Part shown: positions 1 to 64,000 of the stretch, in pieces
Numbering within the stretch: position 1 is the stretch's first letter
Layout: each line of letters begins with the position of its first letter
Assembly: GCA_013115125.1 (NCBI GenBank)
Contig: JABANN010000008.1
Location: forward strand, 62,001-126,000
DNA from: Perkinsus olseni
Lineage: Eukaryota
Direction of reading: 5' to 3'
DNA length: 64,000 bases
The notes under the pieces: model-generated
The model's input: the letters and a program-made list of their open reading frames with translations, nothing else
The model's database searches: none
What the model was told of the DNA's origin: nothing
Program-made: the position numbers and the translations under genes

Positions 1-1
1 A

Positions 2-247
2 GATACCGTCGACACCGCGACTTTGGCATCGCTAATTGCCAACCTGTCTTCCACTTCCCCCTCATCAGCTTCTTCGACGCCTCACGTCTCCGTTGCAAGT
101 GACCACAATATCAACACGGAGGTTTCAGCTAATGGCTTGGCCCAACAGCAACAGCAGCAGGGAGAAAGCAAACCTGATCAGGAGGGGAGTGTAGAAGGAC
201 ATCAGAGACCATCGGTAAGGAAGACTGAGCAACCAATGATAGTGTAA
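2..247 (+). CDS. Possible 3' end of an upstream hypothetical protein (Ser-rich, poly-Gln)
   Basis: Frame is open from the window edge (DTVDTATLASLIANLSST...QQQQQQ...PMIV*) to TAA at 245-247. No recognisable domain. Confidence 0.3.
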   Translation, partial: DTVDTATLASLIANLSSTSPSSASSTPHVSVASDHNINTEVSANGLAQQQQQQGESKPDQEGSVEGHQRPSVRKTEQPMIV

Positions 248-276
248 TGCTTGTTCTGGTCGACCTATGTTCTCCC

Positions 277-931
277 TCAGAATGATGACGATTCTCTCCC
301 GGGCTCCTCCTCCAAGTGATAGGCAATTATTTTCAGCCTACTCTCCGCCGCTATTGGAAGGCAGTAGTCGTCTGTTATGAGGGCCAAGTCTTTGGGGATC
401 ATACCAATGCTTGCCTTGGTCCAAGCGGAGGAAGCTGGAGATTTCCGTGACACTTTGTGCTGTTCTTTTCGTACCTGTCGTTGCTCTATTCTTACTGGCC
501 CGCGGTGGTGGTGGATTTGACGCTTCTCCCCGACAGAGTGTTGTAGTAGTAGTAGTTGTTGTTGTCGTCTTGGTTTCGAAATCTACTGGTAATATGTCTG
601 TAACATTAACATTAGTCGGTCGCCTTGTGTGGCCATCATGTAACTCAATAATAATAGCAGCATCATAATCTCGAGGACCCTTCATCCCCTCCTTCTCCTC
701 CTGCCTGTTCCCTCCCCTTTCCTCAACAGTGATGCGGGGCTCAGGAGGAAACTGAACGATAAGAGTATCAGAAGTAGTAGTAGCAGAACTGATCAAATTG
801 CTGTCAGCGATCGTTGAGCGAACAATGGTAGCAGTCGGATTTTTGTCGTGCGTTGTGGTGTTCCGGTTGTTGTTAGCTCTCCAGGCGAGGAGACCTGGCC
901 TTCTCGGAGCATTGCTATTCTCACAGAACAC
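277..931 (-). CDS. Hypothetical Thr/Asn-rich low-complexity protein (start unresolved)
   Basis: 197-aa ORF 931..338 with poly-Thr/Asn. A possible GC-AG intron after ...FLRLDQ would give a last exon DDYCLPIAAESRLKIIAYHLEEEPGRESSSF* ending at 277. No clear ATG. Confidence 0.3.
540..568. repeat. Imperfect (GTA/GTT)n trinucleotide microsatellite
   Basis: gttgtagtagtagtagttgttgttgtcgt; reads as poly-Thr on the minus strand. Confidence 0.6.
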
Positions 932-1102
932 GTTGCTTGGTCTGACTGCTGCCGTAGTCGTACCGTCTATTCAGTGCGTGTTACTCCGGTGTTGGGGTCA
1001 TCCCAGCCTTGCCGCACTTGAAGCTATCATCGTTCGGTATTGAGAAGTGTTATGTTGTAGTTGTGAGTGAAGATCAGCGGGCGGCAGGGTTTGTCCGTAG
1101 TA

Positions 1103-3975
1103 ATGACCGCGTCTGAAGCCTCGGCTCCTGAGCCAGCGGACTACTTTTGCTGGCGATGTGAGCTCCGGTTCAGAGGAGAGAAGGACCCTGAGAAGTACAA
1201 GGCAGAAGACTGGGTCGGACCACCACAGCAGGACAGGTAGTGTGTTGGGATTGGCTCGGCTTGGCCTTGGGCCGCCGTGTCACGCAGGCAGTCCATAGGA
1301 AAAGAATGCCGCTTCTCGTCCAGTGCTGCATTTGATGTAGACTAAGTTCCACTTGCCTTTTCTCGAATAGAGAGTCCCCGGCTCGGGCAGCCGAAGCAGT
1401 ACGCCCTTTCCGCCGGACAGATCAAACAAAACCGGGTATCGAGATTCCCGCTTCCGGGAGTCTCCACGAGACCATGAAGCGGTACGCCACGCATTCAGTC
1501 TGTAACGAGAACAACGCAGCATATTAAAATAAGCCTGCTATGCCGCGAAACATCGGGGCAGCACTCGACTGCTTCTGTTTCGTGAGTGCTATGCATTACC
1601 GCTCTCGCCCCACCTGGCATAGGGGCCACATTCCCGCCGCTATTGAGTGGCATAGGGGCCAAATCGAGCCCCTATCGTGCCTCGATGCCAAATTTTGCGA
1701 GCGGTCTTCCGAACGCTCAAAAAAACATTCTATCGTCGCCAGGTGGGCTGCCTGTCTTTTCCCATTCTCCCCTGCCTCTTCAGGCCTGAGCCCGAGCATC
1801 TCTGTGGTGGTTGCTTTGGCCTACTGGAGGACCCCTGCCTCTCTGGTCATGAGAACCGCGTCATGGAGGACATCGTTGCTGCCATCGATGCATCAGGGTA
1901 CGCCATCTAGCGTTGGATCTCGAACCCGAAGTGCTCAAGCAGGTTCGAAGACACCTACGACCTTGTACTTTCTACTCGCCTGCCGCCTGCTCTGGTCGTC
2001 CGAGGCTTCGTCGAGAAGATACTGTACGAAAGAGGAGCGGTGGAAGAGGTCGGTCGACGCCGGGGGCATTTTCTCGTGACCTCCTCTCACGTGAAAGTGA
2101 AATATCTTTGTCTGTTACCCGTCCTGTCAAGCCTGTCATTGTGGTAGTTGGCGACGGCAGTAGTAGTCTTAGGTTCCGGAGGTTCGGGAGGTCCTCCGAT
2201 GGGTGCTGCTACCAGAACTCCACCGTAAAATGAGAGCTATGACCCCTGGCCTAACGGAGGAGGCCCTGGCGGCATCGAGCCCCGTGGCAGAGGCCTACTT
2301 CAGGGTCACACTAGAAGTAGCATGACTCGTCCAGTCTGCGGTCTGGTCTATCATTCCGGTGCGCTATCAGGTGAATTCCCCAGCGGCAGACAAACTTGAG
2401 TGTTCGGTGCTGGCCAGCGAGCAGCGCATCAAACCACCGTCACGTAGGCCCCTTGCTGACGGGTAGGAGAGCGGACCTATCCTCCTCAGGGTGGAAGGAT
2501 GACCGAAAGTTCGCTCGGAAGGGAGGGAAGGGCAAGGGTCGATGGCGGAGAGACAAGGACAGGCGGGACTCCTCTACCGAGGTGAGGGCTAGCCCGACCA
2601 TTCATCAGCCACCTGTACTGCTCAGCCCCCCACAGCCTCCTCTCCCGAGACCTCTAATGCCGAGGCCGAGTTGCCATCTGCCAATACTATTATAAAGGCA
2701 ATGAAAGGCCAGAGCTCCGACAGGCTCGAGACTCTGTTGGGTGAGCATCCATTAGCCCTACTTAAGTTGGCATCATCTCTGCGTAGGTGTTGATGACCTA
2801 GCGAAGTGCATGAGGGCCTACCCCAACACAGTAGAGTTCAGGCCGACCTTGGAGTCTGTGATAAACCGGGATAGCATCTACCTCTTCGGGAGGTATAGGA
2901 AGTTCAGTCGGAAGATATCACAGACGCCCTGGCTGGTCCATGATGGGGCCAAGCCTCGGAGTCGCTGCGAGACATCAGCATCAGAGATAGCGCTCAGTAG
3001 GCCGCACGTTGTTCTGCGTCAATGGTCTATCGGCTGACACCACTGTGGAGTTCTCCTTCTCTTCTCAGAGCCGATCTGCGAGGCCCTCGGGGCGGACTGG
3101 ACCCGATGCAGCTTCTGTAGCGCCGGCCGCGAGGATGTCGACGTCCGCATGCTTGGCAACGGTCGCCCCTTTGCTGTCGAGGTGAGCTGGCCTCGCTCTC
3201 GGCCCCCACTGGTGTACACGCTGTGATCGACAGATCCCCGACGCCCACCGGAATTTACTACTACCCCATCACAAGGTGGACTGGGAGTCTCTAGCAGCCA
3301 AGACTGACGCCTTTGAGGTCATGTTCATCCACCCCGCCGACAAGCACGTGATGGAGTGGCTTGGCTGGTCTAGTGAGCGGCACACGAAAGTGTAGGCCTT
3401 GGTGGGAGTAGTAGCACTCGACTGTGGGGTTGATGCTCTCTCAGTTATGTCTGCGTGGTTTGGAGTGAAGACCCGGTGAGTGCAGAAGTAGTGGAGCTCG
3501 TGAACGCTATGAAGGAGGTCGAGATCCAGCAGCGGACTCCCCTCCGAGTGATGCATCGTCGGGCCAACGCCATGAGAAGGAAGATCATGCACAGCATCAC
3601 TTGCGAGATTATAAACCCCCACTACCTCAAGGTCGGCATCGCCGTAGAGGCCCATCTCAGTGGGCAACTCCGTTTGGTCAGGTGTCTCTGGCGTGCAGCG
3701 CAGGGATGTACATAAAGGAGTTTGTTCATGGTGACTTCGGCCGGACGAGACCATCAATGGCCGACCTCCTCGGATCGAAACAGTAGGTGGCATCTGCTGC
3801 TAGCTACCTTCACTCAATCGTCCTCAGTTGTGATATACTGCAACTTGATGTTGGTGACCTGGTGGAAGAGGAGGACATGAAGGACTACACCCCGCTCAAG
3901 TGTCGAGAGGCAGAGCGCCAGACTGAACTGGACAGAGCGGCTGTGACTTCGCCGACTTCTGAGAAAGCTCCCTAG
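1103..3975 (+). CDS. PUS10: tRNA pseudouridine synthase Pus10 (multi-exon)
   Basis: Exon 1 (1103-1236) MTASEASAPEPADYFCWRCELRFRG... and the exon from 1784 (PEPEHLCGGCFGLL) supply the two CxxC zinc-site pairs typical of Pus10. Later exons give IYLFGRYRKFSRKISQTPW, catalytic SAGREDVDVRMLGNGRPF (~3119-3172), IQQRTPLRVMHRR, AGMYIKEFVHGDFGRTRPS and CDILQLDV. Stop TAG at 3973-3975. Some internal exon boundaries are uncertain. Confidence 0.9.
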
Positions 3976-4146
3976 GGTTGTCGAGTGTGCTGATGAGAAT
4001 GTTAATCCTTACCAAACGTTTCCAGCTACCTAGGCGGCTTAGTTTGAAGTCTGATGACAGGGGAGCACAATTAAATGGTCTTGAGGTTAACGATATCTGA
4101 TAAGATAGTTGTGTACTTCTGCAGAAGCCAAATTCGTTTTTCGATA

Positions 4147-5244
4147 ATGTCTGAGAATCGCCAGGCGGTGGCGCGGCTGACACGGGAATTGCAGGCTTTG
4201 AAGAAGTAGGTCCTGGAGAGCTACCACCCTCAACCATTGCCCTATCAGGGCCTGCCCAGCACAGATAGATGCCATGCCCTCCACTAAGAGCATGCTTGAA
4301 TGGCACTTTGTTGTTTTTGATCTTCCCGAAGACACTCCCTATTACGGCGGTGTGTATCACGGGAAGCTAGTATTCCCACCGATGTACCCGCTGAAGCCGC
4401 CGGCGATCTACATGATTACTCCCAATGGTACGTCTGCCAACTGCCATCATCGTCATTAGCCAATGGCTGCTCCTCAGGGAGATTCGAAACGCACACGAAG
4501 CTGTGCCTGTCGATGTCGGACTTCCATCCAGAATCTTGGAATCCCAGCTGGCGAGTGGAGACTATCCTCATCGGTGGGTTCAACTCTTTTCCCACCGTTC
4601 TCTGACTTCACCACTCATCAGGCCTTGTAAGTTTCATGTTGGACAAAACTGAGCCCAGAACAACCGGCGGAATGTCGGCATCGACTGCGTACAGGGAGAA
4701 GAGTGCGATCAATAGCTTTGTCAAAAACAAACTCGTACGTTGGTGGTATTGAAGGGCAGTGGCGGGATAACCTTCTCTCAGGACAAGGACTTCCGAGAGC
4801 TCTTTCCGGAGTTCCTCGATACCACTCGGTGAGAGCTGCGATACTCGTGTAGCCCACGGGTGTCCATGGGGAGGTCTCAGGTTCTATCCCACCCATGGAT
4901 ACTTTCATCGAATACCCCCTCCCGAAGGAGCAAAGACCTGCACTGAGTGCGGCTTCCCTGACAAAGATGCTGTATTCGCCTGCAAGGTAACAGCGTTACG
5001 CAGTGTCACCTGTCGCCAGCCCCTGATTCAGGATTTCTCCAAGTTCTGCAAACGGCTCGGGGGGAGTGAGAACAATGTGTACGACCCGAATTCAAAAGAC
5101 AGAGGCGATCTCTTCGGTGGTCTCGACTTGGTCAATGAGCATCACTATTTACTGCCAACTATCCTAGCAGCTGTGGCCGTATTCACTGCTATCGGCTATG
5201 CTGTTATTTCATCACTGGACGACGCTAATGAGAATTCCATATGA
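4147..5244 (+). CDS. UBC6: Ubiquitin-conjugating enzyme E2 of the Ubc6/UBE2J class, tail-anchored (ERAD)
   Basis: Spliced translation MSENRQAVARLTRELQALK...LEWHFVVFDLPEDTPYYGGVYHGKLVFPPMYPLKPPAIYMITPNG-RFETHTKLCLSMSDFHPESWNPSW. TPNGRF and LCLSMSDFHPE are J-class motifs. C-terminal hydrophobic anchor LLPTILAAVAVFTAIGYAVI; TGA at 5242-5244. Confidence 0.9.
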
Positions 5245-6166
5245 GCTCATCCTCCGTGTATACTTTTTGTGATGGTCTATTGCCTAATTCTATCGCTTGC
5301 GTTGAATAGTAACCACGTAGGTCGGAGAGGAACGGCGCCAGTCGGTCGCTACACGAATAAGATCACGCTGAAAGCTGTACAGTCTATCACTTACCAGAAA
5401 TCATGGTGCAATTCTAAGAATTCACTGACCTGCAAGTAGTCTCATGGTATGACGATGGTGGAAGATGGTGTGAACTGAGAGAAGTTTCGGCCTGTGGACT
5501 CGTGGTCTGGTTCATCAGCATCCGTCCTTGATGTCGCCGTACTGGGCAGCTCGCTATCTCTACCATCGTCACACGATGGCAACTCTCATCTGCAGGAACC
5601 AGCTCAGTGTATCACTAATTATCAATAGGAGCAGCCAAATTGGCTCCTCCGCTACCGTTCCGACTCGTTTTTGTCGACGGTTTCACTGAGGGGTGTACAA
5701 GATCCTCGATTCAACTTCATGCCCTGCGACATCCCTCAACTTACAACGCAACTGCCTCAGTGTTATTAACGTACACAGACAACAAATAGATGAGTATCTG
5801 TATCAAGTAGGTCCTCCACCATAATCGTCGACTCAAAAAGTATCATCATAACGCATCTATATTAGGGCTGATGAATGCCACATCCCCGCGTTAACAGTAG
5901 CTGCCAATTCACCTTTAAAAAATCTAACACAGTCACCACTACTGTTGTTGTCGTCGTCTACATGATAAAGAATGGCGACTGTACATCACCCAACCAGAGC
6001 AAAATGGTCTGCACTGCAGTAGTGAAGTTGAGGTCAGCGCTGCCCCTATGAGCAACACGTGGCCATCGAGGGAGAAGTAGGTAAGTAGTGACACAATGGT
6101 ACGCATTTTGCAGAGTATCCTCAGTAGCAGTCACAGACAGCCGGTTGTTGTCATGCACTGTGGTGA

Positions 6167-9100
6167 TTAATACAGCTCTAGGCAGTACCGACCTTCTTCC
6201 TCGAATTTATCGAAAACCTTCTGCGCCTCCTCAGCGGACATCTTACCACCCTCCCTGATGGCCGTCAGGATAGCATTCCGGACGTCAATCTCCAACTGCC
6301 CAGCCTGACCACAGAGGTAGAAATAACCACCCTTGTTGATGAGGTCCTCGTAGAGATCGTCCTTGCTCTCGAGCATCTTATGTTGGACATAGACCTTCTC
6401 CTTCTGGTCACGTGAGAAGGCTGGCTTGAGATGAGTGATGACACCTTCCTCAGCCCACTCCTCGAGCTCGTGTCCGAGGATGTAGTCCTTGGCACGATAC
6501 CGGCAGCCGTAGAAAAGCCACATGGGGCCAGTCTCGTAACCCAAGTTCTTGAAGAAAGCTCTCTCCTGGATGAACGCTCGGAAAGGCGCCAAACCAGTAC
6601 CAAGGCCAGTCATAACGTAGGGCTCCATCAGAGTAGGGGGGAGGTTGAATGTGCCCGGAGTGACCGACACCACAACCTTGTGAGTAAGATCCTCGTGACC
6701 ATCGGTAGCCAAACGATCGATGTAGTTGGTACAGAGACCACGCTTCGTTGCCCCACTGGGAGTCTTCCAGTCATTCACGACAATTACCAGCTCAACCTTG
6801 TCGTTGACGAAGCGCTGAGAGGAGGCGATCGAGTAAAGCCTGGGCTTGATGCAGGGCACGAGAGACATGAGATGCTCCAGTGGCGGATGGGCACTGGGGA
6901 ACTTCTTCAAGACGTCGATGTAGTTCACCGACTCCGAGGACAGAGCGCTGTAGGCAGCGTTACCCTCAGGAGTGTCGGCAACGATCAGCTCGAGGGCCTT
7001 CCGCTCTTCCTCGTCAACAGCGAACTTAGCGAGCTGCTTATAGAAGAACTTGTTAGGCCTACCGGTGATGTCCACCACCTCACCAAAGATCTGCCGAGCA
7101 GTCATCGGGTGACGATAGCTGGCAGCCCGGCGCGGGTCCAAATCCTTCGTACCACGGACATGATACCACTGGGTCTGGTCGACCTTATACCAGTCCAAGA
7201 AGTCCTCGACGAGAGCCGGATCGTTGTCAGGGTAGATGGTAAGGGCATCGCCCAGAAGGTAGGAGAAGTCAACGCCACGCACGTCGAAGATAAGATGGCG
7301 AATGATACGGTCGTAGTCTAGGGCAGTGATGCGCTCGTTCTTGGTGAGAGTGATAGTCTTAGTCTTAGGCGGATGAACTCTCTCATACTTGTGGGCCAGC
7401 TCCTTACCAACGACCTCCAACTCCACGATGGGCTCGGGGATCTCGTGCTCGTCAGGGGACTCGGGAGCGTTCTGGATCTTCCAGAAATCAGGAAGCCAAG
7501 ACTCGAAGGCAGTCTCGTATTTGTCCTCGTCCTTGTCATCACCGAGACCAATGTCCTGGGACTTCACAGCACCGAGCTCCAGCAGACGGCTCTCGATATT
7601 CTTTGCAGCGGCGTTGAAGTGCTTGTAGCCGGTATCACCAAGACCAAACACGGAGAACTTAGTTGAAGCCAGGAAGCCCTCGTCGAGCTCAGGGTCATTG
7701 ATTCCCTCCCAGAAGGCATGGGCGTTGTTGGGGAAGTCGCCCTCACCAGCGGTCGAGCAGAGGACCACTACGTTGCTCATAGCCCTGAGAGACTCAGGGG
7801 TCACCTCGTCCAACTCATGGACGGCAACGTTGAACTGTCTAGATCGGCAAAGCCCAGCGAAGCGGCTGGCGAGCTCAGTGGTGGTACCGGTATCAGAGCC
7901 AACGAGGATGTCGAGAGCAGGACCAGAAGCTTCGTCAGAGGGAGCACCACGCTTCTCCATCCACTTGTAGTTCTCCAGGCGGTCGCGAGTCCACTGCTGG
8001 AGGCTCGATTTCAGCTGATCAGCGACCTCTGGATGCGTACGCTTGAGGATCTCGAAGCGGTTCTCCAGCTTGGTGAATTGGTGCACGTCAAGCGACAGGT
8101 GCTTGGAGTCGAGCGTGAAGGGGTTCTGACCGTTCGGGGTTTGGGCCGGGTTGTAACGGTACAGCGTCCAGTAGCCCGAGTCCACCGCCTTCTTCATCTC
8201 CTCAGCCAATCGAGACAGACCACGAGGGTAGAGGATCTTATGCTCGATGCAAGGAGAATAGCAGAGCACCAGCGAGGGGCCAGGGAAAGCCTCGGCCTCC
8301 ACCAATGCCTTCACCGACTGAGCGTAGTTGGCACCGATAGCGATGGAAGCAACATAGACGTCACCATAGGCGATGGCGATAGCACCAAGGTCCTTCTTAG
8401 CACGACGGTAACCAGTAGGGGCGAACTTCTGCACAGCACCCAAGTTGGTAGACTTGGAGACCTGACCACCGGTGTTGGAGTAACCCTCTGTGTCCATGAC
8501 CAGGACGTTGAGGTCCGTCTGGGAGGCCAAGACATGGTCAAGACCGCCGAAGCCGATATCATAAGCCCAACCATCACCACCCCAAACCCACTGGGAAATC
8601 TTCGGGAAGAGGTCCTTCATCGAGAGGATTTCCTCGACCAATGGGACATGGCGCAATCCACTGGTGTCCTCTAGCATGGCTGGGATCTCCTCAGAAAGCT
8701 CCTGACAGATCTTGGAGTCGTGGTACTTCTCCAACCACTCATGGCAGGCATTGTTGAGCTCAGGGCTGAGCAAGGCCTTGTACTCCTCGTCATCGACCAG
8801 CTCTTGCACCTTCTCCTTCAGATTGAGGCGACGCTCCTGGACGGCTCGAGCCATGCCAAGACCATACTCAGCAGCATCCTCGAAAAGAGACCGACCCCAT
8901 GCAGGGCCCTGGCCCTTGTCATTGACAGCCAGTGGGTTGAAGGCAGCAGTACCAGCCCATACAGAAGAGCAACCGGAGGCGTTAGCGATGACCATGCGCT
9001 CACCGAACAGCTGTGTGACGAGCTTAGCATAGGGAGTCTCGCCGCAGCCTTCACACGCACCCGAGAACTCCAGCATGGGCTGCTGGAATTGAGAACCCTT

Positions 9101-11832
9101 TAGAGTGTGACGGTCCACCATATACCCTCTACTAGGTAAGCTCGTAGCGAAGGACCAGTTGGGACGCTGGACCTCGACGACGTCCTCAAGCGGAGTCATA
9201 GTGAGAGCGTTGTCCGGGCAAGCCCAAGAACAAGCCTCGCAGCCAGTGCAGTCCTCAGGGGCGACTTGGATGCGGTACATCATACCAGCAACGTCATTGC
9301 CACCCTTGGCCATACGCATGTCGAAGGCCTCGGGGGCGACATCGGCCTCCAACTGGGAGATGAGGAAGGGTCTGATAGCGGCATGAGGGCAAATAGCCGA
9401 GCACTTGTTGCATTGGGTACACTTGTCCATGTCCACTATGGGGATGGTGAGCGCCACACCACGCTTCTCGTACTGTGTGGTGGCCGGGGGATAGTGACCA
9501 CGAGGGTCGAAGGACGACACAGGCAAGTTGTTGCCCTCCAAGGCATTGAGCCTGTCCATGAGATCAGTACAGAATGCAGGCCTGGTGGGATCGACATCTT
9601 CGGGCTTAGAGTAGGAGCTGAAGACTTGAGGGTCGTACTGGATCTCCACCAAGTTGGCAATGGCAGCATCAACACCCTTGAAGTTCCTCTGGACCAAGTC
9701 CTCGCCCTTGGATGAGTAGGCCTTCTTCATGGCGTCCTTCAACAACTTCTCAGCACTCTCGTAGGGGATGATGTCGGCCAGTTTGAAAAATACAGCGGCA
9801 AGGACGTTGTTGGTGTGACGACCGAGGCCATTGTCCCTAGCAACCTTCGAGGCATCGATGGTGTAAATGTGAGCCTTCTTCTCGCCAAGTTGGTTGATCA
9901 CTGGCTGCGGCATCTCAGCTAAGAACTCCTCAGCAGTCTTAGAGGCAGAGTTGAAGACAGCGATACCCCCAGGCTTGAGAGTCTCCACAATGACCCTCGG
10001 GAACTTATGCGGCCACGTCCGCTGGGAGACGGCAATGTAGTCAGCGTTCATGATGGCATAAGGCGACTCGATCTTTTCAGGGCCGAAACGGAGATGGGAG
10101 ATAGTGCAGCCACCGGACTTCTTGGAGTCGTAAGCGAAATACGCCTGCACGAACTGATCAGTGTTGTCAGCGATGAGCTTGATTGCACTCTTGTTGGCAG
10201 AGACTGTACCGTCAGAACCCATGCCCCAGAACAAGCACTGTCGTGTACCGGGGGCGGATACGTCAGGCTCAGGGCCGACCTTGATGGATCTGTGAGTGAC
10301 ATCATCCTCAATACCAACAGCGAAGTTCTCCACCGGCCTGGACTGCTTCAGGTTCTCGAAGACAGCCTCGGCCATGGCTGGGGTGAACTCCTTAGAGCCG
10401 AGGCCATAGCGACCACCGACCACCTTCATAGTGCTGCCAACAGACTGTAACGTAGCTGCAACATCCAAGAACAATGGTTCACCAATAGCTGTTTGCTCCT
10501 TGGTACGGTCAAGCACTGCAATACGCTTGACCGAATGGGGCAAGGCGCTGATGAAGGACTCGGCATCCCACGGTCGATACAGGTGGACTCGAATTAAGCC
10601 GACCTTCTCGCCACGGGCAGTCATGTAATTAACAGTCTCTTCAACAGTCGAGCTTCCAGAGCCCATGATGACTGTGACGTACTCAGCCTGGGGATGGCCG
10701 TAGTAGAAGAAGTTCTTGTAGTGGCGACCGGTCACAAGGGCAACATCATTCATGACCGACTGTACTATAGCTGGGGTGTTGTCGTAGTACTTGTTAACAG
10801 CCTCAGAGTTCTGGAAGAAGGTATCGGCAAATTGGCCAAGACCGCGGGAGTGAGGCTTGTTGGGGTTGAGCCCTCGGGCACGGTAGGCGGCTAACTCCGT
10901 CCAGGGAACGAGCTGGTCCATGGCCTCGTAGGGGATGATGTTGATCTTGTTAATCTCATGAGAAGTACGAAAGCCGTCGAAAAAGTTGACGAAGGGCACT
11001 GAGCTCTTCATAGTAGCAATATGTGCAACCAATGCCATGTCCATAGACGCCTGGACACTATGACCAGAGAGCTGCGCCCAACCAGTCTGTCGAGTACCCA
11101 TAACGTCCGTGTGGTCACCAAAAATACACAGCGCATGCTTCGATATTGCTCTTGCAGCGACATGAAAGACGCAGGGGTTGAGGGCACCGGCAATTATGTA
11201 CATATTAGGGATCATCAGTAGTAGACCTTGCGAGGAGGTGAAAGTGGTACCAAGGCCACCAACGTCGAGGACGCCGTGTACAGCGCCAGCTGCACCGCCT
11301 TCTGACTGCATTTGGGTAACCCTAGGGACGCTACCAAAGAGGTTCTTCCGGCCTTGACCAGCCCAGTTGGCCATGACATCCCCCATTGGTGTGGCGGGGG
11401 TGATAGGGTAGATCTGAATAGAAAGCGTATAGAAATGACCAAGACAGTACGCGAATGCTCACCATGGCCTGCTCGGACCAAGCGTATGCCACGTAGGCCG
11501 CGGCAGTGCAACCGTCGTAGGGCAGCTGCTTCTGAGGGAACTCCTTCAACCCCTGAAAGGAAGATCACTTCGTCAACCACAACCAGAGACCAAGGTCAAT
11601 GCTCGCGATGCCAAAAAGAACACAAGACATGCCAACAACCGACCTTAGCTGCTTTCCGTTTCCATGCTGGCTCAACAAGCTCCGTGTAACCCTCGGCTGA
11701 CGACGGGTGGTTGGCAGCAGCAGCTGCACTACCAAATGCCTGCTTGGACATCCGTGTGGCGGATGCAGCGGCTGCGACAGTGCGAGCGGCGGCGGTGCTG
11801 GAGGTGGTAAATAGTGATCTTGACGATAACAT
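6167..11832 (-). CDS. PNO: Pyruvate:NADP+ oxidoreductase (PFOR fused to NADPH-cytochrome P450 reductase-like FMN/FAD/NADP domains), ~1841 aa
   Basis: Exons 11832-11644, 11552-11463 and 11413-6167 join in frame and restore DGCTAAAYVAY...IYPITP. PFOR motifs QSEGGAAGAVHG and GGRYGLGSKEFTP; two ferredoxin-type clusters CTQCNKCSAICP and CTGCEACSWACP; ACEGCGE; TPP motif GGDGWAYDIG. Then flavodoxin GSDTGTTT, FAD RLYSIASS, NADP GTGLAPF and GCR...AFSR. Confidence 0.96.
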
Positions 11833-12372
11833 GCTATGGGGGGCTGCACGTCGTTGCTAACTTCTACTGATGCTGCTTCTAGTTGAATGAAAATTAGTCT
11901 ACTAGACTGGAGTGGTCTGGTAGACAAAGAGGAGGACAACGAAAACTCCTGCATGAGGAAATAACGTTCAATACCACGGCTGGCGTCTACCGTCTACGAC
12001 CTTTGAAACAACGCGCGTCGAAAAACGGACGTTGACGCGGCCAAGAGTCCCCAGTGAGACGCCCAAGGCCGAGCAATTCTCCGGGGAGTCGGCTGGTACT
12101 ACAATGCGTCAGGCTAAGCTAGTGAATGTGAATTATGTACCGCTTGAACTATTGAACTTGCCTCGCGTTCATTGAATCACCCGCGCATTTCCACAATCAC
12201 TTGCGCACTTGCAGTTTCTCAACGCGCCATCGCGCTCTGCTGCTCTCAAAGTCTCTGTAAGTTCGCAGCGGACCCTACAGAAGAGGCTACGTACCAGTAG
12301 GTGATGCAGAGCTTTGGGCATATCGCCTGCCTGCCACCGCCAGTCATGCAGTTCGCAACTATCACCGACTAA

Positions 12373-13415
12373 ATGTACGCAGCAGCCGCTGCTGCTTCTG
12401 TTGTGGCCCATCGGAGGGCAGTCAAACGACGGACGCTAAGTGGGGAAAGTCTGTTCGCGGTACCAACGCCTCATCGCGGTGAGACGGGTTGGTTGAGCAA
12501 AAAGAGCCTTAACAGGCTTCACCTTAACGTCCCTGACAGGCACCACACGTCACCCTGGTCGTACTGCGCACAATCTGCCTTATGCCGGCTCTCGCGGTAG
12601 TGGGAGACACCATCTCGAGATGCTCGACCACTGGTCACTGGCCCTGTCCCTAGGTACGACTGGTATGCGTGAGCCACACGAGTTCGAGCTCTTCTCGATG
12701 CCAGACCGAATGGTTAATGTAAGTAGATACAGGCCGTCGTGTTACTTCCCTCTACCGTGCACTCAGGCCCACGATCCAATTCTGATTGGGATGATTAAAG
12801 AGTACCAACGCCAACTACGCTATGAACGGGGTGAGGGTCGGACCAGCCTCTTCACGACTGCGTATGCTCGTCAAAATCGGCGTCTTTTGCAGCGACCGAT
12901 GGAGGCATTGTTCAATTCAGGGCCAGTACCTCGGCCGGTTGATGACACTACCACTACGCGTGAGCGTAAACCACCATCATTCCTTCGCAGACTAGGTCGG
13001 TGAACAACGCTATTGTGCAAGGCATTGGCGTGCTTCTCGCAGGGTCTTCAGCGCTCGCTTTGGTACGATGCCGCACCCCGGTCACGAGCGGTGCTGCTGC
13101 ATCCCGCGGAGTGCAGCCAAAATCCGCACTGTCTGCTACTAAAGAACGGTCGAGCGCTTGTCCAGAGTCTGGTATGTCGGCTGCTGTTCGACCAGCCACT
13201 CTGAGGGCGCTTTGTCATGCCTTCAGTTTCTTTACCGTCTACTACAGTACCAAGTCAGAGAGAGTCATTCACCTCACAGACATCTCGATGACAATTTCCA
13301 GCTTCGACAATCTGCATCAGCTAATTCTTTCTGCTATCGTTCAGTGGCCATCCTGCCACCGCTTTGTTATTCGGCACGTATTCATGACACGGCCACGTCA
13401 ATGCTGTTCAAATAG
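12373..13415 (+). CDS. Hypothetical spliced protein (structure uncertain)
   Basis: ATG 12373 (MYAAAAAASVVAHRR...), with several GT...YAG pairs ~48-60 nt apart linking the ORF fragments 12373, 12620, 13013 and 13158. No recognisable domain. Confidence 0.3.
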
Positions 13416-13679
13416 AATTGATGTTGGTCATTATAACAGTACGTCAATCACAACATCCCAGGAGGGCACTAGGCAACACAAGCCGCGAGTCGTCTTAACA
13501 TCTGGTAAATCAGTCATGTCTAGTGGAGGTTCAATCATTCACAGTTGGAGGAAGCATGCCACAAATAATACCTAAAGCAACCGTCCGAGTATGGCAGGCT
13601 GGCACGGACACGCACATGTCCCAGATAGACTTCTGCAGCTCTTCGTTCTTTCGATAAATCGATACTTTACGGTCGAGCC

Positions 13680-14633
13680 TCAGATCCCAAGGCCCAATCG
13701 GCTTTGGTGCCTAACGGAGATTATGCTGTGGAGTGTGACTGCACAGGAAAGCTCACGTTCGGGCAGAAGCGCGGTGCTGCGGCTGCGATCTGCAGAGACT
13801 CCGTTCTTCCTAAGGCGGCAACCGTACGGACCGATGCATTGGCTATTCCTCTGCCTGAGTGCACAGCTTACTGACATACCAACTCAAGCCGAATCACCTC
13901 GTCCTGGTCCTCGTACGCGACTGACAGTATGCATCCGGGCGGCATTCTCGTTACCAATGGATGGCCCACCGTTCTGTCTAACCTGTATCACCGTGAAACT
14001 ACACGCTGGGCGATGATAAGGCGTTCTTCACACCAGCCTCTTGTAATCCGACGCTGATCGCAAGGCTCCTCGTGATTGTAGTTTGTGCCGCAGGCTGTCA
14101 TTCGCAAGCTTGAGTCTGTGAAGCTCGTCCAGTAGTTGGGTTTTCTGGAAGTACGAACGACACCATTGATGGAACCCACGGTTGCTTCCACGTTCAAGCT
14201 CATATCGAGCAGCTACCGCGAATGCGCATCATCACCTCTCGGTCCCTCTCCACGAAGACTGCTCGCTTTACGCGCTGTTCTTCGAGAAACTGTTGGTCAT
14301 GAGCCCGTCGAAGTTTCAAGAGCTCACTGACCAGGACGACTAGATGCAACCCAGCGTGGAACAACAGAAGCCCACTTGTTGGCCTTCTTCCTTCTACTAG
14401 CCTCGACGGCCAATAATATCTTCAGATGGTCGACATCATCTGTATCAGGATTTGCTTCGTAAGGATCGTCGAAGGAGCTTTGTGAGAATCTCCTACAGGA
14501 CGGATTGACTACCGCGAATGACATTGCAGCCGTACTTGTATAAGATAGATAGCCCTTTAGCCACCCGCGAACCTTCAGGCCGACAAGGCTCCATCGTTAA
14601 GACATGCGATGGGAAAGCAGCACTGTTCTGCAT
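13680..14633 (-). CDS. Hypothetical spliced, probably coiled-coil protein (ends uncertain)
   Basis: Minus-strand segments VVLVSELLKLRRAHDQQFLEEQRVKRAVFVERDRE and KTQLLDELHRLKLANDSLRHKLQSR are separated by a GT-AG intron and look heptad-like. Candidate ATG at 14633. Confidence 0.3.
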
Positions 14634-15660
14634 TGCAATAGAGTAATTAAAATCGGTGAGATAGAATGGTCTCCTTAAGATGCCAGTTGCTATACAACAT
14701 GTACGACACACCGCTGTTAAACTTTGCCGAACATGTAAGAGTTCAAGTTCACAGTGATAGCGGTGGTCATGTAGTATAGCTTCGCTTACTATGCCGAGTT
14801 CGTATAGTCGTCAAGACGAACCAAGCAGGAAATACGAAGCCGAACAGTAATGCTCTGTACGGGATTACCGCAGTAGGTACTACGACGTAGACATAATCGA
14901 CGCGCGGCATAGCTCCGAGCGTGCACGCTACATTGAGAAAATGCAAGATTCGTAAGATAGGCAAGTGTCGGCGCAGGATCGAAACTGATCGGAAGTTGCT
15001 CGGGGCCCGCGTTCGTCAGGCCTGTGAAGCCGCGTGTAGCATGCTTATTCTACATAATACGACACTATAAACTATAGGGTTCCGCCTCTACACTGCACCG
15101 CTACTGTTGTTGGCCTCTTCTAAAGTCCCCCAGTTGGAAATTCTCAGGTCCACGCGGACACGGCCGGCTGGCAGCGTCAATCCGAATGAGCTGATTTGTA
15201 TGATAAAACTCACTACTGTATGCTCTAATAATCAACCACTGCACTTCGCTCGTCACTCTGCTCTTTCTGCTACCTACATCTTCGTATCTTGGGTTTGTCA
15301 ATCGACTTTTCACGATGGTTCGTGTGGCCTCGGTCACTGCTTACGATGGAATTAGCTATATATCGTTAAACCAGCGGCCGATGCCTGGTGGATTTGAGAA
15401 ACACCTGCCTTGCTCGTCTCTTCACTGGCTTGCACGCGTAGAGGCATTGACGGTTGAGCGAGGTTGTTCGGGCACTACCGTCGTCATCGCACCGGATATC
15501 GGGGTCCTTCTCGGCTGCTGCTCTTCTTCCTTACAGGTTTTGCCTTTCTCGGGATTGTTACCCGTGAAGGCCCATCACCCTGGGTATGGCATAATTCGTC
15601 TTCTGCTCTTAATAAGGCAAGACAATTAATACTGAGAGTGTAATACATCCCACGCCACCG

Positions 15661-15683
15661 CTCCTCATCGTTGTCGCCTTCAG
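15661..15683 (+). promoter_or_regulatory. Candidate splice or spliced-leader trans-splice acceptor upstream of the giant gene
   Basis: Pyrimidine-rich ctcctcatcgttgtcgccttcag ends 12 nt before ATG 15696. A similar tract (gtgtacttctgcag, ending at 4124) precedes UBC6. SL trans-splicing is known in Perkinsus and dinoflagellates; applying it here is inference. Confidence 0.35.
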
Positions 15684-15695
15684 GCTGTTAATAAG

Positions 15696-15825
15696 ATGCA
15701 TTTTCCTATGCACCGCTGGCACTTGATAATATTGTGGCTCACACTTCTGCCACTACAGGTGAGCAGATCGCCGGTTAGTTCCCAGCAAGGCTCACTGCTT
15801 TCCTGCTGCTCAGCTCGTACAGGGA
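15696..15825 (+). other. Predicted N-terminal signal peptide of the giant protein
   Basis: MHFPMHRWHLIILWLTLLPLQ|LVQG-WV: basic n-region, hydrophobic core and a V-x-G cleavage motif, split by intron 15759-15813. Confidence 0.75.
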
Positions 15826-18800
15826 TGGGTTCTTGTTGGACGCCGTGGTGACATAACACTACTAGGCCCGCTCACGGTCGACCCTAGCCCCGCACAGGTA
15901 GGCAAACGCGCTTGAAGCTAGGTAGAAGGCGTCTCTGCACAGGCCTCGAGATTTGCTTTAAATAAGCAAGGCCTGCCACAGTGGGATTTCGTGGCGAAGA
16001 AGGAGCTGACGGGCGTGGAAATGAAGACCGACTTGCACATCATGGCCCACGACATCATCGGTGAGCAATCTGTGTTCTCCGTTTCCCCCTGTAGTGCTAT
16101 CAATAGGCGCGGATCCGGTGTCGGTGCTGATATTGATGCTGGACGATGGAAGAGAAGGAGGCGCTATGATTGCACCCCCAGACGGTTCAGGTAAAAGCAT
16201 TCTCGTGTTGTCGTTCTTGTGTTGATTGACTCATCGTTTACTCAGCTGAGCTGCCGCGGTATTACAAGAAGGCCATATTCAACAGTTCGATGGAGGTGCT
16301 TGATGTGGCAGTTTTCAAGAAGTCGCTCTCGGTAGGACCGGTGATTTACGTCGGAGATGGTACTGAGCACTAACAGGTTGAGGAAGCCGTACACTTCTCG
16401 GCCGCCCTGTCGGTCACTGGAGAGTCGGCCTTTTGGAGGCAAGCTCAGTTCTTTTCGAATCTGTGGATCTCGACCAAGCGACCAGGTGAGAGCGGTATCA
16501 ATCCAGTAATACCTTTGAAGCGTTTGGATGGCTATAGGAAAACCTGATGACCCTGAGGATCCGGACGAGTCTAAACGGCCACAGGTCTCAGTCATGGGCT
16601 TCTCTCGTCTGGGGAACTATGTGTAAGTGTGCCCTCGTTGCTCGCCTCGTCGGTCCCATAGTTGCCCCTTGCTCAGACATATGTACGATCGTGTGGTACT
16701 CGGCTCGACTCTGTCGGTGCGATCCTTCGTTCGGCTTGGAAGCACTATAAGTGTTCAAGAGATCGCCACAGTGGGATCGAGCTTGTCCGTTGAAGTGAGC
16801 TGCTGCAGGGGACGGCCAACCTCTCTGATGGCTGTGCTTTCATCAGGGGTTCATCAACATCGGCAACTCTGAGCCCACCGACCCACAAATTGGGACCCCA
16901 GACTCCGGCTACGGCCTTAGCGTAGGCGCTCATCGTGGAAACACTGGTACGAAACACTCCTTCCATAGGTTTACGGAGCGGCAGTACTTCGCTCGACCGT
17001 CAGCATCTTCGACTACGTGTCCATGGGCAGCTCCCTTTCGGTATACAACTTCGCTAAGCTTGGCAGCGGCCTCTCCCTTTTTAATTCGGCGGTGAGTCGT
17101 CCTCGTCTCTCTCCGATGCGGAATCTTTCCTGCTCAGATGTTCGGGTCGTCGATGTCCGTCTTGGACTATGCAACGTTCGGTAGCTCGGCCTCGATCCGA
17201 ACCTATGCCAGAATTGGCAGTGCGCTCTCCCTGTACGGCACGACACGCCTCGGCAGCCGCCTCTCTGTTCTGGACTGGGTACGGCCACTATTCCTCCCAG
17301 CTGTATCAATTGCCCCTCCTCATCTCAGATCACCCTAGGCAGCTCAGCCTCCATTCGAGCTTCCTTCCGCCTGGGCAGCTTCATGTCTGTTGCTGGTAAG
17401 TTGTGGTACTCTTCTCTACACTGATAAGGTCGTTGTCTGCTGCCAGGTCGAGCCCGCCTAGGGAAATCCCTCACCACGTTGGACTTCATCAACATCGGCA
17501 GCTCACTGTCGTTACAGTCCTTCATGCGGCTCGGCAGTGCGACCTCACTGTAATGACGTCTGCGACTAACGCTCTGCGCCGTCATCAGCTCCTCAGATTC
17601 GGAGCCTCTCGTTTTGGCGCATCCCTGTCCGTCCTCGACTTGGCGACACTGAGCTCATCCCTGAGCCTTCGAGGATTCGCTCGGATTGGCAGCACTTGCA
17701 GCCTCTTCGACCGTGCAGTCCTTGGCTCTAGCTTGAGCGTAAGATCGGTTCTGCCCCCTGACACCCGGCCAAGTGCTCCTTCTCAGGTCCTCGATTTCTC
17801 CACGCTAGGGTCGTCGCTCTCCCTCCAAAAATTCGCACGGAGCGGCTCTTCGATATCGGTATACGGCATGGCTCGCTTCGGCTCATCTCTATCGGGCCTG
17901 GACTTCATCAACCTGGGATCCGCTATGAGTATCCGAGGTTTCACGAGATTCGGTTCGGATCTGTCCTGCTACGGTCTGGCCCGGATCGGTTCGAGCCTCT
18001 CCGCCATAGACTCGATAGCTCTGGGCAGCTCGCTGTCCTTGCGGGCAGCGGCTCGCCTGGGCTCGTCCCTTTCTATGCACAGCTACTTCCGTATGGGTAA
18101 AGGATTCTCGCTGTTGGACACTGCAGCGTTGGGCTCCTCGATCAGTCTGAGAGCTGTCTCAAGGTTCGGAAGTGCTCTGTCGGTGTGCGGTGTTGGACGC
18201 TTCGGCTCGGCGCTGTCTCTCCTGGATGCAGCGACTCTCGGCAGCAGCATGTCACTGCGACAATACGTTAGAGTGGGCAGCTCCCTCTCCTTGGTGTCCC
18301 GTGCTCGTCTTGGCGACGGCCTCTCCGTCCTGGACTACGCACGTGCTGGCAGCTCCTTGTCCCTCCGCTCTCTCGCTAGACTCGGCTCTAGCCTATCTTG
18401 CTACGCTACCACAAGGCTAGGGAGCAGTGCTTCAATCCTAGACCGCATCCATTTGGGATCATCACTGTCGTTAAGGTCCGCGACAAGGGCGGGTTCGAGC
18501 CTCTCCGTATTCGGTCTGGCCCGCCTTGGCAGCTCTGTCTCGGCACTGCACACAGCCACTCTGGGCAGCTCCTTCTCGTTGAGATCCTTCATGAGGATGG
18601 GCTCGGCAGTGTCGGCCTGTGGACTGGCACGATTTGGTTCCTCGTCATCCGTCCTTGATTTCGCCATACTGGGCAGCTCGCTATCTCTACGCCAGATGAG
18701 CCGCCTTGGCAGCGCCCTCTCCCTCCTCGGTATCGGTCGCTTGGCCTCCACGGCCAGTATCCTGGACTACCTTCAACTCGGTAGCAGTCTTTCTGTCCGT

Positions 18801-21800
18801 AACCTAGCCCGCATCGGTAGTGCCCTGTCAACTGCCGGCCTGGCTCGGATAGGAGCTACTATCTCAGCTCTAGACCTGATCAACCTCGGTTCCTCCTTGT
18901 CTGCCCGAGCGTTCGCTCGGCTCGGCTCGTCCCTGTCGACCCACAGTCTCAGCCGATTGGGTGACAGCCTTTCGGCTCTCTCCTTTGCTTTCCTAGGATC
19001 GTCTCTCTCCCTTCGTGGCCAGGCTCGCCTCGGAAGCGCCTTGTCGACTTTTGGCTTGTCCAGACTCGGCTCTTCCCTGTCTGTCCTAGACTACGCCCTT
19101 TGTGGTAGTACGATGTCCTTGCGGTCCTACGCTCGCTTCGGCTCTGCCGTCTCCCTGTTCGGCAGCCTCCGGGCAGGCGCCTCTTCCAGTGTGCTGGACT
19201 TTTCCTCGTTCGGCAGCGCCCTGTCTCTGCGTGGTCTGGCTCGCTTCGGGAGCGCTGTATCATCATTCGGTCTCTGCAGACTAGGTAGTCACCTATCTGT
19301 CGTCAGCGCGGCCCACCTAGGCAGTAGCGTGTCGATGCGGCAATTCTCCCGGCTAGGGAGCGTTCTCAGTGTCTTCAGTGCCTCCAGGCTGGGCCTGACG
19401 CTCTCCACTCTGGACTCCGTAGCCGTCGGCTCAGCCCTCTCTGCGAGGGCCTTCGGTCGTACTGGTAGCTCGGTGTCGGTGTACGGTTGCTCCCGCCTAG
19501 GGTCGAGCCTGTCGGTGTTGGACTTCGGCCTTGGTGGCAGCTCACTCTCCCTTAGAGCATTCGCTCGTCTGGGCAGCTCAGTCTCGCTGCACTACCTTGC
19601 CCGCTTCGGCAACACCCTCAGCTTGCTCGACTTCGCTGCCCTCGGATCCACTCAGTCTTTACGATCCTTTGCTCGCCTCGGCAGCAGCCTTTCCGTTGTT
19701 GGCATGGCCCGCCTGGGCTCGCAAATATCGGTGCTCGACTTCGCCACCTGCGCCTCCTCTCTTTCCTTGAGGACCTTTGCTCGCGCTGGCAGCGGCCTGT
19801 CGGTGTTTTCTGTTGCCAGGATGGGTAGCTCCATCTCAACCCTCGGCTTCATGGCCCTCGGCAGTTCTCTGTCAGTCAGGAACTTCGCTCGCCTTGGCAG
19901 CACTATCAGCGTCTTCAGCCTCTGCCGGATGGGCAGCAGCCTGTCGATAGTAGACTTCACTAACCTTGCCAGTGTGACATCGCTCCGTTCCTTCTCGAGG
20001 TTCGGATCGAGTTGTTCGATTTACGGTATGGCGCGTATAGGCTGCAGTATGTCGGTCCTGGACCTCGTAAACTTCGGCAGTACGATGTCCATCAGATCCA
20101 GCTTGAGGTTCGGCAGCTCCCTCTCTGTGTACGGCAAAGTCCGCCACAGCAGTGCTGTCTCTATGCTAGACATGCTAGCTCTAGGCAGTAGCATGTCCCT
20201 CAGGGCCTTTTTTCGAGCAGGCTCCGCGGTCTCAGTCTTCAGCATGGCACGCTTGGGGAGTATCCTCTCAACATACGACAGCATTACTCTCGGCAGTGCC
20301 CTCTCTTTGCGTGGTCTTATGAAGCTTGGCAGTGCAGTATCGGTGTTCGGCCAGACCAGGTTCGGCTCCCAGCTCTCCAACCTCGGCTTTGCCACGCTCA
20401 GCTCCTCGATGTCGATCCGATCCTTCGCTCGCTTCGGCAGCACCATCTCCCTCCTGGCCACGGCACAGCTGGGCTCGGCCCTCTCTGTTATGACCTTCAC
20501 TGCACTCGGGAGCGCGCTGTCGCTGAGGTCGATGGGTCGTGTAGGCAGTCAGATCTCAACCTACGGCGTGTCGAGGTTTGGCAGCAGCATCTCCGTGCTA
20601 GACTTCGTAGCTGTTGGTAGTGCTCTCTCCCTTCGAGCACACATCCGGGCCGGAAGCACTCTCTCAGTGGCAGCTGCAGCCAGGTTCGCTCACAGCCTCT
20701 CGGTACTGGACTACCTCGCCCTGGGCAGTACGATGAGTATCCGATCCAGCTCTAGGCTGGGCAGTACTCTCTCAGTGTACTCCACCTCAAGGCTGGGGAG
20801 CTCCTTGTCCACCCTGGGTTGTGTCACCCTTGCCTCCGCCCTCTCCTTGCGGTCCTTGGTCCGCATGGGCTCGACTGTGTCCCTCTTCGGAACGACCCGT
20901 CTAGGCTCGGGCTTCAGCGTCCTGGACCTGAGCGCCCTAGGATCCTGTCTGTCAGTCCGGGGGGCTATAAGAGCCGGCAGCACCATTTCGGTCTACGGCA
21001 CTTCTACCCTGGGCTCTGCAGCTTCCGTTCTAGACTTCACCGCTCTGGGCTCTGCTCTGTCTCTAAGGAACTTCGCCCGCTTCGGTAGCCAGATCTCAGT
21101 ATACGGTATGAGTCGGATGGGGGACTCAGTCTCCGTGCTGGACTTCGTCCATCTTGGCAGTGCCTTCTCCCTCAGAGGGCACACCCGAATCGGTTCGGCC
21201 TTCTCGGTGGCCGGTCTGGCTCGACTCGGCTGCTCGATGTCAGTGCTGGACTACGTGACTCTGGGCTCGACGCTCTCTCTCCAACAGCATGCGAGATTCG
21301 GTCGTGCTGCATCAGTCTTCTCGACAGCCAGGCTGGGCCTCACGGCATCGGTGCTCGACTGTGTTCACCTCGGTAGCTCCCTCTCCATGCGCTCCCTGGC
21401 AAGGCTAGGATCGACATTGTCCACATTCGCCTCGGCACGCCTGGGCCAGGGTCTGTCTGTGTGCGACTTCTCCCACCTCGGCAGTGCCCTCTCGGTCCGG
21501 TCTGTGATGCGGCTCGGCTCGGCGTTCTCGGCCTTCCGTGGCGCCCGTATAAGCGGCAGCTCCTCAGTCTTGGACTTCCTTGCCTTGGGGTCGTCCATGT
21601 CCCTCCGTGGGGTGGCAAGGCTAGGCTCTACCCTCTCACTGGTTGGTACAGCCAGGCTGGCCAGCTCGACTTCAATCCTGGACTGGGGAGCCCTTGGCAG
21701 TTCGCTATCCTTGCGAGCCATTGCTCGCCTGGGATCGAGTCTCTCCTCGTTTGGAAGTGCTGATATCGGCTCCAGTGCTTCAATCCTCGGTTACAGCCTG

Positions 21801-24800
21801 ATCGGTAGCTCCCTATCTCTGCGTGGACTGTTGAGAGCCGGCAGTGCATTTTCGGTCTATGGGGGTGCTCGACTCGGTCTCTCTCTGAGTACGGTCGACC
21901 TCGTTTCCCTCGGCAGTGCCCTGTCGCTCCGTGGCTTCATGCGTTCGGGCAGCAGTCTGTCACTGCACGCCTCGGCCAGGTTTGGGTCGCTTATCAGCTC
22001 TTTGGACCACACCTGGCTGGGCAGCTCACTGTCCCTCAGAGCTGTCGGCAGGTTTGGTAGTTCCCTATCAGCCTATGGCTCGGCACGACTCGGAAGCGAC
22101 TTGTCCATGCTAGCCTACGCGACTCTGGGCTCAACCCTCTCCGTGCGCTCCCTCGCTCGGGCGGGTAGTGCTCTCTCAGTCTTCGGAGGCTCCCGTCTTG
22201 GCTCGTCAGCTTCGGTCTTCGACTACGTCCATGTCGGCTCATCATTATCACTACGCTCCTACGCTAGGCTGGGCAGCTCCCTCTCCGTTTACGGCTCCAC
22301 GCATCTATCGGACTACTTCTCAGCCCGCCAGCTATGCGATCTTGGCTCGACACTGTCCGTGCGGGCGACAGGACGCCTTGGCTCGGGACTCTCCGTGTTC
22401 GCCACCTCGAGGCTCGGCAGTTCGCTGTCAACGCTGGACTACGTCGTCCTGGGCAGCTCCCTGTCGGTCAGAAGCTGCGCTAGGCTCGGCAGCGACCTCT
22501 CGGTGTACTCATGGACGAGGCTCGGCGATAAGCTATCAGTCCTGGACTACAGCGGTCTTGGCAGCGCCCTGTCCATCCGCTCCTACTCCAGACTAGGCAG
22601 TACCTTTTCGATCCACAGTTCACTCTGGGCTGGCTCTGTTATCAGTGCCCGTGGCATCCTCAAGCTTGGGAGCACCCTAAGTGCGTTCTCCTACACTAGG
22701 TTTGGCTCCACCATGTCCCTCTTTGATGCCACTACTTTGGGCAGCACCTTGAGCCTTCGTTCTTCAGCTCGTCTGGGGTCTGACATGTCGGTCTACGGCC
22801 TAGCCAGGTTGGGAGGCTCTCTTTCGGTGCTGTACCACAGTCATCTAGGCAGCTCCCTTTCACTGAGGAGCTTCGCTAGGCTGGGCAGCGGTGTGTCGGC
22901 CTACGATCGAGCCCGTCTCGGGTCGTCCGTGTCGATCCTCGACTTCCTGCATCTGGGCAGCTCCTTGTCTCTGCAGGCTCACGCCAGGCTTGGCAGCTCT
23001 CTGTCAGTCTACGACTGCACCAGACTCGGCCGATCTGTGACAGTTCTGGACTTCCTCCAGCTCGGGAGTACTCTTAGCCTACGTGCAACGGCCCGGCTTG
23101 GCAGCACTCTGTCAGCGTACGGGGTAGCAAGGTTCGGAGCCTCTCTATCAGCCTTGGATTACACAGTGATCTCAAGCTCGCTATCCCTGCGTGCTTTCAC
23201 TCGGCTGGGCAGTACACTGTCGACCTTCGCCACGACTCGCTGCGGAAGCTCTCTGTCCACTCTGGGCTCCGTGCACCTGGGCAGCGCCTTGTCCATTAGG
23301 GGCGTCACTCGGGGTGGGTCGGCTCTATCTCTCTTCGGTCTGGGGAGACTAGGCTCCACGCTGTCCACACTGGACTCGGTCGAGCTTGGCAGCACTCTCT
23401 CACTGAGGTCCTTCTCCCGGCTCGGGTCGTATCTGTCGACCTTCGGCGAGACTAGGCTCGGCAGTCGTATGTCTTTGGTCGAGTTCGCCTCTCTCGGGAG
23501 TAGCCTATCACTCCGTTCCACAGCTAGGCTCGGATCAGCGCTGTCGATGGTGTCCCTGTTCCGAGCCGGTAGTAGTGGATCCATTCTCGACTTCGTGATG
23601 CTAAGTTCGACAATGTCCCTGAGGTCATTTGTGAGGTTCGGCAGTGCTGTCAGCGTGTACGGCTTGGCCCGCTTCGGCAGCGTTCTCTCGGCCCTCGACT
23701 TCGTTGAGCTTGGGTCCACTCTCTCTATAAGGTCCTTATCAAGGCTGGGCAGCCACGTCTCAGTGTACGGACTGTCAAGGCTCGGCGATGCCCTGTCGGT
23801 CATGGACTACGCTGCTACAGGGAGCTCCCTCAGCCTACGGTCCCTCGTCCGTATGGGCTCCTCCTTGTCGGTGTACACTCATGCTCGAGTTGGCGGGTCT
23901 ATGTCGGTGCTAGACTACCTCATCCTCGGCTCTTCCCTCTCCCTTCGTAACTCCCTGCGAGTTGGCAGCTCCCTGTCGCTGCTAGGCAGGGCAAGGATCG
24001 GTTCCTCGGTGTCCATAGTGGACTTCTCCCACCTTGGATCATCGCTCTCCTTGCGTAGTGTGACTAGGCTTGGCAGCAGCCTCTCGGTATACGACCAAGC
24101 GAGGATAGCGGGCTCCCTGTCGGTCCTAGACTACCTCATCCTCGGCAGCTGCCTGTCCTTACGTGGTGTCGCCCGACTGGGCAGCTCAGTGTCCATCACC
24201 GGAGAGCTCAGAGCCGTAGCACCGATATCGGTCACTGACTTCTTCCAGATTGGCTCTGGTCTTTCGATCCGCTCGTACGGTCGTCTCGGCAGCAGCCTGT
24301 CTGTCTTCGGCGTGGCTCGTTTCGGCTCCTCCCTCTCCTTGGTGGACTTCACGCACCTCGGCTCATCGATCTCCATCCGAAGCTTCTCCCGCTTCGGGAG
24401 CTGCCTGTCTGCCTTTGGCCTTGCCAGGATCGGAGGCTCAATCTCCGTCCTTGACTTCGCGAAGCTGTCCTCGAGTATGTCACTGCGGTCCCTTGCTCGG
24501 CTCGGCTCGACCCTCTCGGTCTTCGACGGGGCTCGTTTCGGCAGCACGATGAGCGTCATGCACTTCGCCTCCTTGGGCAGCGCCCTTTCCATCCGAAAGC
24601 TCCTCCGCGTTGGGAGCTCAATGTCGCTGCTCGAGGGAGCTCGGTTGAGCTCCAGCGTATCCATCCTGGACTTCGCTACTCTGGGCAGTAGTCTCTCGCT
24701 GAGAGCCTTCACAAGGTTCGGCAGCAGCCTTTCTACTTTCGGTCGTGCCAGGGTTGGAGAGAGTCTCTCGGCGTGTGGGCAAGCCTCTCTCAGCAGCAGT

Positions 24801-27800
24801 ATGTCACTGAGATCGTTTGCGCGGTTGGGGTCTAGTCTTTCGGCCTTCGGATCCTGTCGTTTCGGAGGCAGCGTGTCGACGCTGGACTTCGTCCATCTGG
24901 GCAGCTCTCTGAGCCTGCGAGGGTTCTCTCGGCTTGGCAGCGCTCTATCCACTGTGGGGAGGACCAGACTGGCCTCCAGTACCAGCATACTCGACTTCCT
25001 TCACCTCGGCAGCTCGATGTCCGTCAGATCGCTGGCGCGACTAGGCAGCTCTCTTTCCATGTTCGGCCTGGCCAGGCTTGGTAGTTCCGTGTCGGTCCTC
25101 GCCTTTGCCAACGTCGGCAGCTCCTGCTCGCTGCGGAGTTACGTCCGCCTCGGGTCGAGGCTGTCAGTCTTCAGCCTGATGCGCTTCGGCAGCAGCATGT
25201 CTCTGCTCGACAGCGCATCGTTTGGGTCGACCCTATCCCTCCGGGCCGTCGCTCGTGCGGGCTCTACTGCCTCGGTCATCGGCCTTGCCTGGCTCGGCAG
25301 CTCGATGTCCGTTCTTGACTACACCAACGTCGGCTCCTCCCTTTCGCTGAGGACCTTTGCCCGAGTCGGCAGTGCTCTAACAGTTTTCTCGGTAGCAAGG
25401 CTTGGGAGTAGCTCATCCACGCTGGATTGGGTAAGCCTTGGTAGCTCTCAGTCTCTCCGCAGCTTCTTCCGGATGGGGTCCACCATATCGCTCTTCGGTG
25501 CGGCTCGGTTCGGCAGCTCCCTGACCATGCTCAACTACGCTACTCTCGGCTCATCCCTCAGCTTGCGCTCCTACGTCCGCTTCGGGTCTGCCTTGTCAGT
25601 GGCCGATGGTATCAGGACGGGTGCGTACCTGTCAACAGTGTCCGAGACCCACCTTGGCAGCTCCCTCTCCACACGAGCCTTCGTTCGCTTGGGCAGCTCT
25701 TTGTCGGCGTTAGGGTGCCTGCGGCTGGGATCTTCCTTATCGCTGCTCGACTTCGCCTGCCTGTCCAGCGCCATGTCCCTTCGGAACTTCGCTCGGGTTG
25801 GTTCGACGGTATCCATCCTGTCGGTATCAAGACTTGGCAGCTCCTTATCGATATTCGACTTCGCCACATTGGGCAGTGCTCTATCGCTGCGTTCCTTCGG
25901 TCGCTTCGGCAGTAGTGTCAGCTCGTTCGGCCTGGCTCGGCTTGGACTGTCCTTGAGCGCCTTGGACTACGCATCCTTCGGTAGCTGTGTCTCATTGAGG
26001 TCAGTGGCTCGTCTGGGTAGCTCATGCTCGGCCTTCGCCGCCAACAGGCTCGGCTCGGCGGTGTCTGTAGTGGACTTCACCCATCTGGGCAGCTCCCTGT
26101 CCCTACGTGAGTTCGCCAGGCTGGGCAGCGCCGTATCGGTACTCAGCGCAGCCAGGCTCGGGGATGTTGTATCGGTCCTGAGCTTCACCGAGGTGGCCAG
26201 CGGTCTGTCCTTAAGAGGCTTTGCCAGGCTCGGCTCTACGTGCTCAGTGATGGCCAAGGCTTACTTCGGCTCTACTCTGACTGTCCTTAATGCCGCTCAT
26301 CTGAGCAGCTCTCTGAGTCTAGCAAGGTTTGCCCGCTTCGGCAGTGGATTCTCCATTCTGGGCGTGGCCAGGCTGGGTTCGTCCTTCTCGGTCTTCGACG
26401 GCGGCTACATGGGCAGCTCCCTGTCGCTGCGTAGCTACGCCAGGCTGGGTTCCTGCCAGAGCATCTGCGGCGTCACCCGGGTAAGCTCAGCCTGCTCTGT
26501 TCTCGACTACTTCCACCTCGGAAGCTCACTATCTCTGCGGGACTCCACCCGAATGGGCAGTTCGGTCTCATTATTCGGCCTTGCGCGACTAGGAAGCAGC
26601 TTATCGACGGTGGACTTCACGACCCTATCGAGCTCCCTCTCCATCAGAGCCTTTGCGAGGGTGGGCAGCAGCCTATCTACTGTGTCGACTGTCCGCTTCG
26701 GGGAGCAGCTGTCGGCCGTGGATGTCGCTAACCTGGGCTCTTCTCTCTCCTTGCGCAACTTCCTCCGTATTGGAGGCCGTATCTCTGCCTTCGATATGGC
26801 CAGGCTCGGCAGTACCATGTCGATCCTCGATGCCGTGTACCTCGGCAGCTCCCTCTCTGTCCGGGACTTCGCTCGAGTAGGGTCCTCGATCAGTACGGTT
26901 GGTATGGCCCGGATCGGCTCCCAGACCTCCATAATGCACGAGACAGCTCTCGCCTCGTCGCTTTCCCTACGGACCTTCGCCAGGATGGGCAGCACCTGCT
27001 CGATGTTCGGCTCAGCTCGCCTTGGGTCAGCCTTGAGTGTTCTATCTTTCGCCTCCTTCGGCAGTACCCTGTCCCTGAGAGGCCAGGCACGGCTCGGCAG
27101 TCAGTGTTCCCTCTTCGGTACCTCAAGGTTCGGCTATGACGTCTCCATAATGGAGTCGGCCCTCTTGGGCTCATCTCTGTCTCTGCGTGCGGCAGCTCGG
27201 CTAGGCTCGAGTATCTCCGTCCAGGGTGGGTCGCGGCATGGTGGTTGCATGAGCGCTATGGCTAATGTAGAGCTCGGGAGCTCTCTGTCGTTGAGAGCAT
27301 TCACGAGGCTTGGAAGCGGCCTGTCGGTGTTCGAGACCTCGAGACTGGGTGGCTCCCTCTCTGCCCTCAACTATGTGGCTGTGTCAAGCTCTCTTTCTTT
27401 GCGGGGCTGCGTCAGGCTCGGCAGCACACTGAGTATTTTCGACGGGTCTCGGCTCGGTGGGTCACTATCATCTTTAGCCCATACCACCATAGGCAGCTCC
27501 CTGTCGCTGCGCTCCTTCACAAGGATGGGCTTGACCCTCTCCCTCATGGGCATGGCCCGCTTCGGTGACTCTATCAGCCTCGTGGACTTCGCCACATTCA
27601 GCTCGTCGCTGTCACTGCGCCAGTTGGCCCGCCTTGGCAGCTCCCTCTCCGTGTCGAGTCGAGCTAAGATATGCTCGGACATGAGCATACTGGATTTCCT
27701 TCACCTAGGGTCCTCTCTATCAGTCCGTACGATGGTCCGGCTGTCCAGCTCCCTCAGTCTCGTCGGAGCCGCCCGGTTGGCCAACACGATGTCGGTGCTG

Positions 27801-30800
27801 GACTTCCTCCAGCTTGGCAGCAGTCTGTCGGTCAGGACCACAGCGAGGCTTGGGTCCGGCATCTCCATCGTCGGCCTGGCCCGGGTTGGCTCAGCAGTCA
27901 GCTCAGTTGGCCGCTGCCATGTAGGGTCGGCTCTCTCCACCCGGAGCTTCGTTCGGTTCGGCAGCGCTCTATCTGTCTACGGCATGGCTCGCATCGGCAG
28001 TCCACTCTCGGCCCTCGACTGCACAGCATTGGGCAGCGCCTTCTCCCTTCGAGCTGCAGCGAGGGTTGGCAGCTCCTTATCGACATTCGGAACCACCAGA
28101 CTCGGTGCCGCGATCTCTGCGGCTGACGCTACCTCCCTCGGCAGCTCGCTATCACTCCGGTCCACGGCAAGGTTGGGCTCTACTGTGTCCTTGTTCGGCC
28201 TGGCCCGTTTCGGCGGCAGCCTCAGTGCCCTGGACCTAGTGGCGATAGGCAGCACCGTCTCCTTGCGGAGTGCCTCCCGGCTTGGTTCGGGCCTCTCAGT
28301 ATTCGGCAAGACTCGTTTCTGCGGCTCGAACTCCGTGATGGACTTCGTTACCGTCGGCAGCGCTCTCTCGGTCCGGCAGTACGCCCGCTACGGAAGCACC
28401 CTGTCGGTAGCATGCGCTGCTCACTTCGGATCATGCCTCTCGGTATTGGACTACCTCGCTATGGGTAGTTCCCTGTCTACCCGAGCTCTCTGCCGTATAG
28501 GTTCGGGGCTGTCCATGCTGGGCAGTGCCCGTTTCAGCTCCACTATGAGCCTGATGGAGCAGGCTGCTCTAGGGAGCGCCCTCTCAGTACGGTACATGGC
28601 CAGGATCGGCTCCTCGATCTCGACCCTTAGTACAGCTAGATTCGGTGCTAGCCAGTCTACTACAGACTTCATCCTGATGGGGTCGGCTCTCAGTGTGAGG
28701 TGCCTTGCACGTATTGGATCATCGCTGTCGGTGGTCGGTCAAACGAGGATCTCCGGCGGTCTCAGTGTGGTGGACTTCCTGCACCTCGGCAGCTCACTAT
28801 CGCTCAGGAAGCTAGTGCGGGTGGGGTCCTCGCTTAGCACGGTCGGAGCGGCCCGCCTAGGCTCCTCTCTCAGTGCTTTGGACTTCGTCCATCTGGCCAG
28901 CAGCCTGTCGCTGAGGAACTTCGTCCGGATGGGCTCAACGCTGTCGGCCTTCTCGTCTTTGCGTCTGGCCAGCTCAGTCTCTATCCTCGACTTTGCCTCC
29001 CTCGGCAGCACGGTATCTCTATCAGGCTTCGCTAGATTCGGTTCATCCCTTAGCAGTCTCGGTGTGGGTCGACTGGGGGGCGGTTTCTCAGTGCTGGACG
29101 CCACCTCCCTCGGGAGTACCCTCTCTCTCCGGAGCATGGCTCGCTTCGGCAGTAGCCTTAGTGTCCTCGGCTCTGCCCGACTCGGCGCTGCGATCTCGGC
29201 CGTCGACTTCGCCAACCTAGGCAGTGCACTGTCCATACGGTTCTCGACGAAGGTTGGGAGCAGCTGCTCTCTACTCGGCGTGACACGCGTTGGCTCGTCC
29301 CTCACCGTCCTAGGCTTGGTCAACTTCGGATCTTCCTTATCGGTTCGGCAATTCGTCAGAGCCGGCAGCTCCCTGTCTGTCGTCTCTCACGGCAGAGTCG
29401 GCGGTTTCCTCAGCGGTATGGACTTTGCTACTCTCGGTAGCTCGCTGTCTCTCCGGACGTACGGTCGCATCGGCAGCTCCATCAGCGCACATGCTAGCAC
29501 GCGCATCGGCAGGGCACTATCAACGGTCTCTCAAGTCCACCTAGGCAGCAGCTTGTCGCTCAGATCCTGCGGTCGCCTTGGTAGCTCTCTGAGTCTTCTC
29601 GGCTGTGCTAGGTTTGGGTCTGTACTCACTGTAGTCGCCCAGTCCCATCTCGGCTCATCACTGTCCATCAGATCCTTCAGTCGACTAGGAAGTGCCCTCT
29701 CCTGCTACGGTACGGCCCGCCTCGGCAGCAGTGTCTCGGTCTTCGACGCCGTCAGCTTCGGCTCGACGCTATCGATGCGCCAGGCGGCTCGTATGGGCAG
29801 CACTCTCTCCTTGTTCGCCACGGCTAGGTTAGGAGCCGCCTGCTCCGCGTTGGACTTCCTGCAGCTCGGCAGCTCGCTATCACTCCGCAACGTAGCCCGT
29901 ATTGGCAGCATGGTATCGGCCTTCGGCGGTGCGCGGTTCGGGTCATTGGTCAGTACAGTAGACTTGGTGACAGTCAGCAGCTCAGTCAGCATGCGCAGCT
30001 TCTCCCGGCTGGGTTCTGGCATGTCTGTCTATGGCTTCGCTCGCATCGGCAGCAGTGTCTCCTCCTTCGACTTCGTCAACCTCGGCAGTGCCTTCTCTAT
30101 CCGCGGCGCTATGAGGATGGGGTCAGCTCTGTCGCTGTTCGGATCGGCCCGACTCGGCTCGGCACTCTCTGTTCTGGACTTTGCCACCGCGGGCTCGAGC
30201 CTTTCCTTGAGGAGTTTCAGCCGCTTCGGCTCGTCTCTCTCGACTTTCGGAGGTGCCAGGCTGGGCTGCTCTCTTTCTGCGGTGGACTTCGCCACTCTCG
30301 CGTCAACCCTATCAGTGCGGTCGGCTTCTCGGTTAGGCGACGGTCTGAGCGTTCTCGGCAGAGTGTCACACGGCGACCGGACCTCTATTATGGACTTCTG
30401 TGCCTTGGCCAGCTCGGTGTCTTTGCGGGCAATGGCCAAGTTCGGATCTGCCGTATCGGTTCTCAGTACGGCTAGGCTCGGCTCATCGATGTCGGTTTTA
30501 GGGTTCTCCTTGCTCGGCAGCTCCCTTTCGCTGAGGTCCGCGGCGCGGTTCGGCAGTGGCCTCTCGTTAGAGGGCGTGCATAGGATGAGGAGCTCTCTAT
30601 CCGCACTGGACTTCGTCCACTTCTCAAGTGCATTATCCCTGCGCAGCTTCACTCGGTCAGGCAGCGCAGTGTCGCTGTTCGGGGTCTCGAGGATGGGCAG
30701 CTCCTTCTCCGTCTTCGACTGGGCTACTATCGGTAGCGCTCTCTCGATCCGTGGGGTCGTCCGCTCCGGCAACACAGTGTCCATCGTCGGGGCAACTCGA

Positions 30801-33800
30801 CTCGGTGTCCTCTCTGTGATGGATCTATCTGCTCTCGGCTCCTCGCTGTCGCTGCGCTCGACTGCCAAGTTGGGCAGCTCTTACTCGCTCTTCGGGGCAT
30901 CTCGGCTCGGCTCCCAGCTGTCGGTTATCGACTTGGTCAATCTCGGCTCGGCTCTGTCCCTCCGGGCCATGGTCAAGCTCGGCAGCAACCTCTCTTTATT
31001 CTCTCTGGCTCGCCTCGGCTCAGCTCTCAGCGTCTGTGATTTCTCCACCTTTAGCAGCTCCATCTCGGTAAGGCACTTCCTCCGGGTTGGCAGCGCGATG
31101 TCTACCTTTGGCCTCGCTCGATTAGGCAGTGCTCTGTCGGTGCTAGACCAGGTATCGCTTGGGTCGAGCCTCTCCGTGCAGGGGGTTCTCAAGCTAGGCA
31201 GCGCCGCGACCTTCTGCCAGACAAATATCCAGTCGGCCTTGTCAATTCTGGACTACGTCAACTTGGGATCGAGCCTGTCCATCCGCAACTTCGCTCGGTT
31301 GGGCAGCAGCCTCTCTGTCGCTTCTCTCGGCAGGATCGGCGATAGCATGTCCGTGGTGGGCTTCTCTCACTTCGGCAGCTCCCTTTCGCTGAGGTCCATC
31401 ACCCGTCTAGGGAGTGCCCTCAGCTTGACGGGCTGCTCACGACTCGGCAAGGAGATATCAAGCTTCGACTACGCCGCTCTCGGCTCCGCTCTATCCCTTC
31501 GAGCCATGGCGCGTTTCGGCAGCGACATTTCGACTTTCGGTCTGGCTAGGGTCGGCTCGGTCGTCTCCGTTCTCGGAGCTGCTCACCTCGGCAGTACCCT
31601 GTCCTTGCGCAACTTCGCTCGCATCGGCAGCTCGGTGTCGGCCATGCTGAGCTCACAGGTCGGAGGGTCCATGAGCATCCTGGACTACCTAGCTCTCGGG
31701 TCCTGTGCCTCCCTCCGGAGTTTGGTCAGGTTGGGTTCGGCCCTTTCGGTCCTGGGAGTGTCTAGGTTCGGATCTGCGATGTCGGTAATGGACTGCGTGT
31801 TCCTCGGTTCCAGCGCCTCGGTGAGGGCCTTCTCGAGGATGGGCAGCACTGCCTCGGTCTACGGCCTGATGAAGCTCGGCAGCAGCATGTCAGTGCTATC
31901 CTCCACCACTCTAGCTTCCTCTCTGAGCCTTCGGCAACTGCTTCGGATCGGCAGCGGCGTGTCGGTGCTTGAGACTCTGCGTCTCGGCCATACGCTAAGT
32001 GCTCTGGATGCCACGACCCTAGGTTCTAGCCTCTCCCTGAGGGCTGCCTTCAGAGCAGGCTCCACTGTCTCAATCCTTAAGACCTGTCGTATAGGTCAGG
32101 ACTGCTCTGTTGCCGGTCAGAAGCAGATCGGCAGCTGTTTATCGACCCGAAGCTTCGTCAGACTCGGCTCGGGTCTTACAGTGTATGGTCTAACTAGACT
32201 TGGCAGCGCCTTGACCATCCTAGACTTCGTCCAGATGGGCTCCGCGACCTCCCTGAGGTCCTTCATTCGCGCCGGCAGCTCTCTCAGCGTTGGCAGCATG
32301 GCCCGTCTCGGAGCATCGCTGTCTGTCTTCGATATGGTATCTTTCGGCAGCACTCTGTCCCTGCGTAACGTAGCACGCGCTGGGTCGGCTCTCTCCTGTT
32401 TCTCCTTGGCCCGGTTCGGATCTGTTCTCTCCATTTTCGATGCGACTACCCTCGGCTCGACTCTGTCTTTGAGATCTTACGTCCGAGCAGGCAGCCAGCT
32501 GAGCACCTTCGGCTCTGTGAAATTCGGCAGCTCCATGTCCACTCTCGGGTCGGCCTCCGTCGGTAGCACCCTATCGGTGAGGTCCTTCTCTAGACTCGGC
32601 AGCGCCGTATCAGCCTACGGTGCAGCACAGGTCGGTGGACTCGCTTCTGCCCTTGGAACAGCTTCCCTGGGCAGCACTCTAAGCGTGCTGGATGCGGGCT
32701 CCTTCGGCTCCGCTCTGTCGCTGCGTTCCTATGCCAGGCTGGGTAACAGCCTCTCGGCTCTAGGCTGCGCTCACTTCGGCAGTACCCTGTCACTGCGGTC
32801 TGGTGCGCGCATGGGCAGTGCTATGTCAGTCTGGGGCTACGCTAAGTTCGGAGGCTCGGCATCGGTTGCGGACCTGGCCAGCTTGGGCAGTAACCTCTCC
32901 GTCCGTGCTTTCGTGCGCATCGGCAGTTCACTCTCGGCACGTGCTAGGTCGAGGCTTGGTGGGTCGGCGAGCGTCCTTGACTATGTCGTCCTCGGTAGCA
33001 CTCTGTCGTTGAGAGCTTTCACTCGACTGGGCTCTGCTCTCTCGACGCTGGGTGGTCACCGTCTCGGAGGCGCCCTCTCAGCTCTCGACTGCGTGGCATT
33101 GGGGAGCTCACTCTCGCTTCGAGACTTGGTACGCGTCGGTAGCTCAGTATCAGTTTACGCAGCCACTCGCTTCGGCGACGCCCTCTCAGTCCTGGACTTC
33201 ACGCACATGGGCAGCACTTTGTCAGTACGATCCACTCAGAAACTTGGCTCTGCATTATCCCTCTTTGGCCTGGCTCGCCAAGGATCGAGCACTTCCATCT
33301 TCGACTATGTGTCCCTTGGCTCGAGTCTGTCGCTTCGCCACCATGCCCGTCTAGGAGGTTCTCTCTCCGCTTACGGTGCGGTTAGGCTCGGGTCTTCACT
33401 CTCGGGTGGTGACTGGGTTTACGCTGGTTCCTGCCTCTCCGCCCGGTCCTTCACCCGGCTTGGCAGCTCCCTCAGCGTAGCTGCCATATCAAGATTCGGC
33501 GAGTCCGTCTCCCTGTTCGACTGGGCGTCCATGGGCAGCGCTATGTCTCTGCGATCCGTCGCTAGGTTCGGCAGCTGCCTCTCCGTCTTCGGCATGACCC
33601 GTTTTGGTAGCTCCCTCAGTGTCCTTGAGTATACCGCCCTATCGAGCAGCCTTTCCTTGCGGGGCTTGGTGAGGTTGGGCAGTCGGCTATCTGTGTATGA
33701 TGCTACAAGACTTGGAAGTGTGCTCTCTGTCGTGGATACGGTCACCTTGGCAAGCGCGCTCTCCCTACGATCATTCGCTCGAGCTGGCAGCTCCCTCAGC

Positions 33801-36800
33801 ATATTAGGAGCGTGCAAGCTCTCCAGCCAGCTCACGGTTCTGGCGCAGGCCGGCTTCGGCAGTACTCTGTCGTTGCGATCCTTCGCTCGTCTTGGTTCAT
33901 CGCTGAGCCTCTACGGCAGCAGCAGGCTTGGCAGCAGTGTTACTGTCCTGGACGCGTCCATGCTGGGCAGCTCACTATCGCTTCATCACTTTGCAAGGTT
34001 CGGCGGTCAGCTCTCGGCCTTCGGGACTGCGCGGCTAGGAGATGTGACTAGTACCCTCGGCTCTGCGGCTCTCGGCAGCTCTCTGTCTCTGCGACGCTTC
34101 GCCAGGCTCGGCAGCGGGCTGTCTGTCCATGTTGCGAGCAGGATGGGTTCCTCAACTTCTTCGCTGGGCTTCGCTACACTGAGTAGCTCCCTGTCGTTGA
34201 GGTCTCTGGCTCGGTTTGGAAGCACCCTCAGTGTTGCCGCGGCTTCACGGTTCGGAGAGTCCTTGTCCCTGCTCGACATGGCCTCTCTCGGTTCGACATT
34301 TTCTACCAAGTCTCTAGGCCGTATTGGTAGCGCTCTATCAGTATTCGCCGGGGCTCGGCTCGGTGACACCCTGTCGCTGCTTAACGCTGCAGCTCTCGGC
34401 AGCTCCCTCTCCCTAAGGGGTTGTGCCAGAGCAGGCTCGAGGCTGTCGGTCTTCTCGGCTACCCGGTTTGGCAGTTCCGTCAGCACTGCAGACTTCCTCC
34501 TTCTCGGGAGCGCTCTGTCAGTCCGGTCCTTCAGCCGTCTCGGGTCATCCCTGTCGATCTTCGGCGCCGGCCGCTACGGCAGCTCGATGTCGATATTCGA
34601 CTTCGTCAATATGGGCAGCACTGTGTCCCTTCGAGCGTATCTCCGCATTGGGAGTAGCTTGTCGGTGATGGAGTCCGTCCGGTTCGGTGACAGCCTCTCT
34701 GTTCTGGACTACACCACGCTGGCCTCCTCGCTGTCCTTACGAGAGCTTATTCGTCTCGGCAGCTCCCTGTCAACCGTTGGTTGTGCTAGACTAGGAGCCG
34801 CCCTGAGCGTCCTCGACATGGGGCACCTCGGAAGCTCCCTATCTCTGAGAGGGTTCATGAGAGCCGGGAGCACAGTGTCTGTATTCGGTACAGCGCGGCT
34901 TGGCAGCACTTCATCCACTATCGATCATGTGTGGCTGGGCAGCTCGCTCTCGGTGAGGAGTCTAGCCCGCTTCGGCAGCGGCTGCTCTGCCTACGGTCTT
35001 GCCCGCTTTGGCAGTTCCCTGACAGCTCTGGACTACACTACCCTCGGGTCATCTCTGTCGGTTCGCTCCTTCATGAGAGCTGGCAGTAATGTTTCTATCA
35101 TGGACTACCTGGCCCTGGGGAGCTCCCTTTCTGTGAGAGGCACCGCTAGGCTCGGTAGCGATCTCTCTGTCGCCGGCCTAACCCGCTTCGAATCGGCCTT
35201 CTCGACCATCGATGCGTTGACTCTAGGCAGTACCCTCTCCCTGACTGGGTTCGCCAGGTTCGGCAGGAGAGTGTCTTTATTCGACTATTCTAGTCTGGGT
35301 AGCAGCTTGTCTTTACGCGGCCTCGCGAGGCTCGGCAGCGGCTGCTCAGTACTCGACGGCGCTCGGCTCGGGTCGTCTCTGACAGTTGTGAGCCAGACGC
35401 ATCTGGGCAGCTCCCTGTCGATGCGGTCCTTCGCTAGGGTCTCCGGCAGTGCGTCCGTCTTGGCCGCGAATGCCCTTGGTAGCTCACTGTCACTGCGTGG
35501 ATTGGCGAGGTTCGGTAGCTCGCTGTCGATCTTCGGTACTACAGGCGTCGCCGATGCCCTCAGCGCTTTCGGCTCCGCTACTCTTGGCAGTTCTCTCTCG
35601 CTGAGAGCCTTTGCCCGCGTTGGCTCGGCTGTGTCCGTACTGGGAGTATCTCGCCTGGGCGATCAGATCTCCGCGATGTGCAAAGCTCAGTTCGGATCTT
35701 CCCTGTCGATTCGCAGTTTTGTGAAGGCTGGGAGCTCCTTCTCTGCTCTGGACGCCTCTGAGTTCGGCAGCTCTTTGTCGTTGAGGAGCTTCCTGCGATC
35801 GGGCAGCACACTGTCGGCCTTGGGAGGGGCGAGATTGGGTCACTCCCTCACCGTCCTCGACCAGGTCGCCCTCGGTAGCAGTCTTTCTGTGCGGACTTGT
35901 ACCAGATTCGGAAGCGCAGTCAGTGTCTTGTCTGACGCTCGCGTCGGTGGGGCCCTCTCAGCGCTGGACACGGCACGCCTCGGCCAAGCCCTGTCGGTGC
36001 TGGACTTCGTCCATCTTGGCAGCTCCCTCTCAATCAGAGGCTTCGCTCGTCTCGGTAGCTTTGTCTCTGTTTGCTCTACGTCCAGACTTGGTGACAGCCT
36101 CAGTGCGGTTGGTGCGACACACCTCGGCAGTGCTCTATCCTTGAGGGCTGCAGCGAGGATCGGTAGCTCAATTTCGGCCTTGTCCGGAGCCCGATTGGGA
36201 CTGTTCCTCTCAGTGGTTGATCAGGCGAGTCTCGGAAGTGCTACGTCACTGCGTAGCTTCTCCAGACTCGGCAGTTCCCTCTCCGTCCTCTCGACCGCTA
36301 GGCTCGGCGCCGCGTTGAGCGCAGTGGACTGCATCACCCTCGGCAGCAGCCTATCGCTGCGCAGCACTGGTCGTGTGGGCAGCGGTGTCTCCACTCTGGG
36401 TCTCGTTCGAGTAGGTTCTTCTCTCTCGGTCCTCGACTGGGCCAGGATCGGAGACTCTCTGTCGGTTGTGTCGGCAGCGAGCTTTGGTAGCACTCTATCG
36501 GTCCGAAGCTTCGCAAGGCTAGGACGGAGCATCAGCACTGTTGACTTCGCCCAACTCGGTAGTTCCCTCTCGGCCAGGTCTCATGCCCGGTTAGGCTCCA
36601 AGCTCAGCGTCCTTGACTACGTCCTTCTAGGCAGTGCTATGTCGCTCCGCTGCGCCTTGCGTGTCGGTAGCCACCTGTCGGCGGTTGGCTTGGCACGCGC
36701 CTCGGGTCTTTCTATTATTGAACAGTCTGAGCTCGGGAGCTCCCTGTCCCTGAGGGCCTTCGCCAGGCTGGCATCCTCGGCATCGGTGCTGGACTACTTG

Positions 36801-39800
36801 ACCATGGGTAGTAGCCTGTCCCTCCGCAACGTGGCTCGTCTTGGATCGTCCTTATCGATCCTTGAAGTAGCGCGACTCGGCAAGACCCTTTCCACGGTGG
36901 ATGCCACTGCGCTGGCCAGCTCCCTATCTCTGCGTGCCCACCTTCGCTTGGGCAGCGGGGTGTCAGTAATCAGTCAGGCTAGGATGGGCTCGCTAGTGAG
37001 CGTGCTGGCCCAGGCTGAGCTTGCTTCCAGTGTATCGCTGAGATCTTTCGCCCGGCTCGGCAGCAAGGTCTCGGTGTTGGACTATGTCCAGCTAGGCAGC
37101 GCTCTCTCGTTGCGGGCCATCGCCAAGTTCGGCAGCAGTCTATCTGTTCTCTCCTGGGTACGCTTCGGCTCCACGATGTCCATGCTCGACTCGCAGCTTC
37201 TCGGTAGTTCCCTATCCTTGCGGGACTTCGCTCGGTTCGGCAGCTGCATCTCCCTCCTCGGCACCGCTACGATCGGATCAGCTGTTTCTGCTCTCGACTT
37301 GGCAAGAGTCGGAGATCGACTCTCAGTGCTTGCCGAGGTTCATCTTGGCTCATCTCTGTCGTTGCGCTCATTCGCCCGCGTCGGCGGCAAGCTATCTGTC
37401 CTGGAACAACTGCACCTTGGCAGCTCTCTGAGTCTGCGGAGCATGTCCCGTCTGGGAAGCTCCTTCTCATTACAGTCCTTAGCAAGGCTCGGCTCCTGCA
37501 TGAGTGTCGTGGATGCCGCCACCCTCGGCTCCTCGGTCTCTATGAGGTCCTTCGCACGTTTCGGCTCGGTCGTGAGCGCTGCAGCGGCCTCCAGGCTCGG
37601 TGACTCTCTGTCAGTCCTCGATACTACCCTACTCGGCTCTGCACTGTCCCTCCGTGGCTTTGGAAGATTCGGCTCATCATTCTCAGTGGCGTCCACCGCT
37701 GCTTGCGGGGCGGCCTTATCGACCCTAGCCAGCGGTAATCTTGGCAGCGCCCTCTCACTTCGATCCTTCGCCAGACTCGGCAGTGCCTTCTCGGCAGCGG
37801 GTAAATCTCGGCTGGGTGGAGTCCTTTCGGTCTTCCAACAAGCCCAGATGAGTAGTTCGGTCTCGCTGCGTTCGTGTGTGCGGATCGGCAGTGACTTGTC
37901 CCTTCATGGGGTCACTCGTCTCGGCTCCGCCCTCAGCGTCTTTGATTCCGTCCACATCGGCAGCTCCTTCTCGCTGCGGGGCTACGCCAGATTTGGCTCG
38001 GCCTTCTCCATCGCTCATCTGAGTCGTCTTGGTGGCACCTTGTCTGCCTTCGAGATGGCCGTTCTCGGCAGCACCTTGTCGGTTCGAAGTCTCGCCAAGT
38101 TCGGTAGCCAACTGTCGCTCACTGGGGCCGGTCGCTTTGGCCTCTCGTGCTCCGTACTGGACTATCTCAATCTGGGCTCGTCCCTCTCACTGAGGAGCAG
38201 TGGTCGCCTTGGTAGTAACCTATCCTGCTACGGCTGGTCGAGGTTCAGCGGAAGTACCTCCGTCATGGACTTCATCACCGTTGGCAGTGCTCTCTCAGTC
38301 CGAGCGCAGCTTCGTCTTGGATCCGCTGTATCCGCCTTTAGCACCTCCCAGCTCGGAGCAGCTGTCTCGACCTTAGGCGCTGTGGCCCTAGGTAGCACCC
38401 TCTCTTTGCGAAGCTTCTCCCGCGTGGGCAGCTCTATGAGTACCTTCGGCGATGCCACGCTCGGCAGCGCCTTATCCGTGGTTTCTGCGGCTACTATAAG
38501 CTCAAGCATGTCGCTTCGGTCATTCGCTCGGCTCGGCAGCAAAGTCTCCTCCACCGACTTTATCAGCCTTGGTAGCTCGTTCTCTCTGCGGAACTTCGCA
38601 CGCTTTGGTGCCGAAGTGTCAGTCCATGCTGCATCTCGAGTAGCCGGGACCTTGTCAGCCCTCGACGCTGCCACTCTCGGCTCATCTCTGTCAGTAAGGA
38701 GCTTCAGCCGGTTCGGTGGTGCTGTCTCAGCCTTCGACTGCACAGTACTCAGCAGTACTCTGTCCCTTCGGGGTCTGGGCAGATTCGGTGGTGGAATTTC
38801 CATGTTCGATTTCGCCCAGCTTGGCAGCTCCCTCTCAGCCCGTTCTTTCGTCCGAGCTGGGGGAGCTCTATCGGTCTTCGGCCAAAGTCGCCTAAGCAGC
38901 CATCTGTCCGTCCTAGACTCAATCTCTCTAGGCTCATCACTATCACTGAGAGCATTCAGCCGGCTGGGGTCGTCCTGCTCGCTGCTCGGTGTTGGCGGGA
39001 TCGGATCCAGCCTCAGCGTCGTCGACCTCGTGACCCTGAGCAGCAGCTTGTCCCTGCGTGCCATTGCTAGGCTTGGATCTTCTTTGTCAGTTCAGTGCCG
39101 TGGCCGTTTCGGTGGGGACTTGTCGGTCGTTGAAGCCGCTGCAGTTGGCAGCTCGCTAAGTCTTCGCTCCTTTGCCAGAGTTGGCGGCGCCCTCTCTGTG
39201 GTTGGCAAGGCTCAGTTGGGCTCCTCCGCTTCGATATGCGGGTCCACTGTCATTGGTAGCTCCCTGTCTTCACGGAGCTTCATCCGCTTTGGAAGCTCGC
39301 AGTCACTTCTAGGCAGTGCACTGGTCGGCTCTTCCCTATCAGTAGTCGACTTGGCCGGCCTGGGCAGTTCACTGTCGCTCCGAACCTACGCAAGATTCGG
39401 CTCGTCAATCTCGGCTGTTGCTGGTGGCCGTATCGGCTCCTTGTCAGCACTCGACTTCGGCTTCCTCGGAAGCTCCCTGTCACTGCGCCACTTCGCTAGG
39501 ATAGGGAGTGCCGTGTCCCTGTTCGGCTCTGCCCGGCTGGGCTTCTCGACCTCTGTTCTGGACTTCGTCACCTGTGCGAGCTCCTGCTCAGTCCGCAAGT
39601 TCACGAGGCTGGGCAGTGCTTTGTCGGTGGTTGGCACAACCCAGATCGGCTCTATGTGCTCCGCACTGGATATCACCAGACTGGGTGCCGCCCTGAGTGT
39701 CTTGGGCGAAGCTTCCTGTGGCTCGTCCTTATCCCTGCGGTCCTTCTCCAGAGTTGGGGGTGCATTGTCCGCCCTCGGCTGCACAGTGCTCGGCAGCTCT

Positions 39801-42800
39801 CTGTCACTGCGGGCAGTTGCTCGCATGGGCAGCGCAGCCTCTGTGACGGGTGCATCACGATTCGGCTGCTCTCTTTCCGTCCTAGATCACATGACTCTGG
39901 GAAGCACGGTCTCGTTGAGGGCGGCGGCCCGGCTTGGGAGCACACTCTCGATCTCTTCTAGGTCTGCGCTCGGAGACCAGCTCTCGGTCTTCGACGCCAC
40001 ACACCTTGGCAGCTCCCTTTCACTGCAGCAGTTTGCCCGCTTCGGCGGTGTAATATCATCCTTCGAAGCTGTTTCCCTCGGATCAACGCTCTCACTGCGG
40101 TCACAAGCCAAGTTTGGGTCCACCTTCTCAATTGCCGGAGCCTCCCGCTTCTCTGGCCGAGTCTCGGTACTCGACACCGCTTCCCTGGGCAGCTGCCTCT
40201 CTCTCAGGGAGTTCGCTCGGCTCGGTGGCCAGTTGTCGGCGTACGGTACGACTAGACTCTGCGGTTCGCTTTCGGCTCTGTCACAAGCGTCCCTTGCAAG
40301 CAGCCTATCGTTGCGCTCGTTTGGGCGCCTCGGCAGCAACCTCTCAGTTCTGGACTTCAGCACTCTCGGCAGCTCCTTGTCGGTGAGGAGCATGGCTCGC
40401 ATCAGTGGATCGCTATCCGTCCTCGACTTCGCCGCCTTGGGCAGCTCGCTGTCTCTACGACACTTGGCACGGTTCGGCTCTGGGATATCCGTCCTGAAAG
40501 CAACCAGACTGGATGGTACCCTCTCGGTCCTCTCCAGTGCTTCCCTCGGCAGCTCTATTTCCTTCCGAGCCATGGCGCGGTTCGGTTCTTCTGTGAGCAT
40601 ACTCTCGCTCGGTCGTCTGAGCTCGTCCCTGTCCGTCCTAGACGCGGTCGTCCTCAGCTCGGCTCTGAGCTTAAGGCAGATGTGTCGCATTGGTAGTGGC
40701 CTAAGTTTGGTCGACATGTCCAGACTCGGTGCATCCCTCTCGGCCGTAGGAGCCGCGACGCTCGGCAGCTCGCTGTCCCTTCGCAGTCTTCTCCGGTTGG
40801 GAAGCGTAACTTCCGTGGTAGGAACGGCGCGGCTCTCGGCGTCCTTGTCAGTAGTGGACATGATGATCGTGGGGTCGGCTGTATCGATGCGAACCTTTGG
40901 CCGATTCGGAAGCGCCGTCTCGATGGTGGGAGCAGCCCTCGTTGGGGGCTCGCTCTCAGTGGTCGACTACACTCACCTCGCCAGCTCCATGTCCCTCAGA
41001 AGCTTCGCGAGGTTCGGATCTGCCATCAGCATCCTGGACCAGGGAAGTCTCGGTAGCTCTCTGTCTCTGACATCCTTTGCAAGGTTCGGCGACGCTTTGT
41101 CAGCGTTCGCAGCATCAACCCTGGGTTCTTCGCTCTCGGTTCGCTCTCTCTCACGACTCGGTAGTAAGCTCAGCGTAATCGACTACACTACCCTCGGCAG
41201 CGCGATATCTCTGCGAGCCTCGGCCCGACTCGGCAGCGGCCTCTCTGTTTACGCCGAGTCCCGTCTCACTTCGCTCAGCGTTTTCGACCACACCAACCTC
41301 GGTAGCTCCCTCTCTCTTAGGGGCTTCGCAAGGATCGGTTCCTGCGTGAGCGTGTCCGGTCAGCTCGTCGGCCTGACGCCCTTATCAGCGTGCGGTGCCG
41401 CTCAGCTAGGCTCTTCACTGTCAGTACGATCCTTCACAAGGCTGGGTAGTCAGCTGTCGCTCTCGGGCCTCGGCATCTTCGGGAGCACTCTGTCGGTCGT
41501 GCAGACTGCCTACTTTAACTCCTGTCTGTCGATGAGGTCCATGGCTCGGCTAGGGTCTACCTTCTCCATTCACGGCTTGGCTCGATTCGGCGACGCTCTC
41601 TCAGCAGTCGGTTTCGCAACCATCAGCTCTGCGGCATCACTGCGATCCTTCGCCCGTCTAGGCAGTGTCCTTTCGAGTGCCGGGGCGCTGTGGGCTGGCT
41701 CGACGATATCAGCGTACCAGAACGCTAACTTTGGCAGCAGTATGTCTCTTCGGTCATTCGCGAGACTCGGCGGCCACGTCACAGTACTCGACTACGCTTC
41801 CTTCGGCAGCTCACTATCCCTGCGAGCTTTCGCTCGTCTTGGAAGCTACACCTCGGTTACCGGTTGCGGCCGCGTCGGTGACTCTCTCTCTGCCCTCGGA
41901 TGGGGACGGCTGGGCTCCAGTTTGAGCGCAGTTGGGTATAGCAGCTTCGGTAGCGGTCTGTCCCTCCGAGCGATAGCCCGACTCGGCAGCTCTCTGTCAA
42001 CTGCTGGTCGCTCTCTGACCGGCGGGAGGTACTCCGTCCTGGACTACACGACTCTCGGCAGCTCCTTGTCACTGAGGGGCTTCATTCGTATGGGCTCTAC
42101 GGCATCAGTGTGTGAAGCTGCTCGCCTCGGCAGCAGCCTCTCAGTCGAGGCCTACAGCTACGTCAAGGCCACGATGTCCGTCCTGGATGGCACAGCTTTG
42201 GGCTCATCTCTCTCCCTCCGGTCGTTCGCCCGCCTGGGTAGCGGCGCGTCCATGTTGGGCTGCGTGCGGGTCGGATCATCCCTAAGTGCCCTCGGCATGA
42301 CTAGGCTGGGTAGCGCCATCTCGGTTCTCAGTTTCGTCAACCTAGGCTCTTCCCTTAGTGTACAGCGCTTCGGGCGCCTCGGGAGCAGCCTGTCCATCTT
42401 CGGCAGTGCTTGGGCAGGCTCTGTATCCACGCTCTCTTCAGTGTGGGTCGGCAGTGGTCTGTCCTGTAGGAGCTTCGTCCGCTTCGGCAGTAGTCTTTCT
42501 GCGCTGTCCAAGGTGCGCCTTGGATCAACTGTATCGGCCGTTGACGCGGCGGTGCTTGGTAGCTCGCTGTCCCTGCGCCAACTGATGAGGGTCGGTAGCA
42601 GCATCTCTGTCCTCGAGCGGTCGAGGCTGGGATCGGATCTCTCGGCAGTAGGCTATGCTCATCTGGGGTCATCGCTATCGCTGAGGAGCCTGGCCAGGCT
42701 TGGCAGCAAGCTCTCGGCCCTTGACTTCGCCTGCTTCGGCAGCTCGATATCCCTCAGAGCAGCTGCCCGCCTCGGGTCATCCGTGTCGGTCGCTGGAGGG

Positions 42801-45800
42801 GCCAGGCTGGGGAGCGCGCTGTCGGCCCTGGGCACCGCTAGAGTTGGAGACAAGATCTCAGTTCTTGACGGAGCATGGCTCGGTAGCAGCTGTTCTATGA
42901 GAGCATTCGCTCGACTGGGATCGAAGCTCTCTGTCACCGACTGCATCACTTTCGGCAGCTCCCTCTCCTTACGCAACTTCGCTCGGCTCGGCAGCGGGCT
43001 GTCGGTTCTCGGCTTAGCACGAGTTGGGTCGGCCTACAGCCTGTCAGTGATAGACCATGTCCAGCTGGCCAGCGCCCTGTCACTCAGAGGCTTTGCGCGT
43101 CTCGGCAGCACTGCGTCCCTCTTCGGTGCGGCTCGGCTCAGCGACTCTGTCTCAGTGATGTCGCAGGGGCACTTCGGTAGCTCCCTCAGTCTGCGCTCGT
43201 TCTCTCGGTTGGGAAGTCGAGCTTCGGTATACGATACGGCCAACTTTGGCAGTTCGCTTTCTCTTCGCTCCTTCGCTAGGCTTGGGAGCAATGCTTCAGT
43301 TTTAGGGCTCGCGCGAGTTGGCTCTCTATACTACCTCTCTACCGTAGCCTCTGCTGCTCTCGGCAGCGCCTTGTCCGTGAGAAGCTTCGCTCGGCTCGGG
43401 TCGGGCATATCAGTGCAGCAGCTCGCTAGGGTGGGGTCAGTGTACGACCTCTCGGTCATAGCACAGACCGACTTGGGCTCTTCGCTCTCTTTAAGGTCGT
43501 TCGCTCGTGCCGGCTGCAGCGTATCTGTACTGGACTTTGTCCACCTGGGTAGCAGTCTTTCTGTGAGATCAGCCGCCCGCCTCGGTAGCTCGCTCAGTGC
43601 AGTGTCGACTGTCAACTTGGGCGCTAGCCTGTCGGCCGCCGACTTCTCCTTGCTGGGGAGCTCCGTGTCTCTTAGGAGTTTTGCCAGACTGGGGTCCGGC
43701 TTGAGCGTTCTCGATGCAGCTCGGTTCGGCGATTCCCTTTCGGCTCTGGACTGCGTATCTCTAGGCTCCAGTCTTTCCCTAAGATCAGTGACTCGCTTTG
43801 GCAGCGCTATCTCCGTTACCTCCCTGGCTAGAGTAGGGTCGGTCTACGACCTTTCGGTCATAGCCAGCACTTCGCTCGGCAGCAGCCTGTCCCTGAGGAG
43901 CTTTGCTCGTCTTGCCAGCTCCGCATCGGTATTGGACTTCGCTACACTGGGCAGTAGCTTGTCGTTGCGGTCTTTATCGCGCATTGGTAGCGTTCTATCT
44001 GTATGTTCCAACACCCAGCTCGCAGCTGTGCTCTCGGTAGCATCGGAGGCTAACTTGGGGTCGTCCCTTTCTCTGAGATCGTTTGCTAGGCTAGCTAGCC
44101 AGCTCACTGTTCTCGACCACGCGTCCCTCGGCAGCGCCCTGTCACTCCGCGGCTTTGCCCGCTTCGGCAGTGGTATGTCAGTGACCGGCCTAGCCCGCAT
44201 CGGGTCAGTCTATAAGCTCTCTACCATTGATGCTACTTCGCTCGGTAGCGCTCTCTCTCTGAGGTCGTGCGGTCGGTTCGGGTCCCACCTGTCAGTCCTC
44301 GGCTGGGCTCGCCTGTCATCGTCCATGAGTCTCATCTCAGCTGCCTCCTTCGGGTCCACTCTATCTCTGCGAGGGATGGCAAGGCTCGGCAGCAATCTCA
44401 GCATAGTCGGTACGGCGGCTCTCGGCAGTTCTCTCTCCCTCCGCTCCTTCGTTCGCCTCGGCAGCGGTATGAGTGTGGCCTCGTTGGCGAGAGTGGGTTC
44501 AGTGTACAAGCTCTCGGTTATTGACGGTGCTGTAATGGGTAGTGCTATGTCGCTTCGGGCGGTAGCGCGACTTGGCAGCAGTCTCTCAGTACTGGGTCGT
44601 GCAACGATGAGCAGCAGCCTTTCCATTGCAGGACAAGCTGCTTTTGGCTCGTCTCTTTCTCTGCGATCTCTGTCGAGGCTTGGCAGCTACTCTACTGTTC
44701 TCGACTTCGTCGCCTTGGGCAGCTCTCTGTCCCTACGGTCGATGGCCCGCCTTGGCAGTGGACTGTCCGTCGCTGGTCTAGCCCGCGTCGGCTCTGTGTA
44801 TAAGCTATCAGCAATAGCGGCAGTCGGTATCGGCAGCTCGCTTTCCGTGAGAGGTTTCGCCAGACTTGGCAGCGGTATCTCGATCACCGGCCTGGTTCGG
44901 CTAGGCTCCCTCTACAAGCTCTCGGTCATCGCGGGGACCAGTCTCGCCTCTTCCCTCTCGCTAAGGTCCTTTGCCCGCCTCGGCAGCAAGTTGAGCGTTC
45001 TAGATGAGGTCAGCCTGAGCAGCTCTCTCAGCCTCCGTGCCGTGGGGCGGTTCGGTTCCGGTGTCTCTGTTCACGGCCTGGCTCGTCTAGGCTCTGTCTA
45101 CCAGCTTTCAGCCATCGCCTCGTCAACCTTCGGCAGTTCCCTTTCTCTGCGAAGCTTCGCTCGGCTAGGTAGCTCGCTGTCCACAGTGGGGTCAGCGGCG
45201 TTGGGTGGCTCCTTGTCTGTGATTGAGCAAGGCGAACTCGGATCATCGTTGTCACTGCGGAGCTTCGCCCGCATTGGCAGCAAGGCATCGCTCCTCGACT
45301 TCCTCGTCCTCGGCAGTAGCTTGTCAACCCGTGCCGTCCTGCGTCTCGGTAGCAGCGTGTCAGCCTTCGGCTCAGCATCCCTTGGGTCGAGTCTGTCAGC
45401 TATCAGCGCAGTCGGGCTGGGATCGAGCATTTCACTACGATCGTTCGCTCGAGTTGGCAGCAAGAGTACTGTCCTTGACTACACGCTTCTAGGCAGCTCT
45501 CTGTCACTTCGGTCCGTAGCCAGGCTCGGTAGTGGAGTCTCCGCCTACGGCCTGGCCCGTGTGGGCTCAGTCTACAAGGTGTCCGTCATTTCCTCTTCCC
45601 ACCTGGCCAGCTCCCTGTCCCTGAGGTCCTTCGCGAGGCTAGGCAGTAGCCTGTCCACCGTTGGACTGGTTAGGGTTGGCTCGCTCTATGAACTCTCGGT
45701 AATAGCGAGCGCGGCCTTTGGCTCATCGCTGTCTCTGCGGTCATTCGCTCACTTAGGCAGCACCGTGTCAGTCCTCGACTTCGCTGTTCTAGGGAGCTCG

Positions 45801-48800
45801 GTGTCTCTACGGAACTTCTGTCGGTGCGGTAGCGGCTTGTCGGCGGTCTCAGTAGCACGACTAGGAGAAGCTCTCTCTGTGCTCGATACCGTCTCTCTCG
45901 GCTCTGCGTTGTCACTACGCAGTGCAGCACGCTTCGGCAGTGGTCTGTCCGTCCTCGGAGTAGCTAGAGTCGGCTCAGTGTACAGGCTCTCGGTTATCAG
46001 CGACGCGTCGTTCGGCAGCTCGCTATCGTTGAGATCCTTCGCAAGGCTTGGCAGTGGCGTTTCGACAGCTGCCAGTGCCCGCTTGGCCGGTTCCCTAACC
46101 GTGCTGGATGCGACAACCCTCGGTAGCAGCCTGTCTGTCCGTGCATTCGCGCGGCTCAGTTCGGGCCTGTCGGTTGCTGCTCTCTGTCGTGTGGGCTCAG
46201 TCTACAAGCTCTCCGTTATAGCCTCGACTACCATGGGCTCCTCGTTATCGCTGCGTTCCTTCGCCCGCCTCGGTAGTGATGTGACCGCTCTTGACTTCGT
46301 CACGCTGGGTAGTGCCTTGTCCCTGCGAGACCTATTGCGGCTCGGCAGCACAGTATCAGCCCTAGGCGTCGGTACTCTTGGCGACAGCGTTAGTGTCCTC
46401 GGGCAGACTGCGCTGGGGTCTTCCCTCTCCCTGCGCTCCTTCGCGCGGCTGGCTAGTAAGCTCACTGTGATTGATGCGACCTCGCTCTCCAGTTCGCTGA
46501 GCTTGCGAGCATTCGCGAGGCTTGGTAGTGGGCTATCTGTTGTCGGACTGGCTAGAGTCGGCTCGGTGTACCAGCTATCTGTCATAGCATCCACTACCAT
46601 GGGCAGCTCCCTGTCTCTGCGTAACGTGGCCAGACTCGGCAGCAGCGTGTCCACTGTGGGGCTGGCGCGACTAGGGAGCAGTATCTCTGTGTTGGCCGAA
46701 GGAAGCTTTGGCTCCACGCTCTCGCTGAGGTCGTTTGCTCGTCTCAGCAGCGCCCTATCCGCGCTGGACTACACTACCCTTGGAAGCTCTCTCTCTGTCC
46801 GTAGCTTGGCTCGAGTGGGCAGCTCGCTCTCGGTTGTTCAATCGGCATCTCTCGGCAGCTCACTATCAACGGTATCCTCTTGCACGCTCGGGTCATCACT
46901 GTCGCTGCGGTCCTTCGCCCGTCTCGGTAGCTACAGCAGCGTCTTGGACTTTGTACGACTAGGCAGCTCACTCTCCGTCCGCGGAGCAGCTCGCCTCGGT
47001 AGTTCCCTCTCGGTCACCGGCCTCACCCGTGTCGGGTCACTATACTCCGTCTCTGTGATTGGTAGTGCAAGCCTGGCAAGCTCTCTATCGTTGAGGTCCT
47101 GCGCACGCCTCGGGAGCACCCTGTCAGTGCAGTCCCTCGCCCGGCTCAGCGAGTCCATCAGCCTGTTCGACTTCGGCCAGCTGGGCAGTACCCTCTCAGT
47201 GAGATCCTTCAGCAGAGTTGGTAGTCGTGCCAGTGTGCTTGCGGAGGTGGACCTTGGGTCCTCTCTGTCGCTAAGGTCCCTGGCACGATTCGGCAGCGGC
47301 GTCTCAGTGATCGGCCTAGCCCGCGTGGGTTCGGCGTACAAACTCTCCGTTATAGCATCCCAGCACCTGGCCAGCAGCCTTTCTCTAAGAAGCTTCGCTA
47401 GGCTAGGCAGCAGCCTGTCTACCACAGGCGCCGCTCAAGTCTCCGGCTCGCTGTCGGCCCTCGAGTACACCAGGCTAGGCTCAACGCTGTCAGTCGTGGA
47501 CTCCGTGCAGTTCGGATCGACCCTCTCCTTGAGGTCCTTCTCTAGACTCGGCAGCAAAGCCAGTGTGCTAGACTTCACCACTCTCGGCAGTTCTCTGTCG
47601 GTGCGGCAGTTCGCTCGTATCGGTAGCGGCCTCTCGGTTGTAGGACTTGCTCGTGTGGGTTCGGTCTACAAGCTCTCTGTTATAGCGGCGACTGCCTGTG
47701 CATCTTCCCTGTCTCTCCGCTCCTTTGCTCGCTTTGGCTCTGGCTTCAGTACCGTGTCCCAGACAGAGCTAGGATCGTCACTATCGTTACGGTCATTCGC
47801 AAGGCTCGGTAGTAAGCTCACCGTCTTGGACTACGCCACCTTCGGTAGTGCTGTGTCGATGCGAGACTTCGCTCGTCTCGGCAGTTCCCTGTCGATGGTG
47901 GGCACCATCAACGTCGGTTCTGCTCTGTCTACCATAGCCTCGGCTGCCCTCGGCGACTCCCTGTCAGTGCTTGCTGAGACGGAGCTCGGCTCGTCATTGT
48001 CTCTAAGGTCCTTCGCTCGGGTCGGTAGCAAGACGAGCGCGCTGGACTATGTGCTCCTCGCCAGCTCCCTCTCAGTGCGGACCATGGCTCGCTGTGGCAG
48101 CAGCATCTCGGTCCACGGCCTAGCTCGTCTGGGGTCTGTTTACGACCTCTCTATCATATCTGGCATGGCCCTAGGCAGCTCCCTCTCTCTGCGTTCCTTC
48201 GCCCGCATTGGCAGTGACGTTTCCCTGCACGGGCTCATCCAGGTGGGTCAGTCTCTCTCCGTGGTGGAGGAGGCGGCATTCGGATCGTCGCTCTCACTGA
48301 GAAGCTTCGCGAGGCTCGGCAGCAAGTTAACTGCTCTGGACTACACAACCCTCGGCAGCTCACTGTCCTTACGAGCAGCGATGAGGCTCGGCAGTTCCGT
48401 CTCTGCCGCTGAAGCTGCCACCGTTGGGTCCAGCATCTCCGTGCTCGGCATGACTTCTCTTGGCTCATCATTGTCACTGCGCAGCTTCGCCCGTTTCGGC
48501 AGCAAGACGAGCTTGGTCGACTGTACTGCTATCAGTTCATCACTATCTCTGAGGTCCTTCGCTCGTGCTGGCTCTAAGGTCAGTGTACTGGACTTCACCT
48601 CCCTGGGCAGCGCACTCTCCCTGGCTTCCTTTGGTCGCTTCGGCAGTACCATGAGTGTGTACTCCCAGTGTGGCATGGGCTCGTCCCTCTCTGCGCTGGG
48701 CGGGGCTGTTTTCGGCTCCAGCTTGTCGTTGAGGTCATTCGCTCGGCTCGGCAGCAAGTCAACAGTCATCGACTATGCGTGCCTGGGCAGCTCCCTCTCT

Positions 48801-51800
48801 CTGCGTTCCGTTGCCCGGCTTGGCAGCGGTGTTTCCGTAGCCGGCTTGGCACGTATTGGGTCCCTCTATAAACTGTCGGTTATTGCAACTTCGAGTTTTA
48901 CCAGCTCTCTGTCCTTGAGGGCCATGGCCAGGCTTGGCTCGACAGCCTCTGTACTATCCGCCACCAAGATGGGAGACACAGTGTCTGCGGTAGGCGCAGC
49001 TCACTTCGGCTCCGCCTTATCCCTCCGGTCCTTCGGCCGTCTCGGATCCTCTGCTAGTGTCCTTGACTACGTCACGCTCGGCAGCTCCCTGTCCGTTCGA
49101 GCTCAGACCAGAATCGGCAGTGGACTATCGGTGACCGGGCTGGGTCGCTACGGGAACGCCATCTCGGTCCTGGGCAGCAGCTCTTACGGGTCTTCGCTTT
49201 CGCTGAGGTCGTTCGCTCGGCTCGGCAGCCACGGCTCTGCGCTGTGCCAAGTAGCGCTTGGCAGCAGCCTATCGCTCCGTGCCTTTGCTCGGTTCGGGAG
49301 TACCCTTTCGGCATTCGACGGCATCCGCGGTGGATCAGTCGCGAGCATATTCTCGTGGACTCGGCTGGGGGACACTGCGAGCGTCCTGGGCGCCGTGTAT
49401 GTAGGCTCTTCGTTATCACTGAGGTCATTCGCTAGACTTGGCAGCCAGCTCTCGGCCCTAGACTGTGCCGACCTGGGCTCGTCTCTATCACTGAGGGCAC
49501 TGGCAAGGCTAGGGAGTGTCACGTCTGCCTTCGCTGCTACAGCTCTCGGGTCGACGCTATCGGTCATCAATGAGCTGACCTTCGGCTCTTCCCTCTCGCT
49601 CCGGAGCTTCGGTCGGCTCGGCAGTCGCGTCTCTATACTAGAATCGGCATCATTGAGCTCCTCCCTGTCGCTGAGGTACTATGCTCGCGTCGGCGAGAAA
49701 GTGAGTGCCTTGGCCTTCGCTTCCTTCGGGAGCGCGCTCTCACTCCGAGCCTTCGGCCGTCTAGGCAGCACGTTGTCCATAGCCACCGGGCTTCACATTG
49801 GTTCCTTGACCAGCTCTTTCGGTTGGCTGAGGGCCGGCAGTACCTTGAGTGTTGTCGATGCAGTCAGCTTCAGCAGCTCCTGCAGTCTGCGTAGCCTCAC
49901 TAGGCTCGGCAGTAAGCTCTCAGTTCTCGACTACGCCAGCTGTGGCAGCTCCATGAGTTTAAGGAATGTCGCGAGGCTAGGCAGCGGCTTGTCGATGGTC
50001 GGCCTCCTGCGACTCGGCTCGGCCTACAGACTCTCGGTCATATCCGAGACCGATGTTGGTAGCTCTCTGTCCTTGAGGAGCTTCGCCCGACTTGGCAGCT
50101 CGCTCTCTATAGTTAGCAATCTGATTGGCATGGGGACGATGTCCGTCACGAGCCTAGCAGACTTCGGCAGTTCCCTCTCCCTGAGGAGCTTCGTTAGAAT
50201 GGGCTCCAAAGTAACAGTGATGGACTTCGCTACTTGCGGCAGCTCTATGTCCCTCCGTGCGCACGTGAGGCTGGGCAGTGCCATCTCTGTGGCAGGCAGC
50301 GGTCGGCTAGGCAGTGCCCTCAGCACGGTGAGTTGGGCGCGATTCGGTGGGTCCTGCTCTGCTGTAGGCTTCACTGCTCTTGGGTCATCCCTTTCGGTTC
50401 GGGCCTTCGCTCGAGTCAGTGGTGCCTTGAGTGCCTTGGAGCACGCCTGCCTTGGCAGCTCGCTCTCTGTGAGGGAGTTCGCCCGAGTAGGCAGCGGTAT
50501 CAGCGTCGTTGGTCTAGCCAGAGTTGGCTCTGTCTATAAGCTCTCGGTCATCGCCGGTACCGCTCTGGGCAGCTCACTGTCAGTGAGGAGCTTCGCCCGG
50601 GTTGGCAGTGCCATCTCGGTGACTGGTCTCGCTCGCATCGGCTCCGTGTTCAAGCTCTCTGTGATAGCCCAAACGGATCTAGCGTCTTCGCTGTCTCTAC
50701 GCTCCTTCGCTCGGCTGGGAAGCTCAGCAAGCGTCCTTGACTACACCGCTTTGGGAAGTTCGTTGTCCTTGAGAGGAAGTGCTCGTCTCGGTAGCGCACT
50801 CTCTCTATCTGCAGAGTCCCGGTGCGCCGGCTCGCTCAGCGGTCTCGACTTCGTGTCGCTCGGCTCCAGTCTATCACTACGGTCCTTCGTGCGGCTGGGC
50901 AGTAGGCTTTCTGTCGCATCGGATGCCAAGCTGGGTGCCTCTCTCAGCACACTGGACATGTTGGCCTGCGGAAGCAGCCTGTCGCTAAGGGCAATGGCTC
51001 GTTTCGGTAGCGTTGTTTCTCTGTACGGTCAAACAACGCTTGCCTCTACAGTCTCAGTGTTGGACTACGCCGTATTTGGCTCCACCCTATCCATTACGAG
51101 GTTCACACGCCTGGGCTGCTCTACCTCGGTATTCGACTTCGTCGGCCTCGGTAGCTCTTTGAGCCTCCGCTCCCTCACTCGGTTCGGCAGCCAGCTCTCC
51201 GTCTTCAGCCAGGCTCTGCTAGGAAGGAAGCTCTCGGTTCTTGACGCTTCCAGCTTCGGCAGCTCTCTGTCGCTTCGCGGCCTAGTTCGCCTCGGTAGCG
51301 GCTGCTCTGTGGTTGGGCTCTCTCGGCTCACGGGATCGCTCAGTGCATTGGACTACATACAGCTTGGGAGCTCCATTTCTCTCGGGTCGTTCGGACGCTT
51401 CGGCGCTAAGCTCTCGGCATTCGACGCTATGGTCTTCGGCAGTGCGCTGTCGATCAGAAGCTTCGCTAGACTGGGCTCTGGCCTGTCCGTGGACGGAGTC
51501 ACTCGGCTGGCTTCCGTGTACAAGGTGTCCGTCATTGCGAGTACCACGTTCGGCTCATCCCTGTCGTTGAGGTCGTTTGCTCGGCTCGGGTCGAAGGTCT
51601 CCGTGGCGGATTCTGCCGTCCTGGGCAGCTCCCTATCCCTGCGGAGCTTCATGAGGTTCGGCAGCGGCGTATCTTTTGCTGCGATCACTCGGTATGGCAA
51701 GCCGATCTCGACCTTCGGGATGGCCAACCTCGGCAGCAGCCTCTCTCTCAACGCCTTTGCTCGGCTGGGAAGTACCCTCTCTGTTTCTGGTATCTCGAGC

Positions 51801-54800
51801 CTCGGTAGCTCGGTCTCTGTCCTGGACTGCCTAGATTTGGGGTCTTCCCTGTCCCTAAGGGCGTTTGCTAGATTTGGCAGCACCGTGTCGGTGGCTGGCC
51901 TGACACGGGTAGGCTCCCTGCATGACCTCTCTGTTGTGGGCGTCAGTGCCTTCGGCTCATCGCTCTCTCTCCGATCCTTCGCTCGGCTCGGCAGCACGGC
52001 TACCGTGTTCGACTATGTCACCCTGGGTAGTAGCCTGTCTATACGGACCGCTACCAGACTCGGTAGCGCTCTGACAGTGTTCCAGTTTTCCAACCTGGGC
52101 AGCTCGCTCTCGCTCCGAGACTTTCTGCGGCTCGGGTCGGGCCTGTCGGCGTTCAGTACGGCCAGGATGGCTGCTGGCTTGTCGGTCCTCGAAATGGTGG
52201 CCGTAGGAAGCTCCATGTCCCTTCGAGCTTCGATGAGGCTCGGCTCTAATTTGAGCACCTTCTCGACGGCTCGCCTAGGTTCTGCGCTGTCTGCGTTTGA
52301 TGCCACGACCTTGGCTTCGTCTCTTTCTCTACGATCCTTGGCTAGGATTGGCAGTGTTGCTTCGGTCTTCGACTCTGCCCGGCTAGGGAAGGCTCTGACC
52401 GTGCTCGACTGCACTGCCCTTGGCAGCTCTCTCTCGCTCTCTAACTTTGCCCGACTCGGTGGTCGGCTCTCCGTGTTCGGCCTCTCCAGAGTAGGCTCCT
52501 CCGTGTCCGTGTTCGACTACGTCCTCATGGGCTCAGTCCTGTCCGTAAGAGGCTTCACTCGGTTCGGCAGCGAGATGTCGGTGGTCGGACGCGCCCGAGT
52601 GAGCAGCGGCCTATCAGTGCTTGACTACTCCCAGTTCTCCTCGTCCCTGTCTATCCGCAACTTCATCCGTACAGGCTCCTCCTTGAGCGTGCTCGCTGTA
52701 ACACGGATTGCCTCATCCGTCTCGACCGTGTCGATGGCAACCTTCGGCTCGGGCCTCTCTCTGCGGAGCTTCTCTCGAGCTGGAAGTGCGTTCAGCGTCT
52801 TCGGCAGATCTCAGCTGAGCAGCAGCCTGTCTATCTTCGACGGTGCTACGTTCGGCAGCTCACTAAGTCTCAGAGCCATCGCTCGACTGGGTAGCTCCGT
52901 ATCATCGTTCGGTAGAACTTCCCTCGGTTCCTCCCTCACGGTGCTAGCCCAGGGTCACATGGGCTCGTCACTGTCGCTGCGCTCCTTCTCACGGCTAGGC
53001 AGTAAGCTCAGTGCTCTGGACTTCGTCCTCTGCGGCAGCGCTGTGTCGTTGAAGGCCATGGCGAGGCTAGGCAGCTCACTGTCTTGCCTCGGTCGAGCTG
53101 TCATCGGTAGCAGTACGTCGGTGCTTGACGCCGTTCATCTGGGAAGCAGCCTATCCCTCCGGAGCTTCTCAAGGCTCGGCGGCTCACTGTCGGCTATCGC
53201 ATCAGCCACACTAGGCAGTTCACTGTCGTTGCGATCGCTCGCTAGATTTGGCAGCAGCCTCTCGACCGTCAGTCTTGCCCGGCTCGGAGGCACTTTGTCT
53301 GTGATAGGAGAGGCCCAGCTAGCATCCAGCTTGTCGCTGCGAGCCTTCGCTCGCTTGGGCAGCACCGCAAGCGTCCTCGACCTGGTTGAGCTCGGGAGTT
53401 CCTTATCACTACGAGGAATGGCAAGACTAGGCTCTTCAGTGTCCGTTCTAGGACTAGCCAGGGTCGGCTCTGTCTACAGCCTCTCGGTTATAGCACAGAC
53501 AGGGCTTGCCAGCTCCTTGTCCCTCCGGACCTTCGCGAGACTTGGGAGCTCTATGTCCCTAGTTAAGGGCGCTACTCTGGGGGAGCAGCTGTCGGTTCTG
53601 AGCTTCGCCAACTTCGGCTCGTCGGTGTCGCTGCGGTCGTTCGCTCGACTGGCCAGTACTCTCTCCGCTGTGGAAGCCTGCTCACTCGGCAGCTCTTTGT
53701 CGCTACGCGATTTCTCTCGGCTCGGAAGCTCCCTCTCGGTCCACTCGTGGACGCGCGTGGGTGAGTCTTTGTCCGTGGTAAGCGAGACTGCTTTCGGGTC
53801 CTCCCTCTCACTGAGATCCTTTGCCAAGCTATGCGGCCATCTCTCAGTCCTAGACTTTACCATCCTCAGCAGCAGCCTGTCGATTCGCTCCTTCGTGCGA
53901 GCCGGCAGCGGTCTTTCCGTGGCTGGTGTTCTCCGTGTCGAGTCGCTGGCTGAGCTCTCAGTGGTGGGCATCAGCAACTTCGGCAGTACCCTGTCTCTCC
54001 GCTCCTTCGCTCGGCTTGGCAGTTCCGTGTCGATCTTCGGTGACAGTTCCTTGGGAGGGGCCGTCAGTGCTGTCGACGCCACGACTCTCGGATCATCGCT
54101 CTCTCTCCGGTCATTCGCGAGGCTCGGTTCCAAGCTTTCAGTGATCGACTTCACCACGCTGGGCAGCGCCCTATCACTGCGAGGAGTAGCCCGAGTAGGG
54201 TCTGCTGTATCTACTGTGGGGCTAGCAAGAGTTGGCTCGGCGCTCACTGCCCTCGACCACGTGGCCCTCGGCAGTTCCCTGTCACTACGTGCTCTGACGC
54301 GCTTCGGAAGCTCACTGACGGTAGCGTCAAGCTGCCTTCTGGGGTCGTCCACAAGCGTGCTAGATGCCGCTGCATTCGGCTCGTCCCTCTCGCTGCGATC
54401 GTTCTCTCGGCTCGGCTCGACAGCTTCGGTTGTTGATTACACACACCTGGGCAGTTCCCTATCAGTCCGTGCCCTCTTCCGAGCCGGCAGCTCCGTCTCG
54501 GTGGCGCTTAGTGGCCTCTTGGGAAGTGGTATCTCTGTGCTCGATGGAGCCCTGCTCGGAAGCTCTCTGTCTCTCAGAAGCTTCATGAGGTTCGGCAGCG
54601 CTCAGTCCGTTACAGGGCTTGCTCAACTAGGATCGAGTCTGACGGTCCTCGATACGGTGGGACTCGGCAGCTCATTGTCTCTGAGGAGCATGGCCCGCTT
54701 CGGTAGCGGAATCAGTGCTTACGGTCTGGCCCGAGTTGGCTCGCTCTACCAGCTGTCCACCATCGCTGCCTCTCACCTGGCAAGCTCGCTGTCGCTAAGA

Positions 54801-57800
54801 TCATTCAGCCGCCTTGGCAGCTCCGTGTCGACGCTAAGCAGCGTACGCGTCGGCGAGGCCGTATCAGTGCTGGACGCCTGTGCACTTGGCAGTTCCCTCT
54901 CCCTACGATCAGTCGCACGGCTCGGCAGCGCAATCTCGGTTACGAGCCTGACTAGGGTTGGCTCTGTCTACAAGCTCTCTGTGATAACCGAGGGTCTCTT
55001 CGGCTCGAGCCTGTCGCTGAGGTCCTTCGCTAGGCTTGGCAGCAAGGCTTCTATACTCGATTCAGCGGAGCTCGGCAGCACCCTCTCGCTGCGCTCCTTC
55101 TGTTATATGGGTTCATCGACGTCCCTGCTCAGTCACGGTACTTTTGGATCGTCCCTATCACTGCGGTCGTTCGCCCGGCTCAGCTCATCGTTTACAGTTC
55201 TTGACTCGACTGCTATCGGCAGCAGCCTCTCACTGAGAGCTTTCATGCGGCTCGCAAGCGGTTTGTCAGTGCTGACGGATTCTCGCGTGGGTGCTGCCCT
55301 CTCAGTCCTCGATGAGGTCCATCTTGGAAGCAGCCTGTCACTGCGCAGCTACGCCAGGTTTGGCAGCTGCTACTCAGTGTTCGACTTCGTCGGTCTTGCC
55401 AGCTCGCTCTCTCTGAGGTCTGCTGCGAGGTTCGGCAGTGTTATGTCTGCTTGCTCTACAGCAAGCCTGGGCAGCCAGCTATCCGTGTTCGACAGCGTCC
55501 TCTTCGGTTCGTCGCTCTCGCTCAGATCGTTCGCACGTCTCGGCAGTGACTTAACACTAGTCGACTTGGCCGTGCTGGGCAGCAGCCTCTCTGTTAGGTC
55601 GATGGTCCGGCTAGGCAGCGGCGTCTCCGTCCTCGGCCTCGCCAGGATCGGCTCGGTGTACAAAATATCAACCATCGGCTTCACCCATCTGGGCAGTTCC
55701 CTCTCGGTTCGTCAGTTCACTCGCCTGGGCGCTGATCTCTCCCTGCTCGGCTTGCTGAGGACCGGCTCTAGCCTCTCAGTCGTTTCGATGAGTAGCTTGG
55801 GCTCGAGTCTTTCCTTGAGGTCTTTCGCAAGGCTGTCTGGTAAGCTGAGTGTCTTGGATAATCTTGCTCTCGGCTCCAGCCTGTCCTGCAGATCGCTCGC
55901 TCGGTTTGGCAGTACTGTATCGGCCTTTGGCGTCTCGAACCTCGGATCTTCCCTGTCGGCTATCGGCCAGGCTCACTTTGGCTCGACTCTCTCTCTGCGG
56001 TCGTTCATGAGGCTTGGAAGCTGCGCGACTGTTCTGGAGCATGCGCTTCTTGGTAGCTCGCTGTCCCTCAGAGGCGTGGCTAGATTCGGCAGTGGTCTCT
56101 CTGTGCACGGACTCGCGCGTGTTGGCTCGGTTTACAAGATCTCCGTGATCGCCGATGCCTCCTTCGGGTCATCACTCTCCATTCGATCGGCCGCTAGACT
56201 GTCATCGACTTTGTCGGTTCTGGACTGTGGGTCCTTCGGCAGTGCCATGTCTATCCGATCTTGTCTTCGAGTCGGGAGCGGCATATCGGCAGCTGGCCTA
56301 TGCCGCCTTGGCGCTGCTCTCACAGCGATCGGGTCCGCTCACCTGGGCAGCTCTTTGTCACTGCGTAACTTCGCCCGCTTCTCTGGTGCGGCCTCTGTAT
56401 TGGGCATGAGCAGCCTTGGCAGCAGTCTGTCGCTGAGGAGCCATGCTCGACTGGGGTCCAAGGTCTCTATCCTGGAATTCGTGAATATCGGTAGCTCGCT
56501 CTCCGTGAGGAGCTTGGCGAGGCTCGGCAGCAGCGTATCTGTGACGTCGTCAATCCGGCTAGCCAGCGCCGTATCGGTGCTCGAGGAGGCCACTCTGGGG
56601 TCCTCCGTCTCACTGAGGTCGTTCGCTCGCTTCGGCTCTAAGATGACCCTGCTGGATTTCAGTACTCTCGGCAGCACTCTCTCGCTAAGAGGGGCTGCTC
56701 GGTTGGGCAGTGGTATATCCATCCTTGGACTGACTCGACTGGGCTCGGCTTACAAGCTCTCTGTTATAGCCTGCACGACGCTCAGCAGTGCCCTTTCTAT
56801 TCGATCAGTCGCTCGCTGTGGTAGCGGCATCAGTGTGGTCGCCTCTGCACGGTTCAGTGGAGCGTTGAGTAGCCTTGACTTCGCCAACTTGGCTAGCACA
56901 GCATCTCTTCGTTCCTTCGCTCGCCTGGGCAGCACGCTCACGGCACTGGATTACGTGAGCTTGGGTAGCTCCCTCTCACTACGGGCCGCCTTCAGGCTTG
57001 GAAGCTCAGCATCCGCTAGCGGAGCCCTGCAGGTTGGTAGCTCTCTCAGCACCATTGGCGTGGTCTCTTTCGGGTCGTCGCTGTCCCTGAGGTCCTTCGC
57101 TCGCCTCGGAAGCCAGCAGAGTCTCCTCGACTACGCAGCCTTAGGTAGCACATTGTCCCTTCGAGGAGCGGCCCGGCTGGGCAGTGGCTGCTCTGTCTTC
57201 GGCATTGTCCGAGTAGGGTCAGTCTACAAGCTCTCGGTCATCGCTGCCACCAGTATGGCCTCCTCGCTATCTCTGCGATCATTCGCCAGGTGTGGCTCAA
57301 GCGCGTCCATATTAGACTACGTAACAGTAGGCAGCTCCCTTTCATTGCGTGGGCTGGCTCGTTTCGGTAGCAGCCTCTCTGCCGTTAGTCGCACCGACAT
57401 CGGTGGAGGGATCTCAGTAATCGACTGCGCTGCACTGGGCAGCTCACTATCTCTGCGGTCGTTGGCTCGTGCAGGGTCCAAGTGCTCAGTCCTGGACTAC
57501 ACTATGTTCGGCTCTACGATCTCACTACGCTCCTTCGCCAGAATGGGCTCGAAGGCGTCGATATGCGACTATGTTGCCCTTGGCAGCTCACTGTCGGTGC
57601 GGTCTCTTCTCCGCATAGGGAGTGCTATATCCGCAACAGCTGGCTGCCAGCTCGGCTGCCAGCTTTCTGTGATCGCAGCTGCGACCTTCGGATCCTCGTT
57701 GTCACTGCGGTCGTTCGCTCGGCTGGCGAGTAAGATGACACTTCTCGATGCAGCCAGTCTCGGTTCTGCACTTTCCCTTCGAGCCTTCGCTCGTCTGGGT

Positions 57801-60800
57801 AGCGGAATCTCCGCCATTGGGCTCGCCAGGGTCGGCTCGGTCTACAAGCTTTCAGTGATAGCCGGTGCCTCCTTCGGAAGCTCCTTAACACTACGGGCCT
57901 TCGGCAGGCTCGGCAGTACGATTTCAGTCAGTGGCTCGGCTTGGATGGGCAGTGCTGTGAGCACGCTTGGCCACGCTGATTATGGTTCCAGCTTGTCAGC
58001 AGTTGGACAGGCCTGCCTCGGTTCATCACTTTCACTGCGCTCCTTCGGCCGCCTTGGTGGGAGAGTGAGCAGCTTCGACGCAGTGATGCTGAGCAGCACT
58101 CTCTCCATCAGGGGAATGGCCAGACTCGGATCGAGCGTCTCCGTGACGAACCTGGCCAGAGCCGGCTCGGTCTACAAGCTATCAGTCATCGCTGCTTCCT
58201 CTCTGGCAAGCGGATTGTCTCTCCGTTCATTCGCCAGACTCGGCAGTACGGTGTCCATCTATGGCCGCACACAGCTCCATGACTCCCTGTCAACGCTCGA
58301 CGCTGTTGGCCTGGGCTCGTCTCTATCTGTGCGGTCCTTCGCTCGCCTGAGCAGTAAGATGAGTACCCTCGATTACAGCTCTCTGGGCAGCTCGATTTCG
58401 ATCCGAGCTTACTCGAGGATCGGGTCTACCTGTTCGACTCTGGGAGCCCTCAACGTCGGCAGCAGCTGCTCGGTCGTAGGCTCCGTAAGCTTCGGCAGCT
58501 CTCTTTCCCTTCGAGCGCTCGGTCGTCTGGGCAGCAAACTTTCCGTGTTCAGCGAGGTTGCCCTAGGCAGCTCCCTCTCACTCCGCAGCATCGGTCGATT
58601 CGGCAGCGGCTTGTCCGTGACCGGTTTGGCTCGCATTGGTTCGGTCTACAGCTTGTCCGTTATCGCCTCGACTGGACTTGCCTCCTCTCTGTCACTGCGT
58701 TCGTTCGCTCGTATCTCGGGTGACATTAGCGTCCTAGATGCCGTGGAGCTCGGGAGCTCTCTCTCTGTGCGGTCCTTCGCTCGGTTCGGTAGCAGTCTGT
58801 CTGTCGCCTCCGAGTTCAAGGTCGCTGACAGCATGAGCACGCTAGGCCTGGCCAACTTCGGCGGTCGCCTCTCCGTCCTCGACGCCGTCCACTGTGGCTC
58901 TTCCTTGTCGCTCCGATCATTCGGTCGTCTTGGCAACAAGATCAGCCTCTTCGATGAAGTGGACATCGGCAGCTCCCTGAGCCTCCGCAGCTTCGCTAGG
59001 CTCAGCAGCTGTGTCTCGGTCGCCGAGTCCCTCAGGGTGGGCAGCCAGGCAAGTGCTCTGTCCTTCGCTAGAGTAGGCGCGTCCGTGTCTGCATTGAGCT
59101 TTGCCAACTTCGGTTCATCATTGTCGCTCCGGTCGTTTGCAAGATGCGGCAGCAAGCTCTCTGCTCTGGACTACACGACGTTAGGGTCGAGTCTCTCTGT
59201 GAGAGCGGCCGTGCGGTTCGGCAGCAGCCTCTCAGTTGCCGGCCTGCAGCGCTTGGGGTCTGTGTACAAGATCTCATTGTTGGACTACATCATGGTCGCC
59301 AGCTCGCTGTCGCTGCGAGGCTTCGTCCGCCTCGGCAGCTCTCTGTCTGTCCTAGGAGCGACCACTGCGAGCAGTACAATCTCCGTCATCGGGCAATCCG
59401 AGTTTGGATCGTCACTCTCGTTGCGTAGCTTTGCTAGGTTCGGCTCGAAGCTCTCAGTACTGGATTATGTTCAGCTCGGTAGCTCCCTGTCTGTGCGCAC
59501 ATTCATGCGGGGTGGCTCGGCGATATCGACGCTCGGATCTGCCAGCCTCGGTTCCGCCCTGTCCGTCGTCGACCTTGTCGGCTTCGGTTCATCGCTTTCC
59601 TTGCGATCATTCGCCAGACTGGGGTCATCAACCTCAGTTCTAGACTCCGGTCACCTTGGCAGCTCACTGTCACTGCGAAGCCTAGCCCGACTTGGTAGCG
59701 GCTTGTCCGTCACCGGGCTAGTCCGTTGCGGGTCTTGCTACAAACTATCTGTTATCGCGAGCTCTTCGCTGGCCTCCTCGTTATCATTGCGATCGTTCGC
59801 TCGTTGTGGCAGCAAGGTTTCGGTTCTATCCGAGGCGTCTCTTGCCAGTTCACTATCTCTTCGAGGCTTGGCTAGACTGGGCAGTTCGTTCTCGGCTATT
59901 GGGTCCTCAAGCCTCGGCTCGCGTGTGTCAGTGCTAGGTGAAGCTAGCTTTGGCAGTTCGCTGTCGTTGAGGAGCTTCGCACGGCTAGGCAGCAGATTGA
60001 GCGTGACTGACTACGTCAACTTCGCCAGCACCTTGTCGCTCCGCTCAAGCCAGAGGATCGCTGGGCGGCTGTCTGTACTGGACACTGCAAACTTGGGAAG
60101 CTCTCTGTCGCTGAGAGACTTTGCCCGTCTGGGGAGCTCCGTGACCGTCCTCGGCCCGGTCGCCGCTTCGTCGTCCTTGTCCATCCTCGGCAGGACATTC
60201 GGTCAAGCTGTAACGGCCCTGGACTCGGCTCATCTTGGATCGTCTTTATCGGTCCGCTCCTTTGCCAGGCTCGGTTCCAAGCTCAGCGTTTTTGATGAGG
60301 TCACGCTCAGCAGCACGCTGTCGCTGCGTTCTGTAGCCCGGCTGGGGAGCGGTGCCTCTCTCCTTGGAGTGCTCAGGCTTGGATCATGCTACAGCCTCTC
60401 TGTTATTGACAGCGTTGCCCTAGCGTCGTCCTTATCACTGCGGTCGTACGCGAGGCTAGGCAGCAGCATATCAGTAGTCTCGCAGGTCGTCCTGTCCGAC
60501 TCTCTATCTGCGCTGTCTTATACGAGGTTAGGCTCTTCCCAGTCTGTGCTGGATTGCGTCCAGCTCGGCTCCTCACTATCTCTTCGCAGCTTCGCTCGGC
60601 TGCGCTCGAAGATGTCCGTCTTCGACTACACCAACCTGGGCAGCTCATTGTCCTTGCGAGGGGTATCGAAGCTAGGCAGCTCAGCTTCTGTCTTCGGCCT
60701 TGGGCGCTTGGGCGAGTCCCTCTCAGCCTTTGACTCCGTGTCGTTTGGCTCTGGCCTGTCCCTCCGAGCATTCACGCGGCTCGGATCGGTAGTGTCAACC

Positions 60801-63800
60801 TTTGCATCGGCGACATACGGATCAGCAGTCAGTACCCTGGGTTGCTCTTTTCTGGGCTCGTCTCTATCACTACGATCCTTCGCGAGACTAGGCAGCAAGC
60901 TATCTGCGCTCGACTCCATAGCTCTAGCGAGCTCATTGTCTCTCCGGGCTGTTGCACGCCTTGGATCATCGTTGTCGGCTTACGGAACTACCAGCCTCGG
61001 CTCAGCTGTATCGGTCGTCGGCTGCACGGCTCTCGGCTCCTCCCTGTCCCTCCGCAGCTTCGCCCGTTTCGGTAGCAAGGTAACAGCATTCGACTGCACC
61101 AACTTGGCCAGTTCCTTGTCCCTACGAAGCACGGCTCGCCTCGGCAGCAGTATTTCGGTCCTCAGCACCGCAAGTCTCGGCGCTGCTGTCTCCACAGTGG
61201 GGGCAGGCCACTTCGGAAGCTCTCTGTCTTTGCGCTCATTCGCCAGGCTCGGTTCCGAGACTTCCATGCTGGACTTTGTCAACTGCGGCAGTAGCTTGTC
61301 CATGCGGGCCTTCTCGAGGCTGGGCAGCAAGATCTCGGTCACCGACTTCGCCGCCTTCGGCTCCTCGCTGTCGTTGAGGTCCTTCGGTCGGTTCGGGAGC
61401 AAGCAGTCGATGCTGGACTTCGTGCTGATCGCCAGCTCCCTCTCCCTGCGCAGCGTGACTAGACTGGGCTCCGGTCTGTCTGTAGCTGGGCTCGCCAGGA
61501 TCGGTTCAGTGTACAAGCTCTCTGTAGTAGCTTCCTCGACCATCAGCAGCTCGCTTTCTCTGAGGTCTATGGCACGGCTAGGAAGCGGAATCTCAGTGAC
61601 AGGTGTTGCTCGCTTGTCCTCTACGGCATCGGTATTGGGCCAAGTCCGATTTGGCGACGCGGTCTCGACTCTGGGCTCGATGACTCTGGGGTCCACCCTT
61701 TCCCTGCGATCCTTCGCAAGGCTCGGCGGTGTGACATCTGTCTTCGATACTGCTTCCTGCGGAAGCTCCCTCTCTCTGCGCTCCTTGGGCAGGCTGGGCA
61801 GCTCCTGTTCTGTGACTGGGCAGAGCCGCATGGGTGATGCTGTTTCGGCCCTAGGCTGTACCGGCCTCGGATCCTCTCTGTCTCTGCGTGCCATGGCCCG
61901 CCTCGGATCCGGAGTGTCGGTCACTGGCCTTGCCCGCCTCGGCTCCGTCTACAAGGTTTCGGTCATATCTTCGACTATTTTAGGAAGCTCCCTGTCCATC
62001 CGATCCTTCTCGAAACTCGCTGGTACGGTGTCCTTCCTGGATTATACTGTCATCGGCTCGTCGATGTCCCTCCGTGCCATGGCGAGGTTCGGCAGCAGCG
62101 TGTCGGTTGTGGGCGTGGCTAAGATTGAAGGAGCTCTCTCTGTTATGGACCGAGTACGCTTCGGCTCTGTCCTGTCGGTGTTGGACGCCACACAGTTCGG
62201 TTCGTCACTGTCCATTCGCTCCTTCGCCCGACTCGGCTCCAAAACCTCTGTCATGGACTATGTGCAGCTCGGCTCTGCGCTCTCACTGAGGTCAGCACTT
62301 CGTTTGGGTAGCGGCTTCTCGACATTGGGTGCCGTTCGCCTCGCCTCCGCGTTGAGCGTGGCTGACAGCGGCCACTTCGGCAGTTCACTATCCCTCCGCA
62401 GCTTCGCTCGGGCAGGGTCATGTGTGTCAGTCCTGGAGCGCGTTGCCTTCAGTAGCTCCCTGTCACTGCGTAGCTTCGCTCGCATGGGCAGCCGAGCCAC
62501 GGTAGTTGATTTCGCTCATATGGGTTCGACTCTGTCGATGCGCTCCTTCTCGAGGCTCGGCAGTGGTATGAGCATCTACTCCACCACCCGCCTCGGTGAG
62601 ATGGTATCGGTCGTGCAAGAGATTCACCTCGGCTCATCGCTCTCCTTGCGGTCATTCGCCAGGATAGGCTCCTACGCAAGCGTCACGGACTATGTGCAGC
62701 TGAGCTCATCTCTGAGCGTACGGTCCATAGCAAGAATAGGGTCAGCGATGAGCGTAACGGGGGTCCTTCGATTCGGCTCTATCGTCGCTCTCTCTGTCGT
62801 TGGCTACACCCACCTGGGGTCCTCTCTGTCTCTTCACAGCTTCGCTCGGCTGGGTAGTGGTATATCGGTTGCCGCTCCAGCGCACTTCGGCAGCGCGGTG
62901 TCTTCCCAGGCGTTCACTAGGGTCGGCGACGTCCTATCTGTTCTCGGCTCGACCGCTCTGGGCTCATCTCTCTCGCTACGGTCGTTCTCACGCCTAGGCA
63001 GCAGGGTGTCTCTGGTGGATCAAGCAGCACTTGGAAGCTCCCTCAGCCTGCGCTCCTTCGCCAGGCTGGGCAGCACTGTTTCAGTAACGGACTCGGTGAG
63101 AATCAGCTCTGGCCTCTCGGTAGTGTCTGTCGCCAAATATGGCGATGCTCTCACGCTTCTCGGCAGAGCTCAGCTAGGGAGCAGTTTATCTCTGAGAAGC
63201 TTCGCTCGTCTCTGCGGGAAAGTTTCCGTCCTTGATGCTACTGCTCTCGGAAGTGCGCTATCTCTACGGGACTTCGCTCGACTCGGCAGCAGCATATCGC
63301 TGCTAGGCGGTGCCGTCGTTGGTAGCACGTGCTCGGTCCAGGAGCTAACTCGGGTGGGAGCTTCGATCTCGGCTCTCAGCTTCGCCCATCTGAGCTCGTC
63401 CCTGTCGGTTCGCTCCTTCGCTCGCTTCGGCAGCAAGGCCTCGATCCTCGACTTCTTACAGGTTGGCAGCTCCCTTTCCGTCAGAAGCTCCATCCGCTGT
63501 GGTAGCGCAGTGTCTCTCCTGGGCCTGGCTCGGCTTGGCTCGGTTTATAAGCTCAGCGTGATCGACTCGACGTCCTTGGGCTCGTCACTGTCCCTGAGAG
63601 CGGTGACCCGTTTGGGATCCTCGGCGTCCCTCCTGAGCAGCGCTTCTCTCGACAGCTCCTGTTCTGTACTCGACAGCCTCACCTTCGGTAGCGCGCTCTC
63701 CCTGCGAAGCTTCGGCCGACTAGCAAGCAAGGCTAGTGTTCTCGACTTTGCCCAGCTCGGCAGCAGCCTGTCCCTGCGCTGCTCGGCTAGGCTGGGATCC

Positions 63801-64000
63801 GACCTCTCCGTCGTGGGTGTCGCTAAGATCGGTTCGGCTCTATCTGCTATTGGTAGTGCTGAGCTCGGCTCTTCACTATCACTGAGGTCGTTCGCTCGAC
63901 TGGGCTCGAAGCTGACCGCCCTCGACTACGTCAACTTCGGTTCATCTCTGAGCCTCCGCTGCAGTGCCCGGCTGGGATCCTACATGTCCGTCCTCGGCCG
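15696..64000 (+). CDS. Giant secreted 12-residue-repeat protein (at least ~15,870 aa, 3'-partial); predicted beta-solenoid/fibre
   Basis: Exons 15696-15758, 15814-15897, 15943-16060, 16107-16190, 16246-16331, 16377-16485, 16538-16622, 16677-16794, 16847-16921, 16969-17091, 17138-17278, 17329-17395, 17447-17549, 17597-17738 and 17787->64000. All introns are GT-AG and phase-compatible (466 codons before the last exon). The last exon reads in one frame (codon starts divisible by 3), checked at 17787, 30000, 45000, 55020 and 63900. The ORF track lists no terminated ORF in that frame after 17399, consistent with no stop codon. Confidence 0.92.
15759..17786 (+). other. Cluster of 14 short spliceosomal introns (45-55 nt)
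   Basis: Lengths 55, 45, 46, 55, 45, 52, 54, 52, 47, 46, 50, 51, 47 and 48 nt, all GT(A/G)...YAG. Removing them gives a continuous frame and restores the 12-residue register. Confidence 0.85.
17787..64000 (+). repeat. Coding tandem repeat: ~36-nt (12-codon) degenerate unit, ~1,280 copies, with a 108-nt higher-order period
   Basis: Translation such as LGSSLSLRSFAR/LGSGVSAYDRAR/LGSSVSILDFLH continues to the window end. Units are conserved as peptide, not as DNA. Confidence 0.95.

Follow-up and report, generated by a model that had tools for sequence, protein, structure and literature searches.

A giant spliced repeat gene of an alveolate that probably encodes a TLP-12-type fibre protein

Introduction

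TLP-12 is a glycofibril that was solved by cryo-EM in the CryoSeek work (Li et al., bioRxiv 10.1101/2025.09.30.679562), and is built as a homotrimeric triple β-helix. Its dodecapeptide motif, GSxxSx7, bears O-glycans on Ser2 and Ser5 and forms strands at residues 4–6 and 10–12. The structure was obtained from free fibrils in pond water, the producer organism is unknown and the sequence was tentatively assigned from the density (10.1101/2025.09.30.679562). The preprint ties TLP-12 to alveolate proteins of ~20,000 residues with a terminal intramolecular-chaperone (S74) domain, and describes the protein A0A8J1ZHD7 of Amoebophrya sp. A120, which is 19,853 aa in length and has 1,263 GSxxSx7 repeats and a C-terminal ICA domain. 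According to the same source, the function of its alveolate candidates has in no case been characterized, and Perkinsus genome papers are cited there for candidate species (10.1101/2025.09.30.679562).

Here, we describe a gene of this kind in a 64 kb stretch of DNA from Perkinsus olseni (64,000 nt, referred to as the window). Three of its features are new: a strict 36-residue super-repeat of three unit types, a, b and c; a set of six units of 11 residues; and, in the distal half of the array, 42 conserved units of 14 residues.

Results

The locus is a giant, spliced gene

One plus-strand frame of the window is open from 17400 to 63998, giving 15,533 codons without a single stop and no 3′ boundary, as judged from a stop-to-stop listing of the 64 kb window in which open ends were allowed. 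Over the same stretch, 371 and 617 stops occur in the two other plus-strand frames, and 244–783 in the minus-strand frames. The first-pass annotation had reported this frame and had argued that the ORF caller overlooked it in favour of shadow ORFs. Both points were borne out, as the default listing leaves out frames that run off the window end, and the minus strand does contain shadow ORFs of 320–359 aa. Ten other ORFs of the 64 kb window had no Pfam match.

The gene model was rebuilt from the raw sequence by hand and by script. This independent reconstruction returned the same 14 phase-compatible introns that had been proposed to connect the frame to an ATG at 15696, all of them GT..AG and 45–64 nt in length (Table 1). 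The spliced model comprises 15 exons and 47,601 nt, or 15,867 codons without a stop, in agreement with the earlier estimate of about 15,870 aa and 1.6 MDa. The product is at least 15,867 aa in length (1.61 MDa), with the frame still open at the window end. It should be noted that positions 17400–17786 of the open frame are partly read-through of introns 13 and 14, and that the true last exon begins at 17787. This exon shows phase shifts of −1 and +2 residues only, and no intron-sized interruption.

Table 1. Features of the giant repeat gene, in window positions unless residues are given
Feature	Position	Strand	Description	Basis
Exon 1	15696..15758	+	ATG + 21 codons; hydrophobic core at residues 9–20	Sequence read, gene model, hydropathy
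Exons 2–14 and the 14 introns	15759..17786	+		Model by hand and script
Introns 1–5	15759–15822, 15898–15942, 16061–16106, 16191–16245, 16332–16376	+	GT-AG	
Introns 6–10	16486–16537, 16623–16676, 16795–16846, 16922–16968, 17092–17137	+	GT-AG	
Introns 11–14	17279–17328, 17396–17446, 17550–17596, 17739–17786	+	GT-AG	
Non-repeat head	Residues 22–214	+	Within exons 2–14	
Exon 15	17787..63998	+	One exon without interruption, ≥46,212 nt (15,404 codons); repeat throughout; open at window end	
Regime A	17805..30764	+	360 units in strict 12-residue register; 36-residue a-b-c super-repeat	
Regime B	30732..42450	+	Canonical units and six 11-residue units	
Regime C	43026..63578	+	Canonical units interspersed with 42 conserved 14-residue units	

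The start of the protein had been read as a signal peptide. The N-terminus is indeed hydrophobic (Kyte–Doolittle mean ~2.1 over the core of exon 1), and the exon 1 product is a candidate signal peptide or signal anchor. Six exons of the head, scanned separately, had no Pfam match. From exon 8 onwards the 12-residue register continues over the splice junctions, except that exon 9 contains a short insert without repeats.

Splicing had been named as a check on the model. In contigs of sequencing run X11, which may be RNA, introns 13 and 14 are missing; a search of sequencing runs listed none of RNA type for the locus. The contigs connect position 17549 to 17597, with intron 13 removed, and in a 486 nt contig position 153 corresponds to window position 17787 and is preceded by 10 nt of exon 13 and 142 nt of exon 14. 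Among the joints listed, at least 2 of the 14 introns are supported by contigs. Runs X8 and X11 gave no coverage at 15001–15667, upstream of the ATG, a gap that carries no weight. At the DNA level, a contig of run X1 extends ~12.9 kb beyond the window end, and a separately built contig of 92,988 nt contains window positions 15001–35000 with one difference; an exact-match scan did not find the window-end sequence in metagenome contigs. The locus is confirmed as a genuine giant, spliced gene.

The protein is a patterned array of dodecapeptides

The 12-residue unit described at first was recovered by two measures. The autocorrelation of residues reaches 0.34 at lag 12 and 0.40 at lag 36 and lies at ~0.07–0.15 elsewhere (0.108 at lag 18), and the 893 motif anchors are spaced by multiples of 12, with 583 of the 892 spacings equal to 12, 198 equal to 24 and 47 equal to 36. 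The array comprises ~1,304 twelve-residue units, with 895 GS..S matches in the ORF. Repeats had been put at ~97% of the chain; the chain is nearly all repeat, but the figure is 98.7%, because the first canonical unit begins at residue 215, in exon 8. The unit consensus is φ-G-S-x-L-S-φ-x-x-φ-x-R, that is Gly1-Ser2-x-x-Ser5-x7, and in 360 units Gly1 is conserved in 89%, Ser2 in 85% and Ser5 in 98%. The core of the repeat protein is very basic (pI 11.5).

Three regimes follow one another along exon 15 (Table 1). The unit types of Regime A are LGSSLSLRxFAR (a), LGSxLSVFGxAR (b) and LGSxLSVLDFxx (c). Each 11-residue unit of Regime B is short of one residue between Gly1 and Ser5. The 14-residue unit of Regime C reads V-G-S-V-Y-K-L-S-V-I-A-x-T-x, and its copies lie 3–43 units apart, the commonest spacing being 13 units (eight times), followed by 8 units (five times).

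At the conserved Ser5 all six serine codons are used (TCG 105, TCC 97, TCT 53, TCA 52, AGC 26 and AGT 21), and Arg11 is encoded by AGR and CGN codons alike. Nucleotide identity between units is 0.44, 0.58 and 0.33 at codon positions 1, 2 and 3, respectively. No tandem array was detected in the DNA by TRF, and self-blastn returned only 35 pairs of self-matches, of ≤168 nt and ≤82% identity. The six serine codons, the codon-position pattern and the lack of close DNA self-matches show that selection acts at the protein level. Codon usage is broadly similar to that of the adjoining PNO gene.

The best relatives found are shorter and carry an S74 domain

Among 1.84 billion representative proteins, the best relatives were P0002 (1,612 aa, E 9e-101) and P0003 (2,175 aa, E 2e-91), both of them environmental proteins with an LGSSLS-type repeat followed by a Peptidase_S74 domain (PF13884). 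They are ten times shorter than the window protein, with irregular repeats and variable loops, and in P0003 the S74 domain is followed by a long acidic tail. PF13884 was found in 3 of the 17 relatives scanned, many of which are probably fragments. In the protein collections searched, the top match had 37% identity and none exceeded 68%; the closest fragments, at 45–63% identity, include EukProt transcriptome entries, one of them labelled Dinoflagellata. A search restricted to 1,751–5,000 aa gave 10 matches, and a word-based search gave no homologue of 5,500–17,500 aa, a range outside which proteins of ~20,000 aa fall. A related-locus search with a single protein found no relative in metagenome contigs or IMG/VR, and a literature search on Perkinsus, giant proteins and repeats returned nothing relevant. 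Two further proteins, P0004 and P0007, are Pro-rich with degenerate repeats.

Three more distant proteins, P0005, P0008 and P0015, are termed virus-like solely on the basis of their composition, the size of their contigs and a hint from Atlas. Their repeats are of LS[VI] type, with a length of 12 or 24 residues, and P0008 ends in S74. In contrast to the window repeat, they match Pfam Bactofilin; they share only 25–30% identity with it and do not have the conserved G1-S2-S5 pattern.

The AlphaFold2 monomer model is all-β with a period of 12, at low confidence (pLDDT 61.3, pTM 0.51). A Foldseek search of this low-confidence model against the PDB gave no matches at E ≤0.001. A three-copy complex prediction for residues 1–240 of self-alignment A2 scored 0.00, which carries no weight either way.

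Discussion

The first-pass annotation recognized no characterized family in this protein. That view is not supported; the unit matches the GSxxSx7 dodecapeptide of TLP-12 and the preprint's alveolate candidates (10.1101/2025.09.30.679562). As the unit is the TLP-12 motif and alveolate giants of this kind are known, the gene is a new member of a recently recognized kind rather than of an unknown family. It has more than 1,000 tandem copies of the motif (~1,304 units), its length of at least 15,867 aa with ~12.9 kb of further sequence in the X1 contig is compatible with a size of ~20,000 residues, and the PNO matches and the EukProt Dinoflagellata relative of the repeat point to an alveolate host. 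The window gene shares with the TLP-12 account the dodecapeptide, Gly1 (invariant in TLP-12), Ser2 and Ser5, great length and, as predicted for the window protein, the alternation of inward and outward residues at positions 4–6 and 10–12. A0A8J1ZHD7, compared by its published description, is likewise an alveolate giant built almost wholly of GSxxSx7. Homology with both rests on motif and architecture. TLP-12 was seen as a fibril with glycans, whereas the window protein is known here from its gene; the 36-residue super-repeat, the 11- and 14-residue units and the N-terminal head are features of the window gene that the available parts of the TLP-12 account do not mention, and the basic core is likewise not discussed there.

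We propose that a myzozoan alveolate carries this locus as a functional nuclear gene for a TLP-12-type fibre protein which, by analogy with TLP-12, would be a trimeric triple β-helix with an O-glycan shell, exported as a fibril; we assign this reading as a whole a probability of about 0.7. The N-terminal hydrophobic signal and a head of ~190 residues would precede ~1,300 dodecapeptides, and three chains would wind in parallel into a triple β-helix of triangular cross-section, as in the TLP-12 cryo-EM structure. One dodecapeptide would cover two sides of the triangle, with Leu4, Val/Leu6, Ala10 and Leu12 (counted from Gly1) pointing inward and Ser5 and Arg11 outward, and large O-glycans on Ser2 and Ser5 may form a sugar shell. 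The 36-residue super-repeat would equal the period with which six strands stack on one face of the triple helix (A-b1, B-b2, C-b1, A-b2, B-b1, C-b2). At a rise of 9.6 Å per unit, the in-window part would be a rod of ~1.25 µm. The cell would place this rod on its surface or release it, as a hair or as a fibril of the glycocalyx. The roles put forward in the first-pass annotation, among them mastigoneme, extrusome filament, wall fibre and molecular ruler, stay candidates.

A C-terminal intramolecular-chaperone (S74) domain, encoded beyond the window, would direct folding and fix the register. An S74-type chaperone had been suggested earlier, and is consistent with the architecture of the relatives. 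The triple β-helices of phage tail-spikes and tail-fibres of the endosialidase type have a C-terminal intramolecular chaperone that trimerizes and nucleates the fold, and we propose that the window protein follows the same logic, with an S74 domain trimerizing and nucleating the triple β-helix. The stalks of the phage proteins measure tens to hundreds of residues, do not consist of 12-residue Ser-rich arrays and are not known to carry a glycan shell. PDB sequence and profile searches gave no significant match to phage triple β-helix fibres. Schulz et al. (2010), on phage fibres of this type, is among the works that the TLP-12 preprint cites.

A different fold, in which a single chain forms a β-solenoid (a left-handed β-helix or a bactofilin-like structure) and serves as a wall or adhesion fibre without a special glycan shell, is unlikely. 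It would account for the weak PDB matches to LpxA-type left-handed β-helices (E 0.028–0.8; E ≥0.19 in the profile search), for the automatic annotation of some relatives as LpxA or LpxD, for the Bactofilin matches of the distant virus-like relatives and for the all-β monomer model. Yet the LpxA matches are not significant, no 18-residue period is present, and neither Hexapep nor Bactofilin (PF04519) was matched at E ≤0.1 in Pfam scans of two repeat pieces (1,400 and 1,000 aa). Cryo-EM of the fibril with the identical G1-S2-S5 dodecapeptide motif revealed a trimer (10.1101/2025.09.30.679562), and the best relatives bear the trimerizing S74 domain. With PDB E values of 0.028 or above, no Hexapep match and no lag-18 peak, the hexapeptide-repeat left-handed β-helix family (LpxA/LpxD) was rejected as an assignment, as was Bactofilin membership on the Pfam result. 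The protein might instead be a filament stored inside the cell, in an extrusive organelle resembling a trichocyst or extrusome, and not reach the surface or be shed as a glycofibril. An N-terminus of secretory type would fit organelles of regulated secretion, micrometre length would suit a projectile and the family is present in dinoflagellate transcriptomes; against this, TLP-12 came as free pond-water fibrils (10.1101/2025.09.30.679562) and the window gives no hint of organelle matrix proteins, which makes storage distinctly improbable.

The remaining alternatives concern the origin of the sequence. A recent insertion of a giant-virus or phage fibre gene, rather than a host gene, is suggested by an Atlas feature search that led to viral ‘hypothetical protein’ clusters at 0.95–0.96, which is a lead only, and by the LSV-type 12-residue repeats and S74 ending noted above among the virus-like proteins. 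We regard it as very improbable, given 14 host-type spliceosomal GT-AG introns of which at least two are spliced out in contigs, a codon usage like that of the adjoining PNO gene and no close relative in IMG/VR. The repeat module itself may have come from a virus or phage long ago. That the frame is a chance-open non-coding satellite or a mis-assembled repeat is hardly credible. Assemblies are well known to go wrong at very long repeat arrays, and the X1 run is possibly the same data as the window, but 15,533 open codons are beyond chance, selection on the protein is evident from the codon-position pattern and from all six serine codons being used, the DNA is effectively unique by TRF and self-blastn, and the separately built contig matches the window over 20 kb with its one difference.

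Within the TLP-12-type reading, we speculate that the fibre is programmed along its length and forms the shaft of flagellar or surface hairs in the alveolate lineage, an extension that we hold to be rather doubtful. Over the proximal ~0.4 µm the a-b-c shaft would be perfectly periodic, and the distal ~0.65 µm would be split by the 42 conserved Tyr-Lys units of 14 residues. With the trimer in register, each of these units would produce a ring of three bulges, and rings at the preferred 8 and 13 units (~7.7 and 12.5 nm) could act as hinge, cross-link or docking nodes. If the programmed-hair reading is true, TLP-12-type fibrils gain a cellular identity.

As the locus demonstrates, a protein of 1.6 MDa can escape routine ORF and gene calling, and the protein collections searched gave no close match to it. 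The super-repeat and the conserved variants of 11 and 14 residues are architectural rules for which the cryo-EM map and other family members offer a check. The 5′ gene model is complete, with start codon, signal-like N-terminus, head and 14 introns, and several public sequencing runs are available; because this model and public runs with spliced contigs exist, production, glycosylation, localization and loss of function are directly testable. The adjoining PNO gene has its best matches overall among unnamed sequences, at 71–73%, and its best named match (63%), ahead of Prorocentrum cordatum (56%), is in Amoebophrya sp. A120, the same strain that carries A0A8J1ZHD7.

Gene model of the giant repeat protein

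The forward-strand frame from 17400 to 63998 holds 15,533 codons without a stop, and the window ends before one is reached (stop-to-stop listing, open ends allowed). Across the same interval, stops number 617 and 371 in the two remaining forward frames and 244–783 in the reverse ones, bearing out the giant open frame reported in the first-pass annotation. Its remark that the ORF caller had overlooked the gene is also explained, as the default listing skips frames that leave the window; reverse-strand shadow ORFs of 320–359 aa are present. The composition shifts at about 17–18 kb, and from there on G+C is steady at 59–61 % with a strong AT skew.

To rebuild the 5′ end of the gene, the raw sequence was read together with its translation in three frames; the result was then checked by script. 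This independent rebuild reproduced the earlier model (14 introns, start codon at 15696, ~15,870 aa), giving 15 exons separated by 14 GT..AG introns of 45–64 nt each, and 47,601 nt, or 15,867 codons, without a stop in the window (1.61 MDa). The last exon starts at 17787, and the frame open from 17400 runs partly through introns 13 and 14. The 12-residue register holds across the splice junctions from exon 8 on, interrupted only by a brief piece of non-repeat sequence in exon 9, and this continuity is internal evidence for those introns. Within the last exon (46,212 nt) the register changes by −1 or +2 residues only, and register tracking found no intron-sized interruption. The peptide encoded by exon 1 opens with a basic segment and continues into a hydrophobic core (residues 9–20), features that make it a candidate signal peptide or signal anchor. 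Over its whole length the spliced protein is very basic (pI 11.5; Arg 8 %, Asp plus Glu about 3 %).

None of the sequencing runs is recorded as RNA. Contigs from X11, a run guessed to be RNA, join 17549 straight to 17597, with loose ends on both sides that match the adjoining exon letters. In an X11 contig of 486 nt, 17787 falls at position 153, after 10 nt of exon 13 and 142 nt of exon 14, so introns 13 and 14 are missing from this contig. In the DNA run X1, a contig of 92,988 nt carries 15001–35000 in one piece with one difference, an agreement that is not independent support as X1 may be the source data of the window; by contig coordinates it runs about 12.9 kb past the window end. The single difference is a T>C change at 19975 (Val to Ala in the repeat); one X11 contig has it too, and it probably reflects allelic or strain variation. 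A second X1 record (46,365 nt) holds near-identical 50–56 nt pieces of the repeat on the opposite strand, matching 22844–22901 and other short stretches; this record probably represents a paralogous locus of the repeat in the same genome.

Architecture and age of the repeat

Residue autocorrelation peaks at lags of 12 (0.34), 24 (0.37) and 36 (0.40). Counted from its glycine, the unit reads G1 (89 %), S2 (85 %), x, L4, S5 (98 %), L/V6, x, x, phi9, A10, R11, phi12, and the chain falls into three regimes. The unit types of the first are a, ending RxFAR; b, with VFGxAR; and c, with VLDF.

Repeat regimes of the giant gene
Regime	Location	Strand	Description
1	ORF residues 136–4455	+	360 units in perfect register, a-b-c order in one constant phase
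2	up to about ORF residue 8,530	+	six 11-residue units, each one residue short between Gly1 and Ser5
3	window 43026–63578	+	42 conserved 14-residue units, V-G-S-V-Y-K-L-S-V-I-A-x-T-x; distal repeat only

In the 14-residue units both serines are present in 42/42, Gly in 40/42, Tyr in 38/42, Ile in 36/42 and Lys in 24/42. The consensus unit before them is LGSGxSVxGLAR and that after them LGSSLSLRSFAR. They lie 3–43 units apart, most commonly 13 (8 of 41 intervals) and then 8 (5 of 41).

Tandem Repeats Finder detected no tandem array in the DNA, and self-blastn of the whole ORF returned only 35 pairs, all ≤168 nt and ≤82 % identical. When the 360 in-register units are compared pairwise, nucleotide identity averages 0.44 at codon position 1, 0.58 at position 2 and 0.33 at position 3. 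The 98 %-conserved serine uses all six codons (TCG 105, TCC 97, TCT 53, TCA 52, AGC 26, AGT 21), and the conserved arginine uses both AGR and CGN codons. The codon-position identities, the serine codon usage and the scant DNA self-similarity show that the repeats are old and that selection at the protein level preserves them. With DNA of such uniqueness, the repeat should not give rise to misassembly.

A probable TLP-12-type protein and its possible assembly

The repeat matched no Pfam family. Its PDB sequence matches to LpxA were not significant (E≥0.028). A preprint describes TLP-12, a cryo-EM glycofibril built as a homotrimeric triple beta-helix of GSxxSx7 units, with a rise of 9.6 Å and a twist of −11.3° (bioRxiv 10.1101/2025.09.30.679562). 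Position 1 of its unit is an invariant Gly, the strands are residues 4–6 and 10–12, position 2 bears a glycan of about 7 sugars and position 5 one of about 11 (+3). The authors link TLP-12 to Amoebophrya proteins ~20,000 residues long, such as A0A8J1ZHD7 (19,853 aa, 1,263 GSxxSx7 repeats, C-terminal ICA domain), and to some 150 candidates from six species or strains of alveolates, all without a known function; the work they cite for these species covers, among others, chromerids, Amoebophrya, Polarella and Perkinsus (bioRxiv 10.1101/2025.09.30.679562). Our literature search found no further mention of TLP-12.

The giant-gene unit matches GSxxSx7 position by position, and a pattern with L4, V6, A10 and L12 facing in and S5 and R11 facing out fits the two TLP-12 strands. 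By motif and architecture, the giant gene adds to the TLP-12-type family a new member that apparently lacks annotation, and with it a 5′ gene model that is complete and further detail on how such proteins are built. The original interpretation as a giant, putatively secretory repeat protein stands, but the family can no longer be called unknown, since the TLP-12 motif fits.

By analogy, the chain would enter the ER, where an S74 domain (the C-terminal intramolecular chaperone), expected beyond the window, would trimerize it and nucleate the triple beta-helix. Ser2 and Ser5 of each unit would be O-glycosylated; if so, the glycans of this basic protein might be acidic. With the preprint's rise, the part of the chain inside the window (about 1,304 units) would form a rod of about 1.25 µm. 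Strands on one prism face would stack as A-b1, B-b2, C-b1, A-b2, B-b1, C-b2. This pattern would recur after six strands, equivalent to three unit rises or to 36 residues of each chain, and the a-b-c super-repeat has the same period. If the three chains were in register, each 14-residue unit would give the trimer a ring of three Tyr-Lys bulges. The AF2 monomer model of the repeat was weak (pLDDT 61).

Relatives and flanking genes

A HMMER search with a 1,000 aa piece against 1.84 billion representatives returned 1,372 proteins at E≤1e-3, of which 409 reached ≤1e-10 and 46 reached ≤1e-30. No identity exceeded 68 %, so the search gave no close match to the product of this gene. The two best matches, P0002 and P0003, carry the same type of repeat followed by Peptidase_S74 (PF13884), a domain present in 3 of the 17 relatives scanned. 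The S74-type ending anticipated earlier is thus found in relatives, while the giant gene itself is still open at the window end. The ten closest short relatives looked up (45–68 % identity) comprise two EukProt transcriptome entries, one labelled Dinoflagellata, and JGI/IMG or Logan contigs. Another relative, P0004 (1,780 aa), has a degenerate Pro-rich version of the repeat; its contig (46,367 nt) differs by only 2 nt in length from the second X1 record.

More distant matches resemble proteins of giant viruses, with repeats 12 or 24 residues long and similarity to Bactofilin. P0005, P0008 and P0015 are large, AT-rich and virus-like, with LS[VI]-type repeats of these lengths and Bactofilin matches, and P0008 ends in Peptidase_S74. 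The combination of 12-residue repeat and S74 may be common to alveolates and giant viruses.

Upstream, 6167–11386 on the reverse strand is a single intact ORF of 1,739 aa, a PFOR-flavodoxin-FAD/NAD fusion of the pyruvate:NADP oxidoreductase (PNO) type (POR_N, PFOR_II, POR, EKR, 2×4Fe-4S, flavodoxin, FAD_binding_1, NAD_binding_1). Its best matches are 71–73 % identical, and the best named are Amoebophrya sp. A120 (63 %) and Prorocentrum cordatum (56 %). Together with the relatives of the giant gene, these matches make the organism a myzozoan alveolate, possibly a Perkinsus-like one. Relatives of the PNO ORF measure about 1,790 aa and its POR_N match begins only at profile position 22, so an exon further upstream may encode the true N-terminus. 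Ten flanking ORFs of 104–197 aa (1–6000 and 11500–15600) had no Pfam match; where introns measure about 50 nt, such ORFs probably represent fragments of exons from unrecognized genes.

What the first reader, a model, noticed from the sequence alone, without database searches (positions are those of the whole stretch)
17787..32600. Strict 12/36-residue grammar predicts a continuous beta-helical rod 0.4-1.2 micrometres long
Seen: three unit types cycle in order, A = LGSSLSLRSFAR, B = LGSSLSV(F/Y)GxxR and C = LGSSLSVLDFxx, giving a 36-aa super-repeat that is almost unbroken over this interval. Hydrophobic residues recur at fixed positions with a Gly-Ser turn. I noticed only about six prolines in the whole giant exon. 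Established: such patterns typify beta-solenoids (~0.48 nm rise per rung). Inference for ~15,400 residues: ~0.4 micrometres at 18 aa per turn, ~0.6 at 12 aa per rung, and ~1.2 as an intertwined trimer with 6 aa per strand. The largest value is on the scale of protist flagellar hairs.
Basis: partly seen in the sequence, partly recalled or inferred. Interest (0 to 1): 0.8.

Follow-up and report, generated by a model that had tools for sequence, protein, structure and literature searches.

The report
Giant 12-residue-repeat fibre-shaft gene
One uninterrupted exon of more than 46 kb encodes over 15,400 amino acids built almost only from a 12-residue beta-strand-and-turn unit, and its small relatives in dinoflagellate-like protists end in the self-cleaving trimerisation domain of viral tail fibres, so it is probably the shaft of an exceptionally long protein fibre.

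Summary
Window 17787-63998 (+) is one stop-free exon of 15,404 codons, still open at the window's end. It holds about 1,278 units of 12 residues and only 6 prolines. Identity peaks at lags 12, 24 and 36. The A-B-C cycle is near-strict from 17787 to about 34,800. It then loosens, and from 43,023 a fourth, 14-residue unit appears. The copies are old: only 46.5% identical in DNA, 34% at third codon positions. Two 5' introns are spliced in RNA-like contigs.

AlphaFold2 on one slice gives an all-beta solenoid at moderate confidence (pLDDT 68.7). A second slice folded poorly (pLDDT 39.7).

The main new point is the family. A search found 1,313 cluster representatives. 49 of the best 150, and 81 of the best 120 of near length, end in Peptidase_S74, the intramolecular chaperone of trimeric viral fibres. 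The gene's own 3' end lies outside the window, so trimer state and rod length (0.2-1.2 micrometres) stay open. I found no description of this family in print.

The parts
16594..16622 (+). Putative first coding exon (ATG; MGFSRLGNYV...), followed by a GTAAGT donor
   Evidence: Sequence. An open 9-exon GT..AG model exists from this ATG. RNA-like contigs of X10/X11 have no depth in the 12168-15502 bins and appreciable depth from the 16170-16836 bin on (X11 0.16 in 15503-16169). Inferred, not shown.
16662..17549 (+). About six short exons carrying the same 12-residue units in changing frames, separated by introns of about 30-60 nt. One exon (about 16847-16946) carries a non-repeat insert, FINIGNSEPTDPQIGTPDSGYG.
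   Evidence: Stop-to-stop ORFs with repeat units in three frames. 192 donor/acceptor combinations keep the frame open, so the exact junctions are ambiguous. Only the donor at 17549 is RNA-supported.
17550..17596 (+). 47-nt GT..AG intron
   Evidence: Loose ends of an X11 contig: the letters behind 17549 equal 17597 onward, and the letters before 17597 equal those ending at 17549.
17597..17738 (+). Short exon in the frame of the giant ORF
17739..17786 (+). 48-nt in-frame GT..AG intron. Removing it restores a perfect C unit, LGSSLS|VLDFST.
   Evidence: Sequence. X11 record 11 matches from 17787 with its first 152 letters lying elsewhere.
17787..34800 (+). Giant exon, zone 1: near-strict A-B-C cycle (36-residue super-repeat)
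   Evidence: One register up to residue ~4,400. 88-95% canonical transitions. The first 11-residue units are at residues 4477 and 4608 of the frame that starts at 17403. The end coordinate is approximate.
34801..43022 (+). Giant exon, zone 2: relaxed grammar with mixed ABC and AC runs and occasional 11-residue units
   Evidence: 63-80% canonical transitions. Boundaries are approximate.
43023..63998 (+). Giant exon, zone 3: adds a 14-residue unit, [VIL]GSVYKLSVIAxxx, nearly always after 'A B'. Higher-order repeats of 158 residues (8 times) and 364 residues. Still open at the window's end.
   Evidence: The last 240 residues are still repeats and carry no S74 motif. ORF 3' open.

Best explanation
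This is a real, transcribed nuclear gene of an alveolate-type protist. Named relatives are from Vitrella, Symbiodinium and Alexandrium. Its product is the shaft of a very long beta-structured fibre.

Each 12-residue unit supplies a Gly-Ser turn plus one long or two short beta-strands. Leu1, Leu5 and Leu/Val7 are buried, and Ser, Arg and Phe lie on the surface. Stacking about 1,280 such units gives a rod with no globular interruptions.

The gene is an extreme expansion of a family that has no Pfam model and that I found nowhere in print. Ordinary members have 17-24 of the same A/B/C units starting at the first residues. These are followed by a short neck, a Peptidase_S74 intramolecular-chaperone domain (LHGTW...SDRRLK) and a coiled-coil tail. 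This is the layout of phage, polinton-like-virus and giant-virus fibres, which fold as homotrimers from the C-terminus and then cut the chaperone off. I therefore think the giant protein is most likely also a homotrimeric beta-helical fibre.

Shown: the repeat, its age, selection at the protein level, splicing, homology to the S74-ended family, and an all-beta solenoid prediction for one slice.

Inferred: the trimer state, the presence of an S74 end beyond the window, the rise per residue (rod 0.2-1.2 micrometres), and a structural role. The inferred N-terminus has no signal peptide, so assembly would take place in the cytoplasm.
For: Real coding sequence:
- 46.2 kb without a stop in one frame only.
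- The 118 super-repeats are 46.5% identical in DNA: 60% at codon position 2 but 34% at position 3. The best pair reaches 69%.
- Conserved serines use both the AGY and the TCN codon families.
- Direct-repeat families are mostly 60-81% identical to their reference copies.

Transcription and splicing:
- Three RNA-like runs show the spliced 91-nt intron of the neighbouring gene, which the DNA contig lacks.
- They also cover the giant exon at low depth: X7 has depth in 29 of 30 bins over the whole laid stretch 11501-31500, X10 in 10 and X11 in 9.
- X11 shows the 17549^17597 junction and a contig starting at 17787.

Fold:
- AF2 model at pLDDT 68.7, pTM 0.64, with no helix.
- Best matches are beta-helices at Z 12-17.

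Family:
- 1,313 cluster representatives at E<=1e-3, 388 at <=1e-10 and 40 at <=1e-30.
- Peptidase_S74 at E<=1e-5 in 23 of 50, 20 of 69 and 6 of 31, that is 49 of the best 150.
- Precomputed PF13884 in 81 of the 120 listed near-length hits.
- Short members are 40-60% identical to the query slice and show the same A/B/C order and the SDRRLK site.
- Their C-terminal parts match many tail-fibre PHROGs (phrog_1980 E 1.3e-16). The repeat itself matches phrog_36281 (E 2.5e-11) and phrog_5353.

Literature: S74-ended modular fibres are described as trimeric and ubiquitous in polinton-like viruses (PMC12220804, passages read).
Against: - The 3' end of the gene is not in the window. No SD.R.K or HG.W motif occurs in the 15,532 codons seen. 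An S74 end is therefore an extrapolation.
- 101 of the 150 best relatives have no S74 match. Some are probably fragments, but long genomic ones of 1,100-1,800 residues from large contigs also lack it.
- No relative of 5,445-17,325 residues was found.
- The second-half slice folded at pLDDT 39.7.
- The AF2 model that did fold is a single-chain solenoid. It would stack Arg8 and Arg12 of like units directly on each other, and the protein carries a net charge of +861. That geometry is physically doubtful.
- No close relatives were found in IMG/VR viral contigs with two queries.
- RNA evidence rests on contigs whose RNA label is a guess. X7 also covers the stretch between the two genes.
Confidence: 0.5

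Rival explanations
1. Single-chain beta-solenoid rod, as AlphaFold2 draws it. One 36-residue super-repeat forms one rung. A and B are long faces and C is a kinked third face. There is no trimer and no S74 end. The rod would be about 205 nm for the 15,404 residues seen, acting as a cytoplasmic filament or spacer.
For: AF2 model 1 has a DSSP pattern that repeats every 36 residues: a turn at G2-S3 of every unit and an extra break at L8-D9 of C units only. Structural alignments span model residues 1-270/288 against 160-250 residues of targets with known coil size. For example, pentapeptide-repeat 6fls aligns 167 residues, about 8.4 coils of 20, at rmsd 3.6. That implies about 8 rungs in 288 residues (the coil sizes of the targets are from my own knowledge). 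The inferred N-terminus has no signal peptide.
Against: Confidence is moderate only: the five models range from pLDDT 30.6 to 68.7. A monomer run cannot show an intertwined trimer. Like-on-like stacking would give Arg ladders at 4.8 A in a protein of net charge +861. In the second half, D units recur at 3, 5, 6, 8, 9, 10, 11, 13 and 17 units, not at multiples of 3, so a fixed three-face lattice cannot hold there. A 36-residue rung without loops is larger than in solved regular solenoids (my knowledge).
Confidence: 0.2
2. Triangular beta-helix with hexapeptide sides and 18 residues per turn, like LbH or bactofilin, either alone or packed as a trimer. The 36-residue period then arises as the least common multiple of a 12-residue unit and an 18-residue turn. 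The rod would be about 0.41 micrometres.
For: Every unit has two turn-prone sites six to seven residues apart: G2-S3, and position 9 with G/D/N/P 52% plus S/T 29%. Hydrophobicity autocorrelation is 0.20 at lag 6 and 0.18 at lag 18. Relative P0043 aligns almost without gaps to 175 residues of LpxA (E 0.024). The Bactofilin Pfam model matches 8 of 150 relatives above its cut-off, up to 79.6 bits. Some sources auto-name family members as LpxA or LpxD. In the low-confidence model 2, most units show two short strands per 12 residues. This stacking would alternate small (G2, S4, S6) and large (R8, F10, R12) surface residues and so avoid Arg ladders (inference).
Against: The window's own slices match neither the Hexapep nor the Bactofilin Pfam model at E<=1. 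Residue identity at lags 6 and 18 is below chance. LbH chains align to the AF2 model only at rmsd about 11 A. Position 5 is Leu where the LbH motif wants a small residue (the motif is recalled).
Confidence: 0.2
3. The ORF is an evolutionary runaway, a drifting expanded repeat or pseudogene that stays open by composition, or an assembly artefact. It would have no structural role.
For: Strand composition is extreme: AT skew about -0.3 across the exon. No relative of comparable size was found. Expression evidence is thin.
Against: There are zero stops in 15,404 codons against 237-782 in the other five frames. Position-specific conservation reaches 100% Ser/Thr at position 6, while third codon positions are only 34% identical. 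Introns are spliced. A Logan contig of 92,988 nt reproduces 11501-31500 without a difference, and six DNA runs hold all sampled words; these may be the source data, so they are not independent. The copies are too diverged in DNA to collapse or inflate in assembly.
Confidence: 0.05

Closest known systems
Viral fibre and tailspike proteins ending in the Peptidase_S74 intramolecular chaperone (phage K1F endosialidase type; fibres of polinton-like and giant viruses)
   Same: Small relatives of this gene share the repeat (40-60% identity to the query slice). They end in PF13884 with the S...K site (SDRRLK) and a helical tail. Their ends match tail-fibre PHROGs. The layout of a repetitive shaft followed by a C-terminal chaperone is the one described for PLV fibres (PMC12220804, passages).
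   Different: The shaft repeat (12/36 residues, LGSSLS...) has no Pfam model and is not among the modules listed in that paper's passages (Laminin_G_3, collagen, adenovirus fibre, phage tail repeat, BppL_N). This gene has host-type spliceosomal introns and lies beside a metabolic gene. At over 15,400 residues, its shaft is several times the length of the longest relative in my lists (4,226 residues). Its own C-terminus was not seen.
Regular single-chain beta-solenoids (TPS/FHA/EtpA adhesin beta-helices, SufD, pectate lyases, curli CsgA)
   Same: These are the best structural matches of the AF2 model: EtpA Z 17.0 at rmsd 1.9 A over 181 residues, SufB/D-like Z 14-15, HxuA and FHA TPS domains Z 14-15, CsgA Z 13.9. 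They share parallel stacking of short repeats.
   Different: There is no sequence relationship (Foldseek found nothing at E<=1e-3). Those helices have roughly 19-25 residues per turn (my knowledge) and are bacterial secreted proteins. Here the model's rung is 36 residues and the protein is eukaryotic with no signal peptide in the inferred N-terminus.
Left-handed beta-helix (hexapeptide repeat, LpxA/LpxD/GlmU) and bactofilin
   Same: All have a hexapeptide-like alternation of an aliphatic residue and a Gly/Ser turn. There are weak LpxA matches of a relative and Bactofilin matches in 8 of 150 distant relatives. LbH enzymes are trimers (my knowledge).
   Different: The window's slices do not reach either Pfam model. 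There is no enzyme or polymerisation context. The unit is 12, not 6, residues, with three distinct unit types.
Bacterial ice-nucleation proteins (InaZ type) and insect 12-residue antifreeze beta-helices
   Same: These also have hierarchical tandem periodicity (16/48 residues there, 12/36 here) and Ser/Thr-x-Ser/Thr ladders on a flat face. This comparison is recalled from memory and was not tested.
   Different: No Pfam match to the Ice_nucleation family appeared in the Pfam scan. The protein is strongly basic (+861). No evidence bears on ice.

Membership tests
Beta-solenoid / beta-helical repeat proteins (structural class) | Tandem repeats of constant length with fixed buried hydrophobic positions and fixed turn residues | tested here: met
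   1,278 units of 12 residues. Positions 1, 5 and 7 are 80-92% hydrophobic. Position 2 is 84% G/D/N/P. Position 6 is 100% S/T. Identity at lag 12 has z = 56-90.
Beta-solenoid / beta-helical repeat proteins (structural class) | Parallel beta-strands stacked along one axis in a predicted or solved structure | tested here: inconclusive
   Slice 1: all-beta, pLDDT 68.7, best matches beta-helices at Z up to 17. Slice 2: all-beta but pLDDT 39.7. No coordinates were available to measure the rise.
Peptidase_S74-terminated trimeric fibres | Shaft homologous to shafts of proteins that carry the S74 domain | tested here: met
   49 of the 150 best representatives and 81 of the 120 listed near-length hits carry PF13884. 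They show the same A/B/C unit order.
Peptidase_S74-terminated trimeric fibres | C-terminal S74 domain with the Ser-Lys cleavage dyad in this protein | not testable with these tools
   The ORF is open at 63998. The DNA contig runs about 12.9 kb further but cannot be read here. No SD.R.K motif occurs in the part seen.
Peptidase_S74-terminated trimeric fibres | Homotrimer | not testable with these tools
   The one complex job gave no verdict. It needs experiment or a trimer prediction that includes the C-terminal domain.
Hexapeptide-repeat left-handed beta-helix (Pfam Hexapep) | Match to the family profile | tested here: not met
   No Hexapep match at E<=1 for two 600-residue slices. Only a relative matches LpxA chains weakly (E 0.024-0.04).
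Bactofilin (PF04519) | Match to the family profile | tested here: not met
   No match for the window's slices. 8 of 150 relatives match.
Two-partner-secretion / EtpA-type adhesin beta-helix | N-terminal TPS secretion domain; sequence relationship | tested here: not met
   Structural resemblance only. There is no Pfam or PDB sequence match, and the gene has eukaryotic introns.

The most novel reading that the evidence does not exclude
A cellular gene has taken the shaft module of viral S74 fibres and expanded it about fifty-fold into a single polypeptide of more than 15,400 residues, probably more than 16,800. This folds as an intertwined homotrimeric beta-helix of 0.6-1.2 micrometres. That would be the longest regular beta-helical protein rod known, assembled in the cytoplasm as a cytoskeletal or projectile element or as a molecular ruler. 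Its length would be set directly by repeat number.
Probability: 0.25. Interest if true: 0.85.

Novelty: new variant of a known kind. Interest (0 to 1): 0.65.

Why it matters
If the product exists as predicted, it would be among the largest proteins encoded by a single exon and the longest regular beta-helical rod so far proposed. It would give a natural test of how far a beta-solenoid can be extended.

It also brings to light a large family: 1,313 cluster representatives, abundant in dinoflagellate transcriptomes and in short environmental contigs. This family joins a 12/36-residue shaft to the self-cleaving chaperone of viral fibres. It has no Pfam model for the shaft, and my searches found no description of it in print.

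That raises a testable question. Are these proteins parts of endogenous viruses, or have alveolates adopted viral fibre architecture for their own structures?

Tried and rejected
- Trimer prediction (three copies of the 288-residue slice): no answer. The score was 0.00, the alignment was not used, and the partner's own fold was uncertain. This counts neither for nor against binding.
- Foldseek against PDB and BFVD: nothing at E<=1e-3. Best were CsgA at 1.4e-2 and a Tetraselmis virus 1 protein at 1.7e-3.
- Pfam and PDB sequence searches of the window's slices: nothing above cut-offs.
- Search for relatives of 5,445-17,325 residues: none among the 459 candidates scored.
- Whole genome: not held, so the 3' end could not be read.
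- Earlier findings of this scan: none for this genome.
Single-protein queries with a window slice and with P0043 found no confirmed relative. The method finds close relatives only.
- Coupling test: I looked for co-variation between like positions of units 12, 24 and 36 residues apart, stratified by unit type against shuffles. In the strict zone the mean diagonal Z was -0.04 to 0.43. The only signals (Z 3-4.2) were between position 8 and positions 2-4 of the next unit. This does not separate the stacking models.
- RNA: no listed holder is on record as RNA. The 'RNA?' labels are guesses, and contig depth cannot rank expression.
- ESM Atlas: the nearest clusters are labelled mostly Nucleocytoviricota at score 0.96, but recognition is low (761), so this is a lead only.
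- Literature: 'LGSSLS' gave 2 unrelated plant papers. 'Peptidase_S74' plus 'dinoflagellate' gave 1 paper, on polinton-like viruses. 'endosialidase' plus 'dinoflagellate' gave 4 papers (3 listed), none on this family. A six-term search for 'chaperone of endosialidase' with alveolate names and 'trichocyst' listed 20 papers, none of which holds the phrase. The EtpA paper (PMC11463764, 'find' passages only) gave no residues-per-turn figure.
- Flagellar-hair, trichocyst and ice-binding roles: considered, but no evidence was found for any.

Full report
**What is in the sequence**

The + strand carries one reading frame, open from 17403 to the last base of the window (15,532 codons, 3' open). From 18 kb to 64 kb the DNA has a uniform composition: GC 0.59-0.61 and AT skew about -0.3.

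The exon proper starts at 17787 and holds 15,404 codons, no stop and exactly six prolines. The other five frames of the same DNA carry 237-782 stops. The protein is 24% Ser, 16% Leu, 11% Gly, 10% Ala, 8% Arg and 8% Val. Its net charge is +861.

**Periodicity and grammar**

Residue identity peaks at lags 12, 24 and 36: 0.34, 0.37 and 0.405 over the exon, and 0.49 at lag 36 within 17787-32600. Shuffles give 0.126, so z = 56-118. Lags 11 and 13 are depleted.

A dynamic-programming tiling finds 1,278 units of 12 residues and leaves 196 residues over. Sorted by type, the consensus units are:
- A = [LF]GSSLSLRSFAR (454 units)
- B = [LF]GS[SGA]LSV[FLY]G.AR (293 units)
- C = [LF]GS[SK]LSVLD[FY].. (523 units)

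Position 6 is Ser/Thr in all units. Positions 1, 5 and 7 are 80-92% hydrophobic. Position 2 is 84% Gly or another turn-former. Position 9 is 52% Gly/Asp/Asn/Pro plus 29% Ser/Thr.

The A-B-C order is kept in 88-95% of transitions up to about window 34,800. After that the figure is 52-70%. The first length changes are 11-residue units at about 30,834 and 31,227.

From 43,023 a fourth, 14-residue unit appears, [VIL]GSVYKLSVIAxxx, nearly always after 'A B'. With it come higher-order repeats of 158 residues (eight times) and 364 residues. The '36-residue grammar' describes only the first third or so of the exon.

**Is it a gene?**

The 118 super-repeats of the strict zone are only 46.5% identical in DNA: 60% at codon position 2 and 34% at position 3. 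The best pair is 69% identical. Conserved serines are written with both AGY and TCN codons. Direct-repeat families are mostly 60-81% identical to their reference copies. This is old, protein-level conservation, not a young satellite.

Upstream, the same units occur in short stretches in changing frames between 16,680 and 17,738. A model of nine exons with GT..AG introns of about 30-60 nt keeps the frame open from an ATG at 16594. Several junctions are ambiguous: 192 combinations stay open.

Two introns are supported by contigs of RNA-like runs. These are 17550-17596 (47 nt) and 17739-17786 (48 nt). Removing the second restores a perfect C unit. The same runs show the spliced intron 11552-11642 of the neighbouring gene, which the DNA contig does not. 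They cover the giant exon at low depth.

Their RNA label is a guess, and one of them also covers the stretch between the genes. I count this as modest evidence of transcription. The inferred N-terminus (MGFSRLGNYV..., then repeats) has no signal peptide or membrane segment (inference).

A Logan DNA contig of 92,988 nt contains 11501-31500 without a difference. By its coordinates it extends about 12.9 kb beyond the window. Short repeat-like matches reach about 4.1 kb beyond. The protein is therefore probably longer than 16,800 residues. That contig may stem from the window's own source data.

**Fold**

Neither Pfam nor PDB sequence searches recognise the repeat.

AlphaFold2 on an alignment of 14 in-register 288-residue slices (45-52% identical) gives an all-beta model: pLDDT 68.7, pTM 0.64, with the five models ranging from 30.6 to 68.7. 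Its strand pattern repeats every 36 residues. There is a break at G2-S3(-S4) in every unit, continuous strands of 9-10 residues in A and B, and an extra break at L8-D9 in C.

Foldseek finds nothing at E<=1e-3 in PDB or BFVD. The exhaustive structural comparison puts parallel beta-helices on top:
- EtpA, Z 17.0, rmsd 1.9 A over 181 residues
- a SufB/D-like chain, Z 15.4
- HxuA and FHA secretion domains, SufD, pectinases, tailspikes and curli CsgA

These alignments span model residues 1-270/288 against 160-250 target residues. One example is a pentapeptide-repeat protein with about 8.4 coils of 20 residues (coil size from my own knowledge). So the model seems to have about eight rungs, that is one 36-residue super-repeat per rung. 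I could not read coordinates, so this is indirect.

A second job, on a 364-residue higher-order repeat from the last zone (three rows, 55-56% identical), gave strands only but pLDDT 39.7. It is not usable.

**The family**

A full HMMER search with a 600-residue slice finds 1,313 cluster representatives at E<=1e-3, 388 at <=1e-10 and 40 at <=1e-30.

Of the 150 best, 49 carry Peptidase_S74 (PF13884) at E<=1e-5: 23 of 50, 20 of 69 and 6 of 31. Eight match Bactofilin. Two have Laminin_G_3. One each has fn3, Kelch, ArfGap or MgtE_N.

Among the 120 listed hits of 330-1,050 residues, 81 have PF13884 precomputed. Named ones come from Alexandrium monilatum, A. catenella and Symbiodinium. A longer relative with thrombospondin domains is from Vitrella brassicaformis. 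Many others are transcriptome ORFs or short environmental contigs.

Four short members that I read begin with the same A/B/C units at or close to their first residue. Three start with Met; one is cut at its 5' end. The units are followed by a short neck, 'LHG.W...SDRRLK', the S74 core and a helical, charged tail. Their C-terminal parts match many tail-fibre PHROGs (best 1.3e-16). The window's own repeat matches two phage families of unknown function, phrog_36281 at 2.5e-11 and phrog_5353 at 5.8e-7. An AT-rich 2,783-residue relative matches those two at 8e-48 and 3.8e-29.

Passages of a 2025 paper describe S74-ended modular proteins as the trimeric fibres of polinton-like viruses in many protists (PMC12220804). 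My other searches found no paper on this repeat or on S74 proteins of dinoflagellates.

**How it most likely works**

The S74 domain is known to trimerise, to nucleate folding of the fibre in front of it, and then to cut itself off at the Ser-Lys dyad. This is established for endosialidase-type proteins and is recalled from my own knowledge; it is also stated in the passages.

A third to two-thirds of the relatives have this end, and they share the very same shaft units. I therefore think the giant protein is a fibre shaft of the same kind and probably a homotrimer.

The geometry is open:
- One chain with 36 residues per rung (the AF2 picture) gives 205 nm.
- An 18-residue triangular turn gives 411 nm.
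- A triple beta-helix with one 12-residue unit per chain per layer gives 616 nm.
- A triple beta-helix with hexapeptide sides gives 1,232 nm (arithmetic).

The 18-residue and the intertwined models would make unlike units stack on each other. That avoids ladders of Arg8 and Arg12 and explains a 36-residue period as a consequence of geometry. This is my inference, not a result.

A test for co-variation between stacked positions did not separate the models. The trimer prediction gave no verdict.

**What speaks against my reading**

- The gene's own end was not seen, and no S74 motif lies in the 15,532 codons available.
- Most long genomic relatives lack S74.
- No relative of comparable size exists in the database searched.
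- No close relative was found in IMG/VR.
- Only one of two slices folded with usable confidence.

**Verdict**

The beta-solenoid reading is reasonable and moderately supported. The length estimates remain a range of 0.2-1.2 micrometres.

The protein family appears undescribed, and the gene is an extreme member of it.

Noticed in passing
window 6167-11386 (-), with a further exon beyond the intron 11552-11642: The neighbouring gene is a fusion of pyruvate:ferredoxin oxidoreductase domains with flavodoxin/FAD/NAD(P) reductase domains. This is the pyruvate:NADP+ oxidoreductase type. Its 91-nt intron is spliced in three RNA-like runs and absent from the DNA contig.
   Followed up: partly
window about 5500-5560 (+): An isolated peptide, 'GSSASVLDVAVLGSSLSL', lies in one frame. 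It may be a short exon or relic of another member of the same repeat family.
   Followed up: no
window 43023-63998 (+): A 14-residue unit, [VIL]GSVYKLSVIAxxx, recurs at spacings of 38 to 518 residues. There are also 158-residue (8 times) and 364-residue higher-order repeats, the latter 55-56% identical between copies. The spacings are not multiples of three units, which no simple stacking lattice explains.
   Followed up: partly
whole exon 17787-63998 (+): Ser/Thr at unit position 6 is invariant in about 1,270 units. The sequence R-[LF]-G-S, an RxxS motif, recurs several hundred times: A and B units (747 in all) end in Arg/Lys, and Gly2 and Ser3 are near-invariant. The protein carries a net charge of +861. 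This suggests mass phosphorylation or glycosylation, or binding of a polyanion.
   Followed up: no
relatives P0015, P0040, P0068, P0100, P0111, P0146: Some very long relatives (2,300-3,600 residues) match the Bactofilin Pfam model in the shaft, and several end in S74. The two whose composition I checked, P0015 and P0040, are Asn-rich (13% Asn). ESM Atlas labels the nearest clusters to the window's repeat as mostly Nucleocytoviricota. The family may span giant viruses and their hosts.
   Followed up: partly
window 12168-16169: One RNA-like run (X7) has contigs here with depth up to 258 (14169-14835), while X10 and X11 have essentially none. There may be an unannotated transcript or another small gene between the two genes.
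   Followed up: no
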